Assembly: GCA_021735685.1 (NCBI GenBank)
Contig: JAIPGN010000001.1
Location: 202,678-266,677, forward strand
Direction: 5' to 3'
Source of the DNA: Patescibacteria group bacterium
GTDB lineage: Bacteria; Patescibacteriota; Patescibacteriia; UBA2591; UBA6264
Length of the DNA stretch: 64,000 nt
Part shown: piece by piece, positions 1 to 64,000 of the stretch
How positions within the stretch are numbered: the first letter of the stretch is position 1
How the letters are laid out: every line of letters begins with the position of its first letter
Notes under the pieces: generated by a model
What the model was told of the DNA's origin: nothing
Seen by the model: only the letters and a program-made list of their open reading frames with translations
The model's database searches: none
Translations under genes and position numbers: made by a program

Positions 1-2156
1 CTAAAAACCAATCAAAGTCACAAAATTGGATTGTCGCTATTGTTCTAATTACTTTAGCGATTGTTTTATTTTTAGGATTGTTAGATTCGGCTGGGTTAGT
101 TGGTAATTTTTTAGGACAAAGTTTAACTTTACTCTTTGGTTGGGCTAGCTGGATTTTACCGATTTTCTTCTTGCTTTTTGCTTATCTTTTCTTAAATTAT
201 TTTAAGATTCAAGAAAAAGGACGCAGTTTTAACGTTCGCTTAATTAGTTTAATTTTTTGTTTTTTAATTTGTAGTGCCATTTTTCACCTCTTTGTTTTAA
301 CTGATGCTGACGCCTTAACTAATCACAGAGGAGGAGGTTATGTTGGTTATGCTTTAACTTATTTTTTGGTTAATAGTTTTGGTTTTTGGGCTGCTTCTTT
401 GATTTTTGTTTGTATCTTTTTGGTCACTTTAATTATATCCCTAGAAGGGATTTTTAGTTTTAAGAAAAAAGAAAGCAAAAAAGAAGAGGAAATCGAAGAA
501 GAAGGTTCTGAACAGGAGTTACCTTTAAAAAAGACTAGAAGGTCTCGTTCTTCAAAAATTGGCAAAAAAATAGCCGGTTCTTGGAAAAAGGTTTCTCAAA
601 AAATAGATCAAGCTGATTCAGAGCTAGAGCAAGAATTATCAATTCCAGAAAAAGAATTGTCTTCAGATTCAAAGAAAGATGATCAATCAGGAATCAAGAT
701 TCCTTCTCCGCGTAAATTTTCTAAAGTTGATTTACCTTTAAATCTCTTAGAAGGGGATTCTACCCGAGCTCAAGGCGGAGACACAAAGGCCAATGCCTTG
801 ATTATTGAAAAGACATTGAAAAATTTTTCTATTCCTGTAGAAATGAGGGACGTCAAAGTGGGACCGACTGTCACTCAATATACTTTAAAGCCCGTCCAAG
901 GAGTAAAACTTTCTCAAATTACTAGTTTAGGCAATGATTTAGCTTTAGCTTTGGCAGCTCACCCTATTCGTATTGAGGCTCCGATTCCGGGGCAATCTTT
1001 AGTTGGGATTGAGGTTCCTAATCAGAAAACAGCCATTATTCGATTACGAGAAATTCTAAGTAGTAAGGCTTTTAAACAAAGATCTAATAATTTAACTTTA
1101 GGTTTAGGAAGAGATGTGGCTGGTGATATTCGTTTAGCAGATTTAGGGCGAATGCCTCATTTATTAGTGGCTGGATCTACAGGTTCAGGAAAAACTATCT
1201 TTTTAAATACTATTATTCTTAGCCTCCTTTATCAGAATTCAATTAATGATTTGAAATTTATTTTTGTAGACCCGAAAAGAGTAGAATTAACCCTTTACGA
1301 AGGTCTGCCTCATCTTTTAACTCCGGTAATTACTGATGTTACTAAAACTGTTAATGCCTTAAAATGGGCGGTAGGAGAAATGGATCGTCGTTTTGATGTG
1401 ATGGCTGAGGCTAAAAAAAGAGATATTGGTAGCTATAATAAGGCTCATCCAGATGAAAAAATGCCTTATATTGTGATTGTAATTGATGAGTTAGCGGATC
1501 TAATGGCTGTGGCTGCTCAAGATGTGGAGGCTTGTATTATTCGATTAGCGCAGATGGCACGGGCCACCGGCATTCATTTAGTGATGGCCACTCAAAGGCC
1601 TTCAGTTAATGTTATTACTGGTTTAATTAAGGCTAATATTACAGCTCGAGTTTCTTTTTCTGTGGTTTCTTCGGCAGATTCTCGTACTATTTTAGATTTT
1701 TCTGGAGCAGAAAAATTATTGGGTCGCGGAGATATGCTTTTCACTTATGCTGAACTTTCTAAACCAAAGAGATTACAAGGAGCTTATGTCTCTGACCAAG
1801 AGATTAAAAAAATTGTCAATTATTTAAAAGAAGTCGCTGAGCCAGAATATGAAGAAGGGGTAGTAGAGTCTCAATCTCGTTCTATTGTTGATTCTCATTT
1901 TGGTGGAGACATGGAAGAAGAAGATGAGCTAATGCCTCAAGCTCGAGAAATGATTATTCGGGCAGGAAAAGCTTCTGCTTCTTTTTTGCAAAGAAGATTA
2001 AGAATTGGTTATGCTCGGGCGGCGCGCATTTTAGATTATTTAGAAGAAGAGGGGACTATTGGACCTTCACAAGGATCTAAAGCCAGGGAAGTTTTTAAAA
2101 AACCTTATGAAGAAGACGGAGAAGCAGAAGAGCGAACTTATGATAATGATCTCTAG
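1..2156 (+). CDS. ftsK: DNA translocase FtsK/SpoIIIE (5' partial; the frame is open to the window start, and the first in-frame ATG is at 78)
   Basis: Walker A GSTGSGKT and Walker B VIVIDELADLM are present, with the FtsK alpha/beta/gamma domain order and a C-terminal winged-helix gamma domain. The frame is open upstream of 78 and encodes hydrophobic N-terminal TM segments. Confidence 0.9.
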   Translation, partial: KNQSKSQNWIVAIVLITLAIVLFLGLLDSAGLVGNFLGQSLTLLFGWASWILPIFFLLFAYLFLNYFKIQEKGRSFNVRLISLIFCFLICSAIFHLFVLTDADALTNHRGGGYVGYALTYFLVNSFGFWAASLIFVCIFLVTLIISLEGIFSFKKKESKKEEEIEEEGSEQELPLKKTRRSRSSKIGKKIAGSWKKVSQKIDQADSELEQELSIPEKELSSDSKKDDQSGIKIPSPRKFSKVDLPLNLLEGDSTRAQGGDTKANALIIEKTLKNFSIPVEMRDVKVGPTVTQYTLKPVQGVKLSQITSLGNDLALALAAHPIRIEAPIPGQSLVGIEVPNQKTAIIRLREILSSKAFKQRSNNLTLGLGRDVAGDIRLADLGRMPHLLVAGSTGSGKTIFLNTIILSLLYQNSINDLKFIFVDPKRVELTLYEGLPHLLTPVITDVTKTVNALKWAVGEMDRRFDVMAEAKKRDIGSYNKAHPDEKMPYIVIVIDELADLMAVAAQDVEACIIRLAQMARATGIHLVMATQRPSVNVITGLIKANITARVSFSVVSSADSRTILDFSGAEKLLGRGDMLFTYAELSKPKRLQGAYVSDQEIKKIVNYLKEVAEPEYEEGVVESQSRSIVDSHFGGDMEEEDELMPQAREMIIRAGKASASFLQRRLRIGYARAARILDYLEEEGTIGPSQGSKAREVFKKPYEEDGEAEERTYDNDL

Positions 2157-2235
2157 TTACAGAACCAAACGGATTAATAATTTAATACAAAATTCCAATT
2201 TTCAATTACCTTCAGTGCCCAATTAACCATCCTCT

Positions 2236-2886
2236 ATGTTTTTATCAAAATCAATTGCACAAAATACTATTGGCAGCATCCTAAAAGAAGCTCGCCAGAA
2301 GAATAAATGGACCTTAAAGCAAGCTGAAAGAAAAACTGGCATTGCTCAAAAATATTTAGAATGTTTAGAGGCCGATGATTTTTATAAATTACCGGGGACT
2401 ACTTATACCCGCGGTTTTTTAGAAAGATATGCTGAATTTTTAAAACTTAAGCCAGAGGTTATTATTGAAAGGTGGCGAAAAGAATTTAGCCAAGCTACTA
2501 AACCGAAAGTTCCTGAAAAAATGGGGATTAAAAATAAGCCTCATACTTTTGCTGAAATTAGTGTTTATTTTGTTATTTTTGCGGTTTTGTTATTCCTGGT
2601 TTATCTTGGTCTTACTATTAGAGACACTCTTTTTACCTCTAATTTAGAAGTTTCTAGTCCGGCTGAAAATATCATTACTCAAGATTCTCATTTAACTATT
2701 GAAGGAAGCGCTGACCCAGGAGCTGATATTTTTATCAATGGCCAACTTTTAGAAAATGTTAGCGCGGACGGTACTTTTCAGCAAGAAATTAATTTATTTC
2801 CTGGCCTTAACGTTATTGAAGTGGCAGCCCAAAAGAAACATTCACAAAAAAAAATAGTGTCGCGTCAAGTGATTTTAGAAAAATAA
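2236..2886 (+). CDS. RodZ-like membrane protein with an N-terminal XRE-type HTH
   Basis: The N-terminus has an HTH (TLKQAERKTGIAQKYLECLE) followed by a single TM segment and an extracytoplasmic C-terminal domain, which is RodZ-like architecture. It sits between ftsK and recA. Confidence 0.5.
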   Translation: MFLSKSIAQNTIGSILKEARQKNKWTLKQAERKTGIAQKYLECLEADDFYKLPGTTYTRGFLERYAEFLKLKPEVIIERWRKEFSQATKPKVPEKMGIKNKPHTFAEISVYFVIFAVLLFLVYLGLTIRDTLFTSNLEVSSPAENIITQDSHLTIEGSADPGADIFINGQLLENVSADGTFQQEINLFPGLNVIEVAAQKKHSQKKIVSRQVILEK

Positions 2887-2901
2887 TATAATATAAAAAA
2901 T

Positions 2902-3954
2902 ATGGCTTCAAAAAAAACCAGCAAAAAAGTAGACAGTAAGCCAGAGGTTAAAAAAGAGCTTACTGATCGTCAAAAAGCCACGGAAGTGGCGATTAATCAA
3001 ATTAAAGAAAGGTTTGGCGAAGGTTCTATTATGATGCTTCGCGAGGCCAAAAAAATGGAAGTAGAGGCTATCTCTACTGGTTGTTTATCCTTGGATTTAG
3101 CTTTAGGGATTGGCGGTTTACCCCGCGGCAGAGTTATTGAGATTTTCGGTAAAGAAATGAGCGGAAAAAGCACTTTAGCTCTCCATGTTATTGCTGAGGC
3201 TCAGAAAAAAGGCGGAGTAGCCGCTTTTGTTGATGCTGAGCATGCTTTGGACCCAGAATATGCTAAAAGAATCGGGGTAAAAGTCAATGATTTATTGATT
3301 TCCCAGCCGGATACGGGAGAGCAAGCCTTAGAAATAGTAGAAACTCTAGTGCGTTCTAATGGAATAGATGTAATTGTAATAGATTCTGTAGCGGCCTTAA
3401 CTCCGAAAAAAGAAATTGAGGGCGAAATGGGAGATTCGCACATGGGCTTACAGGCTCGTTTAATGAGTCAGGCCTTGCGCAAGCTAACCGCCATTGTGAG
3501 CAAGAGTAAGGCTTCGGTGATCTTCATTAATCAAGTAAGAATGAAGATTGGTGTATTTTTTGGTAATCCGGAAACCACTACTGGAGGATTAGCCCTTAAA
3601 TTCTACTCTTCAGTAAGGGTGGAGTTAAAACGTTTGGCTCAAATTAAAAAGAAAGATGATGTAATTGGTAATAAGGTTAAGGCTAAGATTGCTAAAAATA
3701 AGGTAGCTCCTCCTTTCAAGACTTGTGAGTTTGAAATTATGTATAATCAAGGAATTTCTTGGGAAGGGGACTTATTGAACTTAGGAGCTAAATATGATTT
3801 AGTTAAAAAATCTGGTAATACCCTTAGTTATGAAGAAACTAAACTTGGCGTAGGTTGGGAAAATTCTAAGCAAGCCTTGCGTGATAATCCCAAATTAGCT
3901 AAAGAACTGAAAAAGAAAATCCTAAAAGCGATCAAAGAAGAACAAAAATCCTAA
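2902..3954 (+). CDS. recA: Recombinase RecA
   Basis: P-loop GKEMSGKST is present and the RecA core ([13 protein letters not shown]...IVIDSVAAL...) shows full-length colinearity. Confidence 0.95.
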
Positions 3955-3960
3955 AAAAAT

Positions 3961-4037
3961 ATGTACGAGGTTCGACCTCGTACATTTGCCCCTAAAACGT
4001 CTCAACCATGCTATGTACGAGGTTCGACCTCGTACAT
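3961..4037 (-). repeat. Paired-palindrome repeat element, family P1 (two 25-bp perfect palindromes ATGTACGAGGT-CGA-ACCTCGTACAT separated by a 27-bp spacer), inverted copy
   Basis: Palindromes occupy 3961-3985 and 4013-4037. The loop reads TTCGA, the reverse complement of the TCGAA loop in the copies at 47115 and 47808. The spacer is the reverse complement of the spacer in those copies. Confidence 0.75.
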
Positions 4038-4060
4038 GGATAGTAGATAAAATAAAAAAA

Positions 4061-4093
4061 TTGCGGAGAAATTATTCTTCGCAATTTTTCTTT
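4061..4093. terminator. Stem-loop plus T-run between convergent recA and the wzz-like gene (candidate intrinsic terminator)
   Basis: TTGCGGAGAA-atta-TTCTTCGCAA hairpin (one mismatch) followed by TTTTTCTTT. It lies in a convergent intergenic region. Confidence 0.45.
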
Positions 4094-4112
4094 ATTCTAT
4101 TGTTTTTTGATA

Positions 4113-5126
4113 CTAATAATTAGTTTTTTTAACTTTCAGTTTTTCGATCGGGTCTTCCTTAAAATATTCTGCCCCAAAAGCATAAAGAATTCCTAAAAAT
4201 ATTCCCAGAATGCCAGCAATGATAACATTTTGCTTTCGGTTTGGAGAAATTCTGGTTTCAGGAGCTGTGGCTGGAACTTCAACTTCTGTGGGTTTGGTTT
4301 GATAAACCCTCTCGTATTTTTTAGATTGAATTTGTTGTTCTAGGTTAACTAGTTTATGTTCCAAATTCAGTAGTTGAGATTCTTTGCTTTCTTTTTGGTT
4401 TTTGACTGTGGCTAAAAGATCAATATAGCTTTCGGCAATGCGGCCTTGGCCATCGCTGTAAGCGGCCGAACGGTTATTAATTTCTCTTTGATAATTTTCA
4501 ATATCGCTTTCTAGGCGAGTAATTTCTTCGTTAGTTTTAGTAATATTTTTTTCTGTTTTTTCTTTTTCGCTTACAATGGTAGCTAACTCGGTTTCGTAAT
4601 TTTTTTCTGCTTCACTAAAGATATTGTTGTGATAGGTAAGGAGAATGTCTGAGACTGCTTGCACCACGGTTACTGCTTGTTCTGGAGTATGAGCCCTTCC
4701 TTGAATTTCAATAAATTTAGAAAACTTGTCTTGGTTTTCGCCATTTTCATTTTCTTTGATGTCAAACATTTGAGCTACTTGATTAGTGGTGGCTCCTTCT
4801 GATAATGCTAAAGGTTCCTTAATTTTGTTTTTAACTTGTTGGAGAACGGTTTCTCGAGAAAAAACAGAGTTGATAGTATTAAGGCTTTGAATGGGATCTC
4901 CTTTAATTTTTCCGACTTCAATTAAGTTGCTAGCCTGAAAAACAGGAGTTATTAGAAGACTGATGATAATACTAAAGATTACAATCCCTCCAAAAATACT
5001 GGCAATTTGCCATTTTCTCTTGCAAAGGACTTTAATATAATCTCGTAAGTCAATTTCATCTTCTTCTGAATAATGATGTTCTTCTAAGATTTTTTCTTCT
5101 TGGCTTTGATATTCGTTGTTTTCCAT
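4113..5126 (-). CDS. Polysaccharide co-polymerase / chain-length determinant (Wzz-like)
   Basis: N-terminal Wzz-type motif (IDLRDYIKVLCKRKWQI followed by a TM), a long coiled-coil periplasmic region and a C-terminal TM (IIAGILGIFLGILYAFGAEYF). Confidence 0.55.
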   Translation of the reverse strand: MENNEYQSQEEKILEEHHYSEEDEIDLRDYIKVLCKRKWQIASIFGGIVIFSIIISLLITPVFQASNLIEVGKIKGDPIQSLNTINSVFSRETVLQQVKNKIKEPLALSEGATTNQVAQMFDIKENENGENQDKFSKFIEIQGRAHTPEQAVTVVQAVSDILLTYHNNIFSEAEKNYETELATIVSEKEKTEKNITKTNEEITRLESDIENYQREINNRSAAYSDGQGRIAESYIDLLATVKNQKESKESQLLNLEHKLVNLEQQIQSKKYERVYQTKPTEVEVPATAPETRISPNRKQNVIIAGILGIFLGILYAFGAEYFKEDPIEKLKVKKTNY

Positions 5127-5149
5127 ATTATTTGTGTTTTAAATTTTAT

Positions 5150-5482
5150 TTAAAAATTGCGACGGGCGGCAAAATTAAATGCATAAAAATATTTTTGCCA
5201 CAATTGGTCGGAAGATTCAAATTGATTATTAAATTGGAAGTAATCTATTAAGGCCTCCCGCAATCGAGTTAATTCTTTTAATCGTTTTTTATTTTTAAAA
5301 TCTTGAATGGTAAGACTTAAGAGCTCTAGCCCACGCACAAAGGCTTTTTCGCTATAATCATTCTTATTTTTATTTTTCCAGTTAATCGTTCTTTCTATTT
5401 CACTGCCAACATTAGCCATTTGTTCTATGAAAGGAATTTTTTCCCAGCGGCCGGAAGCTAAACTTTGGTGTTGTGGCTTCAT
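5150..5482 (-). CDS. Hypothetical helical protein (possibly HEPN or four-helix-bundle-like)
   Basis: Real ORF of 110 aa. Its ATG overlaps (ATGA) the stop of a frameshifted upstream reading frame. No diagnostic motif was recognised. Confidence 0.35.
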   Translation of the reverse strand: MKPQHQSLASGRWEKIPFIEQMANVGSEIERTINWKNKNKNDYSEKAFVRGLELLSLTIQDFKNKKRLKELTRLREALIDYFQFNNQFESSDQLWQKYFYAFNFAARRNF

Positions 5483-5757
5483 TTTTCAATAATATTATTT
5501 ACTATTTCAATAATTGATTTTTGAATTTGAGAATCATTTACTCCTCGGCTTCTATTTCCCTGAGATGGCCGGAAGTTAATCATAGAGTCAAATTCAATCA
5601 TTTTCTGGCCTTGGTCATATGGATAGATATTTATTCCCCAAAGATTGTTTTGCTTTGACCCATTTTCTGCAATTCTTGAATTGATATTTTGTCTTTAATA
5701 ATTTTCATAAATTGATTTTGATTTCTTGATTTAATTTAACAAAAAAAGAGACTTTTG

Positions 5758-6465
5758 TCAATTTACGATTTGCCCATAAATTAAACCAAGATACTCGTGA
5801 ATAGCTAAATCTACGTTTCTTAAATTTTGAGCGCAAGGAAAAAAATCTAGGAGATCATATTTTTCTTTTTGAACTTTAAAATCAGCTGGAACTGGAAAAG
5901 GGGATAGACCTTGTTGGTGAAAAAGGAAAACCGAACGAGGGAGATGATAGGCAGAAGTGATTAAATAAAAGCATTGATCTTTTAGTATTTCTTTCAAATT
6001 TTGTGCACTTTCTCCAGTAGTGCGTGATTTATTTTCTAAAATTATTTTATCAGGATCAAGGCCTTGACTGATTAGATGATTTTTTAATTTCAAGGCTTGG
6101 GTATCTTCGGGGTTTAAAAAGTATTGACCACTAACGATTATTTTTGTTTCTGGCTTAAGGTTAGCTATTCTTGTCGCTTCTGTGGCCCGCAGGCGGTCGC
6201 TTTCCGCTCCGCCCAGTAAAATTACAGCTTGAGTTATTTCTTTGGGCAGAGGCCCTTCTAGGGCCGAGAATTGATTTTCTAGGGGGGCGATAATAGTATC
6301 TGGAAAGGGAGTAATACTAAAGAGATAATAGATAATTAATCCTAAAATTAAAAGTCTAGTTCCTCTTTTTTTCTTTTTTAAAAGCAATAAAAACCCGAGA
6401 AGGGTAATTAAAAGGATAAAAACACTGGGTGTTAAAAATTGTTGAATAACTTTAAACCAAATCAT
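5758..6465 (-). CDS. DUF218 (YdcF/ElyC/SanA family) membrane-anchored protein
   Basis: N-terminal TM, then ILLGGAE...IVSGQ and a TSAYHLPRS motif that matches the DUF218 TSxYHMPR signature. Confidence 0.7.
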   Translation of the reverse strand: MIWFKVIQQFLTPSVFILLITLLGFLLLLKKKKRGTRLLILGLIIYYLFSITPFPDTIIAPLENQFSALEGPLPKEITQAVILLGGAESDRLRATEATRIANLKPETKIIVSGQYFLNPEDTQALKLKNHLISQGLDPDKIILENKSRTTGESAQNLKEILKDQCFYLITSAYHLPRSVFLFHQQGLSPFPVPADFKVQKEKYDLLDFFPCAQNLRNVDLAIHEYLGLIYGQIVN

Positions 6466-7064
6466 AATTTTTTTAAAATTTTATTTTTTATTTTAGAAAA
6501 TTGGTGCTGGTTAAGATTTATTTCCGGCACTTCTTTGGTTGTTTCTAAGATTTTTTTTAGTTCTTTAATAAAGTTTTCTTTTTTTTCTTTTTTTAAAAAA
6601 TTAAGATAAAATTTAAAATTAAAGTTTTGCCTCAGGAGACTAATGATGTCAATTTTATCTTTTTCTCCTTTAATAGAGCCGGATCTATTTTGAAAAGCAT
6701 ACTGTTTTAAAATCATTAATATTTCTATTTTTGGCAAAACAAATCCAGAGTAAAGAATGGTATTCTTTTCTATTTTCTCTATAGGAAGGCCGAGGTCAGA
6801 AAAAAAGGGAAGGTAGATGTCAATATCAGAATGATCAGTTTTGATTTCATATTTTTTCAATCTTTGATTTTTGATTAAATCGTGTTCTTGTTTTAATTTT
6901 TCTAACTCTTGGTAATCGCAAATAAAGTCAATATCTTTTGATTTTAATCCCTGAGTATAAAGAAAAACGGCCCATCCACCAATTAAAATAAAATGATGTT
7001 TTCTTTTTAACTCTTGGAGGAGTTGCCAACTTTTTTTAGTTATTAGGTCGTGATAAAAAGACAT
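6462..7064 (-). CDS. Nucleotidyltransferase-fold protein, AbiEii/DUF1814-like
   Basis: N-terminal ILIGGWAVFLYTQGLKSKDIDF resembles the AbiEii GGTAL...R.S.DID motif. There is a 4-nt ATGA overlap with the downstream DUF218 gene and a 2-nt gap from the upstream HTH gene. Confidence 0.45.
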   Translation of the reverse strand: MSFYHDLITKKSWQLLQELKRKHHFILIGGWAVFLYTQGLKSKDIDFICDYQELEKLKQEHDLIKNQRLKKYEIKTDHSDIDIYLPFFSDLGLPIEKIEKNTILYSGFVLPKIEILMILKQYAFQNRSGSIKGEKDKIDIISLLRQNFNFKFYLNFLKKEKKENFIKELKKILETTKEVPEINLNQHQFSKIKNKILKKL

Positions 7065-7066
7065 TT

Positions 7067-7657
7067 TTAATTATTAATTTTACTCTTTAAGGCTTCTAGA
7101 AAGTCTTGCGCATACCATTCTTCAGCATTCCAAAGATCAGCAAAGGTTTGACCCCAGGTTGTAATTTTGCCGTAAGAGGGGAGAAAATCATCTGCTTTAA
7201 GAACAATAAGATTGGGATAGCCTTTTTTCTTAGGGAATCTTTTCTTTATTTTTTTCACTTCTTTTTCAAAGGCATAAATATAAATTTTATCATAATCAGC
7301 CGGTTGGTCAGAAAAATGTTGGTTGTAGGCAGCGTAAAGACCATAAATTATTTGAGGAGGCATTAGGGCTTCAATTTTTGAAGAAGGTAAATTTTCAACT
7401 CTAGTTTGATAAACAATGTCTTTCTTTAAATTTCGGTAAGTGCTCCAAAGGTAGAGAAGTTTTTCTTTATTTTTAATTCGGAAATTACGGCTAGTCACCT
7501 CAATTATTTTTAATTGACGAGGCGCTTTCAAGGCGTGAAAAATAGTGCTCAAGGAAACAGAAAACTTTTGAGCCAATTCTTTTTGAGTGAATTGTTCAAT
7601 TTTTTTTTCTATACTTTGATAAAGGATTTCTCTCCAAATAATTTCTTTTTTGTTCAT
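7067..7657 (-). CDS. HTH DNA-binding protein, AbiEi-like putative antitoxin/regulator
   Basis: N-terminal winged HTH (FTQKELAQKFSVSLSTIFHALK). It sits immediately upstream of the AbiEii-like gene in the same operon. Confidence 0.4.
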   Translation of the reverse strand: MNKKEIIWREILYQSIEKKIEQFTQKELAQKFSVSLSTIFHALKAPRQLKIIEVTSRNFRIKNKEKLLYLWSTYRNLKKDIVYQTRVENLPSSKIEALMPPQIIYGLYAAYNQHFSDQPADYDKIYIYAFEKEVKKIKKRFPKKKGYPNLIVLKADDFLPSYGKITTWGQTFADLWNAEEWYAQDFLEALKSKINN

Positions 7658-7667
7658 TTCGATTTTA

Positions 7668-7706
7668 TTTAAGAAAAATAAGCCTCATTTCGATAATAAT
7701 CGAAAT
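7668..7706 (-). terminator. Hairpin CTCATTTCGAT-aataat-ATCGAAATGAG followed by a T-run on the minus strand
   Basis: Perfect 11-bp inverted repeat at 7680-7706 with a T-run on the minus strand side (7668-7678), downstream of the NUDIX gene. Confidence 0.4.
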
Positions 7707-7772
7707 GAGTGCTTTTGTCAAGAAAATAATTGTGGATAATTAGGCCTGCCTGCTGATAGGCAGGGTCAATGA

Positions 7773-8207
7773 TTAAAACAATTCTTTTTTATGCTTTATT
7801 ACAAAATCTCTCTGCTCTTTAATCATCTTCTGAGGCATGTCTTTAAATACCTTGTATTTCTTGTTCTTGCTATTTAATGGGTTCTCATCTTTTGATCTCA
7901 CCAAGAAAGCAATGCCCACGGGTTGGTCAAAATATTCAGGAAAATCATATTCAATCACTCCGATCATTTTTTCAACTTCTATATCTTCTTCCATCTCTTC
8001 TTGAGCTAATCTTTTTACTGCTTTTTCCAGGTTTTCTCCTTTTAGCACGGTTCCCCCGGGAATATGCCATTTGCCAATAGCTGGGGGAATCTCTCTTTTA
8101 GTTAAAGCTATTCCTTTATTGGTTGATAAAATTACCTCAACGCAAAGTCGAGGCACTGTGGAATAGATCTTTTTATATTCTTTAAATGGTAGTTTTTTTA
8201 TTTTCAT
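7773..8207 (-). CDS. NUDIX hydrolase
   Basis: Nudix box-like GGTVLKGENLEKAVKRLAQEEMEED; size 144 aa. Confidence 0.6.
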   Translation of the reverse strand: MKIKKLPFKEYKKIYSTVPRLCVEVILSTNKGIALTKREIPPAIGKWHIPGGTVLKGENLEKAVKRLAQEEMEEDIEVEKMIGVIEYDFPEYFDQPVGIAFLVRSKDENPLNSKNKKYKVFKDMPQKMIKEQRDFVIKHKKELF

Positions 8208-10105
8208 TTTATTTCTAACAGTCCCTTTATTTTTTCTTTATTCATCTCTGATAAAGCTTGTTCAAATTCTTTTAAGATTATTTGAATATCGTCTCCATTT
8301 TTTTCTAAATGAGAGATAAATATTTTTTCATGCTTGGTTGGCGATTCTTTTTCAGTAATAATTTCTTCAAACAATTTTTCCCCCGGCCGAATGCCAGCAA
8401 AAACAATGGGAATGTCAATATCCGGCTTATAACCAGCCAAACGAATCATTTCTTTAGCTAAATCTAATATTTTTACTGGTTGACCCATATCCAGCACAAA
8501 AACCTCTCCATCTTGGCCAATGGCTCCAGCCTGCATAATCAAAAGACAAGCTTCAGCAGTAATCATAAAATATCTTTTCATTTCGGGGTCAGTCACTTCT
8601 ACGGGGCCTCCTTTTTCAATTTGTCTTTGGAAAATAGGGACGACACTGCCTTGACTGCCCAAAACATTACCAAATCTAACTGCGCAAAAACGAGTTGGAA
8701 TTTTTTGTGAGCGGGCTTTTTGATTAAGCCAAACGCAAACTTTTTCCGCCATTCTTTTGCTAGCCCCCATAATAGAAGTTGGATTAATAGCTTTATCTGT
8801 CGAGACCATAACAAATTTTTTGACTTTATGTTTCAAGGAAGCCTCTCCTGTATTAAGAGTTCCTAAAATATTGTTGCGCACGGCTTCATCAGGGTCGTCT
8901 TCCATCATCGGCACGTGCTTGTAGGCGGCCGCATGAAAAACTACATCTGGTTGGCATTTTTGAAAAAGGTGGTCAATTTTGTTCTGGTCACAGATATCAG
9001 CTAAAGCAAAGAATAAAGGATTTTCTGGAAAATTAGAATTTTTCCAAGCTTGATTAAGTTTCTTTTTTAGATAAAAAAGAGCGGTTTCTCTTTGATCTAA
9101 AGCAATTAATTGCCGGGGTTTAAATTTTAATATTTGTTCGCAAAGCACCGAGCCAATAGAGCCGGCTGCACCGGTCACTAAAATTCTTTTGTCGGTAACA
9201 TATTCTTTAATGGCTTGAGTATCTATTTGGACTGGCTCACGTCCCAATAAATCTTCAATAGATATCTCCCGTAGATTATTTAAACTGACTTTTTCTTCTA
9301 GAATTTCTTTAGTGCCGGGTAAGATTTTGATTTTCTTAATTTTAGCTTGCCGGGCTAATTCCACAGTCTTTCTAATGGTTGGGATAGGGGCAGAGGGCAT
9401 GGCAATAATTATTTCCGCAATTTCTCTTTGTTCAATGATTTCAGCTAATTGTTCAATAGTTCCTAAAACTTTAATTCCATGAATTAAAATTCCTTTTTTC
9501 ATCGGACTGTCATCAATAAAGCCTTCTAAAGAGTAGGGGGTCTGAGAATTAGCAATTAAATGCCGAGCTAATTTTTCTCCGGCTTCGCCGGCGCCAATAA
9601 TTAAAACTTTGTTTTTTTTGCCTTTTTCTTTTTTCCAGCTGTTTTTTAATCCGTGTAAATATATTCTTTTGGCAAAGCGCAAGCTGGCTGTAAAAAAGAA
9701 AGCCAAGGCTCCAGAAATAAAGACAATAGAACGGGGGAATCCTTTAAAAAGTTCATTTTCTTTTAAAACAAAAAGAATTGCTCCCAAAGAAGCAAATCCT
9801 AAAATTACAGCTCGTCCAACTTTCAAAATTTCGCGAATGCTAATAAAAGACCAAGAAATAGAATAAAGTCTTTCCAAAACAAAAAAGATAATAGTCAGAG
9901 GGACAGCCAAAGCAATGAATCCCTTAATCATTGTAAAGTATTCAGGCTTAATGTTTCCATCAAAACGAAGCAAAAATCCCAAAAAACAAGCTAAAGCAAT
10001 TAAAAGCACATCAAAGAACAGAAAGAAAGCCGTTCTTTTTAAGCTTGTTTTGTGAAATATCTTTTTTCTTGCTCCGTAGAATAATTTTGAATTATTTATT
10101 CTCAT
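8204..10105 (-). CDS. Membrane-anchored NDP-sugar 4,6-dehydratase/epimerase (CapD/PglF/WbpM family)
   Basis: Four N-terminal TM segments, two Rossmann sites (LIIGAGEAGEKLA and LVTGAAGSIGSVL) and a C-terminal polysaccharide-biosynthesis CapD-like domain. Confidence 0.85.
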   Translation of the reverse strand: MRINNSKLFYGARKKIFHKTSLKRTAFFLFFDVLLIALACFLGFLLRFDGNIKPEYFTMIKGFIALAVPLTIIFFVLERLYSISWSFISIREILKVGRAVILGFASLGAILFVLKENELFKGFPRSIVFISGALAFFFTASLRFAKRIYLHGLKNSWKKEKGKKNKVLIIGAGEAGEKLARHLIANSQTPYSLEGFIDDSPMKKGILIHGIKVLGTIEQLAEIIEQREIAEIIIAMPSAPIPTIRKTVELARQAKIKKIKILPGTKEILEEKVSLNNLREISIEDLLGREPVQIDTQAIKEYVTDKRILVTGAAGSIGSVLCEQILKFKPRQLIALDQRETALFYLKKKLNQAWKNSNFPENPLFFALADICDQNKIDHLFQKCQPDVVFHAAAYKHVPMMEDDPDEAVRNNILGTLNTGEASLKHKVKKFVMVSTDKAINPTSIMGASKRMAEKVCVWLNQKARSQKIPTRFCAVRFGNVLGSQGSVVPIFQRQIEKGGPVEVTDPEMKRYFMITAEACLLIMQAGAIGQDGEVFVLDMGQPVKILDLAKEMIRLAGYKPDIDIPIVFAGIRPGEKLFEEIITEKESPTKHEKIFISHLEKNGDDIQIILKEFEQALSEMNKEKIKGLLEIK

Positions 10106-10367
10106 AATAAAAATATTCTTTAAGTCGGCGTTTTAACAATCTTTGACCTTGGCTTGTTTTTAAATATTTTTCTCTACGTATAGCATCGTTTTTATTTAAG
10201 CAAGCTTCATAATGTATCAATTCCCATGGCCGGTATGGCTTGGTGGATTTAACTAATCCTTTATTGTGTTTTTCTAATCGTTCTTTTAAATTCGTAGTAT
10301 AACCAATATAGAGTTGGTTGTTATTTTTGCTTTGGATAACATAATTATAGAAAAACATAATTTTCAA
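10092..10367 (-). CDS. GIY-YIG nuclease domain protein
   Basis: YNYVIQS...LYIGYTTNLKERLEKHN...PWELIHYE is the canonical GIY-YIG motif, in a 91-aa protein. Confidence 0.8.
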   Translation of the reverse strand: MKIMFFYNYVIQSKNNNQLYIGYTTNLKERLEKHNKGLVKSTKPYRPWELIHYEACLNKNDAIRREKYLKTSQGQRLLKRRLKEYFYYENK

Positions 10368-10383
10368 AATTTCTCTACGGGGT

Positions 10384-11535
10384 TTACAAGCATTCTTTAA
10401 GATTTTTGACTATATATTTAATTTGCTTTTGAGTGAGGTTGTTGTAAAAGGGGAGGGCAATGGTTTGTTGGGAGATTTTTTCAGTTATCGGAAAGTCTCC
10501 TTTTTTGTATTGAAATTTTTTTCGATAGAGAGGTTGAAGGTGGATGGGTTGGAAATAATTACTACAGGCAATTCCTTTAGCTCTTAGTTTTTTTAAAATT
10601 TGGTCGCGATTTTTCTTAATTTGAACCACATAAACAAACCAAGAAATTTTAGCTTGAGGATTACGATAGGGGATTTGAATCTCGGGAATGTTCTTTAATT
10701 CTTGATCATACATTTTAGCCACTTTCTCTCTCTTTTTTAATATTTCTTGGAGACGAGAGAGTTGGGTTAATCCCAGGGCAGCGTTAATATCGCTCATGCG
10801 ATAATTGTAGCCTAAATAAAAATGTTCAAGCCATTTGCCATTTTCTACCTTTCTTCCTTGATTCATTAAGGCTCGGCAATGGTCGGCTATTTTTTTATTA
10901 TTAGTTACAATCAAGCCCCCTTCGCCAGTGGTTATTTGTTTATTGGGGTAAAAAGCAAAAGTGGCTGCATCTCCAAAGCTTCCACATTTACGCCAAGGGG
11001 ATTGTTTCCGAACGGGGACTGCTCCCGATTTATACTCTGCTCCGATAGCCTCGCAAGAATCTTCAATTATTTTCAAATTATACTTCTTGGCGATTTTTGA
11101 AATTTTGTCCCAGTCAGCTGGAAAGCCAAAAACATCTACAATGACCATAGCTTTTAGTTTTTTCCTCTTTTCAGCAGGCAGATTGGTGATTGTTTTTTCT
11201 ATTTTACCAGGATCAATATTCAGCGTTAAGGGATCAATATCCACAAAAATTGGTTTAGCTTTTTCGTATAAAATGCAGTTAGCAGAGGCAATGAAAGAAA
11301 AAGGCGTAGTGATTACTCCATCGCCCTCTTTAATTCCTATTGATTTAATTAATAAATGAAGAGCAGAAGTGCCCGAATTAACTGCTATCGCATATTTGGC
11401 CCCAATATATTGGGCAAATTTTTCTTCAAATTCTTTTAGTTTGGGGCCCAAAGCTAAATTGGGCGTTTTTAAAACATCTAAAACCGCTTTTCTCTCTTTT
11501 TCTGTTATATCTGGATTTGATAAGGGAATTTTCAT
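10384..11535 (-). CDS. DegT/DnrJ/EryC1/StrS family PLP-dependent sugar aminotransferase
   Basis: NSGTSALHL and DVFG motifs are present, and SFGDAATFAFYPNKQITTGEGG contains the family's PLP-lysine region. Confidence 0.9.
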   Translation of the reverse strand: MKIPLSNPDITEKERKAVLDVLKTPNLALGPKLKEFEEKFAQYIGAKYAIAVNSGTSALHLLIKSIGIKEGDGVITTPFSFIASANCILYEKAKPIFVDIDPLTLNIDPGKIEKTITNLPAEKRKKLKAMVIVDVFGFPADWDKISKIAKKYNLKIIEDSCEAIGAEYKSGAVPVRKQSPWRKCGSFGDAATFAFYPNKQITTGEGGLIVTNNKKIADHCRALMNQGRKVENGKWLEHFYLGYNYRMSDINAALGLTQLSRLQEILKKREKVAKMYDQELKNIPEIQIPYRNPQAKISWFVYVVQIKKNRDQILKKLRAKGIACSNYFQPIHLQPLYRKKFQYKKGDFPITEKISQQTIALPFYNNLTQKQIKYIVKNLKECL

Positions 11536-11588
11536 GTAAATAATATATTAGTGATAATAATGGAGATGATTGAAATTGTGGATAAGTT

Positions 11589-11617
11589 TTGACAAAAATT
11601 TCAATTATGTTATATTA
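11589..11617 (+). promoter_or_regulatory. Sigma70-like promoter (TTGACA, 17 nt, TGtTATATT extended -10) reading into a structured element
   Basis: -35 TTGACA at 11589-11594; TG at 11609-11610 followed by TATATT. There is no plus-strand ORF downstream. Confidence 0.35.
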
Positions 11618-11620
11618 ATA

Positions 11621-11714
11621 AATGGTGCTTGGAGGGCTTTGGCCCTGTCACGGCTATCCAAGCTGTAGCCAAGCGCCATTATTAAGACGTTGCGTTTTTA
11701 CGCAACGTTTTTTG
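11621..11714 (+). ncRNA. Candidate small RNA: GGTGCTTG-stem structured element (11621-11680) followed by an intrinsic terminator (11687-11714)
   Basis: Outer stem AATGGTGCTTGG/CCAAGCGCCATT encloses two inner hairpins (AGGGC-tttg-GCCCT and GGCTA-n9-TAGCC). Then ACGTTGCG-ttttta-CGCAACGT followed by TTTTTT. It is plus-strand inside an otherwise all-minus gene block. Confidence 0.3.
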
Positions 11715-11715
11715 T

Positions 11716-12207
11716 TTAATTTATGTTTTCTTCCATACTGCTACCATGCAAAATGCGTTTACCGTTTTTTTTGTCGATTTTCCAATAAGGGATAACGCTC
11801 CAGAAATATTTTTCTCCACCAGCCACGTTTTTAATTATAATTTTCAAGCGAATATTGTCTAGAACGGCAATAAATTCATAAAATGTGACATCTTTTAAAA
11901 TTTTTTTCCATTTTCCATTTGTTTTTTGTTGTTCAAATCGTTTAGTTTGCCAGATGCCTTGTAAGGTGTGAGAATTTTTTAGAACCTGTGGAACAAAAGG
12001 CAAAAGTTTTAATCGGGGATATTGATCAATTTGTGGTCTAGCCTGTTGATCTGTCTTGAACTTTAAGTGTCTTAATCCTTTTGCATTGAAAGCGATTTTT
12101 TCTTTAAAATAAGGGCATTTAATGTTATTTATTCTTTTATAAAAATTTTCAGCATCTTTTCTTATTTGGTCAAAATCATCTTTATTTTTAAGGTTAAATT
12201 TCCCCAT
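11716..12207 (-). CDS. Hypothetical protein
   Basis: 163-aa ORF within the glycan locus with no recognisable motif. Confidence 0.4.
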   Translation of the reverse strand: MGKFNLKNKDDFDQIRKDAENFYKRINNIKCPYFKEKIAFNAKGLRHLKFKTDQQARPQIDQYPRLKLLPFVPQVLKNSHTLQGIWQTKRFEQQKTNGKWKKILKDVTFYEFIAVLDNIRLKIIIKNVAGGEKYFWSVIPYWKIDKKNGKRILHGSSMEENIN

Positions 12208-12272
12208 ATTTTCTTTTTTCTTTTTTGATTTTATGTTTTTGAATTGTCATTTTAATTTTTGATATTTACATT

Positions 12273-13211
12273 TTACATTAAATAAACAATGATCCCTACT
12301 CCTACTATTATAGCTTGAACTCCATAGCAAATCAAGACAGTTTTTTTAGTAGATAATCCCTTTAAGTGTAAACGGTCATATAAATGTCCGCGGTCGCCGG
12401 ATAAAGGTGATTTTCCTTGACTCAATCTTCTAATAATAGCCCAGGTAGCGTCAATAATAGGCCAGCCAATAATCAAAATGGGGCCGATAAACTGGCGGAA
12501 GCTATAGACAGGATGACCTGAGAACATAATAGCTAAAAGCGCTAAAGAAAATCCTAAGAAATGACTACCATTGTCTCCCATAAATATAGAAGCTGGATTC
12601 CAGTTATAAAATAAAAAGCCCAGAATTCCGCCTAGAATTCCTAAACCAATGGTTAAGGCGAATAAATTATTGCCTTGAAAAGATAAAAGAATGAAGCCTA
12701 ATAGAGAAATAGCACTTAGTCCGCCAGCTAGACCATCCATACCGTCTTGCATATTTAAAGCATTCATGGCGCCGACAATATAAAAGCCAGCTATTATTGC
12801 TCCAATCCAAGGATTAATAGAAAAACCAAAATTAACCCCAATCTTAATTAAGATGAGGATAATGGCCACTCCAGCTAAAAATTGGCAAAAAAGCTTGAGA
12901 AGGGGATTGCCAAATTTTTTCCATTTTAAGTCATCCCAAAATCCTAGAAAAAGAATAATAATGCTACCAACTAAGAGCCCGAGAGCTTGCAGGCCGGAAA
13001 CTTGATGAAAAACACGAGAAATTCCTAGCCCGGCGCTTAAGCCAATAAAAATACCAATTCCCCCTAGATAAGGAATTGGTTTTTTGTGTATTTTTAAAAC
13101 ATCCCCCTTGGGGTCATCATAAAGGTGGAGTTTGATTGCTAGTTTTTTGAGAAGGGGAATGGCGACAAGAGAAAAAACAAAAGCGATTAAAAAAGATAAT
13201 AATAAATTCAT
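12273..13211 (-). CDS. Polyprenyl-phosphate sugar-1-phosphate transferase (GT4 family; WecA/MraY-like)
   Basis: Multi-TM protein with FWDDL and the NALNMQDGMDGLAGG motif. Confidence 0.85.
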   Translation of the reverse strand: MNLLLSFLIAFVFSLVAIPLLKKLAIKLHLYDDPKGDVLKIHKKPIPYLGGIGIFIGLSAGLGISRVFHQVSGLQALGLLVGSIIILFLGFWDDLKWKKFGNPLLKLFCQFLAGVAIILILIKIGVNFGFSINPWIGAIIAGFYIVGAMNALNMQDGMDGLAGGLSAISLLGFILLSFQGNNLFALTIGLGILGGILGFLFYNWNPASIFMGDNGSHFLGFSLALLAIMFSGHPVYSFRQFIGPILIIGWPIIDATWAIIRRLSQGKSPLSGDRGHLYDRLHLKGLSTKKTVLICYGVQAIIVGVGIIVYLM

Positions 13212-13215
13212 TTTT

Positions 13216-14049
13216 TTATTTTATATTTTTTTGATAATACTTATAATCTTTCTCTAGGTCAATAAATTCAGCATGAATGGGGTATTTCTTTTTAATTTTT
13301 TCTCCTGGCATCTTCATAAAATCATTCCCATATCTTAGTTTCAAGTATTGTTTCACTTTATTGGGAACAGGAAGAAAGGTGTCGGCAAATTTTATAAATT
13401 TAGGTTTTCCTAGATAATTTTTGGGGAAGGAGGTATGTTTAAATTCTGCTTTTCCGAAAAAATGTCCTACATATTTAGTTTTTTTCTTATTTAGGCTCCT
13501 TACAAATTTAATCAATATTTTTTTTATAGGTTTTTTTATAATTTTCTTTGCTATATGTATTGCTATTTTTTTCTTTTTATTGTTTGTTTTGTATCCTCGT
13601 TCTGCTAATGTTTGGGCAGTAAGTATTCTAGCACAAAGATATTGAAGATAGCGATAAATGTAATTACTAGAAACATTGTTTAGGCACATAATATCAACAT
13701 ATATTCCTTTATGCATTTTTCTGTTTTCGACCCCTTTCTCGATAAATGTTGTGTTGTTCATTCGTATTTTAGTAAAAAACATTGGCCACTCTTCGGTATT
13801 TTCTTCTTGTAGGTGAAAATTTTTAGTATCTAAGTTTACTTTACATGCCTTAATAAATTTTTTGTAGTTTTTGTAAGTCATAAAGACATCAAAATCGTCG
13901 TCCCATGGGATAAATCCTTGATGGCGCATGGCTCCAAGAGCTGATCCTCCCATAAGATAATAAGTTATTTCGTTTTCTTTGCAGAATTTATCTAAATATT
14001 TTGCTATTTCGAGTATTTTAGATTGCAGGTCTTTAATATTTTTTGTCAT
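13216..14049 (-). CDS. LicD family phosphotransferase (phosphocholine/phospho-alcohol transferase)
   Basis: YYLMGGSALGAMRHQGFIPWDDDFDVFM is the LicD/fukutin nucleotidyltransferase-fold motif. Confidence 0.75.
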   Translation of the reverse strand: MTKNIKDLQSKILEIAKYLDKFCKENEITYYLMGGSALGAMRHQGFIPWDDDFDVFMTYKNYKKFIKACKVNLDTKNFHLQEENTEEWPMFFTKIRMNNTTFIEKGVENRKMHKGIYVDIMCLNNVSSNYIYRYLQYLCARILTAQTLAERGYKTNNKKKKIAIHIAKKIIKKPIKKILIKFVRSLNKKKTKYVGHFFGKAEFKHTSFPKNYLGKPKFIKFADTFLPVPNKVKQYLKLRYGNDFMKMPGEKIKKKYPIHAEFIDLEKDYKYYQKNIK

Positions 14050-14056
14050 ATAATTT

Positions 14057-14923
14057 TCAAATTTTTTTAGCTAAATAATAGAAGTTGCTTAAAATTTTTT
14101 TTATAAATTTATTTTTAGCAAAAAAGTTGGTTGTTTTTTTAAGGATTTTAAATATTAAGATTTTAATTTTTGTCTTTAAGTAACATTTATTCCATCTATG
14201 TGGGTGCGTGCTTATTATTAAAGATTTATTTTTCTTGATTAAGTCTAAAAAAGTTTTTTTATTTAATTTTATATTTTGGTTTTTTATTTTTTTCTTGTCG
14301 TCATTTTTTATGTCTTTGACTATTTGCCATTTATAGCCAGTATCAGAAATGTATATATAATTATCTTTATCGTAAATATTTATTACAATGTCTTTTATTT
14401 TTTTGAATTTTTTTTGAATTTTTTTATTTTTAAAAAAATCTTTATTTGATGACCAATTTTTTCTTTTCAAGACAGGATTACCATGTGGGCAAATTGTTTT
14501 TATGGCAAAACCTAATTTTTTAAATTTTTTAATATTTTTAGAGAACTCTAATAATGATTTTTCCCAATTCCCTTTGTTTGAGTCAAGAACGTCATAATGA
14601 TAAGCAATTTCATGTCCCAACTTTTTTATTTTTTCAAGAATCTCAATATTTTTTTTATTGCTCAAGAGATAAGCTTGAATATAAAAAGTGGATGGCAGGT
14701 TGTATCTATGCTCAATTTTGGCTATATCTAAAGCTTTTTTTAAATTTGTCTCAACATCATGTTTTAATATAATATGCTTAGGCCCTCTTTCGTCACAAGC
14801 ATCTCTTGCTTTAATAAAAGGAATATTAGCCCTTGTTTTCAATAATGAACATAGTTGATCCCATTTTTTATGAGTAAACATTAAGTTAATTTTAAAAAAA
14901 ATTTTCTTCTGTAATCTTGTCAA
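14057..14923 (-). CDS. Hypothetical Lys-rich protein (possible carbohydrate esterase/deacetylase-like)
   Basis: ILKHDVE...HEIAYHYD is faintly NodB/CE4-like. The call is weak. Confidence 0.3.
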   Translation of the reverse strand: MTRLQKKIFFKINLMFTHKKWDQLCSLLKTRANIPFIKARDACDERGPKHIILKHDVETNLKKALDIAKIEHRYNLPSTFYIQAYLLSNKKNIEILEKIKKLGHEIAYHYDVLDSNKGNWEKSLLEFSKNIKKFKKLGFAIKTICPHGNPVLKRKNWSSNKDFFKNKKIQKKFKKIKDIVINIYDKDNYIYISDTGYKWQIVKDIKNDDKKKIKNQNIKLNKKTFLDLIKKNKSLIISTHPHRWNKCYLKTKIKILIFKILKKTTNFFAKNKFIKKILSNFYYLAKKI

Positions 14924-15335
14924 TTATTCCTCGTAATTTAGTTGAAGAGATGTTTTTTGTATAAGGAAAATACTCGACTTTTGTTCCGTATTTATTTAAG
15001 GTTTTTTCTACTTGATTGAACAATTTGCTTCCTTTCCAGTCGTCACCAACGAACATTACATCGAAACTTATTTTTTTAAAAGCTTGAATTTTATCACGAT
15101 TTTCTTGAGGCACAACCTTATCAACATATTTTATGGATTTAATTATAGCAACACGTTCTTTAAATGGTATTATTGGCTTTTTGTTTTTATAGCTTAAAAC
15201 TAATTCGTCCGTGCTTACTCCGACTATGAGATAATCGCACATTTTCTTTGCCTTTTTTAAAATATTTAAATGCCCTATGTGAAACATGTCAAACACTCCT
15301 GTAGTGTAGCCAATTTTATATATTTTTTTCGTCAT
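14892..15335 (-). CDS. Cytidylyltransferase (TagD / CTP:phosphocholine cytidylyltransferase fold)
   Basis: GYTTGVFDMFHIGHLNILKKAK contains the HxGH motif. Size 147 aa is typical of glycerol-3-P or phosphocholine cytidylyltransferases. Confidence 0.8.
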   Translation of the reverse strand: MTKKIYKIGYTTGVFDMFHIGHLNILKKAKKMCDYLIVGVSTDELVLSYKNKKPIIPFKERVAIIKSIKYVDKVVPQENRDKIQAFKKISFDVMFVGDDWKGSKLFNQVEKTLNKYGTKVEYFPYTKNISSTKLRGIIDKITEENFF

Positions 15336-15403
15336 ATTTATTAATGCATTAAATTAACAAGTTTGTGTGTTTGTTGTTTTAATTTTTAACCTTTGCGATA
15401 AGT

Positions 15404-16264
15404 TTAAGTTTTCCTAAATAGTTTTCGAAAGATATATTTACGTATATTGTTTGGCAAAAGGATTTGCACGGCGAAACGAGATAAAGCATTAAATAGATAC
15501 TGAAAAGGGTTGATTATTTTATTTTTTAGCATATATTTTTGTAATTTGATTTCGCTTTTGAAGTATTTCCACCCCCCACGCCTTTTGTAGGTTTCTTTAT
15601 CTATTCTTACGTAAACTAAATTGTCAGGCAAATTTTTAAAGTTACAACCGATTTCATGCATTCTGACCCAAAGATAGTAGTCTTCTTCACAATACCAATC
15701 TATATATCCACCAGCTTTCAACGTAGATGATTTTCGCATCATTACAGTTACTTGGTTAAAGGGACATCTTTTTTTTAAATATTTTTTTATTCTAGAATCA
15801 TTTAGCGGAACACATCTTATTCCTATAATATTTTTAATTGAATTGATAAATTCATAAATTTGACCTCCAACTACATCAAGATTTTTATTGTTCTGAAAAC
15901 AAGCAAGTTGTTTTTCAAAACGATCGGAAACGGAAATATCATCGCTATCCATTAAGGCGACCAACTCGTGGTCAGCTGCTTTAATACCTATTTGGCGGGC
16001 GATAGCATGTCCTTTATTTTGGGAAAGTCGAATGAATTTGAAGTTTTTGAGAGAATTTTTGAATTTATCTATAACTTTATTAATATCTTCAGGCACTGGG
16101 CCATCGACCACCAAGATAATTTCAGATGGTTTTATTGTTTGATTAACAATACTTTCAATTGCTTTACGGAAATGTTCAGCATCATCTTTTTTGTAAACGG
16201 AAATGCAAACAGAAAATTTTGTAATCTTATTCTTTTTTATTTTAAAGCTTGATGATTTATTCAT
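15404..16264 (-). CDS. Glycosyltransferase family 2
   Basis: FSVCISVYKKDD...EIILVVDGP...DSDD has GT2 DxD-type motifs. Confidence 0.85.
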   Translation of the reverse strand: MNKSSSFKIKKNKITKFSVCISVYKKDDAEHFRKAIESIVNQTIKPSEIILVVDGPVPEDINKVIDKFKNSLKNFKFIRLSQNKGHAIARQIGIKAADHELVALMDSDDISVSDRFEKQLACFQNNKNLDVVGGQIYEFINSIKNIIGIRCVPLNDSRIKKYLKKRCPFNQVTVMMRKSSTLKAGGYIDWYCEEDYYLWVRMHEIGCNFKNLPDNLVYVRIDKETYKRRGGWKYFKSEIKLQKYMLKNKIINPFQYLFNALSRFAVQILLPNNIRKYIFRKLFRKT

Positions 16265-17405
16265 TGTTAGGAGTGAAAATTCTTTTTATAAATTTATCAA
16301 TAGTATATTTTTGAACTTTTTTAAAAGCATTTATTTTTGTTTTTTTATAAATTTTTTTATTTTGTATTAATTGATCTATTTTTTCAAAAAAACTATCATC
16401 GTTGTTAAATTTTGCAAAAATAATTTCTTTTTTGTCTTCGAAAATTACAGGCAAAGAACCGACTGGCGTACTTACTACTGGCAATCCATTGGCCATGGCT
16501 TCAAGAATTACCCTCGGAGAACCTTCAGAAAGACTAGCAAATAAAAAAATATCATGAGCCCGGTATAATTTGTTTAATTTTTTTCTGCTATCAATATGAC
16601 CCAAGAAGTCTACTTGAGAATCTAATTCTTTCTTTGTGACAATTGATTTCAATTCTTTTTCAAATTCTCCTTCTCCGGCTATTGTCAATTTTGCATTGGA
16701 GTATTTTTTGATTATTTTAGAAAAGGCAGAAATAATAATTTCGACACCTTTTGCCGTTCTAAGACCTCCAACATATAATAATTTAGGTGATTTTGTTATT
16801 TCTTTTTTTATATTAAAACAAAAATCTTTTTTAATCAAAGTAGATGATATAAGTGGAGTAATATTCATTTGGTATTTTTTTAATTTATCGGCTATATGAT
16901 AGCCGTTAGAAAAAACTGTTGCCCCTTTACAGGCCCATATATAGGCCCTGAATTCGAATCTGAAGAAGAATAATAAAAGATTTTTTTTAAGACTATTAAA
17001 ATTGGGGTTATTTTTGATAACATCAATAGGGTCACCTACAAAATGAATAATCCTTTTTTTGTTAGCGAAAAATATTTTAGATAGCCATCCGAAAGGATTA
17101 GGGAATCTAACATAATAAATATCGTATTTTTTTGATAAAACGCTAAAAGCTTTTATATAATAGAGAACTTTTTTTATGGCATTTAGGTAATTTTTATTAA
17201 AAGGCAAATCATAAATAACAATACCTTTGATGTTTTTTAGAGAACGATATTCTGTGTTCAATGTTTTTTTGACGGGAGAAAGTAAACAAATTTCTTCGTA
17301 ATATTTTGATATCTCTTTTAAATATACCAACTGTGTATATGGTATATAATATTCTGATTTAATTTTATGCAGAAGCCATCCTTGTATAACAATTTTTTTA
17401 TTCAT
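16257..17405 (-). CDS. Glycosyltransferase family 4 (GT-B)
   Basis: C-terminal EGSPRVILEAMANGLPVVST is the GT4 signature. Confidence 0.85.
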   Translation of the reverse strand: MNKKIVIQGWLLHKIKSEYYIPYTQLVYLKEISKYYEEICLLSPVKKTLNTEYRSLKNIKGIVIYDLPFNKNYLNAIKKVLYYIKAFSVLSKKYDIYYVRFPNPFGWLSKIFFANKKRIIHFVGDPIDVIKNNPNFNSLKKNLLLFFFRFEFRAYIWACKGATVFSNGYHIADKLKKYQMNITPLISSTLIKKDFCFNIKKEITKSPKLLYVGGLRTAKGVEIIISAFSKIIKKYSNAKLTIAGEGEFEKELKSIVTKKELDSQVDFLGHIDSRKKLNKLYRAHDIFLFASLSEGSPRVILEAMANGLPVVSTPVGSLPVIFEDKKEIIFAKFNNDDSFFEKIDQLIQNKKIYKKTKINAFKKVQKYTIDKFIKRIFTPNNE

Positions 17406-18645
17406 TTTTTTTGTTTTCTATATTAGATAATTTAATACTTAACCCTAGCACGAGAGCGGTGGTGGGCATAAATAGAACTTCGTGAGAGGTAAGGCCACGA
17501 ACCAGGATCATAACGACGGACAAGAGAAAAATCGATGCATATTTATCCTCTTCAATCTCTTTTTTTGCGAGGCGATACTTGTTAAGAGAATTAATAATAA
17601 GAGTTATCATCAAAATAATAACTATAAAACCACTTAAACCTAACTCTGATAATAAAGTTAAATAAATACAATGGGTGTCAAGAAGATCAAATCTTTTTTC
17701 TATTTGCGGGTTATTATTTTTATAATTAACATATCGACCTGAGCTTATTCCTAATAATGGTTTTTTTTGAAATATTATTATTGTTTTTTTAATTTGCGTC
17801 GACCTTCCAGATAAACTTCCGTCATTCATGAGTTCATCTTTTACAAAAATACCGCTGATTCGTTCTTTTATTTTATTAATTGTTGAGGGATTTGAATTTA
17901 TGCCATAAGATAGGCACGCAACCAGTAATATAAGCGTAAAGATTATATGTTTTTTATTTTTAGATAATAAAAAAATGCAAACAATGGATGTAGCCATTAT
18001 TAACCACGCAAATCTGCTCACGGTTAATATTTGAGCCGAGGATATAATTATAAAAATAATAACCCAAAATATTTTTTGTTTTTTTCTCTTTGCAAAAATA
18101 AATAAAAAGGCAAGAGCAAAAGGATAAACGCCGACAGTCCAATTGCTTAGAGAATTTTTGGTGGCGAATGAAAATGGATTCACGTAAAATTTTATTGCTC
18201 CGCAAAAGTATTTAACAAGACCATATAGGCAAATAATACTTACGGCTATAGTTGTGGCCTTTATCACAACAATTACATCTTGTCGGTTTTTGAGCGTAGC
18301 AGCTATAAGAAGGGTTGTGCAAAAAAAGCTTGACCATTTTATTAAAGCATTCATATTAAATGTTCCGTTGGCCAAAAAAGAAGAGAGTATGATAGTTAAA
18401 AAAACGCAAAAAATTAATAAGTATTTTTTTAACCCCTTAAAAGATAGTAGATTGAATGGCAGAGATAGGAGAAATATTATAGGCATTAATAAAAATGCCG
18501 GGTGCACCGACGTGTCTAAGATATTTATTCTTAGTTTCTGCCATAAGGAAAATATCAAGAGTAAAGAAAATAAACACCAAAGCTTCCCCATTAGTGTCAA
18601 AGGTTCCTTTTTTTGCTTGCTACTGTTATAAGTTAAATGATTCAT
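17398..18645 (-). CDS. O-antigen ligase/polymerase-like membrane protein (Wzy_C family)
   Basis: About 10 TM segments and LTVSRFAWL (Wzy_C SRgawl motif). Confidence 0.55.
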   Translation of the reverse strand: MNHLTYNSSKQKKEPLTLMGKLWCLFSLLLIFSLWQKLRINILDTSVHPAFLLMPIIFLLSLPFNLLSFKGLKKYLLIFCVFLTIILSSFLANGTFNMNALIKWSSFFCTTLLIAATLKNRQDVIVVIKATTIAVSIICLYGLVKYFCGAIKFYVNPFSFATKNSLSNWTVGVYPFALAFLFIFAKRKKQKIFWVIIFIIISSAQILTVSRFAWLIMATSIVCIFLLSKNKKHIIFTLILLVACLSYGINSNPSTINKIKERISGIFVKDELMNDGSLSGRSTQIKKTIIIFQKKPLLGISSGRYVNYKNNNPQIEKRFDLLDTHCIYLTLLSELGLSGFIVIILMITLIINSLNKYRLAKKEIEEDKYASIFLLSVVMILVRGLTSHEVLFMPTTALVLGLSIKLSNIENKKNE

Positions 18646-19660
18646 TGATAAATTTTAAAAGTGAACGGGCCATTTCTTCTTCGACTGTTAGGCTTTTTTT
18701 AATTTTGATCCAATTATTATTGTTTTTTGTATAGAAAAAGTCGGCATATAAGATAGTGTATATGCCAAAATATAATGCTTGAAATTCTATGAGATAACAT
18801 TTGTCTTTTTTTATTGCGACATCTAAGGACAAGTAAGGAGATTTTATCGTTTCGTTTATTTTGTGACAGAAATTTAGAAGGTTTTCTGGTGGAGTTTCAT
18901 AGGTAAATTTATAGCTACCGCTGGCCCTGAAGTCATTTTTTTTTACTCCTCGTTTTAGTGCATAGTAATGGTTACTATAAATAAGAATTTTCCAATCATT
19001 TTGAAGTCCAGGAACATATTCTTGTATTACGAATTTATTGGTGTTATTTCTGTAAATTCTCTCCTTATCTCTTATTCCCATCAAGTAAGCCAGCACTGCT
19101 CTTGCAGAGAAGAATGTCTTTTTAAATAATGAATCAAAAATAGAGGATATTTGTTTAGATTTTTTCTTTGCTTGTTTGTGGTTTTCAAGAAGGCAAACTT
19201 TTTTACTTCCGGAACCATCAGGGATTTTGAGCACCAAGGGAAATTTAAATTTTAGAATATTTTCCGAAAATTCTTTAAAGGAGCCGAAGGATTTGCCTTG
19301 TAGGTTGCCAAAATTTAGAATTTTTTTATAGATTTCTTGGAAACATTTATTGTGATGGGCTCTGAATAAATAGAAATTAGGGACCAGAACGCCGCCTTGT
19401 TTTTTTATTCCCAGAAGAATATCTTCTATATAATCTTTGTATTTACCTACCTCGCAGCTTGAATAGAGTACTATTTTATTATTGAAGTTGATTTTTTGAA
19501 AATTTATTTCAGAAAATTTAAGTATTTCGATTTCAATTCCGCTTTCCTTTAAGAGGTGAGCGAATTTATCTAGACTAAATTCATGTTTGTCCCATTCGGA
19601 GTAAAAGCGATTATCATAATCTAATAGAATATAAATTTTTTTTGTTACTTTGTTATCCAT
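18626..19660 (-). CDS. ATP-grasp domain protein
   Basis: PLVLKIPDGSGSKKV...FVIQEYVP...LSLDVAIKKDKCYLIEFQ shows ATP-grasp-like segment order. Confidence 0.45.
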   Translation of the reverse strand: MDNKVTKKIYILLDYDNRFYSEWDKHEFSLDKFAHLLKESGIEIEILKFSEINFQKINFNNKIVLYSSCEVGKYKDYIEDILLGIKKQGGVLVPNFYLFRAHHNKCFQEIYKKILNFGNLQGKSFGSFKEFSENILKFKFPLVLKIPDGSGSKKVCLLENHKQAKKKSKQISSIFDSLFKKTFFSARAVLAYLMGIRDKERIYRNNTNKFVIQEYVPGLQNDWKILIYSNHYYALKRGVKKNDFRASGSYKFTYETPPENLLNFCHKINETIKSPYLSLDVAIKKDKCYLIEFQALYFGIYTILYADFFYTKNNNNWIKIKKSLTVEEEMARSLLKFINESFNL

Positions 19661-20784
19661 CTTTTTATTTTTTTTAGTAATTTAATGGTTTTTTTAAAAA
19701 TTTTAGAAGGGAAAATTACGATTTGTGTTTTGAGGTTTTTTCTTTCCCCGAAGAAATATTTAAATGGTCTTTTAATAATAAATTCCCATAGATTGTATAT
19801 GCGCCAAAATAATTTATAATTCGTGGGTGAAAATTTTAATTTGTTAGATCTTTTTTTTATTATTTTCATCCAAATTATTTTTTTTTCTATTTTCGTCTCT
19901 ATATCTTTAATCGCTGTTGGAATAATTCTCACATTTTTTACCATGCTTTTGTTTTGAACGTCTATATCAATTAGGGCAACTCCACCATGCAATTGATCGT
20001 CGGTCCACAGTACCGGATCTTTCGCAATAACATCAGAGAAGGAGAAATTTCCTAAACTATATAATATATAACCATTTTTGTGTTTTTCTATTCCTTGCAA
20101 AGTGTGAGTGTGGTGTCCATAAATTATATTAGCGCCTGAATCTATTAATAAATGTGCTATATCTCGTTGTTGAGGTGTCGGGTAATGACTAAATTCTTTC
20201 CCCCAGTGAATAGACACTATAACCAAATTTTTCCCGTTATTGGACAGTTTTTTGATTCTTTCTGCTGTTTTTTTAGGTTCTGTTAAAAAATTAAGATACA
20301 TGTTGCCGTTTTTCGGTAGCGAAGGATGGGTGCCTGGAGTAGTATACGAGATTACTTTTATTGTTCTGTTTTTTAATCTTAGCTCAACTATTTTTTCCGC
20401 GTCTTTTTTCTTTAAACCAGCTCCTAGAAACAAGAAGCCATTAGAGTGCAGCCAATCTGTTGTTTTTATAAATCCTTCTTGTAGGTAATCAAATATATGA
20501 TTGTTGCCTATATTAACAATCTGCGGACGTAGGTGATTTAATAGTTTGGCGGTTTGTTGATTGGTATGCAGACTGGGTTCTTTTAGAGGGTTTTTATTTT
20601 TTGCTATTATAGGAGATTCTAGGTTTACAAGCAACAGATCAACCTTTTCTTGTCTTAGAAATTTTTTAATCCTGTAAAATGATTTTTGAGTTGGCTGAAA
20701 ATTTTTACTTATGCAATATTTATTATTTAAAGATATATCTCCTATAAGGGCTATCTTAAAAATTTCTTTATTTTTTTTTATCAT
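19645..20784 (-). CDS. CapA/PgsA family metallophosphoesterase
   Basis: IALIGDISL...VNLESP...NIGNNH...GHHTH follows the CapA-type calcineurin-like motif order. Confidence 0.65.
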   Translation of the reverse strand: MIKKNKEIFKIALIGDISLNNKYCISKNFQPTQKSFYRIKKFLRQEKVDLLLVNLESPIIAKNKNPLKEPSLHTNQQTAKLLNHLRPQIVNIGNNHIFDYLQEGFIKTTDWLHSNGFLFLGAGLKKKDAEKIVELRLKNRTIKVISYTTPGTHPSLPKNGNMYLNFLTEPKKTAERIKKLSNNGKNLVIVSIHWGKEFSHYPTPQQRDIAHLLIDSGANIIYGHHTHTLQGIEKHKNGYILYSLGNFSFSDVIAKDPVLWTDDQLHGGVALIDIDVQNKSMVKNVRIIPTAIKDIETKIEKKIIWMKIIKKRSNKLKFSPTNYKLFWRIYNLWEFIIKRPFKYFFGERKNLKTQIVIFPSKIFKKTIKLLKKIKRWITK

Positions 20785-21551
20785 TTGGTTAATTCGGTAA
20801 AATATTTTTTAAAATTTTCACGATTGCTTTCTTCTAAAAGATGGTAGTGTAGCTTGTGTTTTGATCTGGATTGGTTTGAAAAGATTGAGTTTATCATATC
20901 AGCGTATTTTTTGATAGATGATTTTTTTAGCTTAGTTTTGGAATTTTGTTCGTAACTTGAAATAAATAGATCGGCCATTTTTTTTCTTTTTAGATAATGT
21001 CTCCGTTTCGAGAAAATATTAGAATAAGGTGGCGACACAAAGATGGCATTTACAAAACAGAAAATATCCCAATAGATTGGCCCATGATTTATGCCTTGTC
21101 CCACAACTGGCGTTATATCCCAATCTAATATTATTAAATTGTAGCTTAAATCGTATTGAAGATTGTTAAGATTAAAGTCGCCATGTAGAAATGCGCAAGG
21201 GTCTTCTTTATCTGTATCAAAAAAATTCGAGAATTCTATTGCATTTTTGCTTGAAAGTGTCAAATTCTTATGAATAACCCCCAAAGATCTTCCTGCCATT
21301 TTGATGAGTTTTTCCATCTCTCCTTGTTTTGAATTTAAGAGATTTGATAACGGCTTGATATTTTTAATATACGTTGTTATAAGTATTCCTTTTTCTTTGT
21401 CTATTAATATTGTTTTTGGAATTTTGAACATTCCGCATTCACGAGAGAGTTGATAGGCTTTCTCGGTTTTTATGCCCTCAAGCGAGATTTCTTTTGGCAA
21501 ACCGGTTTTTACAATAATCTTATTTTTAATATCTATAGATTTATTTGTCAT
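20781..21551 (-). CDS. Kinase-like phosphotransferase (APH / choline-kinase fold)
   Basis: FLHGDFNLNNLQYD matches the HGDxxxxN catalytic loop and IILDWDI the Mg-binding Dxx motif. Confidence 0.5.
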   Translation of the reverse strand: MTNKSIDIKNKIIVKTGLPKEISLEGIKTEKAYQLSRECGMFKIPKTILIDKEKGILITTYIKNIKPLSNLLNSKQGEMEKLIKMAGRSLGVIHKNLTLSSKNAIEFSNFFDTDKEDPCAFLHGDFNLNNLQYDLSYNLIILDWDITPVVGQGINHGPIYWDIFCFVNAIFVSPPYSNIFSKRRHYLKRKKMADLFISSYEQNSKTKLKKSSIKKYADMINSIFSNQSRSKHKLHYHLLEESNRENFKKYFTELTK

Positions 21552-21563
21552 ACTTTAACGTTT

Positions 21564-22301
21564 TCATTGACTACATATAAAGATTACATTTCTACTGATA
21601 TATAGCAAAAATTTTAAATGAGAAAAGAAATATTCTATTTTCCGTATAGGGTTTATGGGGAGTATGGTTTTTTCTTTTATAATCGGCAATATTCCTATAT
21701 GATGAGTCTCTAATATTTTTAAGTCTGCTAAGGATAACATTTTTTTCACTTCGCCAATATTCATCGTATTTATCGTTTTTTGCCTTTTTAAAATTAAGTA
21801 ATAGAGGCGTATTATTATCGCAGAGGGGCTAAAGCGATTCATGTGAATATTAAAAACAATGAGACCGTTTGGTTTTAAAAGTTTTTTTAATTCAACTATG
21901 GTTTTATTTTTTAATTCTGGTTGCGCGTTGAGAAAAAAACGAAACGCCGTAATAAGGTCAAATTTTTCACAAAAAAGGGAATTTTCTTTGGTGAGATCAA
22001 TATTTAATAATTTAGTTTTTCTCAATTTTTTTTTCGCAACACTTAACATCTCCTGAGAGACATCAGCTCCGTAGGATATGTTTGTGTAAGGTTCAATCAA
22101 TTCGGTGATTCTGCCGGTACCGCAAGCAAAGTCTAAATAATCTATTTTTCTATTATTAAAATATTTACTTATTGTTTTTTTTAGTATTTTTTGCTCCCAT
22201 TTCCAAATCATTGATCTATAATTATATTCGGTAAAACTTTTAGCATATGACTTGCCTTTGCCGGGAGATTTATGAGATTCTCTATAATCAACGTTTTTCA
22301 T
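21564..22301 (-). CDS. Class I SAM-dependent methyltransferase
   Basis: LDFACGTGRITELI is motif I; size 245 aa. Confidence 0.8.
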   Translation of the reverse strand: MKNVDYRESHKSPGKGKSYAKSFTEYNYRSMIWKWEQKILKKTISKYFNNRKIDYLDFACGTGRITELIEPYTNISYGADVSQEMLSVAKKKLRKTKLLNIDLTKENSLFCEKFDLITAFRFFLNAQPELKNKTIVELKKLLKPNGLIVFNIHMNRFSPSAIIIRLYYLILKRQKTINTMNIGEVKKMLSLADLKILETHHIGILPIIKEKTILPINPIRKIEYFFSHLKFLLYISRNVIFICSQ

Positions 22302-22312
22302 AATTTATTTTA

Positions 22313-23758
22313 TTATTTTTTTAAAAGCCTTTCCAGCAAAGCGAGAACAGAAAAATAGATAGCACCTGATATTAAAATAACTACAATAATATGGATATTG
22401 TATTTTGATATAGCCATGATGGTCAGATACATAAAGGCGCTGGCCAGGATGGAATTAATAGCACGAATTGTAATTTTTTTGGTGATCGGTTTAACTATGG
22501 TATGTCTTTTTACAGCCATAAAATAACAAAACAACATTATCAACATAGAAACAAGGGTGGAGGTTGCTGCGCCGTATAAGCTGTATTTTGGGATAAGCAC
22601 AAAGTTTAAAATAATATTTAGTGCCGCCCCTATTAAAGCTATCCAGAATACTTTGATTTGCTGATCTAAGATAATCAATATTTCGTTATATGATCTTATT
22701 ATTAAAAGTAAGCTCCCCATGGGGATTAAAATTTTTAATGCTAAAATGGATGGACTAAAACTTGATCCGTAAATCAAATTTATTATATCGGGAGCTAGGA
22801 CTATTCCTCCCATCGACAGAGGGATAGCCATTAGTATGGCTATGCTGGTTCTATAGTCACATAATCTTTGCAGGTTTTTGAGATTTTTTTTAGATTTGCT
22901 GATCGCTGGATAAAAGCTTTGAGCAACAAGAGCTCCTGGGATTAATGCCATATCAATTAATCTGTAAGAAGCGTTGTACCAGCCTACTTCTGTTACTTGT
23001 TTCCAAATCCCCATCATAACGGAATCTACCTGGGTATATATTTTACTAAATATTGTAAAAAGCCCAACTGGCCATGCCATTATGAAAAAATTTTTCCAAA
23101 TTTGGTGATCAAACTTAATTTTTAATTTTATGACTTTAAAATTAAAAAACAATAAAAAAGATATTAATGCGATAGCGCTGGCGACGAAATAGCCGCGGCT
23201 TAGATTTAGCGCAGAGGGAGATTTTATTATTGTGATAAATCCAAAACCCGTTATTAGTGCGGATTGGAATATTTTTATTAGAGCTTCATATTGCATTTTT
23301 TCTCTTGCGCGTAGAAATGTGCAAGTCAATATGACAATATTGTTGAATGCGGTATAGAGCATCAGAAACCATATCATTGTTCTAGTGCCAGAATCATCGG
23401 TCGCAAAAAGTGAGAATGCAATTGTAAAGATGATGACTGAAAGACTTAATATAAGTTTTAGGCTTATTATTGAAGAAAAATTTTTTTCTTTCCCTTTATC
23501 TTGAGATAGCTCGCGAGTAGTTATTTTTTCTAAACCGAAATCGGAAAAAACTGCAAATAGAGAAACAAAGGCAAGGGCAAAATTGAATCTCCCGTATTCC
23601 GTTGCTCCTAATATGCGAGCTACATAGATAATTAGTAAAAATTTGAACGCTTTGCTAATTATTTCTGAAAAAGCTAACCAAAAGGTGTTTTTAATAATAG
23701 TTTGTTTGGTGTTTTTATTTTTAAGTAGAAATGACCTAAGTATTGATTTTATGTGCAT
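22313..23758 (-). CDS. Wzx-like oligosaccharide flippase (MOP superfamily)
   Basis: About 12-14 TM segments with polysaccharide-biosynthesis-protein layout, adjacent to an epimerase and glycosyltransferases. Confidence 0.7.
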   Translation of the reverse strand: MHIKSILRSFLLKNKNTKQTIIKNTFWLAFSEIISKAFKFLLIIYVARILGATEYGRFNFALAFVSLFAVFSDFGLEKITTRELSQDKGKEKNFSSIISLKLILSLSVIIFTIAFSLFATDDSGTRTMIWFLMLYTAFNNIVILTCTFLRAREKMQYEALIKIFQSALITGFGFITIIKSPSALNLSRGYFVASAIALISFLLFFNFKVIKLKIKFDHQIWKNFFIMAWPVGLFTIFSKIYTQVDSVMMGIWKQVTEVGWYNASYRLIDMALIPGALVAQSFYPAISKSKKNLKNLQRLCDYRTSIAILMAIPLSMGGIVLAPDIINLIYGSSFSPSILALKILIPMGSLLLIIRSYNEILIILDQQIKVFWIALIGAALNIILNFVLIPKYSLYGAATSTLVSMLIMLFCYFMAVKRHTIVKPITKKITIRAINSILASAFMYLTIMAISKYNIHIIVVILISGAIYFSVLALLERLLKK

Positions 23759-23761
23759 TTT

Positions 23762-24709
23762 TTAAGATTTTATGGATTCTTTGATCCATTTTACTGTTTT
23801 GTTAATTCCAATTTTTATGTCAATCAGCGGTTTGTATTTTATAAGTTTTTTTGCTTTTGATATATCAGCCAAAGAATGCTTTACATCACCATCTCTGTGT
23901 TTTTCGTAGACTGCTTCAATATTTTTAGAAAGTAATTGGTTGATATATTTTAATAAGTCATTCAAAGAAATTTTTTCCCCGCAGGCTATATTCATAACTT
24001 CTCCAGAAATATCTGAATGCATTGCCAAAATATTGGCATTAACTACATTGTCAACATAAGTAAAATCTCTTGATTGCTCTCCATCTCCATAAATTGTAGG
24101 TTGTCTATTGTCTAAGATAGATTTAATAAATATGGGTATTACTGCTGAGTATTCTGAATTTGGGTCTTGTTTTGGACCAAAAACATTAAAATATCTTAAG
24201 CAAATGGTTGGTAATTTATATAATTGAGCGAAAAGTTGACAATATCTTTCTCCCGCGAGTTTAGTTAGGGCATATGGAGATATTGGATTAATTGGATCAT
24301 TTTCTTGCTTGGGCAATTTTACAGAATCCCCGTATATAGAAGAAGATGAAGCATATACTAGTTTTTTAACATTCGCATCCCGAGCCGCAATTAGAACGTT
24401 TAATGTACCGTCTATATTTGCCTTATTACTTGCAAAGGGATTATTGATAGAGCGGGGGACAGAAGGAATAGCAGCTTCGTGAAACACAAAATCTATATTT
24501 TTAACAACTCCTTTAGTCGTTTTTGGATTACTAATATCTCCTTCAATTAGTTCGAAATTTTTGTTATTCAAGAATTCTTCGATATTTTCTTTTTTTCCTG
24601 TAGAAAAATTATCGACCACACGAACATAGTTGTTTGACTCTAATAATTTTTTTACAAGGTTGGAGCCAATAAATCCAGCTCCGCCCGTCACAAGGTATTT
24701 ATTTTTCAT
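23762..24709 (-). CDS. NAD-dependent NDP-sugar epimerase/dehydratase (SDR family; WbpP/GalE-like)
   Basis: YLVTGGAGFIGSNL and the YxxxK catalytic motif (YALTK). Confidence 0.9.
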   Translation of the reverse strand: MKNKYLVTGGAGFIGSNLVKKLLESNNYVRVVDNFSTGKKENIEEFLNNKNFELIEGDISNPKTTKGVVKNIDFVFHEAAIPSVPRSINNPFASNKANIDGTLNVLIAARDANVKKLVYASSSSIYGDSVKLPKQENDPINPISPYALTKLAGERYCQLFAQLYKLPTICLRYFNVFGPKQDPNSEYSAVIPIFIKSILDNRQPTIYGDGEQSRDFTYVDNVVNANILAMHSDISGEVMNIACGEKISLNDLLKYINQLLSKNIEAVYEKHRDGDVKHSLADISKAKKLIKYKPLIDIKIGINKTVKWIKESIKS

Positions 24710-24742
24710 AATTAATTTTTAAGGTAATTTTTATAAAATTTT

Positions 24743-24857
24743 ATTGCTTTTGAGTTATCCCCAGTTCAGGGGTTGTTAATTTTTTAGGATGTGATATATT
24801 TATTCATGGAGCGACTGTATTTCTTCGGAATTACTTTCGCTCCATTTTTATTTCTCC
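24743..24857 (+). repeat. Direct repeat DR-left (~110 bp; contains CCCC-agttca-GGGG and GGAGCGA...TCGCTCC hairpins with T-runs)
   Basis: About 98% identical to 25908-26023. It bracket-flanks the MNT plus partner gene pair. Confidence 0.8.
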
Positions 24858-25294
24858 AGTTTGGGGGTCGCACCTCCAAACTTTTTGTTTTTAAATTTTA
24901 ATTTTGGTTGTTTGACTAGCATTTTTTCCGCTTTTTTAAATATTTGCTTGACCCAGAGAATGTATTCTTGGTTTTGTTTTTGAGAGATAGTAGCGCCTCC
25001 CCCATAAAGCTCCCAATTTCTTTTGGATCGCATTTCGTTAGCTAAAATTTCTATTTCTGGATCTTGGAGAAAAATAGAAAGTTTTTTTATTAGTTCTATG
25101 TGATGGCCCCTTTTTGATTTCACCCTTAAGTCCTTGATGGCACAAATAGCGATAGCTAATTTTAGGAGAGCGTCATAAGAAAAACGGAAAGAAACTTCCG
25201 GGACATTGGAAGAAAAGGCTATTCTAAAATCTTTTTTAGCAGATTCATAGTAACGGTTTATTTGTTTTTCTGAAAATTTGAACTTTTCAAACAT
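24848..25294 (-). CDS. Hypothetical helical protein, putative partner (HEPN-like?) of the adjacent MNT nucleotidyltransferase
   Basis: Start abuts the stop of the MNT gene. No canonical Rx4-6H HEPN motif was seen. The C-terminal 9 aa are encoded by a palindromic repeat. Confidence 0.35.
   Translation of the reverse strand: MFEKFKFSEKQINRYYESAKKDFRIAFSSNVPEVSFRFSYDALLKLAIAICAIKDLRVKSKRGHHIELIKKLSIFLQDPEIEILANEMRSKRNWELYGGGATISQKQNQEYILWVKQIFKKAEKMLVKQPKLKFKNKKFGGATPKLEK
24858..24883. repeat. P2-like palindrome AGTTTGGGGG-tcgca-CCTCCAAACT
   Basis: Close relative of the AAGTTTGGAGG-n5-CCTCCAAACTT palindromes at 61387, 61664 and 61979. It lies in-frame at the 3' end of the 24848..25294 ORF, encoding KFGGATPKL. 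Confidence 0.6.
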
Positions 25295-25840
25295 TTAAAT
25301 AATTTTTATTATTTTTTGAGAAAAAACATTTTTAATAAAATCGTCCTTTTTTTCTTTTCTTTTTTTAAATTCTGCTGGCGAGAAATCAACAATATTTATT
25401 TCTCGGCCAATGTCTTTTTCTAGGGGTAGAACTATTCTTTTGGTAGCCAAAGAAGAGTGGTCGCCGATTAGAAGTAAATCAATGTCACTTTCCGCTTGCA
25501 AGTTATTTTTAGCGTAAGAGCCAAAAATATAGGCCTCTTTTAATTTTTTAATTTTTTGCAATTTATTTTTAAGATTTTCAACAACTCCGTAATTAGAATT
25601 ATAAATTCGTTTCAACTCTTCTAGAAGGGGATAGTCTTGGTTAAGAGAATAGTATTTTTGGTTACCGCGTTTTTCAGAAATTAAAATTTTTTCTTTTTCT
25701 AGTTCTTTTAATTTTCGAAAAAGATTCCCGACATCTAGATTTAATTTTTTGGCTAATTCATTAATATATTTTTCTTTTTGCGGGTTAAGAAAAAAATATC
25801 CTAAAATTTTTTTTGTAATGATTGAACGAAGTTTAAGCAT
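25295..25840 (-). CDS. Winged-HTH plus minimal nucleotidyltransferase (MNT) domain protein
   Basis: YIFGSYAKNNLQAESDIDLLLIG matches the GSxAxG...SDIDL MNT motif. An N-terminal wHTH precedes it. Confidence 0.7.
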   Translation of the reverse strand: MLKLRSIITKKILGYFFLNPQKEKYINELAKKLNLDVGNLFRKLKELEKEKILISEKRGNQKYYSLNQDYPLLEELKRIYNSNYGVVENLKNKLQKIKKLKEAYIFGSYAKNNLQAESDIDLLLIGDHSSLATKRIVLPLEKDIGREINIVDFSPAEFKKRKEKKDDFIKNVFSQKIIKII

Positions 25841-25846
25841 AAAAAA

Positions 25847-25880
25847 TTGTTATTGTAATTATTTACAATAATTATTGTAA
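25847..25880. promoter_or_regulatory. Inverted-repeat operator-like sequence upstream of the MNT gene
   Basis: TTATTGTAA-ttatt-TACAATAA plus a further TTGTAA half-site, immediately upstream of the minus-strand start at 25840. Confidence 0.3.
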
Positions 25881-25907
25881 AACTTAACAATAAATTGTCA
25901 ATTATTA

Positions 25908-26023
25908 ATTGCTTTTAAGTTATCCCCAGTTCAGGGGTTGTTAATTTTTTAGGATGTGATATATTTATTCATGGAGCGACTGTATTTCTTCGGAATTACT
26001 TTCGCTCCATTTTTTATTTTTTA
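25908..26023 (+). repeat. Direct repeat DR-right (copy of 24743-24857)
   Basis: Near-identical to DR-left, with a one-base difference at the 5' end (A vs G) and an extra T in the T-run. Confidence 0.8.
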
Positions 26024-26283
26024 ACAATAAGATTTTTTAAGGTGGAGGAGGCCATTTTTTTAGCCTCCTCCGCGTGCCATCGCATCTTAATGTTCGAACT
26101 GAAACTGAATTTTTCCCAAAGAGGTTTGTGTTTTTCTGCTTTTGTTAGATACATTTTGCAGACTAATGCTTTTTTGAGGATAAGTATCCCGAAGCTCGAC
26201 TAACGACGATTCTCTAGCATTTTCATTAATGGTCCACATTTCATTTTGATAATAAACATATATATCGTTTTTGTTCCCCCTTC

Positions 26284-26310
26284 CTCCTGATCATGTCAGG
26301 AGTTTTTTTG
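26284..26310 (+). terminator. Orphan plus-strand intrinsic terminator (CTCCTGA-tcatg-TCAGGAG followed by T7)
   Basis: Perfect 7-bp stem followed by TTTTTTT with no plus-strand ORF upstream. It lies in the ORF-free stretch 26024-26347. Confidence 0.45.
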
Positions 26311-26347
26311 TCTGCGATGACTTTGTGTATAAAGAACAATGTGACTT

Positions 26348-26593
26348 TTACCAGTTTTTGATTTTCTTCTTGGTTTTTTCTTTAAGGTCGCGATAGACAT
26401 GACGAGTTTCTTCTTCTAGGTCTGGAGAAATTAAACGTAAAATTTCCGAGCCTAAGATTTTATAGCGTCCGCCAATCTTATTAGCTCGGATAATTCCTTT
26501 TTTAAGCCAGCGTTTAATTGTGCTTTTACTGATTTTTAAAAATTCTCTGGTTTCGCCGGTGGTGTAAATTTTATGTGGTTCTATTTTATCCAT
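26348..26593 (-). CDS. Excisionase-family (HTH_17/MerR-type) DNA-binding protein
   Basis: YTTGETREFLKISKSTIKRWLKKGIIRANKIGGRYKI matches the excisionase/AlpA HTH_17 signature. Confidence 0.6.
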   Translation of the reverse strand: MDKIEPHKIYTTGETREFLKISKSTIKRWLKKGIIRANKIGGRYKILGSEILRLISPDLEEETRHVYRDLKEKTKKKIKNW

Positions 26594-26600
26594 AGATATT

Positions 26601-27689
26601 TTATTTTATTTCTACACGCGTATAGCGAGAGTGAAGCAGTTTGGCTACGGCCATATAACTAGGTTTGAATTTAATATTATTGCCTACTTTCTTTTTTAAT
26701 CTTTCGTCTTTAGTTAAATTATGGCCTAGGTCATAAACACTCATATCAGAAGTGGTGCCAACTAGAGAGATATTCTTTTCAGCGGGTTGAAGTTCTTGAG
26801 CATCAACATCTAAGAGGCCGAAGTCTAGAATGGCTCGATAGGTTTGAATATTTTCTTTTTTAATTTTTGAGGTGTGGCCAACGCTGGCTTGACTGATTTG
26901 TCCTTGGGGTCGAGAGTCTTTCTTTTTCATTTCAATAATATTGGCTTGATACTTAAAAGCACTAATGTTTAGGTTTTTAAATTTTTTTCCAGTTAAAGGG
27001 TTAGTTCCCACAAAGGCCGATTCTCCGATCCGAAAATGATTAATATTGTTTGGTATTTTTCTTTTCACTAAAGGAAGGGTAATAGAACTTCCTCCAGAAA
27101 TATATTTAATTTTTTTATTAAATTTTGCTTCGAGTAATTGTTTGTATAAAGAAAGTTGAATCATTTTGTCGCGAGTTGGTTGAATGCCATACATGCAACC
27201 AAGGTTAGCTCCAATCCCTATAATCTTAATATGGGAAAGATTAAAGGTTTGTTGGTAAAAATTGATTAAATTTTTACCTAGAACGCCTTCTCTTAATTCT
27301 CCTAATTCTAGCATAATGATAATGCGATGAATTTTATTTTGTTTTTGAGCTTCTTGATTCAAAGCTTTAATCGTGGAAAGAGAGGTATTAAGAGAAATGT
27401 CAGCATATTTAATAACTTTGGGAACATCGCGCAAAGAAGGAGGTTTGATATAGAGAGTGCTTAGTTTAGGATTTATCTCTTTTATTCTTTTTAGATTACT
27501 TAGACGAGAGTCACCCAAAGAATGAAGTTTTTTCACGGCCGGATATTGGAGGAGTTTTTCTAGAATTTCTTGGTGACCGGATAATAGCTTAGTGACCAAA
27601 GTCCATTCTATTTCTTTTGGCTTTAGTATTTGGTCTATCTTCTCAATATTTTCAATTATTTTTTTAGTGTCGACAATTAGTTTACTCAT
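26601..27689 (-). CDS. Alanine-racemase-domain protein (PLP fold-type III; YhfX-like)
   Basis: N-terminal TLVTKLLSGH resembles the Alr PLP-Lys region (VVKANAYGHG-like). The barrel-domain spacing is consistent. The assignment is weak. Confidence 0.45.
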   Translation of the reverse strand: MSKLIVDTKKIIENIEKIDQILKPKEIEWTLVTKLLSGHQEILEKLLQYPAVKKLHSLGDSRLSNLKRIKEINPKLSTLYIKPPSLRDVPKVIKYADISLNTSLSTIKALNQEAQKQNKIHRIIIMLELGELREGVLGKNLINFYQQTFNLSHIKIIGIGANLGCMYGIQPTRDKMIQLSLYKQLLEAKFNKKIKYISGGSSITLPLVKRKIPNNINHFRIGESAFVGTNPLTGKKFKNLNISAFKYQANIIEMKKKDSRPQGQISQASVGHTSKIKKENIQTYRAILDFGLLDVDAQELQPAEKNISLVGTTSDMSVYDLGHNLTKDERLKKKVGNNIKFKPSYMAVAKLLHSRYTRVEIK

Positions 27690-27783
27690 ATTCTTATTTT
27701 AATTCTTTGTTCATTAAGTGTCAATAGGTGTCAAGGGATTTGGGGGCGAAAAAGTAAATAAAGGGATGGTTAATATTTTTCTG

Positions 27784-27812
27784 TTGACGATAGAAGAGAA
27801 TTTATCTAAAAT
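27784..27812 (+). promoter_or_regulatory. Sigma70-like promoter upstream of ileS (TTGACG, 17 nt, TAAAAT)
   Basis: -35 at 27784-27789 and -10 at 27807-27812. Confidence 0.45.
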
Positions 27813-27855
27813 TAAAAAAGACAAACTTTTATTTATCTATTTATCTATTTTTTTT

Positions 27856-30717
27856 ATGGCTGGAAATACAAACGAAAAAGAAAAAGAGATTTTGAAGTTT
27901 TGGCAAGATAATCAAACTTTCAAAAAATCAATTAGAGATGAAAATTCTTCTAATTTTGTTTTTTACGAAGGTCCGCCAACTGCTAATGCTGCTCCGGGGA
28001 TTCATCATGCTGAAGCTCGTGCTTTTAAAGATGTAATTTGTCGTTACAAGAGCATGAAGGGTTTTCGAGTTTTACGAAAAGCAGGTTGGGATACGCACGG
28101 CTTGCCAGTGGAAATTCAAATCGAAAAAGAACTGGGATTAAAGGATAAAAAGGGGATTGAGAACTATGGTTTAGAGAAATTTAACAAAAAGTGCCGAGAT
28201 TCAGTTTGGCGTTACAAAAAAGATTGGGAAGCCTTAACTAAAAGAATGGGTTATTGGTTGGATATGAATAATCCTTATATTACTTATGAGGATAATTATA
28301 TTGAATCAGTTTGGTGGATTTTAAAGCAAATTTGGGACAAGGGTTTACTTTTTCAAGACTATAAGATTGTTCCTTTCTGCCCGCGTTGTGGAACTACTCT
28401 TTCTAGCCATGAATTAGCGCAAGGCTATCGTTTAGTTAAAGAGCCCTCGGTTTATTTGAAACTTTTAGTGGAAGGTCAAGAAAATACTTATCTTTTGGTT
28501 TGGACTACTACGCCTTGGACCTTGCCGGGTAATGTGGCTGTGGCCGTAAATCCGCACTTAAACTATGTTAAGGTTGAACAAGGAGGAGAAAAATATATTT
28601 TAGCTAAAGACACCTTGGTCTGTTTGGGCGAAGGAGAGCACGAGATTAAGGAAGAATTTCTAGGAAAAGATTTAATTGGGTGGAAATATAAAGCTCCCTA
28701 TGCGGTTAAGCCCGAAAAAAAGGAAAGAATTTATGAAATCCTAGAAGGAGATTTTATTACCTCGGAAGAGGGGACGGGTTTAGTTCATATTGCCCCAGCT
28801 TTTGGTGAGGATGATTATCAATTAATTAAATCACAGGAAAGTCAATTTGCTTTTTTAATGACAGTTGATGGAAAAGGAAATATGAAGACCCCGAATTATG
28901 CTTGGGATCAGATGTTTGTCAAAGAAGCTGACCCTTTAATCATTAAAGACTTAAAAGAAAGAAATATCTTGTTCAGGGAAGAGCTTTATGAACATGATTA
29001 TCCTTTTTGTTGGCGTTGTGACACTCCTTTAATTTATTACGCCCAATCTTCTTGGTTTATTAAAATGACTGAGTTGCGGGAAAAACTAATAGCTAATAAT
29101 GAAAAGATAAATTGGATTCCTCAACACCTGAAAAAGGGACGTTTTGGTGAATGGTTACGCGAAGTTAAAGATTGGAATCTTTCTCGGGAAAGATATTGGG
29201 GTACTCCTTTACCTATTTGGCAATGCGAGAATAAAGAATGTAATCATCAGCAAGTAATTGGTTCAATTCAGGAGTTAAAAGATCTTTCTGGTCAAGATTT
29301 AACTGACCTCCATCGTCCCGCCATTGATGAAGTGATTTTTTCTTGTAAGAAATGTGGTTCAAAAATGCACCGAGTGCCAGAAGTAATTGATTGTTGGTTT
29401 GATTCTGGCTCAATGCCTTTTGCTCAACAACATTATCCTTTTGAAAACAAGGAATTAATTGACCAGGGTCAGGCCTTTCCCGCTGATTTTATTTCCGAAG
29501 GAATTGACCAGACTCGTGGTTGGTTTTATACTCTTTTGGCAATTTCTACTTTATTAGAAAAGGAGCCAGCCTATCGTAATGTAATTACAGTTGGCATTAT
29601 TCTAGATGAAAAGGGGCAGAAGATGTCTAAGTCCAAAGGCAATATTGTGATTCCAAAAGAAGTAATAGAAAAAGTAGGAGCTGATTGCTTGCGTCTCTAT
29701 TTCTATACCCTTAATCAAGTAGATCAATCTAAGAAATTTTCTCAACAAGATTTACAAGACTTGCATCGTAAATTTTTCTTTACCTTAAATAATTGTTTAA
29801 GTTTTTGGAAAATGTACGAAGGCGAAGAAAGCAAACAAGATTTGAATTTAGAAAAAGTAAGTCATGTTTTAGATCGTTGGATTATTTCTCGTTTACAGAG
29901 CGTCATTCAAAAAGTTAACGAAAATATGGATAAATATGACGTGGTTTCTGCAGCTCGTCTTTTTTTGGACTTAGTTGATGATTTGTCTAATTGGTATATT
30001 CGTCGCTCACGTTCTCGGTTCCAAAAACCAAACACTCCCCAAGAAAAAGAAGAGGCGAGTCTGGTTTTGCGCTATTTACTTTTAGAGGTTGCCCGTTTGC
30101 TAGCTCCGTTTACTCCTTTTGTGAGTGAGGAAATTTATCAGATTTTAAAAAAAGAAGAAGATGTAAACAGTATACACTTAACTGACTATCCTCAGGTCCA
30201 AGAAAAATATCCTGATCAAGAGCTAGAGAAAAATATGGCTCAAGTTAAAAACGTGGCCAGTTTGGGTTTGGCCGAAAGGGTTAAGGCCGGAATTAAAGTT
30301 AAGCAACCTCTTTCTCTTTTAAAAGTTTCTGACAAAGAAATAAAAGACTCTTCAGAGTTATTGGATTTGATTAAAGAAGAGATTAATGTAAAGGCAGTGC
30401 AAGTTGATTCAGAATTAAAAGAAGGAGTTTGGTTAGATTTAGAGCTAACTCCCGAGTTAAAAGCCGAAGGGCAAGTGCGAGAAGTGGTGCGAGCAATTCA
30501 ACGCATAAAGAAAGAAGCTGAGGTTTGCCCTCAAGACCAAGTGCAAGTAGCTTATCAAACCGAAGATTTGCAAGAGCTTTTAGAGAAATACCAGGATTTA
30601 ATCAAAAAGGAAACTCGAGTAGAGTTTATTGATTTACAGAAAGGAGAATTTTCCCAAGAAAAGAAAATTAAAATTGATGATAAAGAAATCACTCTTTATT
30701 TAAAGGTTGCGAAATAA
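27856..30717 (+). CDS. ileS: Isoleucyl-tRNA synthetase
   Basis: PGIHHAEARAF is the HIGH-type motif, GWDTHGLPVE is an IleRS signature, and KMSKSKGN is the KMSKS motif. Start chosen at ATG 27856 (MAGNTNEKEKEILKFWQDN); the upstream 46 codons of the track ORF are not IleRS-like. Confidence 0.9.
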   Translation: MAGNTNEKEKEILKFWQDNQTFKKSIRDENSSNFVFYEGPPTANAAPGIHHAEARAFKDVICRYKSMKGFRVLRKAGWDTHGLPVEIQIEKELGLKDKKGIENYGLEKFNKKCRDSVWRYKKDWEALTKRMGYWLDMNNPYITYEDNYIESVWWILKQIWDKGLLFQDYKIVPFCPRCGTTLSSHELAQGYRLVKEPSVYLKLLVEGQENTYLLVWTTTPWTLPGNVAVAVNPHLNYVKVEQGGEKYILAKDTLVCLGEGEHEIKEEFLGKDLIGWKYKAPYAVKPEKKERIYEILEGDFITSEEGTGLVHIAPAFGEDDYQLIKSQESQFAFLMTVDGKGNMKTPNYAWDQMFVKEADPLIIKDLKERNILFREELYEHDYPFCWRCDTPLIYYAQSSWFIKMTELREKLIANNEKINWIPQHLKKGRFGEWLREVKDWNLSRERYWGTPLPIWQCENKECNHQQVIGSIQELKDLSGQDLTDLHRPAIDEVIFSCKKCGSKMHRVPEVIDCWFDSGSMPFAQQHYPFENKELIDQGQAFPADFISEGIDQTRGWFYTLLAISTLLEKEPAYRNVITVGIILDEKGQKMSKSKGNIVIPKEVIEKVGADCLRLYFYTLNQVDQSKKFSQQDLQDLHRKFFFTLNNCLSFWKMYEGEESKQDLNLEKVSHVLDRWIISRLQSVIQKVNENMDKYDVVSAARLFLDLVDDLSNWYIRRSRSRFQKPNTPQEKEEASLVLRYLLLEVARLLAPFTPFVSEEIYQILKKEEDVNSIHLTDYPQVQEKYPDQELEKNMAQVKNVASLGLAERVKAGIKVKQPLSLLKVSDKEIKDSSELLDLIKEEINVKAVQVDSELKEGVWLDLELTPELKAEGQVREVVRAIQRIKKEAEVCPQDQVQVAYQTEDLQELLEKYQDLIKKETRVEFIDLQKGEFSQEKKIKIDDKEITLYLKVAK

Positions 30718-30730
30718 CTGAAAACGTTTA

Positions 30731-30751
30731 CTTGGGAGCCGAGCTTCTAAG
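30731..30751. repeat. Hairpin CTTGGGAGC-cga-GCTTCTAAG (P3 family copy 1)
   Basis: Related to CTTAGGAGC-cga-GCTCCTAAG at 30985-31005. G-U pairs would keep the stem intact in RNA. Confidence 0.5.
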
Positions 30752-30809
30752 TAAATAGTTGTCCACAGGGGAGGGGTTGCTAAAAAATAAAATTTTATTA
30801 AAATAAACT

Positions 30810-30886
30810 ATGGTGCTTGTCACGAACTTCGGTTCTTTGGTTTTCGTAAGGTTCGCCTTTCGTTTACCAAGCAAGCACCATTTTTT
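30810..30886 (+). ncRNA. GGTGCTTG-stem structured element with two internal UUCG-tetraloop hairpins and a T-run (complex terminator or small RNA), copy A
   Basis: ATGGTGCTTG...CAAGCACCAT 10-bp closing stem encloses GAAC-TTCG-GTTC and GTAAGG-TTCG-CCTTTCG, then TTTTTT. It is about 75% identical to the copy at 62983-63059, whose closing-stem bases differ. Confidence 0.4.
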
Positions 30887-30984
30887 ATTTCCGAAAATGG
30901 AATTGTAAGTCGAAAAAATGACGAGAAAAAAGATTTAGCTTGTTAAGCTGCTCAAAACATTTCTGGGCGGCTTCTTTATATCTA

Positions 30985-31005
30985 CTTAGGAGCCGAGCTC
31001 CTAAG
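30985..31005. repeat. Hairpin CTTAGGAGC-cga-GCTCCTAAG (P3 family copy 2)
   Basis: Perfect 9-bp palindrome with a CGA loop in the 390-bp ORF-free region 30718-31106. Confidence 0.5.
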
Positions 31006-31106
31006 AGCTGCCTAGGTCCGACCTCGACAGGAAAGTAAATAAAAAAAAGACGCAAAGAGTAAAATCAAAGCATCTTTTTTATTGATTTAAGTATTTGAAT
31101 TTGTTT

Positions 31107-31805
31107 TTAGCTGGAATTACTATTAGCTTCCATTATTTTTTCATCTTTATCCACAGCTTTTTTGACCTTGTGGCGATAAGCATAAAATTGATAGATAGTG
31201 AAAATAGCCATGGAAGAGATAATAATGCCAATAACATTTAAGCTAAAAAGATAAAGCGATTGACGGGTAATTAAATTATTAGAAGTGGAGAGAGCTAGCC
31301 CCAAAGTACTTAAAGGAGGAATGAGGGCTACAGAGATAGCTACACCTGGCATGGATTCATTCATGTGTGGTCGAACCGTGGCTAAAGTTCCGGCTAAGCC
31401 GGAAATAATAGCAATAATGAAATAAGAGACTAGAAAATCTTCCGAGAAAAGGAAAAAGTTTTCTAAAACTTGAGCTTTTTTTATAAAAATAAAACCAACC
31501 AAAGCGCTAACTGCTACGCAGATGGCAAAGGATTTTACAATTGTAGCCAGAGAACGCAAAGTTAACTTAGGGTCCAGAATTACTATCCCTAGACCTAGGC
31601 TTAGTACGGAATAAAGCAGGGGAGCAACCAACATGGCTCCAACTAGAATAGCGGTATTATTCATAATAATCGCAAAGCTGGCGATTAAACTAGACAAGGC
31701 AGTCATGATAAAAAATTCTCGACGAGGTGAACTGTTTTCAATGAGTCTTTCAATGGTTTCGTTTTGTTCGTTATTGGTAATATTATTAAAAAGTTTCTTA
31801 AACAT
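31107..31805 (-). CDS. DUF389 (TIGR00341) family membrane protein
   Basis: ALSSLIASFAIIMNNTAILVGAMLVAPLLYSV matches the DUF389 NSxAVIIGAMLIxPLM signature. Multi-TM protein. Confidence 0.6.
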   Translation of the reverse strand: MFKKLFNNITNNEQNETIERLIENSSPRREFFIMTALSSLIASFAIIMNNTAILVGAMLVAPLLYSVLSLGLGIVILDPKLTLRSLATIVKSFAICVAVSALVGFIFIKKAQVLENFFLFSEDFLVSYFIIAIISGLAGTLATVRPHMNESMPGVAISVALIPPLSTLGLALSTSNNLITRQSLYLFSLNVIGIIISSMAIFTIYQFYAYRHKVKKAVDKDEKIMEANSNSS

Positions 31806-31856
31806 ATTTTCTTTATTTTAATTGTGATTAGCTTTAATTTATGATAATATATAAGT

Positions 31857-33860
31857 ATGATTAAGGCAAGTTGGGAAAAATTTTTAAGAATTATTATTAA
31901 ATTAGGGAGCGGGGCAATTTTATTTTTGCCTCTTTTTGTTTATCAACCAGTGCTTTATCCTTATATCTTTTCCAAGATTATTGTTTTTCAGATAATTGTA
32001 GAAATTCTTTTGGTGACTTGGCTTTTTCTTTTAATTTATGGCCCTCGAAAATATCGGTTAAATTTTCGCCAGCCATTTTTATTATCTCTAAGTATTTTTA
32101 TTTTAGTTTTAATTATTTCTTCTTTGGCGGGGGTAGATTTGTCCAGAAGCTGGTGGAGTATTCAAGAAAGAATGACGGGGATAATTACTTTGCTCCATTT
32201 TTATCTTTGGTTTTTGATTTTAGCCAGTGTTTTTTCGCAAAAAAAAGATTGGCTTTTCTTAATTAAAACTACTTTAATCTCTTCTTTTTTAGTGGGGCTT
32301 TATGGTTTAGGTCAAAAAATAGGATTTTCTTTTCTTTTGAAAGATGGAGCAACTCGGATGAGTGCTACTTTGGGTAATCCTGATTTTTTAGGAGTTTACT
32401 CCTTGCTTCATGTTTTTTTAGCGAGTATTTTATTTATTGAAACCAAAAAAATCTGGAAATTTTTGGGCGTTTTTCTAGCGCTTTTTAATTTAGTAATTTT
32501 ATTTTTAGCTGCTACGCGGGGAGCTATTTTAGCCTTGGGTTTTGTCATTTTTGCTTTACTTTTTTTCTTATTTTTCTGCGGGAAAACCAAAAAGATTTTG
32601 AAAGTTTTTTTATTGATTCTTTTTTTGATCTTAATTGGAGCTGGTTTATTCTTGCGAGCTAGTCAAGAACAAGAATGGTTCAAAAAAGTGCCTCTGCCTA
32701 TTAAAAGAATGACAAGATTAAGCCCCAGCGAAAATACAACGCGGCTAAAAGCTTGGCAAATTGGCTTACAAGCTTTTCAAGATCGTCCTTTTTTGGGTTG
32801 GGGGGTTGATAATTATAATGTAGCTTTTAATCGGCATTATGATCCTTGGTACTTAACCAAGGGCGATAATGCTACTTGGTTTGATAAAACCCATAATCAA
32901 GTTATTGATCTTTTGGCTTGTACGGGAATTTTGGGGACTTTGGCTTATTTAAGTATTTTCTTTTTTCTCTTATGGTTTTTAAGGAAAAAATATTTAGAAT
33001 CTAAGGCTACAGAGATTCGGGCTGGGCCATCGGCCTTTTCTATTATTACCTTAATCCTTCTTTTTGTTGCTTATTTTATTCAAAATTTATTTGTTTTTGA
33101 TACACCGAGTTCCCTGATTCTTTTCTATTTTGCTTTGGCTTTTAGCTATTTTATTTTGCAATCAAGAACAGCAGAGCCGGTTCAAGACAAGAAAAATGCT
33201 TTTCCCTTGCCGCTGCTTATATTTTTAATTCTTCTCATTATTCCTTGGTTAATGTTTAAAGTTAATCTTGAGCCTTGGCAAAAAAGTAAATTGGGGATAA
33301 GAGGAGTTCATTTCAATAGTCTTGATTTTCCGGCCGGTATGAAATGGTATGGTCAGGCTTTAGAGGGTTCGTCTTTTGTTGATGATGAAATCAGATTGCA
33401 ATTAGCTAAGCAAATTTCTGAAAAGCATGCCGAGGTGGATCAAGAAACCACAGATGCGGATTTACAAGTTTTAGCTCAGGCTACAGAATTAACTATTTTA
33501 GAATTTGAAGAAAGTATTCAGGCTCACCCCCAAGATGTTCGCTATTTTTTGTTTTTAGGACAATTATATAATTTGGCCAGCGTTTATCGTCCGGAATATT
33601 TAGAAAAGGCTCAGAAAATTTTAGAAAAAGCCCAAGAATTATCGCCGCGCCGTCAGCAAATTTATTTTGCCTTGGGTCGCACTCATCTAAGCTTGGGTAA
33701 TTATCAGAAAGCTCAGGAGCTTTTTCAAGAAGCTTATTTATTAGAGCCCGGCGCAGGATTGGCTCGTAATAATCTTATGAAAGTTCTTAGGATTTTTAAA
33801 GAAAATAATGTTGATTTGGCAACAGATTTAGAAAATTTTATAATTGAGGAAAATTGGTAG
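31857..33860 (+). CDS. O-antigen-ligase-like (Wzy_C) polytopic membrane protein with C-terminal TPR repeats
   Basis: About 12 TM segments with LAATRGAILAL (Wzy_C motif), and C-terminal TPR-like repeats (LGQLYNLASVY..., LGRTHLSLGNYQKAQELFQEAYLLEP). Confidence 0.6.
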   Translation: MIKASWEKFLRIIIKLGSGAILFLPLFVYQPVLYPYIFSKIIVFQIIVEILLVTWLFLLIYGPRKYRLNFRQPFLLSLSIFILVLIISSLAGVDLSRSWWSIQERMTGIITLLHFYLWFLILASVFSQKKDWLFLIKTTLISSFLVGLYGLGQKIGFSFLLKDGATRMSATLGNPDFLGVYSLLHVFLASILFIETKKIWKFLGVFLALFNLVILFLAATRGAILALGFVIFALLFFLFFCGKTKKILKVFLLILFLILIGAGLFLRASQEQEWFKKVPLPIKRMTRLSPSENTTRLKAWQIGLQAFQDRPFLGWGVDNYNVAFNRHYDPWYLTKGDNATWFDKTHNQVIDLLACTGILGTLAYLSIFFFLLWFLRKKYLESKATEIRAGPSAFSIITLILLFVAYFIQNLFVFDTPSSLILFYFALAFSYFILQSRTAEPVQDKKNAFPLPLLIFLILLIIPWLMFKVNLEPWQKSKLGIRGVHFNSLDFPAGMKWYGQALEGSSFVDDEIRLQLAKQISEKHAEVDQETTDADLQVLAQATELTILEFEESIQAHPQDVRYFLFLGQLYNLASVYRPEYLEKAQKILEKAQELSPRRQQIYFALGRTHLSLGNYQKAQELFQEAYLLEPGAGLARNNLMKVLRIFKENNVDLATDLENFIIEENW

Positions 33861-33872
33861 AAATGTTATAAT
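33844..33872 (+). promoter_or_regulatory. Sigma70-like promoter upstream of eno (TTGAGG, 17 nt, TGtTATAAT)
   Basis: -35 at 33844-33849; extended -10 TG at 33864-33865 and TATAAT at 33867-33872. It overlaps the 3' end of the upstream gene. Confidence 0.45.
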
Positions 33873-33902
33873 TAATTAAGTTTAATTTTAAATAAATTAA
33901 GT

Positions 33903-35192
33903 ATGAGCAAAATAGCCAAAATAAAAGCACGGGAAGTTTTAGATTCCCGCGGTAACCCCACCGTGGAGGCAACTGTTTTTTTGGAAAATAGTATTCAAGG
34001 AAAAGGTATGGTTCCTTCGGGGGCTTCAACCGGTAAACACGAAGCTGTGGAATTAAGAGATCAAAATCAAAGTCGTTATTCGGGAAAGGGAGTATTGAAT
34101 GCTTGTCAAAATGTAGAAAAAATTATTGCTCCAGTTTTAGTTGGTCAAGATGTAGATTTGATTAAAATGGATCAGAAGATGTTATCTTTGGATAGCACTA
34201 AAGATAAATCTAAGCTGGGCGCTAATGCTATTTTGGCGGTTTCTTTAGCCTTGGCTCGTGCTGAAGCTAAAGAAAAAAAATTACCCCTTTATCAATACTT
34301 AAGAGAAATATATCAATTGCCTTTAGTTGAATATCAATTACCAACTCCTTTATTTAATATTATTAACGGAGGTATTCATTCTGATTCTGGTTTAAGCGTG
34401 CAAGAGTTTATGGTGATTCCTCTTTCTCCAAAAACTTTTCGGGAAAAAATGAGAATAGGAGCAGAGGTTTTTGGAGCCTTGAAAGAGATTTTAAGAAAAA
34501 AGGGTTTGACTTTTGCTGTTGGAGATGAAGGAGGTTTTGCCCCAAAATTAAAAAACACAGAAGCAGCTTTTGATTTATTGGTAGCGGTTTCCGAATTCAC
34601 TAAACATACTTTAGGAGAAGAGATATTTTTTGGAGTTGATGTGGCCGCTTCTGTCTTTTTTCAAGAGAAATCGAAAAAACCTTATTTATTTGAAAATAAA
34701 AAGAGAAGCAGTGCGGAAATGGCTAAAATTTATTGGAAGTGGGTCAAGAAATATCCTTTGCTTTTTATTGAAGATCCTTTTGCTGAAGACGACTGGGATC
34801 CTTGGACTTCCTTAACTGCTAAGATTAATAGCTTGGAACAAGGTATTTTATTGGTTGGTGATGATTTATTTACTACCAATATTGAAAGATTGAGAAAAGG
34901 GATTGAAAAATCTTCGGTTAATTCTGTTTTAATTAAACCCAATCAAATTGGCACCTTAAGCGAGACCATAGATTGCATTAATTTAGCTCGGAAGCATAAT
35001 TACAAAGTGGTCATCTCTCATCGTTCCGGAGAAACCAATGATTCTTTTATCGCTGATTTAGCCGTAGCAGTTAATGCTGACTTTATCAAAGCTGGTGCTC
35101 CGAATAGAGGAGAAAGAATAGCTAAGTATAATCGATTAATGGAGATAGAAGGCGAATTATCTAATTTGTCGCAAGCACCAAAAAGAAAATAA
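33903..35192 (+). CDS. eno: Enolase
   Basis: N-terminal IAKIKAREVLDSRGNPTVEA and C-terminal SHRSGETND are enolase signatures. Confidence 0.95.
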   Translation: MSKIAKIKAREVLDSRGNPTVEATVFLENSIQGKGMVPSGASTGKHEAVELRDQNQSRYSGKGVLNACQNVEKIIAPVLVGQDVDLIKMDQKMLSLDSTKDKSKLGANAILAVSLALARAEAKEKKLPLYQYLREIYQLPLVEYQLPTPLFNIINGGIHSDSGLSVQEFMVIPLSPKTFREKMRIGAEVFGALKEILRKKGLTFAVGDEGGFAPKLKNTEAAFDLLVAVSEFTKHTLGEEIFFGVDVAASVFFQEKSKKPYLFENKKRSSAEMAKIYWKWVKKYPLLFIEDPFAEDDWDPWTSLTAKINSLEQGILLVGDDLFTTNIERLRKGIEKSSVNSVLIKPNQIGTLSETIDCINLARKHNYKVVISHRSGETNDSFIADLAVAVNADFIKAGAPNRGERIAKYNRLMEIEGELSNLSQAPKRK

Positions 35193-35231
35193 AAGAATTG
35201 TATTTAATAATTTTTTAACAAGTTAGAAAAA

Positions 35232-36803
35232 ATGAAAAAACAAGATCAACGAGCTATGTTGATTATCTTAGATGGTTGGGGCGTGGGTCTAAAAAGTAAA
35301 GGAAACGCGATTGAGATGGCCCAAAAGCCCTTTTTTGATAGCTTAAGAGCCAAGTATTCTTATACAGAAATTTGTGCTCATGGTTTAAAGGTTGGTCTTC
35401 CTCAAGGGCAACCAGGCAATTCAGAAGCTGGTCATTTGAACTTGGGTGCGGGAAGAGTTATCGAAAGTGATGCTGTGCATATTGATAGTTTGATTAAGGA
35501 CGGAAGATTTTTCAAAAACCCTGCTTTTTTAGAAGGAATTAGCCATTATCAAAAAAATAAATCGCAAGTGCATTTAATGGGTTTAGTTACTGAAGAAAAC
35601 AGCGCTCATTCTTCGCCAGGTCATTGGTTGGCGATGCTTAATTTTTTAAAAGAAAAAAAGGTGCCAAAGGTTTTTTTGCATCTTTTTACTGATGGTCGTG
35701 ATTCTTCGCAACACGCGGCTATTAGGATTTTAGAAAGATTTGAGGCTAAAATTAATGGCAATGGCTCTCCTTTGAAAGTGGAAATTGTTAGCATTGTGGG
35801 GCGTTTTTATGCCATGGATCGAGTTCAAGAATGGAGTAACATTGAGAAAGCGTATCAGCTTCTTACGGAAGGAGAGGGCTTCCAAGCCAGTAGTGCGGCT
35901 GAAGCGATTGTTAGCGCTTATAACCGGAAAGAAACCGATGAGTTTGTTAGTCCGACGGCAATTGTTGATAAAAAAGGAAAACCTCAGGGTTTGATTAAAG
36001 ACAAGGATTTGGTTTTCTTTATGAATTTACGTTCTGATCGAGCCAGAGAGTTAAGTAAAGTTTTTGTTCAGAAAGATTTTGAAAAGAAAAATTCCAAGGC
36101 TTTTTCACGAAAAAAGTTTTTAGAAAATTTGTTTTTTGTAGCTTTAACTGATTTTGGGCCAGATTTAGGTCGAATTCGAACTGCTTTCCCGAGCCCAAAA
36201 GTTGAAGAAACTTTGCCTTTTTGTCTGTCTTCTCGCCAGCAATTATATGTAGCCGAAAGTGAAAAATATGCCCATATTACTTTTTTCTTTAACGGAGGAT
36301 ATGATCATGTGGTTGCTGGAGAAAAAAGAATAATTGTTCCTTCGCCAGCAGTTGAGTCTTATGACCTTCAGCCAGAAATGAGCGCCGAGAAATTAAGTGC
36401 CAAAGTTATTCAAGAAATCAATGCCAATCAACCTGGTTTTGTGGCCCTTAATTTCGCTAATCCAGACATGGTTGGGCATACTGGTAATTTGATTGCCGCG
36501 ACCAAAGCTGTTGAATGCGTTGATCGCAATTTAAAGAAAGTAGTAGCTTGCGCTCAGAAAAATAAATACTCTGTAATTATTACTGCTGATCATGGAAATG
36601 CTGAAGAGATGATTGATTTAAGGACTGGGGAAATACGTACTACCCACACTATTAATCCCGTTCCTTTTATTTTATTTGGTCCAGATCTTAAGTCGGTTCA
36701 ATTAAAGAAAGACGGTTCTTTGTCTGATGTGGCGCCGACAATTTTAGAAATTTTAAATGAATCAAAGCCGCCAATAATGAAAGGGCGAAGCTTAATTAAG
36801 TAA
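35232..36803 (+). CDS. gpmI: 2,3-bisphosphoglycerate-independent phosphoglycerate mutase, copy 1
   Basis: LIILDGWG, GNSEAGHLNLGAGR (catalytic Ser) and the ITADHGN metal site. Confidence 0.9.
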   Translation: MKKQDQRAMLIILDGWGVGLKSKGNAIEMAQKPFFDSLRAKYSYTEICAHGLKVGLPQGQPGNSEAGHLNLGAGRVIESDAVHIDSLIKDGRFFKNPAFLEGISHYQKNKSQVHLMGLVTEENSAHSSPGHWLAMLNFLKEKKVPKVFLHLFTDGRDSSQHAAIRILERFEAKINGNGSPLKVEIVSIVGRFYAMDRVQEWSNIEKAYQLLTEGEGFQASSAAEAIVSAYNRKETDEFVSPTAIVDKKGKPQGLIKDKDLVFFMNLRSDRARELSKVFVQKDFEKKNSKAFSRKKFLENLFFVALTDFGPDLGRIRTAFPSPKVEETLPFCLSSRQQLYVAESEKYAHITFFFNGGYDHVVAGEKRIIVPSPAVESYDLQPEMSAEKLSAKVIQEINANQPGFVALNFANPDMVGHTGNLIAATKAVECVDRNLKKVVACAQKNKYSVIITADHGNAEEMIDLRTGEIRTTHTINPVPFILFGPDLKSVQLKKDGSLSDVAPTILEILNESKPPIMKGRSLIK

Positions 36804-36811
36804 TATTTTTT

Positions 36812-38383
36812 ATGTCTAATCAGATTCAGCCGGTACTTTTAATTATTCTTGATGGCTTTGGAGTTGCCTCTGTTGGGAACGGCAATGCGGTTACTTCTGC
36901 TAATTTGCCGTCTTTGGAGGGATTGGTTAATAATTATCCCACTACCACTCTTCAAGCTTCTGGCGAATCTGTTGGCCTATCTTGGGGCGAGCCAGGCAAT
37001 TCAGAGGTGGGTCATTTGAATATGGGAGGCGGTCGTATTATTTGGCAAAGTTTACCTCGTATCACTCAGGCCATTAGTGATAATAGTTTTTTTAAAAATA
37101 AAGCTTTCTTGAAAGCAGTCGAGCATGCTCAAAAAAATAATTCGGCTTTACATTTAGCTGGTTTAGTCTCTAGCGGGGGAGTGCATTCTTCTTTTGGTCA
37201 CTTGCACGCTCTTTTGGAATTAGCTGCTCAACAGGGTTTAGAAAAAGTTTATTTACATATTTTTCTAGATGGACGTGACTCTCCGCGAGATAGTGGCCAA
37301 GGTTTTGTAGAGGATCTAATTTCCAAGATGAGGAAATTAGGAGTTGGTCAAATTGCAACTTTGTCAGGACGTTTTTACGCTATGGATCGGGATAATAATT
37401 GGGACAGAATTGAAAGGGCTTATTTGGCTATGACTAAGGGTTTAGCGGAAGAAGAATTTGAAGATCCTTTAGTTGCGATTGAATCTTCTTATCAAAAAGG
37501 AATTTATGATGAGGAATTTGTGCCCGTAGTGATTAAAGAAAAAGATCAAGAGCCAATAGCAGTACAAGATAATGATGCTTTAATTTTCTTTAATTTTCGT
37601 CCAGATCGAGCTCGACAAATCACGGAAGCTTTTACCAAAAAAGAATTTGATGGTTTTCCGCGCGAGAAATTGAATAACTTTCTAATGGTTACTTTGACTG
37701 AATACGAGCAAGGATTGCCAGTAGAAATTGCTTTCCCAGTTGAAGACATTAAAAATCCTTTAGCCGAGACGATTAGTTCGGCTGGACATGGTCAATTTCA
37801 TATTGCCGAAACTGAAAAATATGCCCACGTTACTTTTTTCTTTAATGGCCGACGAGAAAAGAATTTCCCGCAAGAGGAAAGAATTCTAATCCCTTCTCCG
37901 CAGGTCAGTTCTTATGATCAAAAGCCAGAAATGTCTGCTCCTCAGGTTACTCATCAAGTTTTATGGGCCTTAGGAGATAAGAAATATAAGTTTATAGTAG
38001 TTAATTTTGCTAATCCAGATATGGTGGGTCATACGGGTAATTTAGGGGCAGTGATTAAATCTTTGGAAACTTTAGATGGTTTGGTGGGCAAAATTGTTGA
38101 TTTGGCCTTGAAGCAAAATTGGGTTAGTATCATTACTGCTGATCACGGCAATTGTGAAAAGATGATTAATTTAAGAAGCGGAGAGATTAATAAAGAGCAC
38201 ACTAATAATCCGGTTCCTTTTTTGGTCATTAAAAAAGGAGTAGAGGATCGGGGATTTTCTGGAGGTTTAAAAAATTTAAGCGCCTTAACTCCTAGTGGAG
38301 TTTTGGCTGATGTTGCTCCGACGATTTTAAAGATTATGAATTTGCCTCAGCCCCCAGAAATGCAAGGAATTTCTTTGGTTTAA
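36812..38383 (+). CDS. gpmI: 2,3-bisphosphoglycerate-independent phosphoglycerate mutase, copy 2 (divergent tandem paralog)
   Basis: LIILDGFG, GNSEVGHLNMGGGR and ITADHGN. Same 523-aa length as copy 1, with roughly 40-45% identity estimated by eye. Confidence 0.9.
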   Translation: MSNQIQPVLLIILDGFGVASVGNGNAVTSANLPSLEGLVNNYPTTTLQASGESVGLSWGEPGNSEVGHLNMGGGRIIWQSLPRITQAISDNSFFKNKAFLKAVEHAQKNNSALHLAGLVSSGGVHSSFGHLHALLELAAQQGLEKVYLHIFLDGRDSPRDSGQGFVEDLISKMRKLGVGQIATLSGRFYAMDRDNNWDRIERAYLAMTKGLAEEEFEDPLVAIESSYQKGIYDEEFVPVVIKEKDQEPIAVQDNDALIFFNFRPDRARQITEAFTKKEFDGFPREKLNNFLMVTLTEYEQGLPVEIAFPVEDIKNPLAETISSAGHGQFHIAETEKYAHVTFFFNGRREKNFPQEERILIPSPQVSSYDQKPEMSAPQVTHQVLWALGDKKYKFIVVNFANPDMVGHTGNLGAVIKSLETLDGLVGKIVDLALKQNWVSIITADHGNCEKMINLRSGEINKEHTNNPVPFLVIKKGVEDRGFSGGLKNLSALTPSGVLADVAPTILKIMNLPQPPEMQGISLV

Positions 38384-38405
38384 TAAATAATAAATAAAAT
38401 GTTTT

Positions 38406-38753
38406 ATGGAAATAAAGTATTTTGTTCAAAACTTTGAATTAAATTCTGAGGATCAGGAATTTATTGACGAAGCACTACAAAAATTAACCCGTTTTTCAAA
38501 AGAAATTAAGGAAGCGCGGATAGATTTAAGTTATAATCCTAACCATTCTAAGGATGAGGTTTTTAGATTAGAAGTTAATTTACGCTTGCCTCGTAAAACT
38601 TTAAGGGGGGTTCACCGAGCAGGTGAATTACATAGCGCAGTGCATGCAGTGGAAGATATTTTGCAAAGGCAATTAAAAAAATACAAGGCTTATGGTTCTA
38701 CTCGTCGACGTTGGACTCAAAAATTATTTGCTCGTTGGCGCAACAAGGCTTAA
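38406..38753 (+). CDS. hpf: Ribosome hibernation promoting factor / RaiA (S30EA family)
   Basis: 115 aa with N-terminal strands and C-terminal ELHSAVHAVEDILQRQLKKYK (ribosome-associated inhibitor A signature). Confidence 0.7.
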   Translation: MEIKYFVQNFELNSEDQEFIDEALQKLTRFSKEIKEARIDLSYNPNHSKDEVFRLEVNLRLPRKTLRGVHRAGELHSAVHAVEDILQRQLKKYKAYGSTRRRWTQKLFARWRNKA

Positions 38754-38767
38754 TTACATTTTATTTT

Positions 38768-41461
38768 ATGAGTTTTCTTTCTAAAATTTTCTCTAAGGAT
38801 CCTAATGAAAAAGAGATTAATCAGCTTCAACCTTTAGTTGAGGCTATTAATGTTGAAGAGGGGAATCTAGAGAAATTGAGTTTAGCAGAATTAAAAAAGA
38901 AAAGCTTAGGTCTTCAAGAGAAAATAAAAAAAGGTCAGAGTAAGGAAGATTTTTTAGTGGAAGCTTTTGCTTTAGTGCGGGCTGTTGCTCAGAAAACATT
39001 AGGGCAAAGGCATTTTGATGTTCAGTTAATGGGAGGAATTGTTTTACATCAAGGGAAGATAGCGGAAATGAAAACCGGAGAAGGTAAAACGCTGGCTTCT
39101 ACGGCTCCTATTTATTTGAATGCTTTAGAGCAAAAAGGAGTACATGTGATTACGGTTAATGATTATTTAGCTCGGCGAGATACGGTTTGGATGGGTCAGA
39201 TTTATCGAGCTTTGGGCTTAAAGGCTGCTTGCTTAGTTCATGACGGAGCCTTTCTCTATGATCCAGAATATATAATTGATGAAGAGGGAAAAGAGCAAGA
39301 ACAAGGTTCCTCTCGAGATCAACTTAGGGATGCTACGGGCAGTTTTAAGGTAGAGCAAACTTACTTGCGGCCGATTAGTCGAAAAGAGGCCTATCAGGCC
39401 GACATCACTTATGGCACTAATAATGAATTTGGTTTTGATTATTTGCGAGATAATTTGGTGCGAGATTTAAAAGATTGTGTTCAAAGGGAATTAAATTATG
39501 CGATTATTGATGAGGTGGATAGTGTTTTAATTGACGAGGCTCGTACCCCTTTAATTATTTCGGCTCCTGATCGGGCCTCTGGTCAACTTTATTATAAATT
39601 AGCCAATTTGGTTAAATCTTTAAAAAGTGAAAAAGATTATGTGGTGGATGAAAAATTAAGAAGTGTGATTTTAACCGAAGAAGGCATGGCTCAAATGGCT
39701 TCTTTTTTAGGAGAGGATCCTTGGGTTAACAATAATACGGAATTAGCTCATCATATTGATGCCGCTTTAAAAGCTTTAGTTCTTTTTCAAAAAGATCGAG
39801 ATTATGTAGTTCAAAAAGAAGAGATCGTGATTATTGATGAATTTACAGGAAGACTGATGCCGGGCCGTCGTTATTCAGAAGGGTTGCATCAAGCTTTGGA
39901 AGCTAAAGAAAATGTCAAAGTCAAGCAAGAGTCTAAAACCTTGGCGACAATTACTTTTCAAAATTATTTTCGCTTCTATCATAAATTAGCTGGAATGACT
40001 GGAACCGCAGAAACCGAAGCTGAAGAATTTCATAAAATTTATGATTTAGAGGTAGTGGTTATTCCTACTAATAAGCCCATTATTCGTCAGGACTTAGCTG
40101 ACCGAATTTATCGTACTAAAGAAGCTAAATTTAAGGCGATTATTGAAGACGTAAAAGAAAGACATCAAAAAGGGCAACCAATTTTAATTGGTACTGGTGG
40201 ATTTACTATTGGTGAAAAAACAGTAGGAGCAATTGAAAAAAATCAAATTATTAAAAAATTACTTGATCGTCAAGGAGTCTCTTGTCAAGTTTTAGATGCT
40301 AAGAATCACGAGAAGGAAGGGCAGGTTATTGCTCAAGCTGGTCGTAAAGGGTCAGTAACAGTAGCCACGAATATGGCCGGTCGAGGAGTGGATATTGTTT
40401 TAGGGGGCAGTCCTTTTGATCAAGAAAAATATCAAGAGATTATTGATTTGGGTGGTTTGCATATTATTGGTAGTGAGCGGCACGAATCCCGGCGTATTGA
40501 TAACCAGTTGCGAGGACGAGCGGGTCGTCAAGGAGATCCGGGATCTAGTCAATTTTTCTTATCTTTAGAAGATGATCTGATGAGAATTTTTGGCGGTAGT
40601 CGTTTGTCTGGTTTAATGCAAACTTTAAAAATTCCTGAAGATGTGCCGATTGAAAGTAAGATAGTTTCTCGTTCTATGGAGTCAGCTCAGAAAAAAATTG
40701 AAGGTTTTAATTTTGATACCCGAAAACATTTATTGGAATACGATGATATTTTAAACAAGCATCGCGAAACCATTTATCGTTTACGCAAGAGGATTCTAGA
40801 AATGGATTATTCAGCCTTACGAGAAAATTTTTTAGCCAAAACCAAAGAAGAGGTTTTCCGTATTATTGAAAGTAAAACCAGGGAAGGAAAAGTAGATCAA
40901 GAAGCGGTTTTGAAAATTATGGAGTCAATATTCCCTTCTTCTCAAGAGGATTTTCAAGAAAAAGTTAAACCTTCTTTTTCGGCAAGCAAGATGGCTGAAA
41001 AAATAATGGAAGTAGTGGAGAAAGATTTTCAACAAATCGAAAAAGAGATTAAAGAAAAAGAGAAGGAGCTAGGGGATAAGAATTTGATGTCAAAAATTTT
41101 GAGATCTATTCACCTTCAGACTATTGATCGCTACTGGGTTTATCATTTGGACATTATTAATAATTTAAAAGGAGGGATTGGTTTACGTGCTTACGGACAA
41201 CATGATCCTTTAGTGGAGTACAAGAGAGAGTCGCGTCAAAAATTTAGAGACTTATTGATTAATATCGATCAACAAATTATTTACTCGGTCTACAAGATTG
41301 GCTTAGTTAAGAATTTTGCTCCTCGTTTTTCTCAACCGACAATAAATTTAGGAAAGAAAAGTGCTGTTTCTTCCCAAAAAAAGAAAGTGGGACGTAATGA
41401 TCCTTGCCCTTGTGGTTCTGGCAAAAAGTATAAAAAATGTTGTTATCCTAAGTACGAATAA
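38768..41461 (+). CDS. secA: Preprotein translocase ATPase SecA
   Basis: N-terminal LSKIFS, DEAD-box motifs (MKTGEGKTL and the DEVDSVLIDEARTPLIIS motor region) and the C-terminal zinc finger CPCGSGKKYKKCC. Start chosen at ATG 38768. Confidence 0.95.
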   Translation: MSFLSKIFSKDPNEKEINQLQPLVEAINVEEGNLEKLSLAELKKKSLGLQEKIKKGQSKEDFLVEAFALVRAVAQKTLGQRHFDVQLMGGIVLHQGKIAEMKTGEGKTLASTAPIYLNALEQKGVHVITVNDYLARRDTVWMGQIYRALGLKAACLVHDGAFLYDPEYIIDEEGKEQEQGSSRDQLRDATGSFKVEQTYLRPISRKEAYQADITYGTNNEFGFDYLRDNLVRDLKDCVQRELNYAIIDEVDSVLIDEARTPLIISAPDRASGQLYYKLANLVKSLKSEKDYVVDEKLRSVILTEEGMAQMASFLGEDPWVNNNTELAHHIDAALKALVLFQKDRDYVVQKEEIVIIDEFTGRLMPGRRYSEGLHQALEAKENVKVKQESKTLATITFQNYFRFYHKLAGMTGTAETEAEEFHKIYDLEVVVIPTNKPIIRQDLADRIYRTKEAKFKAIIEDVKERHQKGQPILIGTGGFTIGEKTVGAIEKNQIIKKLLDRQGVSCQVLDAKNHEKEGQVIAQAGRKGSVTVATNMAGRGVDIVLGGSPFDQEKYQEIIDLGGLHIIGSERHESRRIDNQLRGRAGRQGDPGSSQFFLSLEDDLMRIFGGSRLSGLMQTLKIPEDVPIESKIVSRSMESAQKKIEGFNFDTRKHLLEYDDILNKHRETIYRLRKRILEMDYSALRENFLAKTKEEVFRIIESKTREGKVDQEAVLKIMESIFPSSQEDFQEKVKPSFSASKMAEKIMEVVEKDFQQIEKEIKEKEKELGDKNLMSKILRSIHLQTIDRYWVYHLDIINNLKGGIGLRAYGQHDPLVEYKRESRQKFRDLLINIDQQIIYSVYKIGLVKNFAPRFSQPTINLGKKSAVSSQKKKVGRNDPCPCGSGKKYKKCCYPKYE

Positions 41462-41463
41462 TT

Positions 41464-41487
41464 GAGGGGACAGTCCCCCTCAAGCAA
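41464..41487 (+). repeat. Hairpin TTGAGGGG-acagtc-CCCCTCAA after secA
   Basis: 8-bp GC-rich stem immediately after the secA stop. A second hairpin TCCGCCAA-n10-TTGGCGGA follows at about 41491-41516. Confidence 0.4.
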
Positions 41488-41701
41488 GTCCGCCAAACTC
41501 GCTTCCTTGGCGGAAAGTAAGGGCAAAAAATTAAAATGGCGAAAAAACAGCTTATTTGAAAATTGAATTTTTAAATCCTCTGACACCCTCAGTGTGTAGT
41601 TCTAATTTTTATCGGTTAAAAAATTTAAAAAAGGGCTTTTTTCTGCCAAATTGAAAAAATGGGCTGGAAAGCTTTTTGGAGAGCTGCTTCTGAGAGGAGA
41701 A

Positions 41702-41772
41702 AAGAAGGGGACTGTCCCCAGTTGTTTTATTTTTTTAAGAAGGGGACTGTCCCCAGTTGTTTTATTTTTTTT
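41702..41772 (+). repeat. Tandem duplication (2 x ~36 bp) of a hairpin-plus-T-run unit, AAGAAGGGGACTGTCCCCAGTTGTTTTATTTTTT, upstream of secD
   Basis: GGGGAC-t-GTCCCC stem followed by a T-rich run, repeated twice head to tail. It lies in the 365-nt secA-secD spacer. Confidence 0.6.
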
Positions 41773-41827
41773 ATTTGTTAGAATATTAAAATTATTAGCA
41801 GTTTTAATTCTTATTTTTTTTATTGAT

Positions 41828-43468
41828 ATGAATCGTAATAAAGTTTGGACTAGTTTTATCTTGATTATTGTTTTAGCTTTTTTGGCTTTAATGGTTGATA
41901 TTCCCCAGCTTCCTGAATGGGTGCCGGGTCATCAATGGTTTTCTCGTCAAAAGGTCCATTTAGGTCTTGATTTGCAAGGAGGCACGCAATTAGTTTATCA
42001 AACCGATACTAGCAATATTCCTAAAGAAGAAAAATTGTCTGCAGTTGAAGGGGCTAGAAATGTTGTTGAAAGAAGGATTAATATCTTTGGAGTTACAGAG
42101 CCAATTATTCAAATAGCTAAGGTGGAGAATGAGTGGAACTTGATTGTGGAATTGCCGGGGATTGAAGATGTGTCCGCGGCAGTAGAAATGATTGGGGAAA
42201 CTCCAATCTTGGAATTTAAAGAAAAGGCTCCTCCTCATGAGTTAACTGAAGAGGAAAAACAAGCTTTAGCTGAATATAATCGTCAGGCTCGAGTTAGGGC
42301 GGAAGATATTTTAAGCGAGACTTTAGCAGGAGAAGATAGTTTTGCTGATTTGGCTCAAAAATATTCCGAAGATGCGGGTACTAATTTAGATGGAGGCGAT
42401 TTAGGGTGGTTCCCGCGAGGAATGATGATTCCTGCTTTTGAAGAAGCTGTTTTTGATTCTTCCTTGAATTCAGGAGAAATAATTCCAGAAATCATTGAAA
42501 CTAGCATTGGTTATCATATTATTAGAAAAACAGATGAAAAAGTGACGGAAGATGGAGAGGTTGAAGAGGTGAAGGCTAGTCATATTTTAATCATGACCCA
42601 ATCTGAGGAAATGATTAGTCAGGACGGTCAGTGGCAGTATACTGGGCTTACCGGCAAACAGCTTAAAAGAGCTATGGTGACTTTTGCTCCCCAAACTGGA
42701 GAGCCGGAAGTTTCTCTAGAGTTTAACTCCGAAGGCGCTAAACTTTTTGGAGAAATTACGGGGAGGAACATAGGTCAACCAGTGGCCATCTTTCTAGATA
42801 ATTATCCTTTGAGCATTCCAGTAGTACGAGAAAAAATAAGCACGGGAGAAGCTGTTATTAGCGGAGGTTTTGCCCTTAATGAAGCTAAGGAATTGGCTCG
42901 TCGTTTGTCGGCTGGTGCCTTGCCCGTCCCTATTAAACTGGTGGGGCAGCAAAATATTGGTCCTAGTTTAGGTAAAATTTCAGTACAAAAAAGTATAGTG
43001 GCCGGCATCCTGGGTTTCTTCTTGATTTGTATTTTTATGCTTGGCTTTTATAAATGGCGAGGCGTTTTAGCGGTATCAGCCTTGATTATTTATGCTTTAA
43101 TTGTTTTAGCTATTTATAAATTAATCCCAGTTACTTTAACTTTAGCTGGAGTAGCTGGTTTCATTATTTCTTTAGGTATGGCTGTTGATGCTAATATTCT
43201 TATTTTTGAAAGAATTAAAGACGAAAACCGGTTGGGAAAAAATTTAGCAGTAGCTATTGATGATGGTTTTAGTCATGCTTGGACTGCGATTCGGGATGGC
43301 AATATTACAACTTTAATTGTTTGTTTTATTTTGTATCATTTTGGTTCGGGTTTAGTGAGAGGATTTGGTTTAACTTTGGGAATCGGAGTTCTTTTGAGTA
43401 TGTTCACTGCTATTGTGGCCACTAAAACCTTCCTAAAAATTACTACTAAAGATTTTTTAAAGGATTAA
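41828..43468 (+). CDS. secD: Protein translocase subunit SecD carrying an inserted parvulin-type (PpiC) peptidyl-prolyl isomerase domain
   Basis: SecD motifs are present in order (LGLDLQGGTQL, RINIFGVTEPIIQ, LPGIEDVSAAVEMIGETPILEFKE, then after the insert ALNEAKELARRLSAGALPVP, then 6 TM segments). The insert (~aa 132-260) carries QARVRAEDIL ... DSFADLAQKYSEDAGTNLDGGDLGWFPRGMMIPAFEEAVF ... SIGYHIIRK, a complete parvulin signature. Start chosen at ATG 41828. Confidence 0.85.
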   Translation: MNRNKVWTSFILIIVLAFLALMVDIPQLPEWVPGHQWFSRQKVHLGLDLQGGTQLVYQTDTSNIPKEEKLSAVEGARNVVERRINIFGVTEPIIQIAKVENEWNLIVELPGIEDVSAAVEMIGETPILEFKEKAPPHELTEEEKQALAEYNRQARVRAEDILSETLAGEDSFADLAQKYSEDAGTNLDGGDLGWFPRGMMIPAFEEAVFDSSLNSGEIIPEIIETSIGYHIIRKTDEKVTEDGEVEEVKASHILIMTQSEEMISQDGQWQYTGLTGKQLKRAMVTFAPQTGEPEVSLEFNSEGAKLFGEITGRNIGQPVAIFLDNYPLSIPVVREKISTGEAVISGGFALNEAKELARRLSAGALPVPIKLVGQQNIGPSLGKISVQKSIVAGILGFFLICIFMLGFYKWRGVLAVSALIIYALIVLAIYKLIPVTLTLAGVAGFIISLGMAVDANILIFERIKDENRLGKNLAVAIDDGFSHAWTAIRDGNITTLIVCFILYHFGSGLVRGFGLTLGIGVLLSMFTAIVATKTFLKITTKDFLKD

Positions 43469-43498
43469 TTTTAATTAATAAAGTTTTCTATTAGCCTT

Positions 43499-44374
43499 AT
43501 GTTTGATTTTATTGCACACGGGAAAAAGTTCCTTGCTCTTTCTGGGATTTTAATCTTGGTTTCTGTTTTAGCTTTGTCTTTTTGGGGTTTAAAAATGGGA
43601 ATTGATTTTGAGGGTGGAGCTATTTCTCAAGTTAAATTCTTGGAAGAAAGGCCAAGTAATGTAGAGATTGTCCAGAAATTAGATTCCCTAGAATTGGGTG
43701 ATGTTAGTGTTCGTCTCAGTGGTTCCAGTTCAGCTATTTTAAGATTTCCGGAAATAGACGAAGAGGTTCACCAGCAAATTTTAGAGTTATTGGGCGAAGT
43801 AGAAGAAGAAAGCTATGAAATGGTGGGGCCAGTTATCGGGAGAGAATCATCACGAAAAGCTCGGTCAGCTATTTTTCTTTCTTTGTTAGCTATTATTTTA
43901 TATGTAACCTGGGCTTTCCGAAAATTATCTCGTGTTTTAGGGAAGGGGGAGTCGTGGCGTTACGGAATTGGGGCTACTTTAGCTTTGGCTCATGATGTTT
44001 TAATTCTATTAGGTTTCTTTGCCGTGTTGGGTCATTTTCAAGGAATAGAGGTCAATGTAGCTTTTATTACCGCTTTATTAACTGTTCTTGGCTATTCAGT
44101 TAACGACACTATTGTTATTTATGATCGGATTCGAGAGAATCTTTTGCTGCATCGGGCCAAAAATTTGAGAGAGACTATTAATTTAAGCTTAAATGAAACC
44201 ATTACTCGTTCTTTGAATACTTCTTTAACTACGCTCTCGGTGCTTTTAGCTATTTATATTTTTGGCGGAGAAGCCATCCAAAGTTTTATCCTAGCGATGA
44301 TGATAGGAGTAATTAGTGGAACTTGGTCTTCTTTGGTAATCGCCAGTCAGTTTTTACTTTGGCGTCGTAAATAA
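43499..44374 (+). CDS. secF: Protein translocase subunit SecF
   Basis: N-terminal FDFIAHGKKF...GIDFEGG and a 6-TM SecF core. Confidence 0.9.
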   Translation: MFDFIAHGKKFLALSGILILVSVLALSFWGLKMGIDFEGGAISQVKFLEERPSNVEIVQKLDSLELGDVSVRLSGSSSAILRFPEIDEEVHQQILELLGEVEEESYEMVGPVIGRESSRKARSAIFLSLLAIILYVTWAFRKLSRVLGKGESWRYGIGATLALAHDVLILLGFFAVLGHFQGIEVNVAFITALLTVLGYSVNDTIVIYDRIRENLLLHRAKNLRETINLSLNETITRSLNTSLTTLSVLLAIYIFGGEAIQSFILAMMIGVISGTWSSLVIASQFLLWRRK

Positions 44375-44387
44375 TAATTTATATTTT

Positions 44388-45479
44388 ATGCGAGTTGCTT
44401 TAGTCCATGATTTTTTGACTCAATATGGGGGGGCGGAAAAAGTCTTGGAAGCTTTTTGTGAAATTTGGCCGCAAGCGCCAATTTTTACTTTGTTTTACGA
44501 TCGAAAAAAAATGGGGGGACATTTTAAAAATCAAGATATTAGAGTTTCTCCAATTCAGAATTTACCTTGGGGCAAGAAAAAATATCGTTGGTATTTACCT
44601 TTAATGCCAAGCGCGATCGAAAGATTTAATCTCAGTGATTTTGATTTAATTATTTCCGATTGTTCTGCTTATAGTAAGGGAGTTTTGACTAGGCCGGGCA
44701 CATTGCATATTTCTTATTTACATACTCCGACTCGTTATCTTTGGTCAGATGCCTATAAATATATTGATTCTTTATCTGGTGCTGAAAAAATGGTTAGTAA
44801 ATTTTTGGCCCCAATTTTAACTCGTTTGCGAATTTGGGATCAAATTGCTAGCCAAAGACCGGATCATTTTATTGCTAATTCCGAATTTATTGCTCAAAGA
44901 ATTAAGCATTATTATCGTCGGGAAAGCACAGTTATTTATCCACCAGTAGAATTTTCTCGGTTTAGGATTGCGCGGAAAATAAAAGATTACTATTTGCTTA
45001 TTTCTCGTTTTCGCCCTTACAAGAAAGTGGATTTGGCGATTAGATCTTTCAATGAATTAAGAATGCCGTTAAAAATTATTGGCACAGGAGATGATAAATT
45101 TTTAAAAAAAATTGCTGGGCCTAATATTGAATTTTTGGGATTTGTTTCGGATCAAGAGAAGGCTAAATATTTATCTCAGTGTCGCGCCTTAATTCATCCC
45201 CAAAAAGAAGATTTTGGCATTACTCCTTTAGAGGCCATGGCCTCGGGTCGGCCGGTCATTGCTTATCAAGCTGGCGGAGCCAAGGAGACTGTGATTGAAG
45301 GATTGACGGGAAAGTTTTTTAAAGAGCAAAATGTAGCTGCACTTAAAGATGCAGTTTTAAAGTTTAAGGCAGAAAAATTTGATTCTCGAAAAATTCGTCG
45401 TCATGCTCAAAGTTTTAGTCAAGCTCAATTTAAGAAAAAAATTAAAAAATTTGTAGAAAAACGTTTAAAGAAAAGATAG
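44388..45479 (+). CDS. Glycosyltransferase family 4
   Basis: FGITPLEAMASGRPVIAYQAGG is the GT4 signature. Confidence 0.85.
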   Translation: MRVALVHDFLTQYGGAEKVLEAFCEIWPQAPIFTLFYDRKKMGGHFKNQDIRVSPIQNLPWGKKKYRWYLPLMPSAIERFNLSDFDLIISDCSAYSKGVLTRPGTLHISYLHTPTRYLWSDAYKYIDSLSGAEKMVSKFLAPILTRLRIWDQIASQRPDHFIANSEFIAQRIKHYYRRESTVIYPPVEFSRFRIARKIKDYYLLISRFRPYKKVDLAIRSFNELRMPLKIIGTGDDKFLKKIAGPNIEFLGFVSDQEKAKYLSQCRALIHPQKEDFGITPLEAMASGRPVIAYQAGGAKETVIEGLTGKFFKEQNVAALKDAVLKFKAEKFDSRKIRRHAQSFSQAQFKKKIKKFVEKRLKKR

Positions 45480-45483
45480 TTTT

Positions 45484-47046
45484 ATGATGGCCAGATTTTC
45501 TAAATTAAAAGGAACAATTACTGGCGGAGCAATGATCATTGCTCTTTTTTCTGTTTTTAGCCGAATTTTAGGTCTTCTCCGAGATAGGTTATTGAGCAGT
45601 AGTTTTGGTGCCGGTCGGGTTTTAGATGCTTATTATGCATCTTTTCGTTTACCCGACTTAATTTTTAATACCCTTATTTTAGGGGCGCTTTCTTCGGCTT
45701 TCATCCCCATCTTTTTAAAATATTGGCAAAAAGATAAAGAAGAGGCCTGGCGAATAACTAATTCGGTTTTAAATATTTTATTACTTATTGTTTTGGGTTT
45801 GGCCACTTTAGCTTTTTTTCTAGCACCGACCTTGATTAGATATTTAGTGCCAGGTTTTGATTTAGAAACTCAGACTTTGACTGTTTCTTTAACTCGGATT
45901 ATGCTGATTGGCATTTTGTTTTTTACTTGCAGCAACATTGCCAGCAGTGTCTTGAATTCTTTTCGTCGTTTTTTAGTTTATAGTTTAGCGCCTTTAATGT
46001 ATAATCTGGGCATTATCTTCGGCATTATGGTTTTAGTGCCTCACACTTCTTTAGGTTTAAAGGGTTTAGCTTGGGGAGTTACTCTAGGAGCAGCTGGACA
46101 TTTTTTGATCCAATTGCCAGCTTTACTAAAAACTGGTTATCGCTGGCAACCGATCATTTCTTCTCATCAAGCTATTAAGAAGATAGTTAAATTAATGCTA
46201 CCTCGTTGTTTCGGCCTAGCAGTGAGTCAATTAAATTTCGTGGTTACCACTTTAGTGGCTTCTACTTTGACGGTGGGAGCGGTAGCAATTTACAGCTTGG
46301 CTTTCAATCTTTTTAATGTCCCTATTGGCATTTTTGGCATTTCTTTAGCTATTGCTATTTTTCCGGTTTTAAGTGGAAGCTTTGCCCAAGGGGATCAAAA
46401 AACCTTTGTTTCTCAAATGTCTAAAACCGTGCAAAGAATTATTTATTTAATTGTTCCGATTACTATTCTTTATTTAAGTTTAAGGGCTCAGATTGTTCGT
46501 TTAATTTTAGGGGCCGGGGTGTTTTCTTGGCGGGATACAGTTTTAACCGCTACTACCTTAGGATTTTTCTCTCTTTCTCTTTTAGCGCAAAGTTTAATTC
46601 CTTTATTTTCCCGTGCCTTTTATTCTTTACATGATACTTTGACCCCAGTTAAAATAGCAGTAGTTAGTTTTGGAGTTAATATTGTTGGCTGTTTTCTTTT
46701 GGGTCGTTGGATTGGAGTAGGGGGATTAGCTTTAGCTTTTTCTTTGGCTTCTTTTATAAATCTAATCTTACTGTATTACTTTTTTCATAAAAAAGCATTA
46801 CCCTTGCCAAACAAAAAGATAAGAATAACATTTTTGCGAGCCTTTGGGCTTTCTGCGATAATGTTAGTAATTGTTCAGCTAAGTAAAGGCTTATTTGGTT
46901 CTTTGGTTAATATGCAAACTTTTGTTGGGGTTTTGATTCAGACTGTTGTTTCAGGTTCAATTGGTCTTTTGTTTTACTTTGTGGCTAGCCTATTTTTGCA
47001 TTTTCCAGAAGTAGACATAATTAAACAATTTTTTAAAAGAAAATAA
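45484..47046 (+). CDS. murJ: Lipid II flippase MurJ (MviN)
   Basis: N-terminal FSRILGLLRDRLLSSSFGAG...DAYYASFRLPDL is characteristic of MurJ. 14 TM segments. Confidence 0.85.
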   Translation: MMARFSKLKGTITGGAMIIALFSVFSRILGLLRDRLLSSSFGAGRVLDAYYASFRLPDLIFNTLILGALSSAFIPIFLKYWQKDKEEAWRITNSVLNILLLIVLGLATLAFFLAPTLIRYLVPGFDLETQTLTVSLTRIMLIGILFFTCSNIASSVLNSFRRFLVYSLAPLMYNLGIIFGIMVLVPHTSLGLKGLAWGVTLGAAGHFLIQLPALLKTGYRWQPIISSHQAIKKIVKLMLPRCFGLAVSQLNFVVTTLVASTLTVGAVAIYSLAFNLFNVPIGIFGISLAIAIFPVLSGSFAQGDQKTFVSQMSKTVQRIIYLIVPITILYLSLRAQIVRLILGAGVFSWRDTVLTATTLGFFSLSLLAQSLIPLFSRAFYSLHDTLTPVKIAVVSFGVNIVGCFLLGRWIGVGGLALAFSLASFINLILLYYFFHKKALPLPNKKIRITFLRAFGLSAIMLVIVQLSKGLFGSLVNMQTFVGVLIQTVVSGSIGLLFYFVASLFLHFPEVDIIKQFFKRK

Positions 47047-47052
47047 GCAAAA

Positions 47053-47199
47053 AATTTCCAGAAAAAATTTGTTCAGCTTCTGCCTAGATCAAACCTAGGT
47101 AAATAATTCCCAAAATGTACGAGGTCGAACCTCGTACGTCGCATGGTTAAGCTGTTCTAGGGGCAAATGTACGAGGTCGAACCTCGTACATGTTTTTTT
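47053..47199 (+). repeat. P1 paired-palindrome element, extended copy B (leader AATTTCCAGAAAAAATTTGT..., then two 25-bp palindromes, then T8)
   Basis: Palindromes at 47115-47139 (one mismatch) and 47167-47191, followed by TTTTTTTT. It lies immediately after the murJ stop. Confidence 0.7.
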
Positions 47200-47268
47200 T
47201 GAATATTGACAAGTTGGCTATTTTTTGCTATTCTCGTAATATCTTTAAAAAATGCAAGGAGGTGCGCC

Positions 47269-47673
47269 ATGCTTTTATTTGCAGACGCAATTCTAGTTAT
47301 TTTTTTGCTTGGTTTAAGTAGAAAAATAACTTCACAGATTCAGATAGCGGAGTCTTTCCGCCGTTGTCGTTGCCAAAAAGAAGAGAATGAGGAAGAAGAG
47401 TCAGCGGAAAATCTATTTTTCTTAATTTTCAGTTGGCTTCTCTTTATTTCTTCTGCGATTTTCCTCCTTTTCTTCCCTAAAGATTTTTCATGGAGGGAAA
47501 CCGCTGTTTTGGTAGCTGCGTTCCAGTTTATTTTGAGTCTTTGTGGAATGTTTTTCCTGGGGCACAAGAAAGCGTTCCATGTAATTCTTAGCGAATATGG
47601 CTTTAAAGCTGTGTTCGCAGCCACGATCATTACTGGGGTTTTTGTTGCTTTTTTGTTAGCTATTTTTTCTTAA
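47269..47673 (+). CDS. Small polytopic membrane protein, hypothetical (134 aa, about 4 TM segments)
   Basis: AGGAGG RBS at 47254-47260, 6 nt before ATG 47269. Bracketed by P1 copies B and C. The TTG start at 47206 in the ORF track is rejected. Confidence 0.45.
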   Translation: MLLFADAILVIFLLGLSRKITSQIQIAESFRRCRCQKEENEEEESAENLFFLIFSWLLFISSAIFLLFFPKDFSWRETAVLVAAFQFILSLCGMFFLGHKKAFHVILSEYGFKAVFAATIITGVFVAFLLAIFS

Positions 47674-47691
47674 TAAAAAAGCATCAAGTAA

Positions 47692-47736
47692 GGGGTCTTT
47701 TTGAACGAAATTTCAAGAAGACCCTCCTTTTTTTTA
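47692..47736 (+). terminator. Intrinsic terminator (GGGTCTT ... AAGACCC stem followed by T8)
   Basis: AGGGGTCTTT-loop-AAGACCCTCC followed by TTTTTTTT directly after the small membrane-protein gene. Confidence 0.5.
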
Positions 47737-47754
47737 TTTAGAAATAAGTAAAAG

Positions 47755-47893
47755 AATTTCTAGAAAAAATTTGTCTAGACTTGTCTAAGCTGGGCTTATC
47801 CAAACAAATGTACGAGGTCGAACCTCGTACATCGCATGGTTAAGCTGTTCTAGAGGCAAATGTACGAGGTCGAACCTCGTACATATTTTTTTT
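47755..47893 (+). repeat. P1 paired-palindrome element, extended copy C
   Basis: Leader AATTTCTAGAAAAAATTTGT..., perfect palindromes at 47808-47832 and 47860-47884, then T9. The 78-bp core is about 97% identical to copy B. Confidence 0.7.
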
Positions 47894-47984
47894 GAGACAA
47901 AAGTTTTGGGGGCGAAATTTCCAAATCTTGTCAGCTCCTAAACTTTATCATTGTCCTGTCTCTTCGGCTTTAGTCTGTCTAAAA

Positions 47985-48013
47985 TTGACAGAAGGGTCAA
48001 AATATCATAAAAT
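47985..48013 (+). promoter_or_regulatory. Sigma70-like promoter upstream of lepA (TTGACA, 17 nt, TAAAAT)
   Basis: -35 at 47985-47990 and -10 at 48008-48013, 40 nt upstream of the lepA ATG. Confidence 0.5.
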
Positions 48014-48053
48014 TAGCTTAAGAAATTCAAAAGATTAAAAAAACAATTTTGGA

Positions 48054-49862
48054 ATGAAAAGAGAAAATATTAGAAATTTTTGCATTATTTCTCATGTAGA
48101 TCACGGCAAGTCAACTTTGGCGGATCGTTTTTTAGAAATTACAAATACTGTTGCTAAGGATAAAATCAATCCACAGTACTTAGATCGGATGCCTTTAGAA
48201 CAAGAAAGGGGAATTACAATCAAGTTGCAGCCAGTAACTATGCGTTATCAAGATCAGGGCGAAGGTTATATCCTGAATTTAATTGATACACCTGGCCACG
48301 TTGATTTTTCTTATGAAGTTTCTCGTTCTCTGGCGGCAGTAGAAGGAGCTATTTTGTTAGTTGACGCCGGGCAAGGCATTCAGGCTCAAACTTTAGCTAA
48401 TTTTTATTTAGCTCAAAAACAAGGTTTGAAAATTGTGCCCGTGATTAATAAGGTGGATTTGCCGAATCTAGACCTTGATTCTATTAAAGAAGAGTTGTCA
48501 GATTTAACTGGAGAGCCAGTTTCTGAAATTCTTTGTATTTCTGCTAAAACTGGTCAAGGGGTTGCAGAGCTTTTAAAGAAAGTAATTGATAAAGTGCCAG
48601 CTCCTTTAATTAATAAAGGTCAGGATTCTTCTTTATCTGCTTTAATTTTTGATTCATATTTTGATGAATATAAGGGAGTGGTAGCTTTTGTGCGAGTCTT
48701 TCAGGGTTTAGTGGAGGCGGAAAAGAAAATTAAATTTATGAGCAATCAAGTTGAATCAATTGCTTTGCAGGTTGGTTTATTTCGTCCAGATTTAACTCCT
48801 CAAGAAACTTTGGCTGCTGGAGAAATTGGTTATATTGTGACTGGCTTAAAAGACATTAGTAAGTGTCGAGTAGGTGATACTATTTTTTTGGCCGGGCAAG
48901 AAACGAAGATTTGTCCCGGTTATCAAGAGCCGCAACCCATGGTTTTTGCTGGAATTTATCCTCAGGATGGTAGCAAGCAAGGTAAACTAAGAAAAGCCTT
49001 AGACAAATTAAAACTCAACGATGCCAGTTTAATTTTTGAGCCGGAAGATTCTTCTGCTTTAGGGCCAGGATTTCGAGCTGGTTTTTTAGGATTGCTTCAC
49101 CTAGATATTGTCCGAGAAAGGCTGAAAAGGGAATATGGCATGAATTTAGTGATCACGCCACCAAGCGTTTCTTATCAGGTTTTCTTAGAAGGGAAGGAGA
49201 TGGAAGTAATCAAAAGCCCTAGCGCTTTTCCTGATCCTTCTCAGATAAAAGAGATTAAGGAGCCTTGGGTGAAAATAGATATTGTTTCTCCGCAGAAATA
49301 TTTTGGGCCTTTAATGGAATACATTGAAAGTTTAGGTAAAGCTCAATTTATTTCTTTAGAATATATAAAATCTTCTCAAAAAGAAAAAAGAGGCTTAATT
49401 CATTATGAAGCTCCTTTATCTTTACTCTTGGTTGATTTTTATGATAAAATAAAGGGGTTAAGTCGGGGTTATGCTTCTTATAGTTATCAGTTTTTAGAAT
49501 ATCGTTTGGCGGATGTAGCTAAGTTAGATATTTTGGTAGCTGGTGATCCAGTAGAACAATTAGCTACCATAGTTTATCGCGATCAAGCCTATTTTTCCGG
49601 TCGGCGTATTGTCAAAAAATTAAAGGAAATTCTTCCTCGGCAGATGTTTGAGATTAAGGTTCAAGCTGCGATTGGAGGCAAAATTTTAGCTTCAGAGAAA
49701 ATCTCTGCTTTAAGGAAAAACGTCACCGCTGGTTTATACGGAGGAGACGTTAGTCGAAAGCAAAAATTACTAAAAAAACAAAAGAAAGGTAAAAAGAAAA
49801 TGGAGCAATTGGGGAAAGTCAATATTCCTCCCGAGGCTTATTTGGCGACAATGTCTAAATAA
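48054..49862 (+). CDS. lepA: Elongation factor 4 (LepA)
   Basis: NIRNFCIISHVDHGKSTLADR is the G1 motif, DTPGHVDF is G3, NKVD is G4, plus a LepA-specific C-terminal domain. Confidence 0.95.
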   Translation: MKRENIRNFCIISHVDHGKSTLADRFLEITNTVAKDKINPQYLDRMPLEQERGITIKLQPVTMRYQDQGEGYILNLIDTPGHVDFSYEVSRSLAAVEGAILLVDAGQGIQAQTLANFYLAQKQGLKIVPVINKVDLPNLDLDSIKEELSDLTGEPVSEILCISAKTGQGVAELLKKVIDKVPAPLINKGQDSSLSALIFDSYFDEYKGVVAFVRVFQGLVEAEKKIKFMSNQVESIALQVGLFRPDLTPQETLAAGEIGYIVTGLKDISKCRVGDTIFLAGQETKICPGYQEPQPMVFAGIYPQDGSKQGKLRKALDKLKLNDASLIFEPEDSSALGPGFRAGFLGLLHLDIVRERLKREYGMNLVITPPSVSYQVFLEGKEMEVIKSPSAFPDPSQIKEIKEPWVKIDIVSPQKYFGPLMEYIESLGKAQFISLEYIKSSQKEKRGLIHYEAPLSLLLVDFYDKIKGLSRGYASYSYQFLEYRLADVAKLDILVAGDPVEQLATIVYRDQAYFSGRRIVKKLKEILPRQMFEIKVQAAIGGKILASEKISALRKNVTAGLYGGDVSRKQKLLKKQKKGKKKMEQLGKVNIPPEAYLATMSK

Positions 49863-49872
49863 AATATTTTAT

Positions 49873-50283
49873 ATGCCTAGAGAAAAGGAAAAAGAAGTTT
49901 CTTCTTTCAAAAGAATAATTTCAGCTAAAGGATCTTTTTATTTTTTAATTTTATTATTATTATTGGCTCTTTTTTATTTAGTTAAAGAGATAAGATATCG
50001 ACAACTTTTAGTGGAGGAATTAAATTATGTTAAGGAGCAAGTTCAAGAGGAAGAAACGGAAAAGCAAAATTTAATTGAGGATTTGGAAAAGATTAAAAGT
50101 GATTATTTTAAAGAGAAGGCGGCCCGTTTGAATCTAGGCCTGCAAATGCCAGGAGAAAAGGCGGTGGTTGTTATTCCACCAGAAGATTATCAGGCGGAAG
50201 AAAAGGATATAACTTCTTCTTCTGAAGGCTCCTGGAATCTTAAATCTTGGTGGGATTATTTTTTCAAAAGATCTAATCATTAG
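49873..50283 (+). CDS. Septum formation initiator family protein (FtsB/DivIC-like)
   Basis: Single N-terminal TM, a coiled coil and a KAARLNLGLQMPGEKAVVV C-terminal motif typical of FtsB/DivIC. Confidence 0.6.
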   Translation: MPREKEKEVSSFKRIISAKGSFYFLILLLLLALFYLVKEIRYRQLLVEELNYVKEQVQEEETEKQNLIEDLEKIKSDYFKEKAARLNLGLQMPGEKAVVVIPPEDYQAEEKDITSSSEGSWNLKSWWDYFFKRSNH

Positions 50284-50871
50284 TTGATGGATTTTATTAA
50301 ATTCTTAGATCATTCTTTATTTTTTTGGGTTAATGATTGGGTGGGTCAGTTTATGCTTTTGGATTTTTTTGCTATTTTCTGTGCTGATTTTTTGATTTTC
50401 TTTGTTATTTTATTAAGTATTCTTTTTTATTTTTTGAAACGAAGAGATCGCTTAGTTTCTGTCTTTTTGAAGATTATCATTGGTGTACTTTTTGTTTATC
50501 TGGTTAGTATTTTTCTGGGATATATTCTCGGATTTTTTTATTTACGACAACGTCCTTTTTTAGCTTATCCTTCCATTATTCATTTAACTGATTTTTTAGC
50601 TTCTGCTCATAAATTTTCTTTCCCCTCTGATCATACAGCTGTTTCTTTAGTGATAGCTTTATTAATTTTTAAAGATTGGCCTCAGTGGGGTCGAGTTTTA
50701 ATTGGCAGTGCAATTTTAATTGGACTGTCTCGTGTTTTTGTAGGCGTGCACTATCCTCTAGATATTTTAGGTGGAGTTTTAAATGCTTTTTTAGCTTTTA
50801 CAATGGTGCGTTTAATTTTTAAAAAAAAGAGAAGCTCTGAAAATAAACAGAACTTCTTGGATAAGGTGTAA
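50284..50871 (+). CDS. PAP2 family phosphatase (undecaprenyl-diphosphatase-like)
   Basis: Carries the three PAP2 motifs (YLRQRP, the PSDH box in SFPSDHTAVS, and SRVFVGVHYPLD) across 5-6 TM segments. Confidence 0.8.
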   Translation: MMDFIKFLDHSLFFWVNDWVGQFMLLDFFAIFCADFLIFFVILLSILFYFLKRRDRLVSVFLKIIIGVLFVYLVSIFLGYILGFFYLRQRPFLAYPSIIHLTDFLASAHKFSFPSDHTAVSLVIALLIFKDWPQWGRVLIGSAILIGLSRVFVGVHYPLDILGGVLNAFLAFTMVRLIFKKKRSSENKQNFLDKV

Positions 50872-50878
50872 GAAAGAA

Positions 50879-50950
50879 TAGCAGGAGCGGGGATCGAACC
50901 CGCGACATGTGCCTTATGAAGACACCGCTCTGCCACTGAGCTATCCTGCC
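50879..50950 (-). tRNA. tRNA with CAU anticodon (elongator Met or Ile2/lysidine type)
   Basis: Reverse complement GGCAGGA-TA-GCTC-AGTGGCA-GAGC-G-GTGTC-TTCATAA-GGCAC-ATGTC-GCGGG-TTCGATC-CCCGC-TCCTGCT-A forms a cloverleaf with a G1-U72 wobble, a CAT anticodon and no encoded CCA. Confidence 0.8.
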
Positions 50951-50951
50951 A

Positions 50952-51026
50952 TGGTTGCGGGGACAGGATTCGAACCTGTATCCTCCAGGTTATGGGCCTG
51001 GCGAGCTGCCATTGCTCTACCCCGCG
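50952..51026 (-). tRNA. tRNA-fMet-like (CAU anticodon, C1:A72 mismatch, encoded CCA)
   Basis: Reverse complement CGCGGGG-TA-GAGC-AATGGCA-GCTC-G-CCAGG-CCCATAA-CCTGG-AGGAT-ACAGG-TTCGAAT-CCTGT-CCCCGCA-A-CCA. The unpaired C1/A72 is an initiator hallmark. One nucleotide separates it from the next tRNA. Confidence 0.8.
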
Positions 51027-51040
51027 TCAGGACATTTCCT

Positions 51041-51068
51041 ATTATAGCAAAGAAATATTTTTTGACAA
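51041..51068 (-). promoter_or_regulatory. Sigma70-like promoter for the tandem tRNA genes (minus strand: TTGTCA, 16 nt, TATAAT)
   Basis: On the minus strand, -35 TTGTCA lies at 51063-51068 and -10 TATAAT at 51041-51046. That is about 15 nt upstream of the tRNA-fMet 5' end. Confidence 0.45.
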
Positions 51069-51132
51069 GGTTTGCCTTAGGAAAGGATTTGTTTTCCCCT
51101 TTCTAATTTGTTAAAATATACAAATAGTTGTT

Positions 51133-52359
51133 ATGAAAAATGTTTCCTTTAATTCTCCTTTAGCTGACCGCATGCGTCCCGTTTCTTTTCAGGAATTTTT
51201 GGGGCAAAAAGAAGTAGTTGGCGAAACTGCTCTTTTGAAATCGGTAATTAAATCAAATCAATTACCTTCTTTAATTTTTTGGGGTCCGCCCGGTAGCGGG
51301 AAAACAACTTTAGCTTTTATTATTGCCGACCAATCGCAAGCTCAATTTGAAAAATTAAGTGCGGTCAGTTCTGGGATTAAAGAGCTAAAATCAGTTTTTA
51401 AAAAGGCTGAGGAGAATGCTCAAAATAATCAAAAAACTATTATTTTTGTTGACGAAATTCATCGTTGGCGAAAAAATCAACAAGACGCTCTTTTGCCTTA
51501 TGTAGAAGAGGGGAAGATTATTTTAATCGGAACTACTACCGAAAATCCGAGTTTTGAAATTACTAGCGCTTTGCTTTCTCGTTGTCGAGTTATTGTTTTA
51601 AAGGCTTTGGAAGAAAAACAAATAGAAAAAATTATTCAAAGAGCTTTAACTGACAAAAAAAGGGGGTTGGGAAAATTAAAGATAGAAATCAAACCAAGAG
51701 TGATTAGTTTTATTGCTCAAATGAGCAGTGGAGACGCACGAACTGCTCTTAATATTTTAGAATACGCTGTTTCTTCTCAATCTCAAAAAGAAAAGGGCAA
51801 AATAAAAGTTACAACAAAAGTAATCAAGGAGACTTTACAAAAATCTCATCTTTTTTACGACAAGAACGGAGAAGAACATTATAATATTATTTCTGCTCTA
51901 CATAAATCTCTACGAGGTTCAAATCCAGATGCAGCTCTTTATTGGTTGGCCCGGATGGTGGAGGCTGGTGAAGACCCTTTGTATATTGCTCGTCGTTTGA
52001 TCCGTTTTGCTGCGGAAGACATTGGTTTAGCTAATTCTCAGGCCTTAGAACAAGCTGTAGCTGCTTACCAAGCTTGTCATTTTATTGGTTTACCAGAAGC
52101 TAATGTAGTCTTAGCTCAGGCGGTTGTTTATTTAGCTAAATGTCGTAAATCTAATTTAATTTACTTAGCTTACAAAAAAGCAGCTCAAGATGTTCAAAAA
52201 TATGGTAATTTGCCGGTACCTCTTCATTTGCGTAACGCCGCTAGTGGTCTAATGGAAGACCTTGGTTATGGAAAGGGTTATCAATACAGCCCAGAGCACA
52301 ATTATCAAGAAAAGCAGGAATATTGGCCGGAAAAATTAAAAAATAAAAAATATTTATAA
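51133..52359 (+). CDS. rarA: Replication-associated recombination protein A (RarA/MgsA AAA+ ATPase)
   Basis: LIFWGPPGSGKTTLA is Walker A, IIFVDEIHR is Walker B, plus a C-terminal MgsA helical domain (YDKNGEEHYNIISALHKSLRGSNPDAALYW). Confidence 0.9.
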   Translation: MKNVSFNSPLADRMRPVSFQEFLGQKEVVGETALLKSVIKSNQLPSLIFWGPPGSGKTTLAFIIADQSQAQFEKLSAVSSGIKELKSVFKKAEENAQNNQKTIIFVDEIHRWRKNQQDALLPYVEEGKIILIGTTTENPSFEITSALLSRCRVIVLKALEEKQIEKIIQRALTDKKRGLGKLKIEIKPRVISFIAQMSSGDARTALNILEYAVSSQSQKEKGKIKVTTKVIKETLQKSHLFYDKNGEEHYNIISALHKSLRGSNPDAALYWLARMVEAGEDPLYIARRLIRFAAEDIGLANSQALEQAVAAYQACHFIGLPEANVVLAQAVVYLAKCRKSNLIYLAYKKAAQDVQKYGNLPVPLHLRNAASGLMEDLGYGKGYQYSPEHNYQEKQEYWPEKLKNKKYL

Positions 52360-52365
52360 AAAAAT

Positions 52366-52626
52366 ATGACATCCGTAAATCAAGAAAAAAATAAAAGAGA
52401 TTTGAGTCTGAGTGAATTGTCTAGATATTTGGGAGTTAATAAAAATAGAGTTCTTAAAAAAATTCGTCAAGAAAATATTAATTTGATCGAAAAAGAAGGA
52501 AGCTTGTTTTGCTCTCTTCAAGATTTGGACAAAATTGTAAAGATTTTTATTTCCCCGCAAAAAATTGCTCAGATTACAAAAAAAATGTTAGATGATTATG
52601 GGTCTCTATTTAAGCGTTTAAGTTAA
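52366..52626 (+). CDS. Small HTH protein, putative antitoxin partner of Doc
   Basis: LSLSELSRYLGVNKNRVLKKI is an HTH. Its stop is 4 nt before the Doc gene start. Confidence 0.4.
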   Translation: MTSVNQEKNKRDLSLSELSRYLGVNKNRVLKKIRQENINLIEKEGSLFCSLQDLDKIVKIFISPQKIAQITKKMLDDYGSLFKRLS

Positions 52627-52630
52627 TCTT

Positions 52631-53056
52631 ATGAAAAGAATTTTTTTAAGTGAAATTGAAATACTTTTTAATGATCTCAACCAAGGACTGAAAGAACGTT
52701 ATCATGAAAAAATGCCGAATTTTGAGACTCGCTATCGCAATGTTTTAGAAAGTTCTTTGGTGGTTCCTTTTGAAGAATTTGGAGGAAAGGCTTTTTATGA
52801 AAGTTTGCCGGAGAAACTAGCAATCATCTTTTATTTGTTGATTAAAAATCACGCTTTCCGAGACGGCAACAAGAGAATGGCTTTAGCTACTCTTTTGTTT
52901 TTCTTGGCTAATAATAACAAGTGGTTAAGAGCAGAAGAAGACGAATTGTATGATTTTATTTTATGGGTTACAGAAAGTAAACCGCAGAATAAAAATTACG
53001 TGTTGGCTGATATTGAAAAATTCATTATTGAACATTTAGTAAGTTATCATCATTAG
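52631..53056 (+). CDS. Doc/Fic-family toxin (death-on-curing)
   Basis: KNHAFRDGNKRMALATLLFFL matches the Doc HxFx(D/N)GNKR Fic-like active-site motif; 141 aa. Confidence 0.75.
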   Translation: MKRIFLSEIEILFNDLNQGLKERYHEKMPNFETRYRNVLESSLVVPFEEFGGKAFYESLPEKLAIIFYLLIKNHAFRDGNKRMALATLLFFLANNNKWLRAEEDELYDFILWVTESKPQNKNYVLADIEKFIIEHLVSYHH

Positions 53057-53065
53057 TTTAAAAAT

Positions 53066-53497
53066 ATGGAGAAAGTAAAATTTCAAGAATTATCCCCAGA
53101 ATATCAGCGATTAGTGGAAGCAGCTGAAGAGGCGCGAACGAAATCTTATAGCCCTTATTCTCAAATTAAAGTAGGGGCTGCTATTTTAAGCCAGGATCAA
53201 GAGGTGATTAAAGGAGCGAATATGGAAAACGCTTCTTTTCCTTTAAGTATTTGTGCCGAAGCTGCGGCTTTAGCTCAAGCCAATACTCGAGGAATATCTT
53301 CTTTTCAAGCCCTTGCTCTGATTAGCTCTTTGGAGAAAATAATCACTCCTTGTGGAGCTTGTCGTCAGATTTTAATTGAATTTTGGCAAAGATCTGGAAT
53401 TGATTTTGAAGTAATTATGAGCGGGCAAAAAAAGGAAGAGGTAAGGTTAGCCAAGGTTTCTGAACTCTTGCCTTGGTCTTTTGGCATTGATGAATAA
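53066..53497 (+). CDS. cdd: Cytidine deaminase
   Basis: SICAEAAAL and PCGACRQ are the zinc-binding CDA motifs; 143 aa. Confidence 0.85.
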   Translation: MEKVKFQELSPEYQRLVEAAEEARTKSYSPYSQIKVGAAILSQDQEVIKGANMENASFPLSICAEAAALAQANTRGISSFQALALISSLEKIITPCGACRQILIEFWQRSGIDFEVIMSGQKKEEVRLAKVSELLPWSFGIDE

Positions 53498-54296
53498 AAA
53501 CAAAATGATTGACACTCACGCCCATTTAAATTTTGAAAATTTCTCTTCTGATTATTCAGAAGTTATTAAACGGTCCTTAGAAAATAATGTCCGTTTAATT
53601 ATTAATGTAGGAACAAATTTAGTGACCAGCCAAAAAGCTGTTGATTTAGCTGAAGAGAATGAAAGTTGTCGGGCGACGGTTGGTTGCCATCCTTTAGAGA
53701 TTGAAGAGGGAAATTTCGATCTAGAGCAATATCGAAATTTGATTATTGAAAATCAGAATAAAGTTAAGGCAGTAGGAGAGATCGGATTGGATTATTACTA
53801 TTCACAGAAGGAAAAAGTTCAACAAAAAGAAATTTTGATTAGGCAAATTAGCTTAGCTCAAGAATTTAAGTTGCCTTTAATTTTACATTGCCGAGGAGAC
53901 AAAGAGAAACCTTTTGAAGCTTATCAGGAATTATTAGAAATTTTAAAGAAAGATTCTTTTTCTGGAATAAAAGGAGTAGCGCATTGCTTTGGGGCAAATT
54001 GGAGCTTAGCAAAAAAATTCTTAGATTTAGGTTTTTTAATTAGCTTTACTGGCATAGTTACTTTTAAAAATGCAGGAGATCAGCTCTTAGAAGTAGTTAA
54101 GAAAGTGCCTTTAGATAAATTTTTATTAGAAACCGATTCTCCTTATTTAGCGCCAGCACCTTATCGCGGACAGCGTAATGAACCATCTTATATTCCTTTA
54201 ATTGCCCAAAGAATAGCGGACTTAAAGGAAGTCTCTCTGGAAGAGGTGAGTAAAGTCACTACGCTCAGTGCTCAGAAATTATTTAACCTTTCTTAA
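53481..54296 (+). CDS. TatD family metal-dependent DNase/hydrolase
   Basis: N-terminal IDTHAHL, then GEIGLDYY, LHCR and the D at the end of ETDSPY follow TatD motif order. Confidence 0.9.
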   Translation: MALMNKNKMIDTHAHLNFENFSSDYSEVIKRSLENNVRLIINVGTNLVTSQKAVDLAEENESCRATVGCHPLEIEEGNFDLEQYRNLIIENQNKVKAVGEIGLDYYYSQKEKVQQKEILIRQISLAQEFKLPLILHCRGDKEKPFEAYQELLEILKKDSFSGIKGVAHCFGANWSLAKKFLDLGFLISFTGIVTFKNAGDQLLEVVKKVPLDKFLLETDSPYLAPAPYRGQRNEPSYIPLIAQRIADLKEVSLEEVSKVTTLSAQKLFNLS

Positions 54297-57232
54297 TGAA
54301 AAAAGACATTTTAAAGGAATTGAACCAAGAGCAAAAAGAGGCGGTTACTTTTCAAGATGGCCCTTGCTTAATTATTGCTGGAGCTGGTACGGGCAAGACC
54401 ACAGTAATTACTAAAAGGATAGCTTGGTTAATTGAGCAAAAATTAGCTCAACCGCATGAAATTCTAGCTCTTACTTTTACCGAAAAGGCAGCCCAAGAAA
54501 TGGAAGAAAGGGTTGATCGACTTTTACCTTATGGTTATTTAGATCTTTGGGTTTCCACTTTTCACTCTTTTTGTCAAAAAATTTTAGAAACTCATGCTTT
54601 AGATATAGGTCTGCCGATTGATTTTAAGCTTTTAGATGAAAGTCAGCAGGCTTTTTTGGTTCAGCAAAATTTTGATCGTTTTCAACTTGATTATTATCGC
54701 CCTCTGGGTAATCCCACTAAATTTATTTCTGCTTTACTTAAACATTTTTCGCGAGCTAAAGACGAATTGATTAGTCCGCAAGATTATTTAGATTATACAG
54801 AAAATTTAAAGTTAAATCATGATTCTTCTATGTCTGATCAAGCTGTTAATACAGAAGTGGCCCGCTTAGGAGAGGTGGCCCAAGCTTTTCAGACTTATCA
54901 ACAAATACTTTTGGATAATAATTCTTTGGATTTTGGAGATTTATTGGCCTATACTATTCGGCTTTTTCAAAAAAGGCCTCAAATTTTAGAAAAATATAGA
55001 GAGCAATTTAAATATGTTTTGATAGATGAATTTCAAGACACAAATTGGGCTCAGTATGAATTAATTAAGACGTTATCTCATCCGAAAAATAATGTAATCG
55101 TGGTTTCTGATGATGACCAAGCTATTTATCGTTTTCGAGGCTCTTCCTATAATAATGTTTTGCAGTTCAAAAAAGATTATCCGCAAGCTAAGCAAATTGC
55201 GCTTTTAAAGAATTATCGTTCTTGTCAGAATATTTTAGACCTGGCTTATGATTTTATTCAGGCCAATAATCCAGCTCGTTTAGAGGCTCAACATAAAGGG
55301 ATAGTTAAAAAATTGGAGGCAGTCAAAAAAAATAAAGCTGAGATCAAATATTTTCAGGCCAAAACCAAAGAAGATGAAATTGGTTTGGTGGTTAAGAAAA
55401 TTATTGAATTAAAGAAGAAAGATTCCGATTCTAGCTGGAATGATTTTGCTATTTTAGTCAGAGCCAATTCTCAAGCAGAGGCCTTTTGTCAGGCTCTGCA
55501 ATTTGCTAATATTCCTTATCAATTTTTAGCTCACCGAGGACTTTTTTTCAAGCCAATAATTATTGACCTTTTGTCTTATTTGAAACTATTAGATAATTAT
55601 CGAGAAAGTTCAGCTATTTATCGTTTATTTTTGTCTCCGATCTTCCGAGAAAAGATTAATCACGAAGATTTATCTAATTTTGTTTATTTTGCTAACAAAA
55701 AAAGTTGGTCTTTTTATCAAGCGATGAAAAAAGCTAATTTAATTCCAGGATTGTCAGAAGGAGCCATAAAAGAGATTTTAAGATTTGCTGATTTAATCGA
55801 AAAGCACACCGCCCTATCTAAGGAAGAAAACGTGAGTAGGGTTATTTATGCTTTTTTGGAAGAGAGTGGTTATTTAAAGATTTTGGCTGAAAAGGAGAAT
55901 GGGCGGCAAAGTATTTTTTGGTTAAATCAATTTTTCAAAAAAGTAGAAAGTTTTGAAGAGGCTAATTTTGACAAAACTCTGACCAATTTTAATAAAATGA
56001 TGGAATTGATGATTGATACTGGTGACACTGGTTCCATGTTAGCAGATGATGAGGCTGGGCCTGAGGCAGTAAAAATTACTACGGTTCACAGCGCTAAGGG
56101 TTTAGAATTTAAATGGGTTTTTATTGTTAATTTAGTGGAACGACGTTTTCCTTCTATTGGAAGGTCTGATCCCATAGAATTGCCTCCTGCGTTAATTAAA
56201 GAAATTATTCCGGAAGGAGACGTTCATCTTCAAGAAGAAAGAAGACTTTTCTATGTGGCTTTAACTCGAGCCAAAGATGGTTTGTTTTTAACTGCAGCTG
56301 AAGATTATGGAGGCAAAACCAAGAAAAAAGCATCTCGTTTTTTGTCAGAATTAAAATTAAACAAAAAGGATCAATTAATTGGCCTTACTTCTGGCGCTCA
56401 TTATGTTCGTCGAGAAGAAAAGAAGGAGAAACCATCACCTTCTTTGAGGCTACCATCCAAGTTTAGTTTTTCTCAGTTAAATGCTTTTTCAAAATGTCCT
56501 CAGCAATATAAGTTTGCTTTTGTCCTTAAGCTTCCGCGCGAAGGTAAGGCTGCTTTTAGCTTTGGGAGTACGATCCATAACACCTTGCAAATTTTTGTAC
56601 AAGAGTGGATGAAAAAAAATCAAGCAGTTCAGAAAAATATTTTTAATCCTTCTGATAATTCGTCAACTCAAGGCAAAGGTTTAAGGTGGGAGGATTTATT
56701 AAAGATTTATCAAAAGTGTTGGATTGAGGATTGGTATGAAAACGAAGAACAGAGAAAAGAATATCAAAAAAAAGGTAAAGTTATTCTGAAGTCTTTTTAT
56801 GAAGATTTTAAAAAGAATCCTCCTCAAGTTTTGGGAGTAGAGCAAGGTTTTGTTTTTAAATTGGGGGATTATTGGCTTAAAGGAAAAATTGATCGAGTTG
56901 ATAGAGTAGAAGGAGGGCTAGAGTTAATAGATTATAAAACCGGTCGTCCTAAAGAAAAATTAAATGCTGAAGACAAAGAACAGCTTTTAATTTATCAATT
57001 AGCAGCTCAATCTTTGCAAAACATTTTTCCTGAAAAGGTTAAAACTTTAACTTATTATTATTTAGAAAATGGACAAAAATGTTCTTTTTCAGCTCAACCC
57101 AAGGAATTGGAAAAAATAAAGGAAAAATTGATAGAGAGAATTGAAAAGATTAAACAGAGTGATTTCCCGGCTCAACCCAGTAGATTGTGTAAATATTGCG
57201 ATTTCTATAACATCTGCGAAGATCGAATGTAG
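54296..57232 (+). CDS. UvrD/PcrA-family helicase fused to a C-terminal PD-(D/E)XK (RecB/Cas4-like) nuclease domain with a Cys cluster
   Basis: AGAGTGKTTVIT (Walker A), DEFQDT (motif II) and VHSAKGLEF (motif VI). The C-terminus has LELIDYKTG (nuclease motif III) and CKYCDFYNIC (Fe-S-type cysteines). Confidence 0.85.
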   Translation: MKKDILKELNQEQKEAVTFQDGPCLIIAGAGTGKTTVITKRIAWLIEQKLAQPHEILALTFTEKAAQEMEERVDRLLPYGYLDLWVSTFHSFCQKILETHALDIGLPIDFKLLDESQQAFLVQQNFDRFQLDYYRPLGNPTKFISALLKHFSRAKDELISPQDYLDYTENLKLNHDSSMSDQAVNTEVARLGEVAQAFQTYQQILLDNNSLDFGDLLAYTIRLFQKRPQILEKYREQFKYVLIDEFQDTNWAQYELIKTLSHPKNNVIVVSDDDQAIYRFRGSSYNNVLQFKKDYPQAKQIALLKNYRSCQNILDLAYDFIQANNPARLEAQHKGIVKKLEAVKKNKAEIKYFQAKTKEDEIGLVVKKIIELKKKDSDSSWNDFAILVRANSQAEAFCQALQFANIPYQFLAHRGLFFKPIIIDLLSYLKLLDNYRESSAIYRLFLSPIFREKINHEDLSNFVYFANKKSWSFYQAMKKANLIPGLSEGAIKEILRFADLIEKHTALSKEENVSRVIYAFLEESGYLKILAEKENGRQSIFWLNQFFKKVESFEEANFDKTLTNFNKMMELMIDTGDTGSMLADDEAGPEAVKITTVHSAKGLEFKWVFIVNLVERRFPSIGRSDPIELPPALIKEIIPEGDVHLQEERRLFYVALTRAKDGLFLTAAEDYGGKTKKKASRFLSELKLNKKDQLIGLTSGAHYVRREEKKEKPSPSLRLPSKFSFSQLNAFSKCPQQYKFAFVLKLPREGKAAFSFGSTIHNTLQIFVQEWMKKNQAVQKNIFNPSDNSSTQGKGLRWEDLLKIYQKCWIEDWYENEEQRKEYQKKGKVILKSFYEDFKKNPPQVLGVEQGFVFKLGDYWLKGKIDRVDRVEGGLELIDYKTGRPKEKLNAEDKEQLLIYQLAAQSLQNIFPEKVKTLTYYYLENGQKCSFSAQPKELEKIKEKLIERIEKIKQSDFPAQPSRLCKYCDFYNICEDRM

Positions 57233-57515
57233 TTTTTTTGGATTGACAAAAGGTCAATTTTGTGATATCTTGATGATATAAGAATGAATAAATTATTAGT
57301 TTAATTTAAAAAAATGGAATTTAAAAAATTAAGTCATCAGGAGAAAGAAGAAGAGCAAGAAGCTTTAATTGCTCGAGAAGAAGAGGAGGAGGAAGAAAAT
57401 GAAGAAGCTTTAATTGCTGAAGAAGAGGCCGAAGAAAAAGAGGAGAGAAAAAGAAAAAAAGCTTTATTTTATAAAAAGATTAAAAAAGACAAAGAACAAG
57501 ATTAGCTTTAACTAT

Positions 57516-60500
57516 ATGGAAATGTCTAAAAAAAATAACAAACCTGAGGAAAAAAAGGCAACAGGTGAAACTAAAGAAGGAAGTAGCTATGAAGCTCAGA
57601 TAAAAAAAGCAGAAAATATTGATGCTTTAATGGCAACTTTAGATGATATTCCTAATTTTTTTGAGGAAGAAAATGAGGATAAAGCTAAAGAAGAATTTAA
57701 GGAAAAATTTGAAATTCTTAAAAAAGAAGTTGAGGCTCGTAAAGAAGATGAAGACGTCGTTGAATATGGCGGCTTTAATTTTTTTACTACAGAATATGGA
57801 TTAAGAAGCAAGATAAGAGAGCTGTTATTGGGAGAAAGCTTTAAAGATGAAATAGAAAATAAAGACGCAGAAGAACAAGAAACAGAAAAGGAGAAAGCAA
57901 ATAATGAAAAAGAAGAAGAGAGAAAAAAAAGGGAAAAAGAGGCTCTAGAAAAGAAAGCTGAGGAAAAAGAAATGCTTTATTCTACTAAAATTGATTTAAT
58001 GGAAGATCTTGATGATAATGAAAAGAAAGAATTAAAAGATAAGGTAAGATTTGTTAATAAAGAAAAAGTAGCTGAAGAGTGTCAAGGAGATTTTGAGGAA
58101 TTGTTAAAATTGTCTGCCCAAGAGGAAGGGGAGATAGTTAAAAAGAAAAAAGAAGACAAAGATGAGAAAGTTGAAGAAGGTAAAGAGGAAGAGGAGAGTG
58201 AAGAGCAAATAGAAATTGATCTTGAAGGATTACCAACAGAAGGGGAAGGTAAGTATCAGGAAAAAATAAAAGAAATGAGCGAGAAATTAGATTTACCTGA
58301 GGAAGAAATTGAGCAAATTGTTAACCAACAAAAAGCTAATTTAGTTGAATTAACAGCTCAGAAATCTAAAAAGAAAGAAAAGAAATGGAAGAAAATAGGC
58401 AAAACTTTGGGAATTTATGCGGTTCTTGGCGGCGGCTTAGGTTTATTAACTGGTGGCTTAGGCATTGGTATTGGTCTTGCGGCCGGAAGAATCATTGATA
58501 CTATTTTTAAAGGAAAGAAAACTAAAAAGGATCAAGAAAAGGCCCAACAAGAAGTTAATGCCATTTTATTAAAAACCAAAGAGGCTGAAGGAGAAGCCGA
58601 TAAAGAAGAAGACGAAGGCACGAAAAGTGTTTTGGATTCTTTTTATGATAATATTTTTACTGAATTGTCTTTGGCTAAGCGCAATCAAATCGAGGGCCAG
58701 AATAAAGAAAAGAGTGAGCTTGGAAAAAAAATTTCTAAACTAGAAGAAAGTTATCGCCCAGAAGATAAAGAAAAATTAGCAGAACTTTATCAAACGAGAA
58801 GGGAACAGCAAAAAGAAAAAATCCAAGATTATTTAATGGCAAAGGGCTTAGAAGGAGAAGAATTAGAAAAAAGAGTGAAATTGTCAGCTCAGTTAGTAGA
58901 ATTAGATGATAATCAAAAAATAATGGAACTTGATTTTGCTAAACGCAAGGCCAGTAAAGTCGCTAAGATCTTTAGCAAACTAGATTCAATTTTAAGTCAT
59001 CCTGCTCTTTTGGGTGGAGCCAAGCAGGCAGAGAGCCAAAATAAAGAAAAGATAATTACTGCTAGTATTTTTGCAGTAGCTGGTGTTTTGGCTCGTTCTT
59101 GCCCAATAGTTAGGAATGTTTTAATGGCTTATGCGGGTATGAAATTAGGCTCTGCTGCCGCTGATTTAATGTTTGGAAAAAACAAAGAACTAAGAGAGGT
59201 TTCTGGCGAACAGCTTAGCCTAGAAAGCAGCGTTGAGGACCTTAATCGAGCTAAGGCCCAACTTTTAGACCCTAAATATAAAGAAAAAAATCCTTTAGAA
59301 CATGCTAAATTACAAGAAAAAATATTTGCTATTGATCGTGCCAGAATGGAGAAAGCCTTAGGAAAGACAGAGGCAACAGAGAGGGAAGATGAGGAGGCTG
59401 AAGGTGAAAAAATTGAAACTGATTCAGAGGAAGAGAAGATAGAGGTAAAAGAAGAAGAGGAAATAAAAGAAGCTGTAGAGGAAAAATATGGTTACATTGT
59501 TCAGGCCAACCAAGAATTAGAAGAAGCAATTAAAAAAAGAAGAGCAGCTCAGGGAGCACATAAAGGAATGAAAATATTTTTAGGAATAGCTGGCGGAGTA
59601 GCAGGTTGGTTTTTGGGAGAATATATGAATAAGCAAAATGAGGCTAAGGAAGCAGAGAAGGCCCAAGCAAAGAAATTAGAAGAAACGCAAAAAGATTTTC
59701 CTAAAGAAAATGTTAATAATGAAACTCCTCTTGACAAGCAAATAAAAATGTCAGCTGCCGAATTAGAAGCGCAAGAAAAGGAGCTGGCTCGAATTGAAGC
59801 AGAAAGAAGAATGGCTGAACTTAATAAGCCCGTTGTAGTAGAAAAGGGAGATACGGTTTGGGGAGTGTGCGAAAAGCAATTAGAAGAAAGAGTAGATAAT
59901 TGGGAAGAATTAAGCCAGGCGGAAAAAGATTATTTGATTGATTGGTATAAAGATAAAGTAGTGGCTAATCCCGCAGAGTATGGAATTGATGGTGGTAATG
60001 CCAGTTCTTTAAAAATTGGCTCGGAAATTAAAGTTGCTAATTTATTTAAAGATCAGGGTGAAATGGTTAAAGCTTTAGCTAAAGCACAGGGCTTAAGTAC
60101 GGAACAAGTCCAAAATATTATGAATAATCGAGAATTGATTGGTAATGTTATGAGTCAAAAATTAGAAGAAGTTCCCGGAGATAAATTATTAGAAGCAGTG
60201 CGAGTGATGGGCGGAACTGATCAAGCGGGGGCTGGCTTTGTGGCTGAAGTTGAAAAAAGAGCCACTGAGGTTTTAGGGGAAGCTGTTACTTCTGATCAAA
60301 CTCAAACTATATTAAATAATCCTGAGGTTTTTGGGAAAATAATGGATTCTGGGGTTGAGAGTCTTGAAGAAGTGGAAAATGAAACTTTGGGTCAAGCCTT
60401 TAGGCTGCTTAAGAATACTGATAGCGTGGGCAAAGAATTACTTCAAGAGGCTCAAGAAGTAGAAGGAGCGATAGGAGAAGAGTTAGTAGAAAGAGCTAGT

Positions 60501-61001
60501 GGTAGTTGGGAAAGGATTAAGAATATTATCGGTGGAGACCCCTATGACAATCAATTTCATGCTGGTTATGACATTGACCCTAATAAGCCCTTGATGAGCG
60601 TTTATCAGAATGATTGGATATCTCAAAAAGCTGACGAGGCTTTAAGTAAAGGAGATGAATTAATTAGTCAAGCTGAAAAAATGCAGGAATTGATTGGCAA
60701 GAGTGACTCTTGGTGGCATAAACTTTGGGGTATTGAGGGTAAAATTGAAAAATTAAAAGACACCTTTGATCAAAATACTGACATCTTTAATCAGGTGAAA
60801 GAAACTTACTATAATGGTTGGCAGCAAGGAAAATCTTCGGCTCAAGAATGGTTTAATCTAACCGGAGATAAAAAGATTCTTGGTGATTATTTTGGAGGAG
60901 ATTTTTTCGAAAAAAATAACTCTCTTTTGAGCGAAAAAATATCAAAATTACAAGAATTAATTAACCAACTAGGCAGTCGATATAGCAATGGAGCAGTATA
61001 A
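57516..61001 (+). CDS. Large (~1160 aa) E/K-rich coiled-coil membrane protein with glycine-zipper TM segments and a C-terminal LysM-like domain, hypothetical
   Basis: Start chosen at ATG 57516 (MEMSKK). Low-complexity charged N-terminal ~300 aa; TM GIYAVLGGGLGLLTGGLGIGIGLAAG; two further hydrophobic segments; VVVEKGDTVWGVCEKQ...IGSEIKV is LysM-like; the C-terminal ~350 aa is globular. Confidence 0.55.
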   Translation: MEMSKKNNKPEEKKATGETKEGSSYEAQIKKAENIDALMATLDDIPNFFEEENEDKAKEEFKEKFEILKKEVEARKEDEDVVEYGGFNFFTTEYGLRSKIRELLLGESFKDEIENKDAEEQETEKEKANNEKEEERKKREKEALEKKAEEKEMLYSTKIDLMEDLDDNEKKELKDKVRFVNKEKVAEECQGDFEELLKLSAQEEGEIVKKKKEDKDEKVEEGKEEEESEEQIEIDLEGLPTEGEGKYQEKIKEMSEKLDLPEEEIEQIVNQQKANLVELTAQKSKKKEKKWKKIGKTLGIYAVLGGGLGLLTGGLGIGIGLAAGRIIDTIFKGKKTKKDQEKAQQEVNAILLKTKEAEGEADKEEDEGTKSVLDSFYDNIFTELSLAKRNQIEGQNKEKSELGKKISKLEESYRPEDKEKLAELYQTRREQQKEKIQDYLMAKGLEGEELEKRVKLSAQLVELDDNQKIMELDFAKRKASKVAKIFSKLDSILSHPALLGGAKQAESQNKEKIITASIFAVAGVLARSCPIVRNVLMAYAGMKLGSAAADLMFGKNKELREVSGEQLSLESSVEDLNRAKAQLLDPKYKEKNPLEHAKLQEKIFAIDRARMEKALGKTEATEREDEEAEGEKIETDSEEEKIEVKEEEEIKEAVEEKYGYIVQANQELEEAIKKRRAAQGAHKGMKIFLGIAGGVAGWFLGEYMNKQNEAKEAEKAQAKKLEETQKDFPKENVNNETPLDKQIKMSAAELEAQEKELARIEAERRMAELNKPVVVEKGDTVWGVCEKQLEERVDNWEELSQAEKDYLIDWYKDKVVANPAEYGIDGGNASSLKIGSEIKVANLFKDQGEMVKALAKAQGLSTEQVQNIMNNRELIGNVMSQKLEEVPGDKLLEAVRVMGGTDQAGAGFVAEVEKRATEVLGEAVTSDQTQTILNNPEVFGKIMDSGVESLEEVENETLGQAFRLLKNTDSVGKELLQEAQEVEGAIGEELVERASGSWERIKNIIGGDPYDNQFHAGYDIDPNKPLMSVYQNDWISQKADEALSKGDELISQAEKMQELIGKSDSWWHKLWGIEGKIEKLKDTFDQNTDIFNQVKETYYNGWQQGKSSAQEWFNLTGDKKILGDYFGGDFFEKNNSLLSEKISKLQELINQLGSRYSNGAV

Positions 61002-61042
61002 TTGATTATTTCATAGTTTTAAAAAATATAAGTTAAATTATT

Positions 61043-61363
61043 ATGAATGAAGAAAAAAATCCAACAGAAGCTTTTGCTGATAGCTTGATTCAGCAAGCCA
61101 ATATTACTCTCCCAGAAGAAGAATTGGAAGTTTATCGCAATAAATTAATGCAGCAGATTGAAAAAAGATTAGGTTTAATATCCTTAGATGCCTTAGATGA
61201 TAAAGGTTTAGAGGATTATGAAAAATTATTAGGAGAAAATCCAGACCCGAATGATCCTCAAGTGCGAGATTTTTTTAGCTCTCGAATTGAAAATTACGAA
61301 GAAAAAATTAAAGAAGCTTTAGATAATTTTAAGGCCGAATTTCTTTCTGCTTTAAATAAATAA
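61043..61363 (+). CDS. Hypothetical acidic helical protein (106 aa)
   Basis: ORF with reasonable context downstream of the large protein. No motif recognised. Confidence 0.4.
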   Translation: MNEEKNPTEAFADSLIQQANITLPEEELEVYRNKLMQQIEKRLGLISLDALDDKGLEDYEKLLGENPDPNDPQVRDFFSSRIENYEEKIKEALDNFKAEFLSALNK

Positions 61364-61386
61364 AATCTTAAAGCTATTTCTGAAAA

Positions 61387-61413
61387 AAGTTTGGAGGCTG
61401 AACCTCCAAACTT
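61387..61413. repeat. P2 palindrome AAGTTTGGAGG-ctgaa-CCTCCAAACTT (copy 1, loop in inverted orientation)
   Basis: Perfect 11-bp arms. The CTGAA loop is the reverse complement of the TTCAG loop in copies 2 and 3. It lies 60 nt upstream of the transposase-like ATG. Confidence 0.7.
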
Positions 61414-61474
61414 TTTCGTTCCTTTTTTTAAAATTATTTCAAAATATGTTTATAATGATTATAATAAAAAACAT

Positions 61475-62185
61475 ATGAGCAAAAGAAAGGTTCAATTTAT
61501 TAATGATGAGTATTATCACGTCTATAATCGAGGAGTTGATAAGAGAATAGTTTTTGAGTCTTCAGAAGATTTAGAAAGATTCTTTTTAAGTATGCAAGAG
61601 TTTAACGATATAAATCCTATTGGCAGCATTTATGAGGAAAAATTAATCAAAAATAGAATAGAAAAGTTTGGAGGTTCAGCCTCCAAACTTTCAGCCTCTG
61701 ATTTTTCCCCGAAAGAAAAGGAGAAATTAGTAGAATTCATTTGTTATAATTTATTGCCAAATCATTATCATTTTTTTCTGAAGCAATTAGTAGATAATGG
61801 GATTCAGAAATTTATGCATAGAATATCAACGGGCTATACGGGATTTTTTAACAGGAAAAATAAGCGCAACGGTTCTTTGTTTCAAGGCAGATATAAAGCA
61901 ATTCATGTTAATTCTAATGAGTATTTGTTGCACTTAAGCACATATATTAATCTTAATCACCAGGTACATAATTTAGAAAAGTTTGGAGGTTCAGCCTCCA
62001 AACTTTTTAAATCTAGTTGGAGAGAATATTTAGGGCAGGATCAAAAAGAAATTTGCGCTAAGGATATTATTTTAGATCAATTTGACTCTAGTAATAATTA
62101 TCAAAAATTTAGCGAAGAAGGTTTAGAAAGAATTAAGGAGAGCAAAGAAATTCAAAAATATTTATTAGAGGAATTAAATAATTAA
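61475..62185 (+). CDS. IS200/RAYT-like HuH (Y1) transposase-family protein with two in-frame palindrome-encoded inserts
   Basis: YHVYNRGVDKRIVF (beta1), LLPNHYHFFL (HuH-type HxH motif) and SLFQGRYKAIHVNSNEYLLHLSTYINLNH (Y-containing helix) are colinear with the Y1 transposase/TnpA_REP fold. The sequence EKFGGSASKL occurs twice and is encoded by P2 palindromes. Start chosen at ATG 61475. Confidence 0.55.
   Translation: MSKRKVQFINDEYYHVYNRGVDKRIVFESSEDLERFFLSMQEFNDINPIGSIYEEKLIKNRIEKFGGSASKLSASDFSPKEKEKLVEFICYNLLPNHYHFFLKQLVDNGIQKFMHRISTGYTGFFNRKNKRNGSLFQGRYKAIHVNSNEYLLHLSTYINLNHQVHNLEKFGGSASKLFKSSWREYLGQDQKEICAKDIILDQFDSSNNYQKFSEEGLERIKESKEIQKYLLEELNN
61664..61690. repeat. P2 palindrome AAGTTTGGAGG-ttcag-CCTCCAAACTT (copy 2, inside the transposase-like CDS)
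   Basis: Perfect arms. Translated in-frame as KFGGSASKL. Confidence 0.7.
61979..62005. repeat. P2 palindrome AAGTTTGGAGG-ttcag-CCTCCAAACTT (copy 3, inside the transposase-like CDS)
   Basis: Identical to copy 2 and 315 bp downstream of it. It is translated in the same frame as copy 2. Confidence 0.7.
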
Positions 62186-62208
62186 TTATTGTTAATAAAT
62201 GAATTACT

Positions 62209-62922
62209 ATGACTAGCCTTCAAAACAAGATTATTGATAAAGTTAGAGAAAGTGGAGTTAAAGAAGGGGAGGATTATTTTTCTTTTCACCAACGCAGATT
62301 TGAGCATTTATTTGAATTATTAGATAAGCAAGAAGAAAGCAAAAGAAATTTATTAGAGGTTGGTTTTGGTTTTTTGCATTCTCTAATAGCAGCTCATTAT
62401 TTGGGTTATCAAAATTTATTTGGAATAGACATAGACATTAACGAAAATATTTTAAATAAGGTAAACAAAAAATTTAATTTTATTCTTAAACAATGCGATT
62501 TGGCAAAAGATAAAATTCCTTTTGAGACATCTTTTTTTAATTTTGTTTTATTGACCGAGACTTTAGAGCACTTTAATTTTCATCCTCGGAGAGCAATTAA
62601 TGAGCTTTATCGGGTTTTGAAACCAGGCGGTCGTTTAATTATCACCACCCCCAACCTTTTTCGACTAAACAATCGGATAAAGTTTTGTCTCCGAAAAAGC
62701 ATTTATGATGACATTAAAAAAGAAGAAATCATCCATTATCGGGAATACTCTTCAAAAGAGATTAAATATTTATTAAGGGAAGCTGGCTTTAAAAATATCA
62801 AAATTAATTATATTGATTTTGGGTATCCAGATAGAAATAAGCTTAATAAATTAGTGAATAAAATTTTTGGCTTTTTCTTTCCTGGATTAAGGCCAAATAT
62901 TTTGGCAATTGCGATTAAATAG
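62209..62922 (+). CDS. Class I SAM-dependent methyltransferase (type 11)
   Basis: LLEVGFGFLHSL is motif I and VLKPGGRLIITTPN the post-motif II region. Confidence 0.8.
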   Translation: MTSLQNKIIDKVRESGVKEGEDYFSFHQRRFEHLFELLDKQEESKRNLLEVGFGFLHSLIAAHYLGYQNLFGIDIDINENILNKVNKKFNFILKQCDLAKDKIPFETSFFNFVLLTETLEHFNFHPRRAINELYRVLKPGGRLIITTPNLFRLNNRIKFCLRKSIYDDIKKEEIIHYREYSSKEIKYLLREAGFKNIKINYIDFGYPDRNKLNKLVNKIFGFFFPGLRPNILAIAIK

Positions 62923-62982
62923 GTTTTTGAGTTATCCACAGACAAAGGGTTGTGTAAAAATAATAATCTGTTAAGATAAATA

Positions 62983-63059
62983 ACGGTGCTTATTTTGAAC
63001 TTCGGTTCTTTGGTTGACGAAAGGTTCGCCTTTCAGATGCCAGATAAGCACCATTTTTT
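62983..63059 (+). ncRNA. GGTGCTTG-stem structured element with two internal UUCG-tetraloop hairpins and a T-run, copy B
   Basis: GGTGCTTAT...ATAAGCACC 9-bp closing stem encloses GAAC-TTCG-GTTC and GAAAGG-TTCG-CCTTTC, then TTTTTT. The closing stem differs from copy A while pairing is preserved. Confidence 0.4.
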
Positions 63060-63318
63060 ATTTTCAGATTTTGAGTATAATTAAAACTATTTTTAATTGA
63101 CGTCAAATTAATTTGGCGTTTTTTTAATTTATAATATTGACGAATTAAAAATAAAGTATTAAATTAAAAACAATAATTTTGGTTATGTTATTCTTAAGAA
63201 GAAATATTAAAAGAGAATTATTTTGTCCTTTTTTAATATTTCTTTTTTTATATGATTTGATTGGGAGAAATAAATTTTGGGAGCGAAGTTTTATCCGATT
63301 ATTAAGCTCTCCTCTTGT

Positions 63319-63345
63319 AAGACCGCCTTAGGGCGGTCTTTTTTG
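63319..63345 (+). terminator. Intrinsic terminator (AAGACCGCC-tta-GGGCGGTCTT followed by T-run)
   Basis: 9-bp GC-rich stem followed by TTTTTTG with no plus-strand ORF upstream (ORF-free stretch 63060-63367). Possibly the 3' end of a small RNA. Confidence 0.45.
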
Positions 63346-63367
63346 TTTTAAAGAATTAATTTTTTAT

Positions 63368-64000
63368 TATGAAAAAAGTAATCAAGAAATTTTTAATTAT
63401 CATTCTTTCCATTATTGCTCTAGGAAGTTTTTATTTGTATTTTACGATTTTGGCCTGGCAAGGATTATCAGCTCAGGAAAAATTGGGAGTAATAGAATAT
63501 GCTTATGAAGAATGTCGTGCTCAGGGAGGGCAGAATTGTGAGCAAAAAATAGCTGAGCAAATTGAAGATTATATTGATACACAGAAAATTGAATTCATTG
63601 ATATTATTCAAGATAAACAAATGCCTGGCGAAAATAGGATTTTAGCTCTAAGCATGTTTTTTAATTTTTGTCGCGGCAATGAAATTCTCCCGATTTCGCC
63701 AGAGACTGATTTTTATTACGCCCTAGCTATTGATCAAGGTAATCCTTTTGATTTACGACAACTTGCTTTTTCTTATTTTTTAGAAGGTCAGTTGGGTGAC
63801 GCAGAAACAGAAAATTTACAAGAATTGATAATTGGTGATCAGGAAGCTCACCCTGACTTTCAGGAAATGGTTGTTAAAAATTTGAACGAAGAGGGAATGG
63901 ATAAAAATAAAGAAAAGTTGTTAGAAAATTTAAAGAATCCAGATTCAGAAGTTCGTTTTGAAATAGCTGAATTTTTAGGTCAAGAGGCTGATCAGAAATG
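63368..64000 (+). CDS. Hypothetical secreted/membrane-anchored helical-repeat protein (3' partial, runs off the window)
   Basis: ATG at 63368 with an N-terminal signal/TM segment (KKFLIIILSIIALGSFYLYF). The frame stays open to position 64000. Possible HEAT/PBS-like repeats (DSEVRFEIAEFLG). Confidence 0.4.

What the first reader, a model, noticed from the sequence alone, without database searches (positions are those of the whole stretch)
3961..47893. P1 element (two 25-bp perfect palindromes in a 77-bp unit) present three times; two copies bracket a small membrane-protein gene
The palindrome ATGTACGAGGT-CGA-ACCTCGTACAT occurs as a pair separated by a conserved 27-bp spacer at 3961-4037 (inverted), 47115-47191 and 47808-47884. 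The 47 kb copies share a further ~60-bp leader (AATTTCYAGAAAAAATTTGT...) and end in T8-T9. As direct repeats ~690 bp apart they enclose only a 134-aa four-TM protein gene (47269-47673), which has its own strong AGGAGG RBS and terminator. This looks like a MITE or cassette-like structure, or a duplicated bidirectional terminator module. The inverted copy after recA shows the element is mobile or recombinogenic in both orientations.
Basis: seen in the sequence. Interest (0 to 1): 0.65.

Follow-up and report, generated by a model that had tools for sequence, protein, structure and literature searches.

The report
REP-like palindromic terminator repeats in Patescibacteria
The repeated 77-base "P1" unit is real and behaves like the REP/REPIN palindromic repeats of better-known bacteria, sitting at gene ends where it probably also stops transcription. 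The small membrane gene it brackets is an old resident gene, not a cargo cassette.

Summary
The hairpin ATGTACGAGGT-CGA-ACCTCGTACAT (11-bp stem, 3-nt centre) occurs six times as three 77-nt doublets at the stated coordinates; none is expected by chance. Each doublet ends in a T7-T8 run on the strand of the upstream gene.

The cassette reading fails. murJ - small gene - lepA is syntenic in two related genomes. Their orthologous intergenic sites hold other hairpin families (P2 AAGTTTGGAGG..CCTCCAAACTT; P3 CTTAGGAGC..GCTCCTAAG) or only one P1 doublet. Copy A is a recent ~165-nt copy of the copy B module that deleted murJ's C-terminal tail.

The same 25-mer occurs as single hairpins at 24 other sites in Paceibacterota-like contigs. 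Most are next to T/A runs; three lie in frame inside genes such as RNase HII.

The window encodes a syntenic IS200-like Y1 transposase (61475-62185). Its best structural match is the E. coli REP-associated transposase. P2 hairpins lie upstream of this gene and twice in frame inside it. Across about 100 homologues the two in-gene segments co-vary.

Best reading: P1 is a REP/REPIN-like repeat co-opted as an intrinsic terminator. Mobilisation of P1 by this transposase is inferred, not shown. It lacks the canonical GT[AG]G tag, so I rate it a new variant of a known kind, of moderate interest.

The parts
47115..47191 (+). P1 doublet, copy A: hairpin 47115-47139 (one substitution), 27-nt spacer 47140-47166, hairpin 47167-47191
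   Evidence: RNA fold -38.7 kcal/mol, z=-5.8
47193..47200 (+). T8 run after copy A. With hairpin 47167-47191 it forms a terminator-like site for the secD-secF-GT-murJ transcript
47028..47080 (+). Leader A: about 50 nt homologous to leader B. It starts inside the 3' end of murJ and supplies the murJ stop codon (47044-47046)
   Evidence: the window's MurJ lacks the 27-29-aa tail of its relatives
47808..47884 (+). P1 doublet, copy B: hairpins 47808-47832 and 47860-47884, spacer 47833-47859. It is the ancestral copy, also present in the 92% relative L034/L035
47886..47893 (+). T8 run after copy B
47729..47782 (+). Leader B, directly after the small gene's own terminator
3961..4037 (-). P1 doublet, copy C: hairpins 4013-4037 and 3961-3985 on the - strand. 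It lies downstream of the Wzz-like gene and its own terminator (4056-4089). Its T7 tail (3953-3959) overlaps the recA stop codon
   Evidence: The orthologous site in L053 has a single P1
47269..47673 (+). Small 134-aa four-segment membrane protein gene, bracketed by copies A and B. It has its own promoter-like site (47206-47234) and terminator-like hairpin (47692-47725). It is a resident syntenic gene, not part of the element
61475..62185 (+). RAYT-like IS200-family Y1 (HUH) transposase gene. It is the candidate mobilising enzyme for the hairpin families
   Evidence: Pfam Y1_Tnp 31.3 bits; HUH and Tyr invariant; Foldseek top hit 4er8_A; syntenic in relative
61384..61416 (.). P2 hairpin AAAAAGTTTGGAGGCTGAACCTCCAAACTTTTT, just upstream of the RAYT-like gene
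61663..61691 (.). P2 hairpin in frame inside the RAYT-like gene (site 1, encodes EKFGGSASKL)
61977..62007 (.). P2 hairpin in frame inside the RAYT-like gene (site 2, encodes EKFGGSASKL)
24858..24885 (.). Degenerate P2-like hairpin AGTTTGGGGGTCGCACCTCCAAACT followed by a T-run
30985..31005 (.). P3 hairpin CTTAGGAGCCGAGCTCCTAAG. A degenerate P1-like hairpin lies beside it (about 31009-31025), and a degenerate P3 lies at 30726-30748

Best explanation
P1 is one of at least three families of short GC-rich palindromic repeats (P1, P2, P3) that populate the few intergenic gaps of this compact Patescibacteria genome. They behave like the REP elements of Proteobacteria, and the 77-nt P1 doublet behaves like a REPIN.

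Shown:
- The doublet (hairpin, 27-nt spacer, hairpin, T-run) has been copied as a unit to at least three sites.
- The hairpins stay almost identical while the spacer drifts.
- Orthologous sites in relatives hold different hairpin families, single hairpins or hairpins with flipped loops.
- The same 25-mer is found at about 24 unrelated sites in other Paceibacterota-like contigs, sometimes in frame inside genes.
- The window encodes a single, syntenic IS200/RAYT-like HUH-Y1 transposase. This gene, like the three homologues whose DNA was read, carries one hairpin sequence upstream and twice in frame inside the coding sequence. In the fourth homologue read (L047) the two in-gene hairpins belong to different families.

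Inferred:
- A RAYT-type enzyme recognises the hairpin in single-stranded DNA and disseminates or homogenises it. Short-homology recombination also moves larger blocks.
- Copy A arose this way. About 165 nt (T-tail, leader, doublet, T8) were copied from downstream of the small gene into the 3' end of murJ, replacing murJ's C-terminal tail and the previous terminator hairpin.
- In RNA the second hairpin (-14.9 kcal/mol) plus T7-T8 acts as an intrinsic terminator for the upstream gene. The host therefore keeps 'a hairpin plus T-run' at these positions while the identity of the hairpin turns over.
- The bracketing of the small membrane gene is incidental. The gene simply has a hairpin landing site on each side.
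For: - Copies and chance expectation.
- Unit conservation, hairpins against spacer: (0/50 vs 6/27 differences, p=0.001).
- Terminator consensus on the strand of the upstream gene at all three copies. Hairpin energies.
- Synteny of murJ - small gene - lepA in relatives.
- Different hairpins at orthologous sites. Upstream of the small gene, L033 has P3+T6; L036 has P2 plus a remnant ACCTCGTAGG+T7. Downstream, L034 has leader plus P1 doublet; L036 has a P3 doublet.
- Wzz-recA site: a single P1 in L053, a P2-like hairpin in L056.
- Assemblies of close relatives break inside the doublet (L034, L035, L052).
- The MurJ tail is missing only in the window, and the leader A/B homology is significant.
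- P1 elsewhere: 4 genome loci and 27 metagenome loci, 24 unique sites, 17 of them beside T/A runs. P1 lies in frame in RNase HII as a 9-aa insertion relative to PDB 7uwe, and in a Mur-ligase-like ORF and a third ORF.
- Flipped loop at the same site, L004 vs L007.
- RAYT-like gene: Pfam Y1_Tnp above cutoff; HUH and Tyr invariant in 23 homologues; AlphaFold model pLDDT 75.8; Foldseek top hit 4er8_A, the REP-associated tyrosine transposase bound to REP (E 5.8e-4); syntenic DUF5663 - RAYT - methyltransferase arrangement in the relative.
- One hairpin sequence upstream and at two in-gene sites in the window, L049, L059 and L060; in L047, P3 upstream and at site 1, degenerate P2 at site 2.
- Within-protein co-variation of the two segments: 4.65 vs 3.22+-0.08, 0 of 1000 shuffles.
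- Homologues whose in-gene segments would encode the P1 core GAGGTCGAACCTC (P0025/L049, read at DNA level; 'RGSTS' peptides in P0210, P0219, P0238, P0254).
Against: - No RAYT gene flanked by, or containing, the exact P1 hairpin was found. The RAYT-like gene in the window is associated with P2, so the P1-enzyme link is indirect.
- P1 has GTAC, not the GT[AG]G guide tetranucleotide of canonical REPs.
- By their asymmetric loops the two hairpins of the doublet are direct, not inverted as in REPINs.
- Copy number is modest: 6 hairpins in 64 kb here, but only 3 in about 0.8 Mb of MAG JBAYJV01.
- The homology between copies A and B extends beyond the doublet. That points to recombination, not precise transposition, for at least that event.
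- Termination and transposition were not, and cannot be, tested here.
- The RAYT-like protein scores below the NCBIfam REP_Tyr_transpos cutoff (25.9 vs 80 bits). Its Tyr motif is Y-x-N-L-N, not the Y---NP of class 2 TnpA_REP (PMC6006769).
Confidence: 0.65

Rival explanations
1. P1 doublets are ordinary intrinsic terminators. They became similar only through local duplication and gene conversion, and no transposase or mobile-element biology is involved.
For: The second hairpin plus T-run fits the terminator consensus at all three copies. The A/B homology extends into flanking sequence, as expected for recombination. Most single P1 sites elsewhere lie beside T/A runs.
Against: The identical 25-mer recurs at about 24 unrelated sites in contigs of 32-46% GC. 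Three of these lie in frame inside genes, where a terminator makes no sense. The first hairpin of each doublet has no T-run. Copies B and C sit behind a gene that already has its own terminator. Hairpins of the same class are built into and around RAYT-like genes.
Confidence: 0.2
2. The two direct P1 copies and the small membrane gene form a mobile cassette or composite MITE that inserted between murJ and lepA.
For: Two direct repeats 693 nt apart enclose one small gene.
Against: The gene lies between murJ and lepA in relatives with 92% and 54% identical products. Its promoter and ribosome-binding site are conserved there. It is flanked in those genomes by P3/P2 hairpins or by only one P1 doublet. 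No target-site duplication is present. No integrase or other transposase lies nearby.
Confidence: 0.02
3. Leader plus hairpin-spacer-hairpin plus T-run is a small RNA gene or a CRISPR/TIGR-like mini-array that is transcribed and processed.
For: The layout resembles repeat-spacer-repeat with a terminator. The fold is strong (z about -6 to -7). Part of leader B can pair with the spacer in the minimum-energy fold.
Against: No promoter-like site lies in the leaders. The spacer is the same in all copies. Copy C has no leader. No cas, tas or Nop-domain gene is present in the window. There is no Rfam family match. No box C/D motifs of the kind described for TIGR stem-loop arrays are present (PMC12045711). 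One leader-spacer pair is broken in the 92% relative (sequence read).
Confidence: 0.03
4. P1 is a recognition signal for a conserved host protein, such as a DNA-uptake sequence or a nucleoid or termination factor site. That would explain its exact conservation across genomes.
For: The exact 21-25-mer is conserved across contigs of different GC content. Paired uptake sequences act as terminators in Neisseria (from my own knowledge).
Against: P1 half-sites never occur outside hairpins in the window. Density is far below that of uptake sequences (3 in about 0.8 Mb in JBAYJV01). Orthologous sites swap P1 for P2 or P3 freely.
Confidence: 0.05

Closest known systems
REP elements and REPIN doublets with their RAYT transposases (E. 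coli, Pseudomonas; Bertels & Rainey 2011 PMC3116915; Bertels et al. 2017 PMC5581495; Quentin et al. 2018 PMC6006769; structure 4ER8, PMC3479197)
   Same: - Short (about 25 nt) extragenic palindromes forming stable hairpins.
- They occur as singlets and as doublets with a conserved spacer that can fold into one long hairpin.
- Several families occur per genome, with turnover at orthologous intergenic sites.
- The genome has a single-copy, syntenic Y1 HUH transposase gene flanked by the repeat.
- In-frame copies lie inside the transposase gene and inside unrelated genes, as already reported for TnpA_REP subclass 2.4 (PMC6006769).
   Different: - P1 has a self-complementary GTAC at the stem foot, not a 5' GT[AG]G tag.
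- The stems are perfect, without bulges.
- The two hairpins of the doublet are direct by loop orientation.
- A T-run travels with the doublet.
- The exact hairpin is shared by contigs of quite different GC content, whereas REPs are usually species-specific.
- The associated enzyme family has Y-x-N-L-N, not Y---NP.
- Its two in-gene hairpins sit at fixed positions outside the HUH-Tyr interval in essentially all homologues examined.
- The host phylum (Patescibacteria/CPR) has no described REP system in the literature searched.
Rho-independent (intrinsic) terminators
   Same: An 11-bp stem with 5 G-C pairs and a 3-nt loop is followed within 1 nt by T7-T8, on the strand of the upstream gene.
   Different: The sequence is repeated identically at many sites. 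It comes with a second hairpin that has no T-run. Two copies lie behind genes that already have a terminator.
Rickettsia palindromic elements (RPE) and other palindromic repeats inserted in frame in genes (my own knowledge; REP insertions in genes are mentioned in PMC6006769)
   Same: P1 is found in frame, always read as MYEV[ER]PRT, inside an RNase HII gene, a Mur-ligase-like gene and a third ORF in metagenome contigs.
   Different: P1 is much shorter (25-27 nt, against about 100-150 nt for RPE). In this window it is strictly intergenic.
Neisseria intergenic mosaics (dRS3/NIME, Correia elements) and enterobacterial BIMEs (my own knowledge)
   Same: Intergenic mosaics are built from short inverted repeats and conserved linkers. 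They are sites of rearrangement, and some act as terminators.
   Different: There is no sequence relationship. No IHF-type linker or phage integration was identified here.

Membership tests
REP (repetitive extragenic palindrome) | Short (20-40 nt) palindrome forming a stable hairpin | tested here: met
   25 nt, 11-bp stem. RNA -14.9 and ssDNA -10.4 kcal/mol; 0 of 200 shuffles fold as well.
REP (repetitive extragenic palindrome) | Many copies, over-represented in extragenic space | tested here: inconclusive
   There are 6 hairpins in 64 kb, all intergenic, with 0 expected. Only 3 occur in about 0.8 Mb of MAG JBAYJV01. The full source genome could not be scanned.
REP (repetitive extragenic palindrome) | Conserved 5' GT[AG]G guide tetranucleotide at the foot of the hairpin (PMC6006769) | tested here: not met
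   P1 has GTAC at both feet (ATGTAC...GTACAT). A variant in L002/L030 has CTAC...GTAG inside the stem.
REP (repetitive extragenic palindrome) | The same repeat flanks a RAYT gene in the genome | tested here: not met
   The only RAYT-like gene in the window (61475-62185) is flanked and invaded by P2, not P1. tblastn found no RAYT near any fetched P1 locus. Homologues with the P1 core exist (L049; 'RGSTS' peptides), but none has the exact P1. This feature is met for P2.
REPIN (REP doublet) | Two REPs in inverted orientation separated by a short spacer, able to form one long hairpin | tested here: inconclusive
   The long-hairpin fold is the minimum-energy structure for RNA and ssDNA. The asymmetric centres (CGA/CGA) show that the two hairpins are direct repeats. 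The P3 doublet in L036 does have inverted loops.
REPIN (REP doublet) | The doublet, not the singlet, is the replicated unit (spacer conserved among copies) | tested here: met
   Three doublets have spacers 78-96% identical to each other. The copy B spacer differs at 2 of 27 positions (93% identical) from its orthologue in the 92% relative.
RAYT / TnpA_REP (for the gene at 61475-62185) | IS200-like Y1 HUH fold with HUH and catalytic Tyr | tested here: met
   Pfam PF01797, 31.3 bits against a cutoff of 23. H97, H99 and Y157 are invariant. The Foldseek top hit is 4er8_A, followed by IS608 and ISDra2 TnpA.
RAYT / TnpA_REP (for the gene at 61475-62185) | Single-copy, vertically inherited (syntenic) gene, unlike multi-copy IS200 (PMC5581495) | tested here: met
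   There is one copy in the window. The DUF5663 - RAYT - methyltransferase context is the same in the relative genome.
RAYT / TnpA_REP (for the gene at 61475-62185) | Curated family threshold and class 2 Tyr motif Y---NP | tested here: not met
   NCBIfam REP_Tyr_transpos scores 25.9 bits against a cutoff of 80. The motif is Y[IV]NLN[HYD]. A profile search against PDB sequences finds nothing.
Intrinsic terminator | G+C-rich hairpin followed directly by a T-run on the transcribed strand | tested here: met
   The consensus scan finds the second hairpin of A, B and C with its T7-T8 run.
Intrinsic terminator | Actual termination of RNA polymerase | not testable with these tools
   This needs Term-seq or in vitro transcription.
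MITE | Terminal inverted repeats plus target-site duplication | tested here: not met
   The ends are inverted repeats only because each hairpin is a palindrome. The flanks (cccaaa|..|gtttt, aaacaa|..|atttt, ctatcc|..|atttt) show no duplication.
Integron cassette / attC | Promoterless ORF with an attC site, near an integron integrase | tested here: not met
   The small gene has its own conserved promoter-like site and ribosome-binding site. It is syntenic in relatives. No integrase is present in the window.
CRISPR or TIGR array | Repeats separating variable spacers, with cas or tas genes (box C/D motifs for TIGR) | tested here: not met
   The spacer is the same in all copies. No cas or tas genes are present. 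No Rfam match. TIGR features were taken from PMC12045711.

The most novel reading that the evidence does not exclude
Patescibacteria may carry a large, vertically inherited RAYT-like family (855 50%-identity clusters at E<=1e-30) whose recognition hairpin is built in frame into its own gene. It sits at two fixed positions either side of the HUH-Tyr core and again upstream. These hairpins co-evolve as a set with the hairpin families that serve as terminators across these tiny genomes. If so, this would be a domesticated transposase that installs, homogenises and replaces terminator hairpins (P1, P2, P3), with its own gene acting as master copy or autoregulatory target. The exact conservation of P1 across divergent genomes would then reflect enzyme specificity, not shared ancestry.
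Probability: 0.25. Interest if true: 0.7.

Novelty: new variant of a known kind. Interest (0 to 1): 0.5.

Why it matters
REP/REPIN-RAYT systems have been studied almost only in Proteobacteria. In the literature I could search, no paper describes them in the Candidate Phyla Radiation.

The repeats here show three things at once in a roughly 1-Mb-class genome with very little intergenic DNA. They occupy terminator positions. They turn over between families at fixed sites. And they are tied to a very large family of syntenic Y1 transposases that carry their own hairpin inside the coding sequence.

If confirmed, this would be a clear case of selfish palindromes being used as everyday gene-boundary signals. 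It would also explain recurrent assembly breaks in CPR metagenome bins.

For annotation, the result means two things:
- The small membrane gene should not be called a mobile cassette.
- The shortened MurJ is a by-product of repeat-mediated recombination.

Tried and rejected
- **Rfam.** The gathering scan of the whole window found only two tRNAs. The permissive scan of 46.9-48.1 kb found only sub-threshold microRNA-like hits, caused by the long hairpin.
- **Exact look-up of the small protein.** It is not on record in the contig index, so the rest of the 268-kb source contig could not be read.
- **Viral contigs.** No P1 match.
- **Literal sequence search in papers.** Only an irrelevant hit.
- **TIGR-Tas stem-loop arrays.** Considered because they occur in CPR. 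Rejected: the spacer is conserved between copies and there are no box C/D motifs and no Tas gene.
- **DNA-uptake-sequence idea.** Rejected because half-sites never occur alone.
- **tRNA T-arm mimicry.** The GAGGTTCGACCTC core resembles a T-arm, but the loop is too short. Not pursued.
- **Leader-spacer base pairing.** The fold of copy B suggests it, but copy C has no leader and one pair is broken in the 92% relative. Not supported.
- **Search for a RAYT homologue carrying the exact P1 (V-RG[RS]TS-Y in the enzyme's frame).** I checked 120 + 150 homologues. Only core-sharing variants turned up.
- **Profile search against PDB sequences.** It failed. Only the fold comparison linked the protein to 4ER8.
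- **L058 (P0047).** No perfect in-gene hairpin passed my strict filter. Not followed up.

Full report
**1. The observation**

Reading the three sites and searching the pattern confirms the finding. The sequence ATGTACGAGGT-CGA-ACCTCGTACAT has an 11-bp stem and a 3-nt centre. It occurs six times, as three hairpin / 27-nt spacer / hairpin units:
- 47115-47191 (+), copy A
- 47808-47884 (+), copy B
- 3961-4037 (-), copy C

No match is expected in shuffled sequence. Some details need correcting.
- The 25-mers are not perfect palindromes, because the centre CGA is asymmetric. It shows that both hairpins of each unit point the same way.
- The first hairpin of copy A has one substitution.
- The spacers differ at 1-6 of 27 positions, while the hairpins differ at 0-1 of 50 (B vs C, Fisher p=0.001).
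- The A/B 'leader' is a significant homology of about 50 nt (score 30 vs 9.9+-2.0 in shuffles). About 35 unrelated bases follow it. Copy C has no leader.
- Each unit is followed within one base by T8, T8 or T7 on its own strand.

The neighbouring genes are recA, a Wzz-like gene, murJ, a 134-aa membrane ORF with four hydrophobic segments, and lepA.

**2. Where the window comes from**

The window is AT-rich (33.8% GC) and tightly packed. The small protein and the Wzz-like protein are 100% identical to NCBI proteins of a 'Patescibacteria group bacterium' (locus tags K9K85_01290 and K9K85_01090, contig of 268,542 bp). Pfam annotation of the ORFs shows housekeeping and polysaccharide-synthesis genes. 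No cas, tas, integrase or other transposase gene is present, apart from the one described in section 6.

**3. The cassette idea fails**

The small gene has only three relatives among 5.8 billion clustered proteins. Two related genomes carry it in the same place, in the order secD-secF-glycosyltransferase-murJ-small gene-lepA. Their products are 92% identical (L032-L035) and 54% identical (L036-L045, from a 658-kb contig). The promoter-like site, 5' leader and ribosome-binding site of the small gene are among the best-conserved bases of the region.

What differs between genomes is the hairpin module in each flanking gap.
- *Upstream gap:* the 92% relative has GGCTTAAGAGCTGAGCTCCTAAGCC+T6 (family 'P3'). 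The 54% relative has AAAGTTTGGAGGCCTCCAAACTTT (family 'P2'), followed by what looks like the 3' half of a P1-type hairpin (ACCTCGTAGG) and T7.
- *Downstream gap:* the 92% relative has the same leader plus P1 doublet as the window, and its contigs end inside the second hairpin. The 54% relative has a P3 doublet with inverted loops.

Copy B is therefore ancestral to the window and the 92% relative. Copy A is specific to the window lineage.

MurJ in the window lacks the 27-29-residue basic, proline-rich tail that both relatives have, although the rest is 84-86% identical. The break falls exactly where leader A begins. The simplest history is that about 165 nt (terminator T-tail, leader, doublet, T8) were copied from downstream of the small gene into the 3' end of murJ. 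This replaced the tail and the older terminator hairpin. That step is an inference.

**4. The third site**

At the convergent Wzz-recA junction, the 658-kb relative keeps the same Wzz terminator hairpin. A single, slightly degenerate P1 (TATGCACGAGGTCGAACCTCGTACATA) follows at the same position, and then about 125 nt of unrelated sequence. A third relative (81% identical Wzz) has a P2-like hairpin there, at a contig end. A Logan contig of the window's own organism breaks inside the doublet. P1 is therefore old at this site. The doublet form replaced a singlet, and hairpin families swap at fixed positions.

**5. P1 elsewhere**

The 21-nt core occurs in 4 stretches of the GTDB species collection. 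Three are in one Candidatus Paceibacterota MAG of about 0.8 Mb. It also occurs in 27 metagenome stretches and in no viral contig. After removing duplicates there are 24 distinct sites, all with single hairpins, in contigs of 32-46% GC. Of these, 17 carry the full 25-mer, 17 have a T-run or A-run against the stem, and 7 have neither.

Three sites lie inside long ORFs, always in the frame MYEV[ER]PRT:
- a Mur-ligase-like ORF;
- an RNase HII, where alignment to E. coli RNase HII (7uwe) shows a 9-residue insertion exactly at the hairpin;
- a third ORF.

Other signs of dynamic behaviour:
- The same site in related contigs can carry the hairpin with its loop flipped (L004 vs L007).
- Several pairs of contigs share the flank on one side of P1 only (L006/L011, L027/L028, L003/L023).
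- Half-sites never occur alone in the window.

**6. Other hairpin families and the transposase**

The window also holds four P2 hairpins (61384-61416, 61663-61691, 61977-62007 and a degenerate one at 24858-24885). It holds P3 at 30985-31005, with degenerate P3-like and P1-like hairpins nearby.

Two of the P2 hairpins lie in frame inside an ORF at 61475-62185, each encoding EKFGGSASKL. The evidence that this ORF is an IS200-like Y1 transposase:
- Pfam PF01797 scores 31.3 bits against a cutoff of 23. The NCBIfam REP_Tyr_transpos score is only 25.9 bits against a cutoff of 80.
- The HUH histidines and a tyrosine are invariant in homologues.
- An AlphaFold model (pLDDT 75.8; the first hairpin-encoded region is disordered) has as its best PDB match 4er8_A, the E. 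coli REP-associated tyrosine transposase bound to a REP hairpin. IS608 and ISDra2 transposases come next.
- The gene is single-copy in the window. It sits in the same DUF5663 - gene - methyltransferase context in the 658-kb relative. RAYTs behave this way; multi-copy IS200 elements do not (PMC5581495).

**7. A family-wide pattern**

The protein has more than 1,300 word-indexed homologues, mostly Patescibacteria. It matches 855 50%-identity clusters at E<=1e-30. In an alignment of 23 homologues, and in segment extraction from 97, each protein has two short variable segments at the same two positions, one before the HUH motif and one after the tyrosine. Within a protein the two segments tend to be the same peptide, and they differ between proteins. 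The mean best 6-mer identity is 4.65 within proteins against 3.22+-0.08 with shuffled partners (0 of 1000 shuffles reach it). In 37 of 97 proteins the match is 6 of 6.

The peptides fit reverse-complement codon pairs (F/K, L/K, G/S, R/P, H/M, N/V, S/A, D/V). This is what an in-frame palindrome predicts.

The DNA of four further loci confirms hairpins at the in-gene sites.
- L049, L059 and L060 each carry one genome-specific hairpin upstream of the gene and at both in-gene sites; L060 has a further copy just after the stop.
- L047 carries P3 upstream and at site 1, and a degenerate P2 at site 2.

The hairpins of L049 share P1's core GAGGTCGAACCTC. Several more distant homologues carry 'RGSTS' segments compatible with CGAGGTTCGACCTCG. 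No homologue with the exact P1 was found.

In-frame REP copies inside tnpA_REP genes, and REP insertions in other genes, have been reported for subclass 2.4 (PMC6006769). The principle is therefore known. The fixed two-site arrangement, the phylum and the motif differences are not described in the literature I could search.

**8. How it probably works**

*Shown.* P1 is a dispersed palindromic repeat. Its hairpins are kept almost identical while the spacers drift. It is exchanged with sister families at orthologous sites. It occurs in both orientations and in genes. It belongs to the class of hairpins tied to a RAYT-like gene family.

*Inferred.*
- A RAYT-type enzyme acts on the hairpin in single-stranded DNA to spread or refresh copies. 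The ssDNA hairpin is -10.4 kcal/mol, and the 77-nt unit can form one long hairpin of -20.3 kcal/mol.
- Recombination between short homologies moves larger blocks, as in the origin of copy A.
- In RNA, the second hairpin (-14.9 kcal/mol) plus T7-T8 terminates the upstream transcript.

All three T-runs are on the strand of the upstream gene (murJ, the small gene, Wzz), and the consensus scan picks them up. Copies B and C lie behind genes that already have a terminator, so there the unit is at most a back-up. recA must read through copy C in antisense before reaching the bidirectional hairpin at 4056-4089.

**9. Rivals**

- *Plain terminators spread only by recombination.* This explains the T-runs and the extended A/B homology. 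It does not explain the in-gene copies, the exact conservation across unrelated contexts, or the link of the hairpin class to RAYT-like genes.
- *Cassette or MITE.* Refuted by synteny and by the lack of target-site duplications.
- *Small RNA or CRISPR/TIGR mini-array.* Unsupported: there is no promoter, the spacer does not vary, no cas or tas genes are present, and there is no Rfam match.
- *Uptake sequence or protein-binding signal.* Unlikely given the low density and the free replacement by P2 and P3.

**10. Verdict**

The mobile, recombinogenic terminator-like reading is partly right, and the cassette reading is wrong.

P1 works like a REP/REPIN element co-opted as an intrinsic terminator. 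It fails two defining tests for canonical REP membership: it has no GT[AG]G tag, and no RAYT flanked by P1 was found. I therefore rate it a new variant of a known kind, of moderate interest (0.5).

The more novel possibility is a CPR-wide domesticated transposase that carries its own hairpin in its coding sequence and manages terminator hairpins genome-wide. The evidence does not exclude it (probability about 0.25).

Noticed in passing
window 61475-62185 (+), with hairpins at 61384-61416, 61663-61691 and 61977-62007: A RAYT-like Y1 transposase gene has a P2 hairpin upstream and two P2 hairpins in frame inside the coding sequence, each encoding EKFGGSASKL. Across about 100 homologues the two in-gene segments co-vary within each protein and fit palindromic codon pairs. 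This pattern holds across a family of 855 50%-identity clusters.
   Followed up: yes
window 24740-24849 and 25905-26014: Two 110-nt direct repeats are 98% identical. Each has an upstream motif GAGTTATCCCCAG..GGGTTGTTAA and ends in a hairpin (GGAGCGAC..TCGCTCC) plus T-run, like a small-RNA gene. They bracket two minus-strand genes (24848-25294, unknown function; 25295-25840, Polbeta-type nucleotidyltransferase). There is no Rfam match.
   Followed up: partly
window 30757-30890 and 62930-63063: Two 134-nt repeats are 78% identical and have the same kind of upstream motif. One contains a perfect DnaA-box-like TTATCCACA at 62932-62940, the other TTGTCCACA at 30759-30767. Each has a long stem GGTGCTT..AAGCACC followed by T6, so they may be a second small-RNA gene family. 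There is no Rfam match.
   Followed up: no
window 46960-47046 (3' end of murJ): MurJ is 520 aa here, against 547-549 aa in two relatives. The basic, proline-rich C-terminal tail is missing, and the break coincides with the start of the leader plus P1 module.
   Followed up: yes
window 47895-48053: About 150 nt upstream of lepA are well conserved with the relative L036. The region includes a strong promoter-like site (TTGACA-17-TAAAAT, 47985-48013). The roughly 90 nt before it have no obvious function and contain a P3 half-site (AGCTCCTAA at 47933-47941).
   Followed up: no
window 47200-47268: The promoter-like site, 5' leader and ribosome-binding site of the small membrane gene are more conserved across three genomes than its coding sequence (54% protein identity in one relative).
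   Followed up: partly
L012:1252-1878; L010:9363-10724 and L015:112-1776; L021:452-1180: The P1 hairpin lies in frame (MYEV[ER]PRT) inside an RNase HII gene, a Mur-ligase-like gene and a third ORF. In RNase HII it is a 9-aa insertion relative to the E. coli structure 7uwe.
   Followed up: partly
L004:7182-7206 vs L007:304-328; also L006/L011, L027/L028, L003/L023: The same genomic site in related contigs carries P1 with its central loop flipped (TCGAA vs TTCGA). Several contig pairs share the flank on only one side of P1, so P1 marks synteny breakpoints.
   Followed up: partly
L002:1165-1260 and L030:684-760: A cluster of different hairpins of the same design lies side by side: GTACGAGGTCGAACCTCGTAC, CCTACGAGGTGAAACCTCGTAGG and TGCAGGTCGGACCTGCA. 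A P2-like hairpin lies elsewhere on the contig (L030 about 2804-2833). This is a BIME-like mosaic.
   Followed up: no
L047:9846-9900: A tandem repeat (GTGAATCA)n of about 7-8 units lies between two P3 hairpins, upstream of the RAYT-like gene of the relative genome.
   Followed up: no
window 35232-36803 and 36812-38383: Two adjacent paralogous genes for cofactor-independent phosphoglycerate mutase (523 aa each) have repeat blocks that are 70-86% identical at the DNA level.
   Followed up: no
window 10092-10367 (-): A small GIY-YIG domain ORF (annotated in the identical Logan contig L052) is embedded in the polysaccharide-synthesis operon.
   Followed up: no

What the first reader, a model, noticed from the sequence alone, without database searches (positions are those of the whole stretch)
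4113..24709. Twenty-kilobase Wzx/Wzy-type glycan locus carrying a LicD, cytidylyltransferase and choline-kinase-like triad plus ATP-grasp and CapA genes
Sixteen or more co-directional, mostly overlapping genes encode a full heteropolysaccharide pathway: Wzz, CapD dehydratase, DegT aminotransferase, WecA-like initiator, GT2, GT4, Wzy, Wzx and an SDR epimerase. Interleaved are a LicD phosphotransferase, a 147-aa HxGH cytidylyltransferase and an APH/choline-kinase-fold protein. Those three are the LicD, LicC-like and LicA logic used to add phosphocholine (or a similar phospho-alcohol) to surface glycans. A methyltransferase, an ATP-grasp ligase and a CapA metallophosphoesterase suggest further decoration, possibly amino-acid ligation. 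The 13.2-22.3 kb core is visibly more AT-rich and Lys-rich than its flanks, which suggests horizontal acquisition.
Basis: partly seen in the sequence, partly recalled or inferred. Interest (0 to 1): 0.65.

Follow-up and report, generated by a model that had tools for sequence, protein, structure and literature searches.

The report
Mosaic surface-glycan locus, three decoration modules
This is a real but fairly ordinary surface-polysaccharide gene cluster in a Patescibacteria bacterium; the proposed choline-kinase/cytidylyltransferase/LicD "triad" is not one unit, because comparison with about 100 other loci splits it into independently recurring gene cassettes, two of which I could not find described.

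Summary
Twenty-two co-directional minus-strand ORFs (4113-24709) form a Wzx/Wzy-type glycan locus.

The core (13.2-22.3 kb) is 28.9% GC against 34.9% outside. GC3 is unchanged (0.26 vs 0.27), so the shift reflects Lys/Asn/Ile-rich proteins, not foreign codon usage.

The "LicA/LicC/LicD-like triad" is not supported as a unit.
- **LicD cassette.** It is contiguous in 63 of 70 evaluable loci across at least six phyla. None of the 80 loci carries the kinase.
- **Kinase pair.** The APH-fold kinase pairs with the methyltransferase next to Wzx. They are adjacent or fused in 13 of 17 other loci. Kinase::methyltransferase and Wzx::kinase fusions exist. No LicD or cytidylyltransferase lies nearby.
- **CapA + ATP-grasp.** These form a third recurring pair.

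Most likely the cassette adds glycerol phosphate from CDP-glycerol, which has a biochemical precedent, and the kinase and methyltransferase modify the lipid-linked repeat unit. Phosphocholine is not excluded, but no evidence favours it.

The parts
23762..24709 (-). SDR sugar-nucleotide 4-epimerase, first gene of the tightly packed block. The best NCBIfam hit is the TviC-type UDP-GlcNAcA 4-epimerase, below its equivalog cut-off.
   Evidence: Pfam Epimerase 2e-65. NF011728 TviC 291 bits against a cut-off of 760.
22313..23758 (-). Wzx-type MOP flippase.
   Evidence: Pfam Polysacc_synt 3e-34. Wzx is fused to kinase-family domains in P0307 and P0342.
21564..22301 (-). Class I SAM-dependent methyltransferase, the conserved partner of the kinase (module B1).
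   Evidence: Pfam Methyltransf_11/12/23/25. 49% identical to the methyltransferase next to the closest kinase homologue. 36% identical over its full length to the methyltransferase domain of the kinase::methyltransferase fusion P0363.
20781..21551 (-). APH/choline-kinase-fold (eukaryotic-like kinase) phosphotransferase, 256 aa (module B1). Its substrate is unknown.
   Evidence: Single-sequence Pfam is not significant. There are 387 homologues by exhaustive phmmer. K15, E25, H123-G-D125, N130 and D143-W144 are invariant. 65 of 71 members hit PF01636. An AF2 model (pLDDT 95.3) matches MTR kinase, PsiK, AmiN and LicA by Foldseek at about 1e-6.
19645..20784 (-). CapA/PgsA-family (PGA_cap) metallophosphatase-fold protein (module B2).
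   Evidence: Pfam PGA_cap 1.5e-55. The best solved relative is MslH, 5e-10. It lies adjacent to the ATP-grasp gene in L002, L100/L101 and L103.
18626..19660 (-). ATP-grasp ligase of an unnamed family found in polysaccharide loci (module B2).
   Evidence: More than 250 homologues; some hit PF08443 RimK. The family profile hits the BacD L-amino-acid ligase at 3e-4. It sits next to Wzy or CapA in L002, L003 and L103.
17398..18645 (-). Wzy-type repeat-unit polymerase.
   Evidence: Pfam Wzy_C 2.5e-16.
16257..17405 (-). GT4 glycosyltransferase.
   Evidence: Pfam Glycos_transf_1 2e-38.
15404..16264 (-). GT2 glycosyltransferase, first gene of cassette A.
   Evidence: Pfam Glycos_transf_2 3e-24. It is the contiguous first gene of the four-gene cassette in 63 of 70 evaluable loci.
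14892..15335 (-). HxGH-class cytidylyltransferase, TagD-like (cassette A).
   Evidence: PF01467 2.5e-23. TIGR01518 103 bits (cut-off 165) and rfaE_dom_II 95 bits (cut-off 181). PDB hits: human ECT 5e-25, TagD 3e-22. 40% identical to TagD, with the K-x-K of TagD K44/K46 conserved across the cassette family.
14057..14881 (-). 'X': a 274-aa divergent CE4/NodB-like barrel with a basic amphipathic C-terminal helical hairpin (cassette A).
   Evidence: No Pfam or NCBIfam hit. The family is highly conserved, with 55% mean column identity and 42 invariant residues. An AF2 model (pLDDT 92.9) matches CE4 deacetylases by Foldseek at 9e-5, TM 0.4-0.55.
13216..14049 (-). LicD-family phosphotransferase that uses a CDP-alcohol donor (cassette A).
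   Evidence: PF04991 1.7e-40. The PWDDDFD motif aligns with the FKRP catalytic motif.
12273..13211 (-). WecA/MraY-family polyprenyl-phosphate HexNAc-1-phosphate transferase (the initiating enzyme).
   Evidence: PF00953 4e-33. TIGR02380 119 bits, below its cut-off.
11716..12207 (-). 163-aa ORF with a weak LPD3 match. It is probably an insertion and not a pathway gene.
   Evidence: PF18798 3.5e-5, below the gathering score. It is absent from the equivalent junction in L004.
10384..11535 (-). DegT/PseC/PglE-type sugar 4-aminotransferase.
   Evidence: PF01041 1e-120. TIGR03588 353 bits. A DegT homologue lies within 10 kb in 57 of 80 cassette loci.
8204..10105 (-). Membrane-anchored CapD/PglF-type UDP-HexNAc 4,6-dehydratase.
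   Evidence: PF02719 3e-114.
7773..8207 (-). NUDIX hydrolase overlapping the CapD gene by 4 bp.
   Evidence: PF00293 1.3e-10. Overlap.
5758..6465 (-). DUF218 (SanA/YdcF-like) protein.
   Evidence: PF02698 2.7e-26.
4113..5126 (-). Wzz-type chain-length determinant (PCP).
   Evidence: PF02706 3.7e-8.

Best explanation
The region is a Wzx/Wzy-dependent surface heteropolysaccharide locus of a Patescibacteria (CPR) bacterium. It combines a common backbone with three separable decoration modules.

Backbone (family assignments shown; chemistry inferred). A CapD/PglF-type dehydratase and a DegT aminotransferase make a UDP-4-amino-4,6-dideoxy-HexNAc. A WecA-like enzyme starts the repeat unit on polyprenyl phosphate. 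GT2 and GT4 extend it. Wzx flips it, Wzy polymerises it, and Wzz sets the chain length.

Module A: GT2 - HxGH cytidylyltransferase - CE4-like X - LicD. The association is shown; the chemistry is inferred. The TagD-like enzyme makes a CDP-alcohol from a housekeeping phospho-alcohol, most likely sn-glycerol 3-phosphate, because no dedicated kinase or precursor gene travels with the cassette. LicD transfers the alcohol phosphate onto the sugar added by GT2. X, a membrane-peripheral CE4-like hydrolase, probably deacylates the lipid-linked intermediate.

Module B1: methyltransferase + APH-fold kinase, next to Wzx or fused to it. These probably act at the cytoplasmic face on the lipid-linked repeat unit. 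The result would be a phosphate plus a methyl group, possibly a methyl-phosphate as WbdD makes.

Module B2: CapA-like metalloenzyme + ATP-grasp ligase. These probably add an amide-linked amino acid or amine substituent. The CapA-like enzyme would act as a phosphoesterase or as an MslH-like epimerase.

The kinase does not feed the LicD pathway.
For: - Domain assignments.
- Module A: the gene order GT2 - cytidylyltransferase - X - LicD recurs in Polaribacter and Bacillus. It is contiguous in 63 of 70 evaluable loci, and the other seven are rearranged variants. None of the 80 loci has the kinase family.
- TagD likeness: 40% identity, K44/K46 conserved.
[quoted passage not shown] The same gene pair occurs in the glycerol-phosphate capsules of N. 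meningitidis serogroups H and Z (PMC3647402).
- X: CE4 fold. Its conserved basic amphipathic C-terminus is seen in the sequence.
- Module B1: the Wzx - methyltransferase - kinase order, fusion proteins, and the methyltransferase adjacent or fused in 13 of 17 other kinase loci.
- Module B2: the CapA - ATP-grasp pair in L002, L100/L101 and L103. The family profile hits L-amino-acid ligases, and CapA's nearest solved relative is the epimerase MslH.
Against: - No chemistry was tested.
- The cytidylyltransferase scores below the equivalog cut-offs for both TagD (103 of 165 bits) and RfaE domain II (95 of 181). It is also similar to human ethanolamine-phosphate cytidylyltransferase. The alcohol could therefore be something other than glycerol.
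- X matches CE4 only at fold level (TM 0.4-0.55; profile-to-sequence E 0.09). The canonical Asp-His-His motif could not be mapped. X might make the cytidylyltransferase's substrate rather than act on the glycan.
- Neither the kinase nor the methyltransferase shows specific similarity to WbdD.
- No uronic-acid dehydrogenase is in the locus to supply a carboxylate for the ATP-grasp enzyme.
- Many of the kinase contigs are short.
Confidence: 0.6

Rival explanations
1. The kinase acts like LicA on choline (or a similar amino alcohol) taken up from outside. The 147-aa enzyme makes the CDP-alcohol, and LicD puts phosphocholine on the glycan.
For: All three enzyme classes are present in one operon-like block. 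LicA (4r77) is among the top structural neighbours of the kinase model, at rank 7 with E 3e-6. Seven of 71 family members hit PF01633 Choline_kinase. HxGH cytidylyltransferases include the eukaryotic choline- and ethanolamine-phosphate enzymes.
Against: The kinase is six genes away from the cytidylyltransferase. None of the 80 cassette loci has the kinase, and none of the 17 other kinase loci has LicD or the cytidylyltransferase. The kinase is fused to Wzx or to the methyltransferase in other organisms. LicA is no closer than MTR kinase, PsiK, AmiN or PRPK. No LicB or choline transporter is in the window. The cytidylyltransferase keeps the TagD glycerol-phosphate lysines.
Confidence: 0.1
2. 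De novo phosphocholine synthesis. The kinase phosphorylates ethanolamine. The methyltransferase acts like a phosphoethanolamine N-methyltransferase. The cytidylyltransferase and LicD then install phosphocholine without any choline uptake.
For: This would explain the tight kinase-methyltransferase coupling and their presence in the same operon as the cytidylyltransferase and LicD. There are weak generic hits of the methyltransferase to a phosphoethanolamine N-methyltransferase (4iv8, E 4e-4) and to PmtA (30 bits).
Against: Those methyltransferase hits are no better than hits to many unrelated class I methyltransferases. Kinase-methyltransferase pairs occur without LicD or the cytidylyltransferase in every other locus examined, including 14-20 kb contigs. 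Wzx::kinase fusions point to a membrane-bound lipid-linked substrate.
Confidence: 0.06
3. The methyltransferase, kinase, CapA and ATP-grasp together build one soluble non-sugar substituent, such as a phosphorylated or methylated amino-acid derivative. This would be analogous to Campylobacter jejuni capsule amidation or O-methyl-phosphoramidate synthesis. The product would be attached to the repeat unit as a single group.
For: The four genes are contiguous in the window and in L100/L101. L095 has kinase - methyltransferase - CapA. L094 has a FemAB-like gene directly after the kinase and methyltransferase, and an ATP-grasp gene downstream.
Against: Methyltransferase-kinase pairs occur without CapA or the ATP-grasp gene (L006, L087). 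CapA - ATP-grasp pairs occur without the kinase or methyltransferase (L002, L103). The pairs therefore function independently.
Confidence: 0.15
4. The 13.2-22.3 kb core is a recently acquired foreign island. This would explain its low GC content.
For: GC is 28.9% against 34.9% outside, p = 3e-8. The modules are shared with distant phyla at 45-70% protein identity. An independent assembly of the same sample breaks at 12.25 kb and 24.78 kb.
Against: GC3 is the same as in the host genes (0.263 vs 0.272). The shift is in amino-acid composition. The right-hand assembly break is explained by a 110-nt repeat. No integrase, tRNA or flanking repeat bounds the core.
Confidence: 0.25

Closest known systems
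Actinobacillus pleuropneumoniae CpsB/CpsC and Neisseria meningitidis serogroup H/Z CshA/CshB and CszA/CszB (a glycerol-3-phosphate cytidylyltransferase with a LicD-family Gro3P transferase)
   Same: A small HxGH cytidylyltransferase lies next to a LicD-family protein in a surface-polysaccharide locus, with no dedicated kinase. The CDP-alcohol donor logic is the same.
   Different: Those systems are ABC-transporter (group 2) capsules in which the LicD protein builds a Gro3P linker or polymer. Here the pair is split by a CE4-like gene, is preceded by a GT2, and sits in a Wzx/Wzy repeat-unit locus. The substrate here is untested.
lic1 / lic locus of Haemophilus influenzae and Streptococcus pneumoniae (LicA, LicB, LicC, LicD)
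   Same: A LicD-family transferase is present. An APH/choline-kinase-fold protein is in the same operon-like block.
   Different: LicC is a GlmU/NTP_transferase-fold enzyme, not the HxGH class. No LicB was found. The kinase family is not co-conserved with LicD.
WbdD of E. coli O9a (bifunctional kinase + methyltransferase that caps the O-antigen with methyl phosphate; PMC3482155)
   Same: A kinase-fold enzyme and a class I methyltransferase are coupled in a glycan locus. Homologues here are fused into one polypeptide.
   Different: There is no detectable specific homology to WbdD. WbdD works in an ABC-transporter pathway as a chain terminator. Here the pair is linked to the Wzx flippase in a Wzy-dependent locus.
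PgsBCA/CapBCA poly-gamma-glutamate synthetase, and MslH (a CapA-family peptide epimerase)
   Same: The CapA/PGA_cap metallophosphatase-fold protein is present.
   Different: There is no PgsB (Mur-ligase type) or PgsC. The partner here is an ATP-grasp ligase, and the context is a heteropolysaccharide locus.
CE4 (NodB) polysaccharide and peptidoglycan deacetylases such as PdaC, BA0150 and SlCE4
   Same: The overall barrel fold of X.
   Different: Sequence similarity is marginal. The motif pattern differs (HD instead of DD; HExxYH). X also has an extra C-terminal amphipathic hairpin, is cytoplasmic with no signal peptide, and is strictly linked to the cytidylyltransferase and LicD.

Membership tests
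Lic phosphocholine pathway (LicA-LicB-LicC-LicD) | A LicD-family (PF04991) phosphotransferase with the catalytic DxD motif | tested here: met
   PF04991 1.7e-40. The PWDDDFD motif aligns to FKRP.
Lic phosphocholine pathway (LicA-LicB-LicC-LicD) | A choline kinase (LicA) functionally linked to LicC and LicD | tested here: not met
   The APH fold is confirmed. However, the kinase family is absent from all 80 cassette loci, and LicD and the cytidylyltransferase are absent from all 17 other kinase loci. Its conserved partners are the methyltransferase and Wzx.
Lic phosphocholine pathway (LicA-LicB-LicC-LicD) | A LicC-type (NTP_transferase fold) CTP:phosphocholine cytidylyltransferase | tested here: not met
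   The enzyme is the PF01467 HxGH class. That LicC belongs to the NTP_transferase fold is from my own knowledge.
Lic phosphocholine pathway (LicA-LicB-LicC-LicD) | A LicB choline permease | tested here: inconclusive
   None was found among the window ORFs scanned. The rest of the genome was not available.
CDP-glycerol / LicD glycerophosphotransferase pair (CpsB/CpsC type) | A TagD-family glycerol-3-phosphate cytidylyltransferase | tested here: inconclusive
   The best full-length solved match is TagD (3e-22; 40% identity; K44/K46 conserved). TIGR01518 scores 103 bits, below its cut-off of 165, and rfaE_dom_II scores nearly as well.
CDP-glycerol / LicD glycerophosphotransferase pair (CpsB/CpsC type) | A LicD-family transferase adjacent to the cytidylyltransferase, with no dedicated kinase | tested here: met
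   The cassette is contiguous in 63 of 70 evaluable loci, and no kinase is present in any of the 80.
CDP-glycerol / LicD glycerophosphotransferase pair (CpsB/CpsC type) | The product carries phosphodiester-linked glycerol | not testable with these tools
   This needs NMR or mass spectrometry of the glycan.
WbdD-type kinase/methyltransferase terminator | A coupled kinase and SAM-dependent methyltransferase | tested here: met
   The genes are adjacent in the window and adjacent or fused in 13 of 17 other loci. Fusions include P0308, P0333 and P0363.
WbdD-type kinase/methyltransferase terminator | Sequence or structural homology to WbdD, in an ABC-transporter pathway | tested here: not met
   WbdD is not among the PDB sequence hits or the top 50 Foldseek hits. 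The locus is Wzx/Wzy-type.
Poly-gamma-glutamate synthetase (PgsBCA) | CapA/PgsA together with PgsB and PgsC | tested here: not met
   PGA_cap is present. No Mur-ligase-type PgsB or PgsC is in the locus.
CE4 polysaccharide deacetylase (PF01522) | NodB barrel fold | tested here: met
   Foldseek hits to PdaC, BA0150 and SlCE4 at E 9e-5 to 5e-4, probability 1.0, TM 0.4-0.55.
CE4 polysaccharide deacetylase (PF01522) | A Pfam-level sequence match and the canonical Asp-His-His metal motifs | tested here: inconclusive
   The window protein has no Pfam hit. Only a few family members carry PF01522. The profile against PDB gives E 0.09.

The most novel reading that the evidence does not exclude
GT2 - cytidylyltransferase - CE4-like - LicD is an undescribed four-gene cassette that moves between phyla. 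In the species-level genome collection, 117 stretches encode a relative of X. The cassette would install a phospho-alcohol, together with a deacylation step, on the second sugar of repeat units that start with a 4-amino-4,6-dideoxy-HexNAc. That would give a zwitterionic surface motif. X would be a new family of cytoplasmic, membrane-peripheral CE4-like enzymes acting on lipid-linked glycans. In parallel, the Wzx-linked methyltransferase-kinase pair would be a Wzy-pathway counterpart of WbdD methyl-phosphate chemistry.
Probability: 0.3. Interest if true: 0.6.

Novelty: new variant of a known kind. Interest (0 to 1): 0.4.

Why it matters
Surface glycans of Patescibacteria (CPR), which live attached to host cells, are essentially uncharacterised. 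This locus predicts a decorated and possibly zwitterionic polysaccharide.

The comparison has a more general result. The annotation "LicD + cytidylyltransferase + kinase = phosphocholine" can be wrong when gene neighbourhoods are not checked.

Two recurring units emerged for which my literature searches found no description. The first is GT2 - cytidylyltransferase - CE4-like - LicD, which is abundant in gut Clostridia and marine Bacteroidota. The second is the Wzx-linked methyltransferase-kinase pair, which includes fusion proteins. Both are small and testable in cultivable organisms such as Bacillus sp. SCS-153A, Polaribacter and Winogradskyella. They would extend the known chemistry of non-sugar glycan substituents.

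Tried and rejected
- **Word-index search with the kinase:** it returned only the query itself. The exhaustive search was needed to find the family.
- **Locus scans with the broad kinase alignments A1 and A3:** both failed because no stretch was conserved enough. The five-sequence alignment A5 worked but gave only 14 loci, most of them short.
- **Specific WbdD homology for the kinase or methyltransferase:** not found. The WbdD comparison is therefore kept only as an analogy.
- **Profile of X against PDB sequences:** only E 0.09.
- **Plasmid search for X:** only distant partial haloarchaeal and Spirosoma hits annotated as hypothetical.
- **Literature searches:** queries for the cassette, for LicD in Patescibacteria, and for the kinase/methyltransferase/CapA/ATP-grasp combination found nothing relevant.
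- **Alternative junctions or strain variants around the locus:** only collinear fragments from the same sample were found. Serotype-like replacement could not be assessed.
- **Recent-transfer reading of the low GC:** downgraded because GC3 is unchanged.

Full report
**Source and layout**

The proteins match NCBI entries from a "Patescibacteria group bacterium" (locus tags K9K85_011xx) on a 268,542-bp contig. The window averages 33.8% GC. Housekeeping genes flank the locus: ftsK, a RodZ-like gene and recA on one side, and ileS on the other.

From 24709 down to 4113, all 22 ORFs are on the minus strand. From the epimerase (23762-24709) to the WecA-like gene (12273-13211), gaps are at most 68 bp, and six junctions overlap by 4-20 bp. 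An independent Logan assembly of run SRR12088349 gives exactly this 12.5-kb block as one contig.

**Checking the observation**

Pfam and NCBIfam confirm Wzz, DUF218, NUDIX, CapD/PglF-type dehydratase, DegT/PseC-type aminotransferase, WecA/MraY-family initiator, LicD, CTP_transf_like, GT2, GT4, Wzy_C, PGA_cap, a class I methyltransferase, Wzx and an SDR epimerase. The epimerase's best hit is TviC-type, below the equivalog cut-off.

*The kinase-like ORF (20781-21551).*
- On its own it scores only APH E 0.19.
- It has no word-index homologues, but an exhaustive phmmer search finds 387 relatives.
- In a 71-sequence alignment, K15, E25, H123-G-D125, N130 and D143-W144 are invariant.
- Sixty-five of the 71 members hit PF01636 and seven hit PF01633.
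- The family profile hits APH-type domains in the PDB.
- An AF2 model (pLDDT 95.3) matches MTR kinase, PsiK, LxmK, AmiN, LicA, PRPK/Bud32 and APHs, all at about 1e-6 to 1e-5 with TM 0.45-0.62.
- It is therefore an APH/ELK-fold kinase with no specific nearest neighbour.

*The ATP-grasp ORF (18626-19660).*
- It has more than 250 homologues, and some carry PF08443.
- Its family profile hits the L-amino-acid ligases BacD (3e-4) and BL00235.

*Composition.*
- The core is 28.9% GC, the rest of the locus 33.6% and the outside 34.9% (p = 3e-8).
- Lys is 14.5% in the core against 9.1% outside.
- GC3 is flat at 0.263, 0.284 and 0.272.
- The shift is therefore real but lies in the amino-acid composition. 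It is not evidence for recent transfer.

**The overlooked gene and cassette A**

The ORF between LicD and the cytidylyltransferase is a real gene. Its true start is at 14881, giving 274 aa (P0122). It belongs to a very conserved family: about 45% identity across phyla, 55% mean column identity and 42 invariant residues. It has no Pfam or NCBIfam hit.

Its AF2 model (pLDDT 92.9) is a divergent CE4/NodB-like barrel. The best matches are PdaC at 9e-5, BA0150 and SlCE4, with TM 0.4-0.55. The model adds a C-terminal helical hairpin that is basic and amphipathic in sequence. I call this protein X.

In Polaribacter ponticola and Bacillus sp. SCS-153A, X sits in the same order as in the window: GT2, a 145-150-aa CTP_transf_like gene, X, then LicD.

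A scan of one genome per GTDB species found 117 stretches that encode a relative of X. Eighty loci were retrieved, from Clostridia (many from gut), Bacteroidota, Campylobacterota, Fibrobacter, Sphaerochaeta and Alteromonadaceae. My HMM tally of these loci shows:
- 63 of 70 evaluable loci have the four genes contiguous and in the same order; the other seven are rearranged variants.
- 57 of 80 have a DegT homologue within 10 kb.
- None of the 80 (1.32 Mb) has a homologue of the window's kinase, and a generic APH-motif scan finds one candidate.

The Bacteroidota arrangement is GT2 - cytidylyltransferase - X - LicD - initiating transferase - DegT - CapD. The window matches it, except for the type of initiating transferase and an inserted 163-aa ORF.

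**What cassette A probably does**

The cytidylyltransferase has the HxGH motif (HIGH). Its best full-length solved match is TagD (3e-22, 40% identity), and it keeps the K-x-K that corresponds to TagD K44/K46. These lysines are conserved across 68 cassette orthologues. That K44/K46 bind the substrate phosphate is from my own knowledge.

It is below the equivalog cut-offs for both TagD and RfaE domain II. It also resembles ethanolamine-phosphate cytidylyltransferase. The substrate is therefore inferred, not shown.

Two points favour glycerol phosphate. No kinase or precursor gene travels with the cassette. [quoted passage not shown] The same gene pair occurs in the N. meningitidis H/Z capsule loci (PMC3647402).

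LicD keeps the catalytic DxD motif. The amphipathic tail of X suggests it works on the lipid-linked intermediate. Deacylation is the default guess for a CE4 fold, but its motifs are non-canonical.

**The kinase belongs elsewhere (module B1)**

The closest kinase homologues lie in the order Wzx - methyltransferase - kinase - Wzy (L006 and L087), as in the window.

Fusion proteins exist:
- Kinase::methyltransferase: P0308, P0333 and P0363.
- Wzx::kinase: P0307 and P0342.
- P0363 lies directly after a Wzx gene.

The window methyltransferase is 36% identical over its full length to the methyltransferase domain of P0363. It is 49% identical to the methyltransferase in L006.

Across 17 other kinase loci (119 kb), the methyltransferase is adjacent or fused in 13. 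None contains LicD, the cytidylyltransferase or X. This includes contigs of 14.5, 16.7, 18 and 20.5 kb.

Fusion to the flippase argues for a membrane-proximal, lipid-linked substrate rather than a soluble amino alcohol. The nearest functional analogy is WbdD (kinase + methyltransferase giving methyl phosphate; PMC3482155). No specific homology to WbdD was found.

**Module B2**

CapA and the ATP-grasp gene are adjacent, often overlapping, in the window, L002, L100/L101 and Winogradskyella algicola L103. The ATP-grasp gene also occurs alone next to Wzy or Wzx (L003, L008).

Kinase - methyltransferase - CapA - ATP-grasp is contiguous in L100/L101, and L095 has kinase - methyltransferase - CapA. 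In L100 a GT4 and a CapD homologue lie downstream, so parts of the window's wider 16.2-23.7 kb block recur in a high-GC organism. The two ORFs of L100 in the positions of Wzx and Wzy gave no Pfam hit.

CapA's only solved relative is the peptide epimerase MslH. A plausible but unproven role is amide ligation of an amino acid, with epimerisation or dephosphorylation. Two neighbouring contexts hint at amino-acid or carboxylate chemistry: MurA/MurB-like genes in L103 and a FemAB-like gene in L094.

**Verdict**

The locus is a genuine, mosaic Wzx/Wzy glycan locus. The "triad" is a coincidence of three separable modules.

Phosphocholine is not excluded, but nothing supports it beyond fold-level resemblance. 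No LicB-like gene is in the window.

What is new is the two or three conserved modules, especially the GT2 - cytidylyltransferase - CE4-like - LicD cassette. My literature searches found no description of them.

Noticed in passing
window 24740-24849 and 25905-26014: A 110-nt direct repeat (98% identical; absent elsewhere in the window) brackets a two-gene cassette. The cassette is a 148-aa ORF with no Pfam hit (24848-25294) and a wHTH + MNT-type nucleotidyltransferase (25295-25840). It looks like a HEPN/MNT-like toxin-antitoxin pair. The same 110 nt therefore lies upstream of both the glycan operon and the cassette. This explains why the Logan assembly breaks at about 24.78 and 25.9 kb.
   Followed up: partly
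window 11716-12207 and about 10105-10384: A 163-aa ORF with a weak LPD3 match (30% GC) separates DegT from the WecA-like gene. An 88-aa GIY-YIG ORF is called between DegT and CapD in the Logan contig. Both look like small insertions into the conserved CapD - DegT - initiator arrangement.
   Followed up: no
window 6462-7064 and 7067-7657: Two adjacent ORFs of unknown function sit inside the locus. One is 200 aa (26% GC) with weak DUF4269 (E 0.012) and DUF7277 (E 0.013) matches. The other is 196 aa with a weak Crp-type HTH match. They are probably not glycan enzymes.
   Followed up: no
window 31857-33860, 44388-45479, 45484-47046, 50284-50871: Further envelope genes lie outside the locus: a second Wzy_C/O-antigen-ligase-like protein with C-terminal TPR repeats, a GT4, MurJ and a PAP2 phosphatase.
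   Followed up: no
window 35232-36803 and 36812-38383: Two tandem paralogues of cofactor-independent phosphoglycerate mutase, 523 aa each, lie directly after enolase.
   Followed up: no
window 41651-43468: A SecD protein carries an inserted PPIC-type peptidyl-prolyl isomerase domain. SecF follows it.
   Followed up: no
window 57414-61001: A 1195-aa ORF has no Pfam hit. Its coding strand shows very strong purine skew (GC skew 0.32-0.39; AT skew up to 0.31).
   Followed up: no
window 50878-51026 (-) and 61391-62922: Two adjacent tRNA-Met(CAT) genes. Separately, an IS200-like Y1 transposase is followed by a methyltransferase in a 28-30% GC stretch.
   Followed up: no
L103 998-11032 (Winogradskyella algicola); L094 3903-6603: In L103 the CapA - ATP-grasp pair shares a locus with MurA-like and MurB-like genes and a sulfotransferase. 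In L094 a FemAB/GNAT-like gene directly follows the kinase and methyltransferase. Both hint at amino-acid or carboxylate decoration chemistry.
   Followed up: partly
L012, L075, L033, L072, L081, L085, L086: Several Clostridia loci carry a second LicD gene, and some a second cytidylyltransferase, a few kb downstream of the cassette. This suggests two different phospho-substituents per glycan.
   Followed up: no

What the first reader, a model, noticed from the sequence alone, without database searches (positions are those of the whole stretch)
11589..11714. Candidate plus-strand small RNA with its own extended -10 promoter and terminator inside an all-minus-strand glycan operon block
A near-consensus promoter (TTGACA, 17 nt, TGtTATATT) is followed by a ~60-nt element closed by the stem AATGGTGCTTGG/CCAAGCGCCATT, with two internal hairpins. 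A clean intrinsic terminator follows (ACGTTGCG-ttttta-CGCAACGT followed by T6). No ORF fits. The same GGTGCTTRT closing stem recurs at 30810 and 62983, so this is a repeated, structurally conserved module. Here it has acquired a promoter. It is transcribed antisense to the direction of the surrounding polysaccharide genes, so it could regulate or insulate them.
Basis: seen in the sequence. Interest (0 to 1): 0.6.

Follow-up and report, generated by a model that had tools for sequence, protein, structure and literature searches.

The report
Conserved small RNA paired with protein
The flagged element is a real small non-coding RNA gene with its own promoter and terminator. It is not tied to the sugar-synthesis genes around it: in every related CPR (Patescibacteria) locus examined it sits next to one conserved 160-residue protein of unknown function.

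Summary
Window 11589-11714 (+) carries a near-consensus extended -10 promoter, a 60-nt three-way-junction RNA (11621-11680) and an intrinsic terminator.

The interpretation needs revision. The RNA is not specific to the glycan operon. It lies convergent to the 163-aa ORF 11716-12207 (-), and its terminator T-run ends 3 nt from that ORF's stop codon. This protein is a basic, LPD3-like protein of unknown function. The database search returned 578 CPR homologs; the best 120 listed are 60-99% identical.

In all nine distinct lineages inspected, in differing gene neighbourhoods, the same RNA sits in the same position beside that gene. Each copy has its own promoter and terminator. P1 covaries at three pairs. 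The ~40-nt interior is almost invariant. The terminator sequence drifts but stays a hairpin.

No Rfam family, tRNA or ribozyme model matches. The protein has no match in the phage, plasmid or viral collections searched, and its GC3 tracks host GC.

Most likely this is a new RNA-protein module in which the RNA binds or controls the adjacent protein. That mechanism is inferred, not shown.

The parts
11577..11585 (-). TTATCCACA, a DnaA-box-like 9-mer 3 nt upstream of the RNA's -35, in reverse orientation. It lies between the RNA promoter and the divergent DegT start.
   Evidence: The same box lies next to the promoter of most orthologs: reversed in L195, L203, L207 and L199, and forward at the canonical spacing in L211. 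On the minus strand its geometry (box, about 8 nt, -35 region, 17 nt, -10, ATG) also fits a leaderless DegT promoter.
11589..11594 (+). -35 hexamer TTGACA of the small-RNA promoter
   Evidence: 11 of 12 consensus matches. A -35/-10 pair is present in all nine orthologs.
11608..11616 (+). Extended -10, TGtTATATT. The inferred transcription start is about 11622-11624, at the first bases of P1.
   Evidence: The TSS position is inferred from the usual 6-8 nt distance; it was not measured.
11621..11680 (+). Three-way-junction RNA core. P1 is 11621-11632 with 11669-11680. P2 is 11633-11646 (UUUG loop). J2/3 is GUC, 11647-11649. P3 is 11650-11666 (AUCCA loop). J3/1 is AG, 11667-11668.
   Evidence: Fold. 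Alignment A6 of nine lineages: P1 covaries at 3 pairs, P2, P3 and the junctions are invariant, and 97% of cells are paired against 22-46% when the partner is slid. RNAalifold predicts the same structure. Model R2 scores 87.5 bits on this strand and 21.5 on the other.
11681..11686 (+). A/U-rich linker between the junction and the terminator. It reads ACUAAAGRA in six of the nine lineages.
   Evidence: In those orthologs the A-rich linker pairs with the U-tract, which gives the hairpin the form of a two-way terminator.
11687..11713 (+). Intrinsic terminator: stem ACGUUGCG/CGCAACGU, loop UUUUUA, then a U-run. It ends 3 nt from the stop codon of the convergent gene.
   Evidence: 12-pair terminator-like site at 11684-11711. 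All nine orthologs have a hairpin plus U-run here with unrelated stem sequences.
11716..12207 (-). 163-aa basic (pI 10) LPD3-like protein of unknown function, the invariably linked partner gene.
   Evidence: 578 homologs, the best 120 listed being 60-99% identical. The RNA is adjacent in every locus inspected. Pfam LPD3 is sub-threshold at 24.4 bits against a cut-off of 27. The AF2 model has pLDDT 84. There is no PDB fold match, and BFVD gives LPD3 hits at probability 0.92-0.95.
30758..30888 (+). Not part of the module. Distantly related small-RNA unit 'el2': GTTGTCCACAG box, promoter TTGCTA-16-TAAAAT, a three-way junction with two UUCG loops, and P1 plus U6 acting as its own terminator.
   Evidence: Homologs in other low-GC metagenome contigs covary at 7 pairs. 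Model R1 scores 94 bits. R2 does not detect it.
62931..63061 (+). Not part of the module. Second copy of the el2-type unit ('el3'), 78% identical to el2 over 134 nt.
   Evidence: repeat family D3; 99 bits.

Best explanation
Window 11589-11713 (+) is the gene for a transcript inferred to be about 90 nt long. It consists of a very stable three-way junction, a short linker and an intrinsic terminator.

It is one half of a two-gene module conserved in Patescibacteria (CPR) of the Parcubacteria/Paceibacterota type. The other half is the convergent 163-aa basic LPD3-like protein gene (11716-12207, -). That gene's stop codon lies 3 nt from the end of the RNA's terminator T-run, so the two units share one hairpin as a two-way terminator.

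Shown: the anatomy, the strand, one RNA match per locus that carries the gene, linkage to the protein gene in nine lineages with differing neighbours, covariation in P1, and near-invariance of the interior.

Inferred: the RNA is transcribed from its strong promoter and acts through its invariant P2/P3/junction surface by binding the co-inherited protein. It would then be either a stable ribonucleoprotein partner or an RNA that holds the protein inactive. It does not act by antisense control of the surrounding glycan genes. The protein's invariant Tyr/His/Arg/Gln residues would suit a nucleic-acid-binding or metal-independent RNase-like site, but that is a guess.
For: Anatomy: promoter scoring 11 of 12 with TG, and a terminator. 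Fold z = -8.3.

Linkage: the protein has 578 homologs. In every locus fetched through it (L195-L212, nine distinct lineages) model R2 finds exactly one RNA, convergent to the gene and just past its stop codon. It finds none in about 120 kb of CPR loci that lack the gene. Neighbouring genes differ between loci: GT4/DegT, obg, AbiTii, dnaX-like, a cation ATPase, and hypotheticals.

RNA-level selection: P1 shows GC/AU, UA/CG/UG and GC/AU/GU exchanges. 97.3% of cells are paired against 22-46% when slid. RNAalifold agrees. The interior of about 40 nt is identical across hosts whose locus GC ranges from 0.31 to 0.56.

Strand: the invariant G-U in P3 and several G-U pairs in P1 pair only on this strand. 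The sense strand folds on average 4.5 kcal/mol better than the antisense. The U-run and the promoter are on this strand in 9 of 9.

Resident, not mobile: the protein's GC3 tracks host GC (0.19-0.72). Neither the protein nor the RNA core is found in IMG/VR, and the protein has no match in phage or plasmid records.

Protein plausibly binds nucleic acid: pI 9.2-10. Y23, H47, R57 and Q83 are invariant across a superfamily of about 1000 clusters.

Not antisense to its partner: no conserved RNA-mRNA duplex site was found.
Against: There are no expression data, so transcription and the RNA ends are inferred from sequence signals.

Nothing here shows physical binding. Gene linkage could also reflect the shared terminator, or 3'-end antisense overlap.

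P2 and P3 never vary, so their pairing is not supported by covariation.

All orthologs were reached through protein homologs at least 60% identical. Whether the more divergent superfamily members also carry the RNA, and whether the RNA ever occurs without the protein, could not be tested because look-ups and scans were exhausted.

The protein has no informative fold match. Its LPD3 relationship is sub-threshold, and the function of LPD3 is itself unknown (PMC5512222).
Confidence: 0.55

Rival explanations
1. 3'-overlap antisense regulator of the 160-aa gene, with type I toxin-antitoxin-like geometry. The convergent RNA and the mRNA share the terminator hairpin, so their 3' ends are complementary. 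Duplex formation or transcriptional interference would control the level of the protein's mRNA.
For: The convergent arrangement, with the RNA's terminator U-run a few nt from the gene's stop codon, is conserved in 9 of 9 lineages. The A-tract/hairpin/U-tract symmetry suggests termination in both directions.
Against: The overlap is only the roughly 25-30 nt terminator. That is the least conserved part of the RNA, while the non-overlapping junction is invariant. No conserved pairing with the mRNA's 5' region was found. The protein is 160 aa, hydrophilic and basic, unlike type I toxins.
Confidence: 0.17
2. Trans-acting small RNA with unlinked targets, either base-pairing or binding some other protein. 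Its position next to the 160-aa gene would then be historical, or due only to sharing a terminator.
For: It is an independent transcription unit with a strong promoter. The same genome carries other promoter-to-terminator small-RNA units with no fixed neighbour: el2, el3 and the D4 repeats.
Against: Linkage survives complete reshuffling of the surrounding genes in nine lineages, which is hard to explain without a functional tie. Almost every nucleotide of the core is paired, leaving very little single-stranded seed.
Confidence: 0.15
3. One reading: an antisense RNA that regulates or insulates the surrounding minus-strand polysaccharide operon.
For: In this window it does lie on the opposite strand, between GT4/163-aa and DegT in an all-minus block. 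The same placement occurs in the closest ortholog, L195.
Against: In L199, L201, L203, L205, L207, L211 and L212 the same RNA lies in non-glycan contexts, always beside the 160-aa gene. DegT appears to have its own box-type promoter downstream of the element.
Confidence: 0.04
4. A non-functional repeat, or merely an elaborate terminator or 3'-UTR structure of the 160-aa gene. The promoter-like hexamers would be incidental in AT-rich DNA.
For: The genome is full of hairpin repeats: REP-like hairpins, and repeat families D1 and D4. Promoter-like hexamers are common here, 28 found against 11.5 expected in 3 kb.
Against: Model R2 finds one copy in each locus that carries the gene, and none elsewhere in the loci held. 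A junction interior that stays invariant while the actual terminator hairpin drifts is the reverse of what a terminator-only role predicts. The G-U pairs, the U-run and the promoter all fit the plus strand, not the gene's strand. A promoter is kept at a fixed distance in 9 of 9 hosts of very different GC content.
Confidence: 0.07

Closest known systems
Structured non-coding RNA genes linked to the gene of their protein partner (Y RNA next to rsr; ssrA/tmRNA next to smpB in many bacteria). From established knowledge, not tested here.
   Same: A small, highly structured, sequence-conserved RNA with its own promoter and terminator. It is kept adjacent to one particular protein gene across lineages whose other gene neighbourhoods differ. 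One RNA match was found per locus carrying the gene. Both partners evolve under strong purifying selection.
   Different: Neither the RNA nor the protein resembles those families. There is no Rfam hit and no tmRNA or tRNA-like call. The protein is a 160-aa LPD3-like fold with no PDB match. Binding is not shown.
Type III toxin-antitoxin systems (ToxIN, AbiQ/antiQ, CptIN), in which an RNA directly binds and neutralises a ~170-aa endoribonuclease. From established knowledge.
   Same: A two-gene RNA-plus-protein module. The protein is a basic ~160-aa alpha+beta protein with invariant polar residues. The RNA has a strong promoter. In some loci the module sits near Abi or toxin-antitoxin genes.
   Different: Type III antitoxins are tandem repeats encoded upstream on the same strand, separated from the toxin gene by a terminator. 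Here there is a single unit, convergent and downstream. Foldseek gives no ToxN/AbiQ-like match. PADLOC shows nothing significant. Conservation and GC amelioration point to a resident gene rather than a patchy defence gene.
Type I toxin-antitoxin pairs with convergent, 3'-overlapping antitoxin RNAs (txpA/RatA, bsrG/SR4 of Bacillus subtilis). From established knowledge.
   Same: Convergent small RNA and protein gene with overlapping 3' ends and a shared two-way terminator.
   Different: The overlap is restricted to the terminator. The protein is not a small hydrophobic peptide. The conserved part of the RNA lies outside the overlap.
The el2/el3-type small-RNA units of the same window (30758-30888, 62931-63061) and their metagenomic homologs.
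   Same: The same P1 sequence in this genome (AUGGUGCUUG / CAAGCRCCAU). A three-way junction with a stable tetraloop hairpin as P2. A promoter ending 5-7 nt before P1. A DnaA-box-like 9-mer upstream.
   Different: The interior sequence differs and P3 is longer and branched. P1 plus U6 serves as the terminator, rather than a separate hairpin. There are two copies in this 64-kb window and no fixed protein neighbour. The two covariance models do not recognise each other's families at significant scores.

Membership tests
Any Rfam 15 family (including SRP, 6S, tmRNA, riboswitches, hammerhead, twister, pistol, hatchet) | Match to the family covariance model at or near its gathering score | tested here: not met
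   The whole window at gathering thresholds returns only two tRNAs. Permissive scans of the element, of an ortholog and of el2 give best hits of 14.5-20 bits against cut-offs of 50-62, with E of 0.18-0.9.
tRNA / tRNA-like | Cloverleaf with an anticodon arm and a T-arm | tested here: not met
   ARAGORN finds only the two tRNA-Met genes at 50878-51026. The element has no T-arm and only a 5-nt P3 loop.
Independent sigma-70 transcription unit ending in an intrinsic terminator | -35 and -10 hexamers at 16-18 nt spacing, followed by a G+C-rich hairpin and a U-run on the same strand | tested here: met
   (11 of 12 with TG; 12-pair hairpin plus T-run). Both signals recur in 9 of 9 orthologs. Actual transcription is not testable with these tools.
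Structured RNA under selection for base-pairing | Compensatory changes in the helices | tested here: met
   P1 has 3 pairs with changes on both sides; 0 of 500 shuffles reach the observed covariation score, and slid controls show almost no such changes (0-1 pairs against 3). P2 and P3 are invariant and therefore uninformative.
Same family as the copies at 30810 and 62983 (el2 type) | Mutual detection by covariance models and a shared core sequence | tested here: inconclusive
   R1 (el2 type) hits the element at 25.7 bits, E about 2e-4. This rests mostly on the P1 sequence, which was also the ascertainment pattern. R2 (el1 type) does not hit el2 or el3 even at E of 10.
Type III toxin-antitoxin | Tandem RNA repeats upstream of, and co-directional with, a ToxN/AbiQ-fold endoribonuclease gene | tested here: not met
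   A single RNA unit, convergent and downstream. No ToxN/AbiQ fold match. No significant PADLOC hit.
Type I toxin-antitoxin | Small hydrophobic toxin peptide, with an antisense RNA overlapping its mRNA | tested here: not met
   The protein is 163 aa, hydrophilic and has pI 10. The overlap is limited to the terminator, and there is no conserved duplex elsewhere.
MITE / REP-type repeat | Many near-identical copies per genome, with terminal inverted repeats and target duplications or an associated transposase | tested here: not met
   R2 finds one copy in each locus that carries the gene. Sequence divergence tracks the host. Absent from the viral, phage and plasmid collections searched.
LPD3 domain (Pfam PF18798), for the partner protein | Score at or above the Pfam gathering threshold of 27 bits | tested here: inconclusive
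   24.4 bits, E 3.5e-5. 21 of 42 homologs hit at E below 0.01. Foldseek against BFVD gives LPD3 proteins at probability 0.92-0.95 but E of about 0.02 and TM of about 0.4.
Ribonucleoprotein (RNA physically bound by the adjacent protein) | Specific binding of the RNA by the protein | not testable with these tools
   The only evidence is gene linkage in nine lineages, a basic protein and an invariant RNA surface.

The most novel reading that the evidence does not exclude
The RNA and the 160-aa LPD3-like protein form a previously unrecognised, vertically inherited ribonucleoprotein that is part of the core biology of Parcubacteria-type CPR bacteria. It would be a new housekeeping RNP, in the way that SmpB-tmRNA or Rsr-Y RNA are, possibly an RNA-controlled RNase. 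It would also give the first functional handle on the LPD3 domain that phages and conjugative elements deliver inside polyvalent proteins.
Probability: 0.3. Interest if true: 0.85.

Novelty: new member of a known kind. Interest (0 to 1): 0.66.

Why it matters
CPR/Patescibacteria make up a large share of bacterial diversity. They have tiny genomes and many conserved genes of unknown function, and I found no described small RNA matching this one in Rfam or in the literature searched.

This RNA has a core of about 40 nt that is identical across hosts whose locus GC ranges from 0.31 to 0.56. It is locked to one equally conserved protein. That gives a concrete hypothesis that can be cloned: two small parts, testable by EMSA, by co-expression and in metatranscriptomes.

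It could also give a first functional lead for the LPD3 domain, whose role in phage and plasmid polyvalent proteins is unknown.

On the practical side, the ultra-conserved RNA may break CPR assemblies. Two contigs end inside it, and many homologs of the protein sit on ~1-kb contigs.

Tried and rejected
1. A genome-contig scan with GGTGCTTN{38,60}AAGCRCCATTWTT was swamped by a conserved Bacteroidota coding region and chance hairpins. The same pattern on viral contigs gave only chance hits.

2. Synteny through IleRS. The nearest relatives are only 62-66% identical and lack any element after ileS.

3. A DnaA-box reading of TTATCCACA as a feature of the RNA alone was rejected. The same box precedes many ordinary, often leaderless, protein-gene promoters in relatives.

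4. A coding reading (leaderless ATG at the transcription start) was rejected. The ATG is absent in many family members, and substitutions are compensatory rather than synonymous.

5. SRP RNA, ribozyme, riboswitch and tRNA identities: no model support.

6. Conserved pairing between the RNA and its partner mRNA: none. The best sites fall at unrelated positions in each genome.

8. Domain fusions in the superfamily: none among the best 150 representatives, all of which are stand-alone proteins of about 70-236 aa.

9. Literature: no paper contains the RNA sequence, and no described CPR small RNA of this kind turned up.

Full report
OBSERVATION.
TTGACA lies at 11589-11594, followed by a 16-nt spacer and the extended -10 TGtTATATT at 11608-11616. 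The scan scores this promoter 11 of 12 with an upstream TG. The 12-bp stem AAUGGUGCUUGG/CCAAGCGCCAUU (11621-11632 with 11669-11680) encloses two hairpins. These are AGGGC-UUUG-GCCCU and ACGGCU-AUCCA-AGCUGU, joined by GUC and AG. After the linker AUUAAG comes the terminator ACGUUGCG-UUUUUA-CGCAACGU and a U-run ending at 11713. The transcript folds at -49.8 kcal/mol, with z = -8.3 against shuffles. The mechanically listed 57-aa ORF at 11622-11795 runs through the terminator, and its ATG is missing in orthologs. The surrounding block 4113-27689 is entirely minus-strand, and the genes around the element that were scanned encode polysaccharide enzymes: Polysacc_synt_2, DegT, GT4 and LicD.

ORGANISM.
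IleRS in the window is 100% identical to a protein from a 'Patescibacteria group bacterium'. The nearest other IleRS proteins are only 62-66% identical and belong to Nealsonbacteria/Paceibacterota-type CPR. The same locus also occurs in a Logan assembly.

THE TWO OTHER COPIES ARE A DIFFERENT, RELATED FAMILY.
GGTGCTTRT does recur at 30812 and 62985. Those elements, called el2 and el3 here, are 78% identical to each other over 134 nt. Each folds into a three-way junction with two UUCG loops. Each uses P1 plus U6 as its terminator. el2 has a scan-detected promoter, TTGCTA-16-TAAAAT. el3 has only a weak candidate that the scan did not call, but it aligns with the promoter region of el2 and of the homologs.

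A metagenome scan found true homologs in four other sequence variants (L149/L154/L188, L190, L157, L151). All keep an upstream GTTATCCACAG box, a -35 and a -10. Seven of their base pairs show changes on both sides. A model built from them (R1) reaches the flagged element at only 25.7 bits. It also revealed still more divergent units that share the box, the promoter and a terminal U-run: window 24740-24849 and 25905-26014, and L190 10799-10950.

The box is not specific to RNAs. The same box-to-promoter geometry drives ordinary, mostly leaderless, protein genes in relatives and in the window, including DegT just left of the element.

WHAT THE FLAGGED ELEMENT REALLY BELONGS TO.
The convergent ORF 11716-12207 (-) encodes a 163-aa protein. 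The search returned 578 homologs, and the best 120 listed are 60-99% identical. Those that carry names are from Nealson-, Portnoy- and Sungiibacteria and from Paceibacterota. I fetched loci for nine of these homologs.

In the closest ortholog (L195-L198, 73% identity) the gene order GT4, 162-aa gene, RNA, DegT is syntenic with the window, and the RNA is plainly orthologous. The same RNA is also present where the neighbours are entirely different. It follows small hypothetical genes in a Nealsonbacteria genome (L199) and an SdrD-like gene (L201). It follows AbiTii in a complete Sungiibacteria genome (L203), and a gene that overlaps obg (L205). It also lies near a cation ATPase (L207), in a high-GC contig (L211), and next to an RRM protein and a dnaX/holB-like gene (L212).

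A covariance model of these nine sequences (R2) finds exactly one hit per locus that contains the gene. Each hit is on the strand opposite the gene and starts just past its stop codon. R2 finds no hit in CPR loci that lack the gene, and no hit to el2 or el3. Contigs L198 and L206 end inside the RNA.

SELECTION ON THE RNA.
In the nine-lineage alignment, P1 shows GC/AU, UA/CG/UG and GC/AU/GU exchanges. 97.3% of cells are paired, against 22-46% when partners are slid, and no shuffle reaches the observed covariation score. RNAalifold recovers the same junction unaided.

P2, P3 and both junctions, about 40 nt, are essentially invariant. The exceptions are a U/C change in the P2 loop, a 2-nt insertion in the P3 loop in two lineages, and single changes in L205, L211 and L212. 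The host loci range from 0.31 to 0.56 GC.

By contrast, the promoter spacer, the linker and the terminator stem differ freely, yet always give a hairpin plus U-run.

Several features assign the RNA to this strand. The G-U pairs, one invariant in P3 and several in P1, pair only on this strand. The sense strand folds on average 4.5 kcal/mol better. The promoter and the U-run are also on this strand.

In six of the nine lineages the linker ACUAAAGRA pairs with the U-tract. The hairpin is then flanked by an A-tract and a U-tract, and the gene's TAA follows the U-run after two bases. That is the form of a two-way terminator shared by the convergent pair.

THE PROTEIN.
It is basic (pI 9.2-10), and its GC3 follows the host (0.19-0.72). 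This argues for long residence rather than recent transfer. tblastn finds it in no phage or plasmid record, and neither it nor the RNA core is found in IMG/VR.

Pfam gives only a sub-threshold LPD3 match. PADLOC, PHROGs, NCBIfam and PDB sequence searches give nothing. The AlphaFold2 model (pLDDT 84) shows an N-terminal helix, a beta-hairpin, two helices and a long antiparallel sheet. Foldseek finds no PDB match, and finds only LPD3 domains of phage polyvalent proteins in BFVD, at probability 0.92-0.95 and E of about 0.02. The function of LPD3 is unknown (PMC5512222).

A full scan of 1.84 billion representatives finds 1029 clusters at E of 1e-3 or better. All of the best 150 are stand-alone proteins of about 70-236 aa. 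Y23, G44, H47, R57, Q83, F135 and P140 are invariant down to 27% identity.

MECHANISM.
Shown: an independent plus-strand promoter-to-terminator unit; a structured RNA under selection; strict linkage to one protein gene.

Inferred (about 0.55): the RNA works through its invariant surface on the linked protein, either as an RNP partner or as an inhibitory RNA.

I found no conserved duplex between the RNA and the partner mRNA. The only complementary segment is the poorly conserved terminator. A purely antisense mechanism is therefore less likely (about 0.17). Regulation or insulation of the glycan operon is contradicted by the non-glycan contexts (about 0.04). A trans-acting role with unlinked targets (about 0.15) and a non-functional or terminator-only reading (about 0.07) remain possible.

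COMPARISON WITH KNOWN SYSTEMS.
In logic it is closest to non-coding RNA genes kept beside their protein partner (Y RNA with rsr, tmRNA with smpB), and to RNA-protein toxin-antitoxin pairs of types III and I. It meets the defining features of none of these; see the membership table. No Rfam family matches, and no paper containing the sequence was found.

VERDICT.
The real finding is larger than the one flagged. It is a new small-RNA family that forms a conserved two-gene module with a protein of unknown function, found here in nine CPR lineages and probably widespread among Parcubacteria-type bacteria. Function and binding remain to be shown experimentally.

Noticed in passing
window 30758-30768, 62931-62941, 24754-24764, 25919-25929, 7730-7740 (-), 11576-11586 (-); L130 6556 (-) and 4633 (-); L134 9870 (-) and 8039 (-): An 11-mer, GTTATCCACAG, contains a perfect DnaA-box 9-mer. 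It sits 8-9 nt upstream of the -35 of many promoters in this CPR lineage and its relatives. These promoters drive small RNAs and also leaderless protein genes (Gp49/HigB-like, AbiEi, HTH_17, DegT). It may be a global regulator site, perhaps for DnaA. That is unproven.
   Followed up: partly
window 24740-24849 and 25905-26014: Two 110-nt direct repeats, 98% identical. Each is a box, a promoter, a UUCG-capped hairpin RNA and a U-run. Together they bracket the two-gene pair 24848-25294 / 25295-25840, of which the latter encodes a nucleotidyltransferase (Polbeta/NTP_transf_2). This looks like a cassette bounded by small-RNA units.
   Followed up: partly
window 24858, 61388, 61665, 61980; L133 about 7210; L134 about 12940; L190 about 10770: A REP-like hairpin, AGTTTGGAGG-N5-CCTCCAAACTT, recurs in the window. 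Three copies lie at the start of or inside the Y1_Tnp (IS200-like) ORF 61391-62185. It also occurs after ileS in relatives. It may be a RAYT/REP-type system in CPR.
   Followed up: no
window 3959-4048, 47113-47202, 47806-47895: A 90-nt repeat family made of two copies of the palindrome AAATGTACGAGGTCGAACCTCGTACAT. Copies lie on either side of the small ORF 47206-47673.
   Followed up: no
window 30730-30751 and 30984-31005: The 22-nt hairpin ACTTRGGAGCCGAGCTYCTAAG after ileS is duplicated. The two copies bracket the el2 small-RNA unit plus about 95 nt. This would fit insertion of the unit into, or duplication of, the ileS terminator. Relatives have a plain hairpin at this position and no RNA unit.
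   Followed up: partly
L188 358-560; L149, L154; L190 10799-11000: In other CPR contigs the el2-type RNA unit lies directly upstream of a promoter (TTGCTC-N16-TGtTATAAT) that is followed in L188 by an ORF I read by eye as ribosomal protein S2 (rpsB). The L190 copy at this position has a much more divergent, larger RNA body.
   Followed up: partly
L198 2658-2684; L206 2142-2173; contig lengths: Two contigs end inside the el1-type RNA, and many homologs of the 160-aa protein sit on ~1-kb contigs. The ultra-conserved RNA may break metagenome assemblies where several CPR species co-occur.
   Followed up: no
L195 3900-4359 and 4359-6944: In the closest ortholog locus, DegT carries an intein with a LAGLIDADG domain. 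An extra ORF on the DegT strand lies between the RNA and DegT, preceded by the same box. I read it by eye as a small helical protein; it was not called or scanned by any tool.
   Followed up: no
window 50878-51026 (-): Two adjacent tRNA genes with anticodon CAT, differing in sequence. They could be initiator, elongator or tRNA-Ile2 precursor.
   Followed up: no
window 57339-57428 and 57414-61001: A 1195-aa ORF with no Pfam match begins within a 45-nt tandem repeat that encodes an acidic E/K-rich segment.
   Followed up: no
window 35232-36803 and 36812-38383: Two tandem 523-aa ORFs that share repeat segments at 70-86% DNA identity. The syntenic loci in relatives carry two tandem phosphoglycerate-mutase (iPGM) genes at this position; the window ORFs themselves were not scanned.
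   Followed up: no
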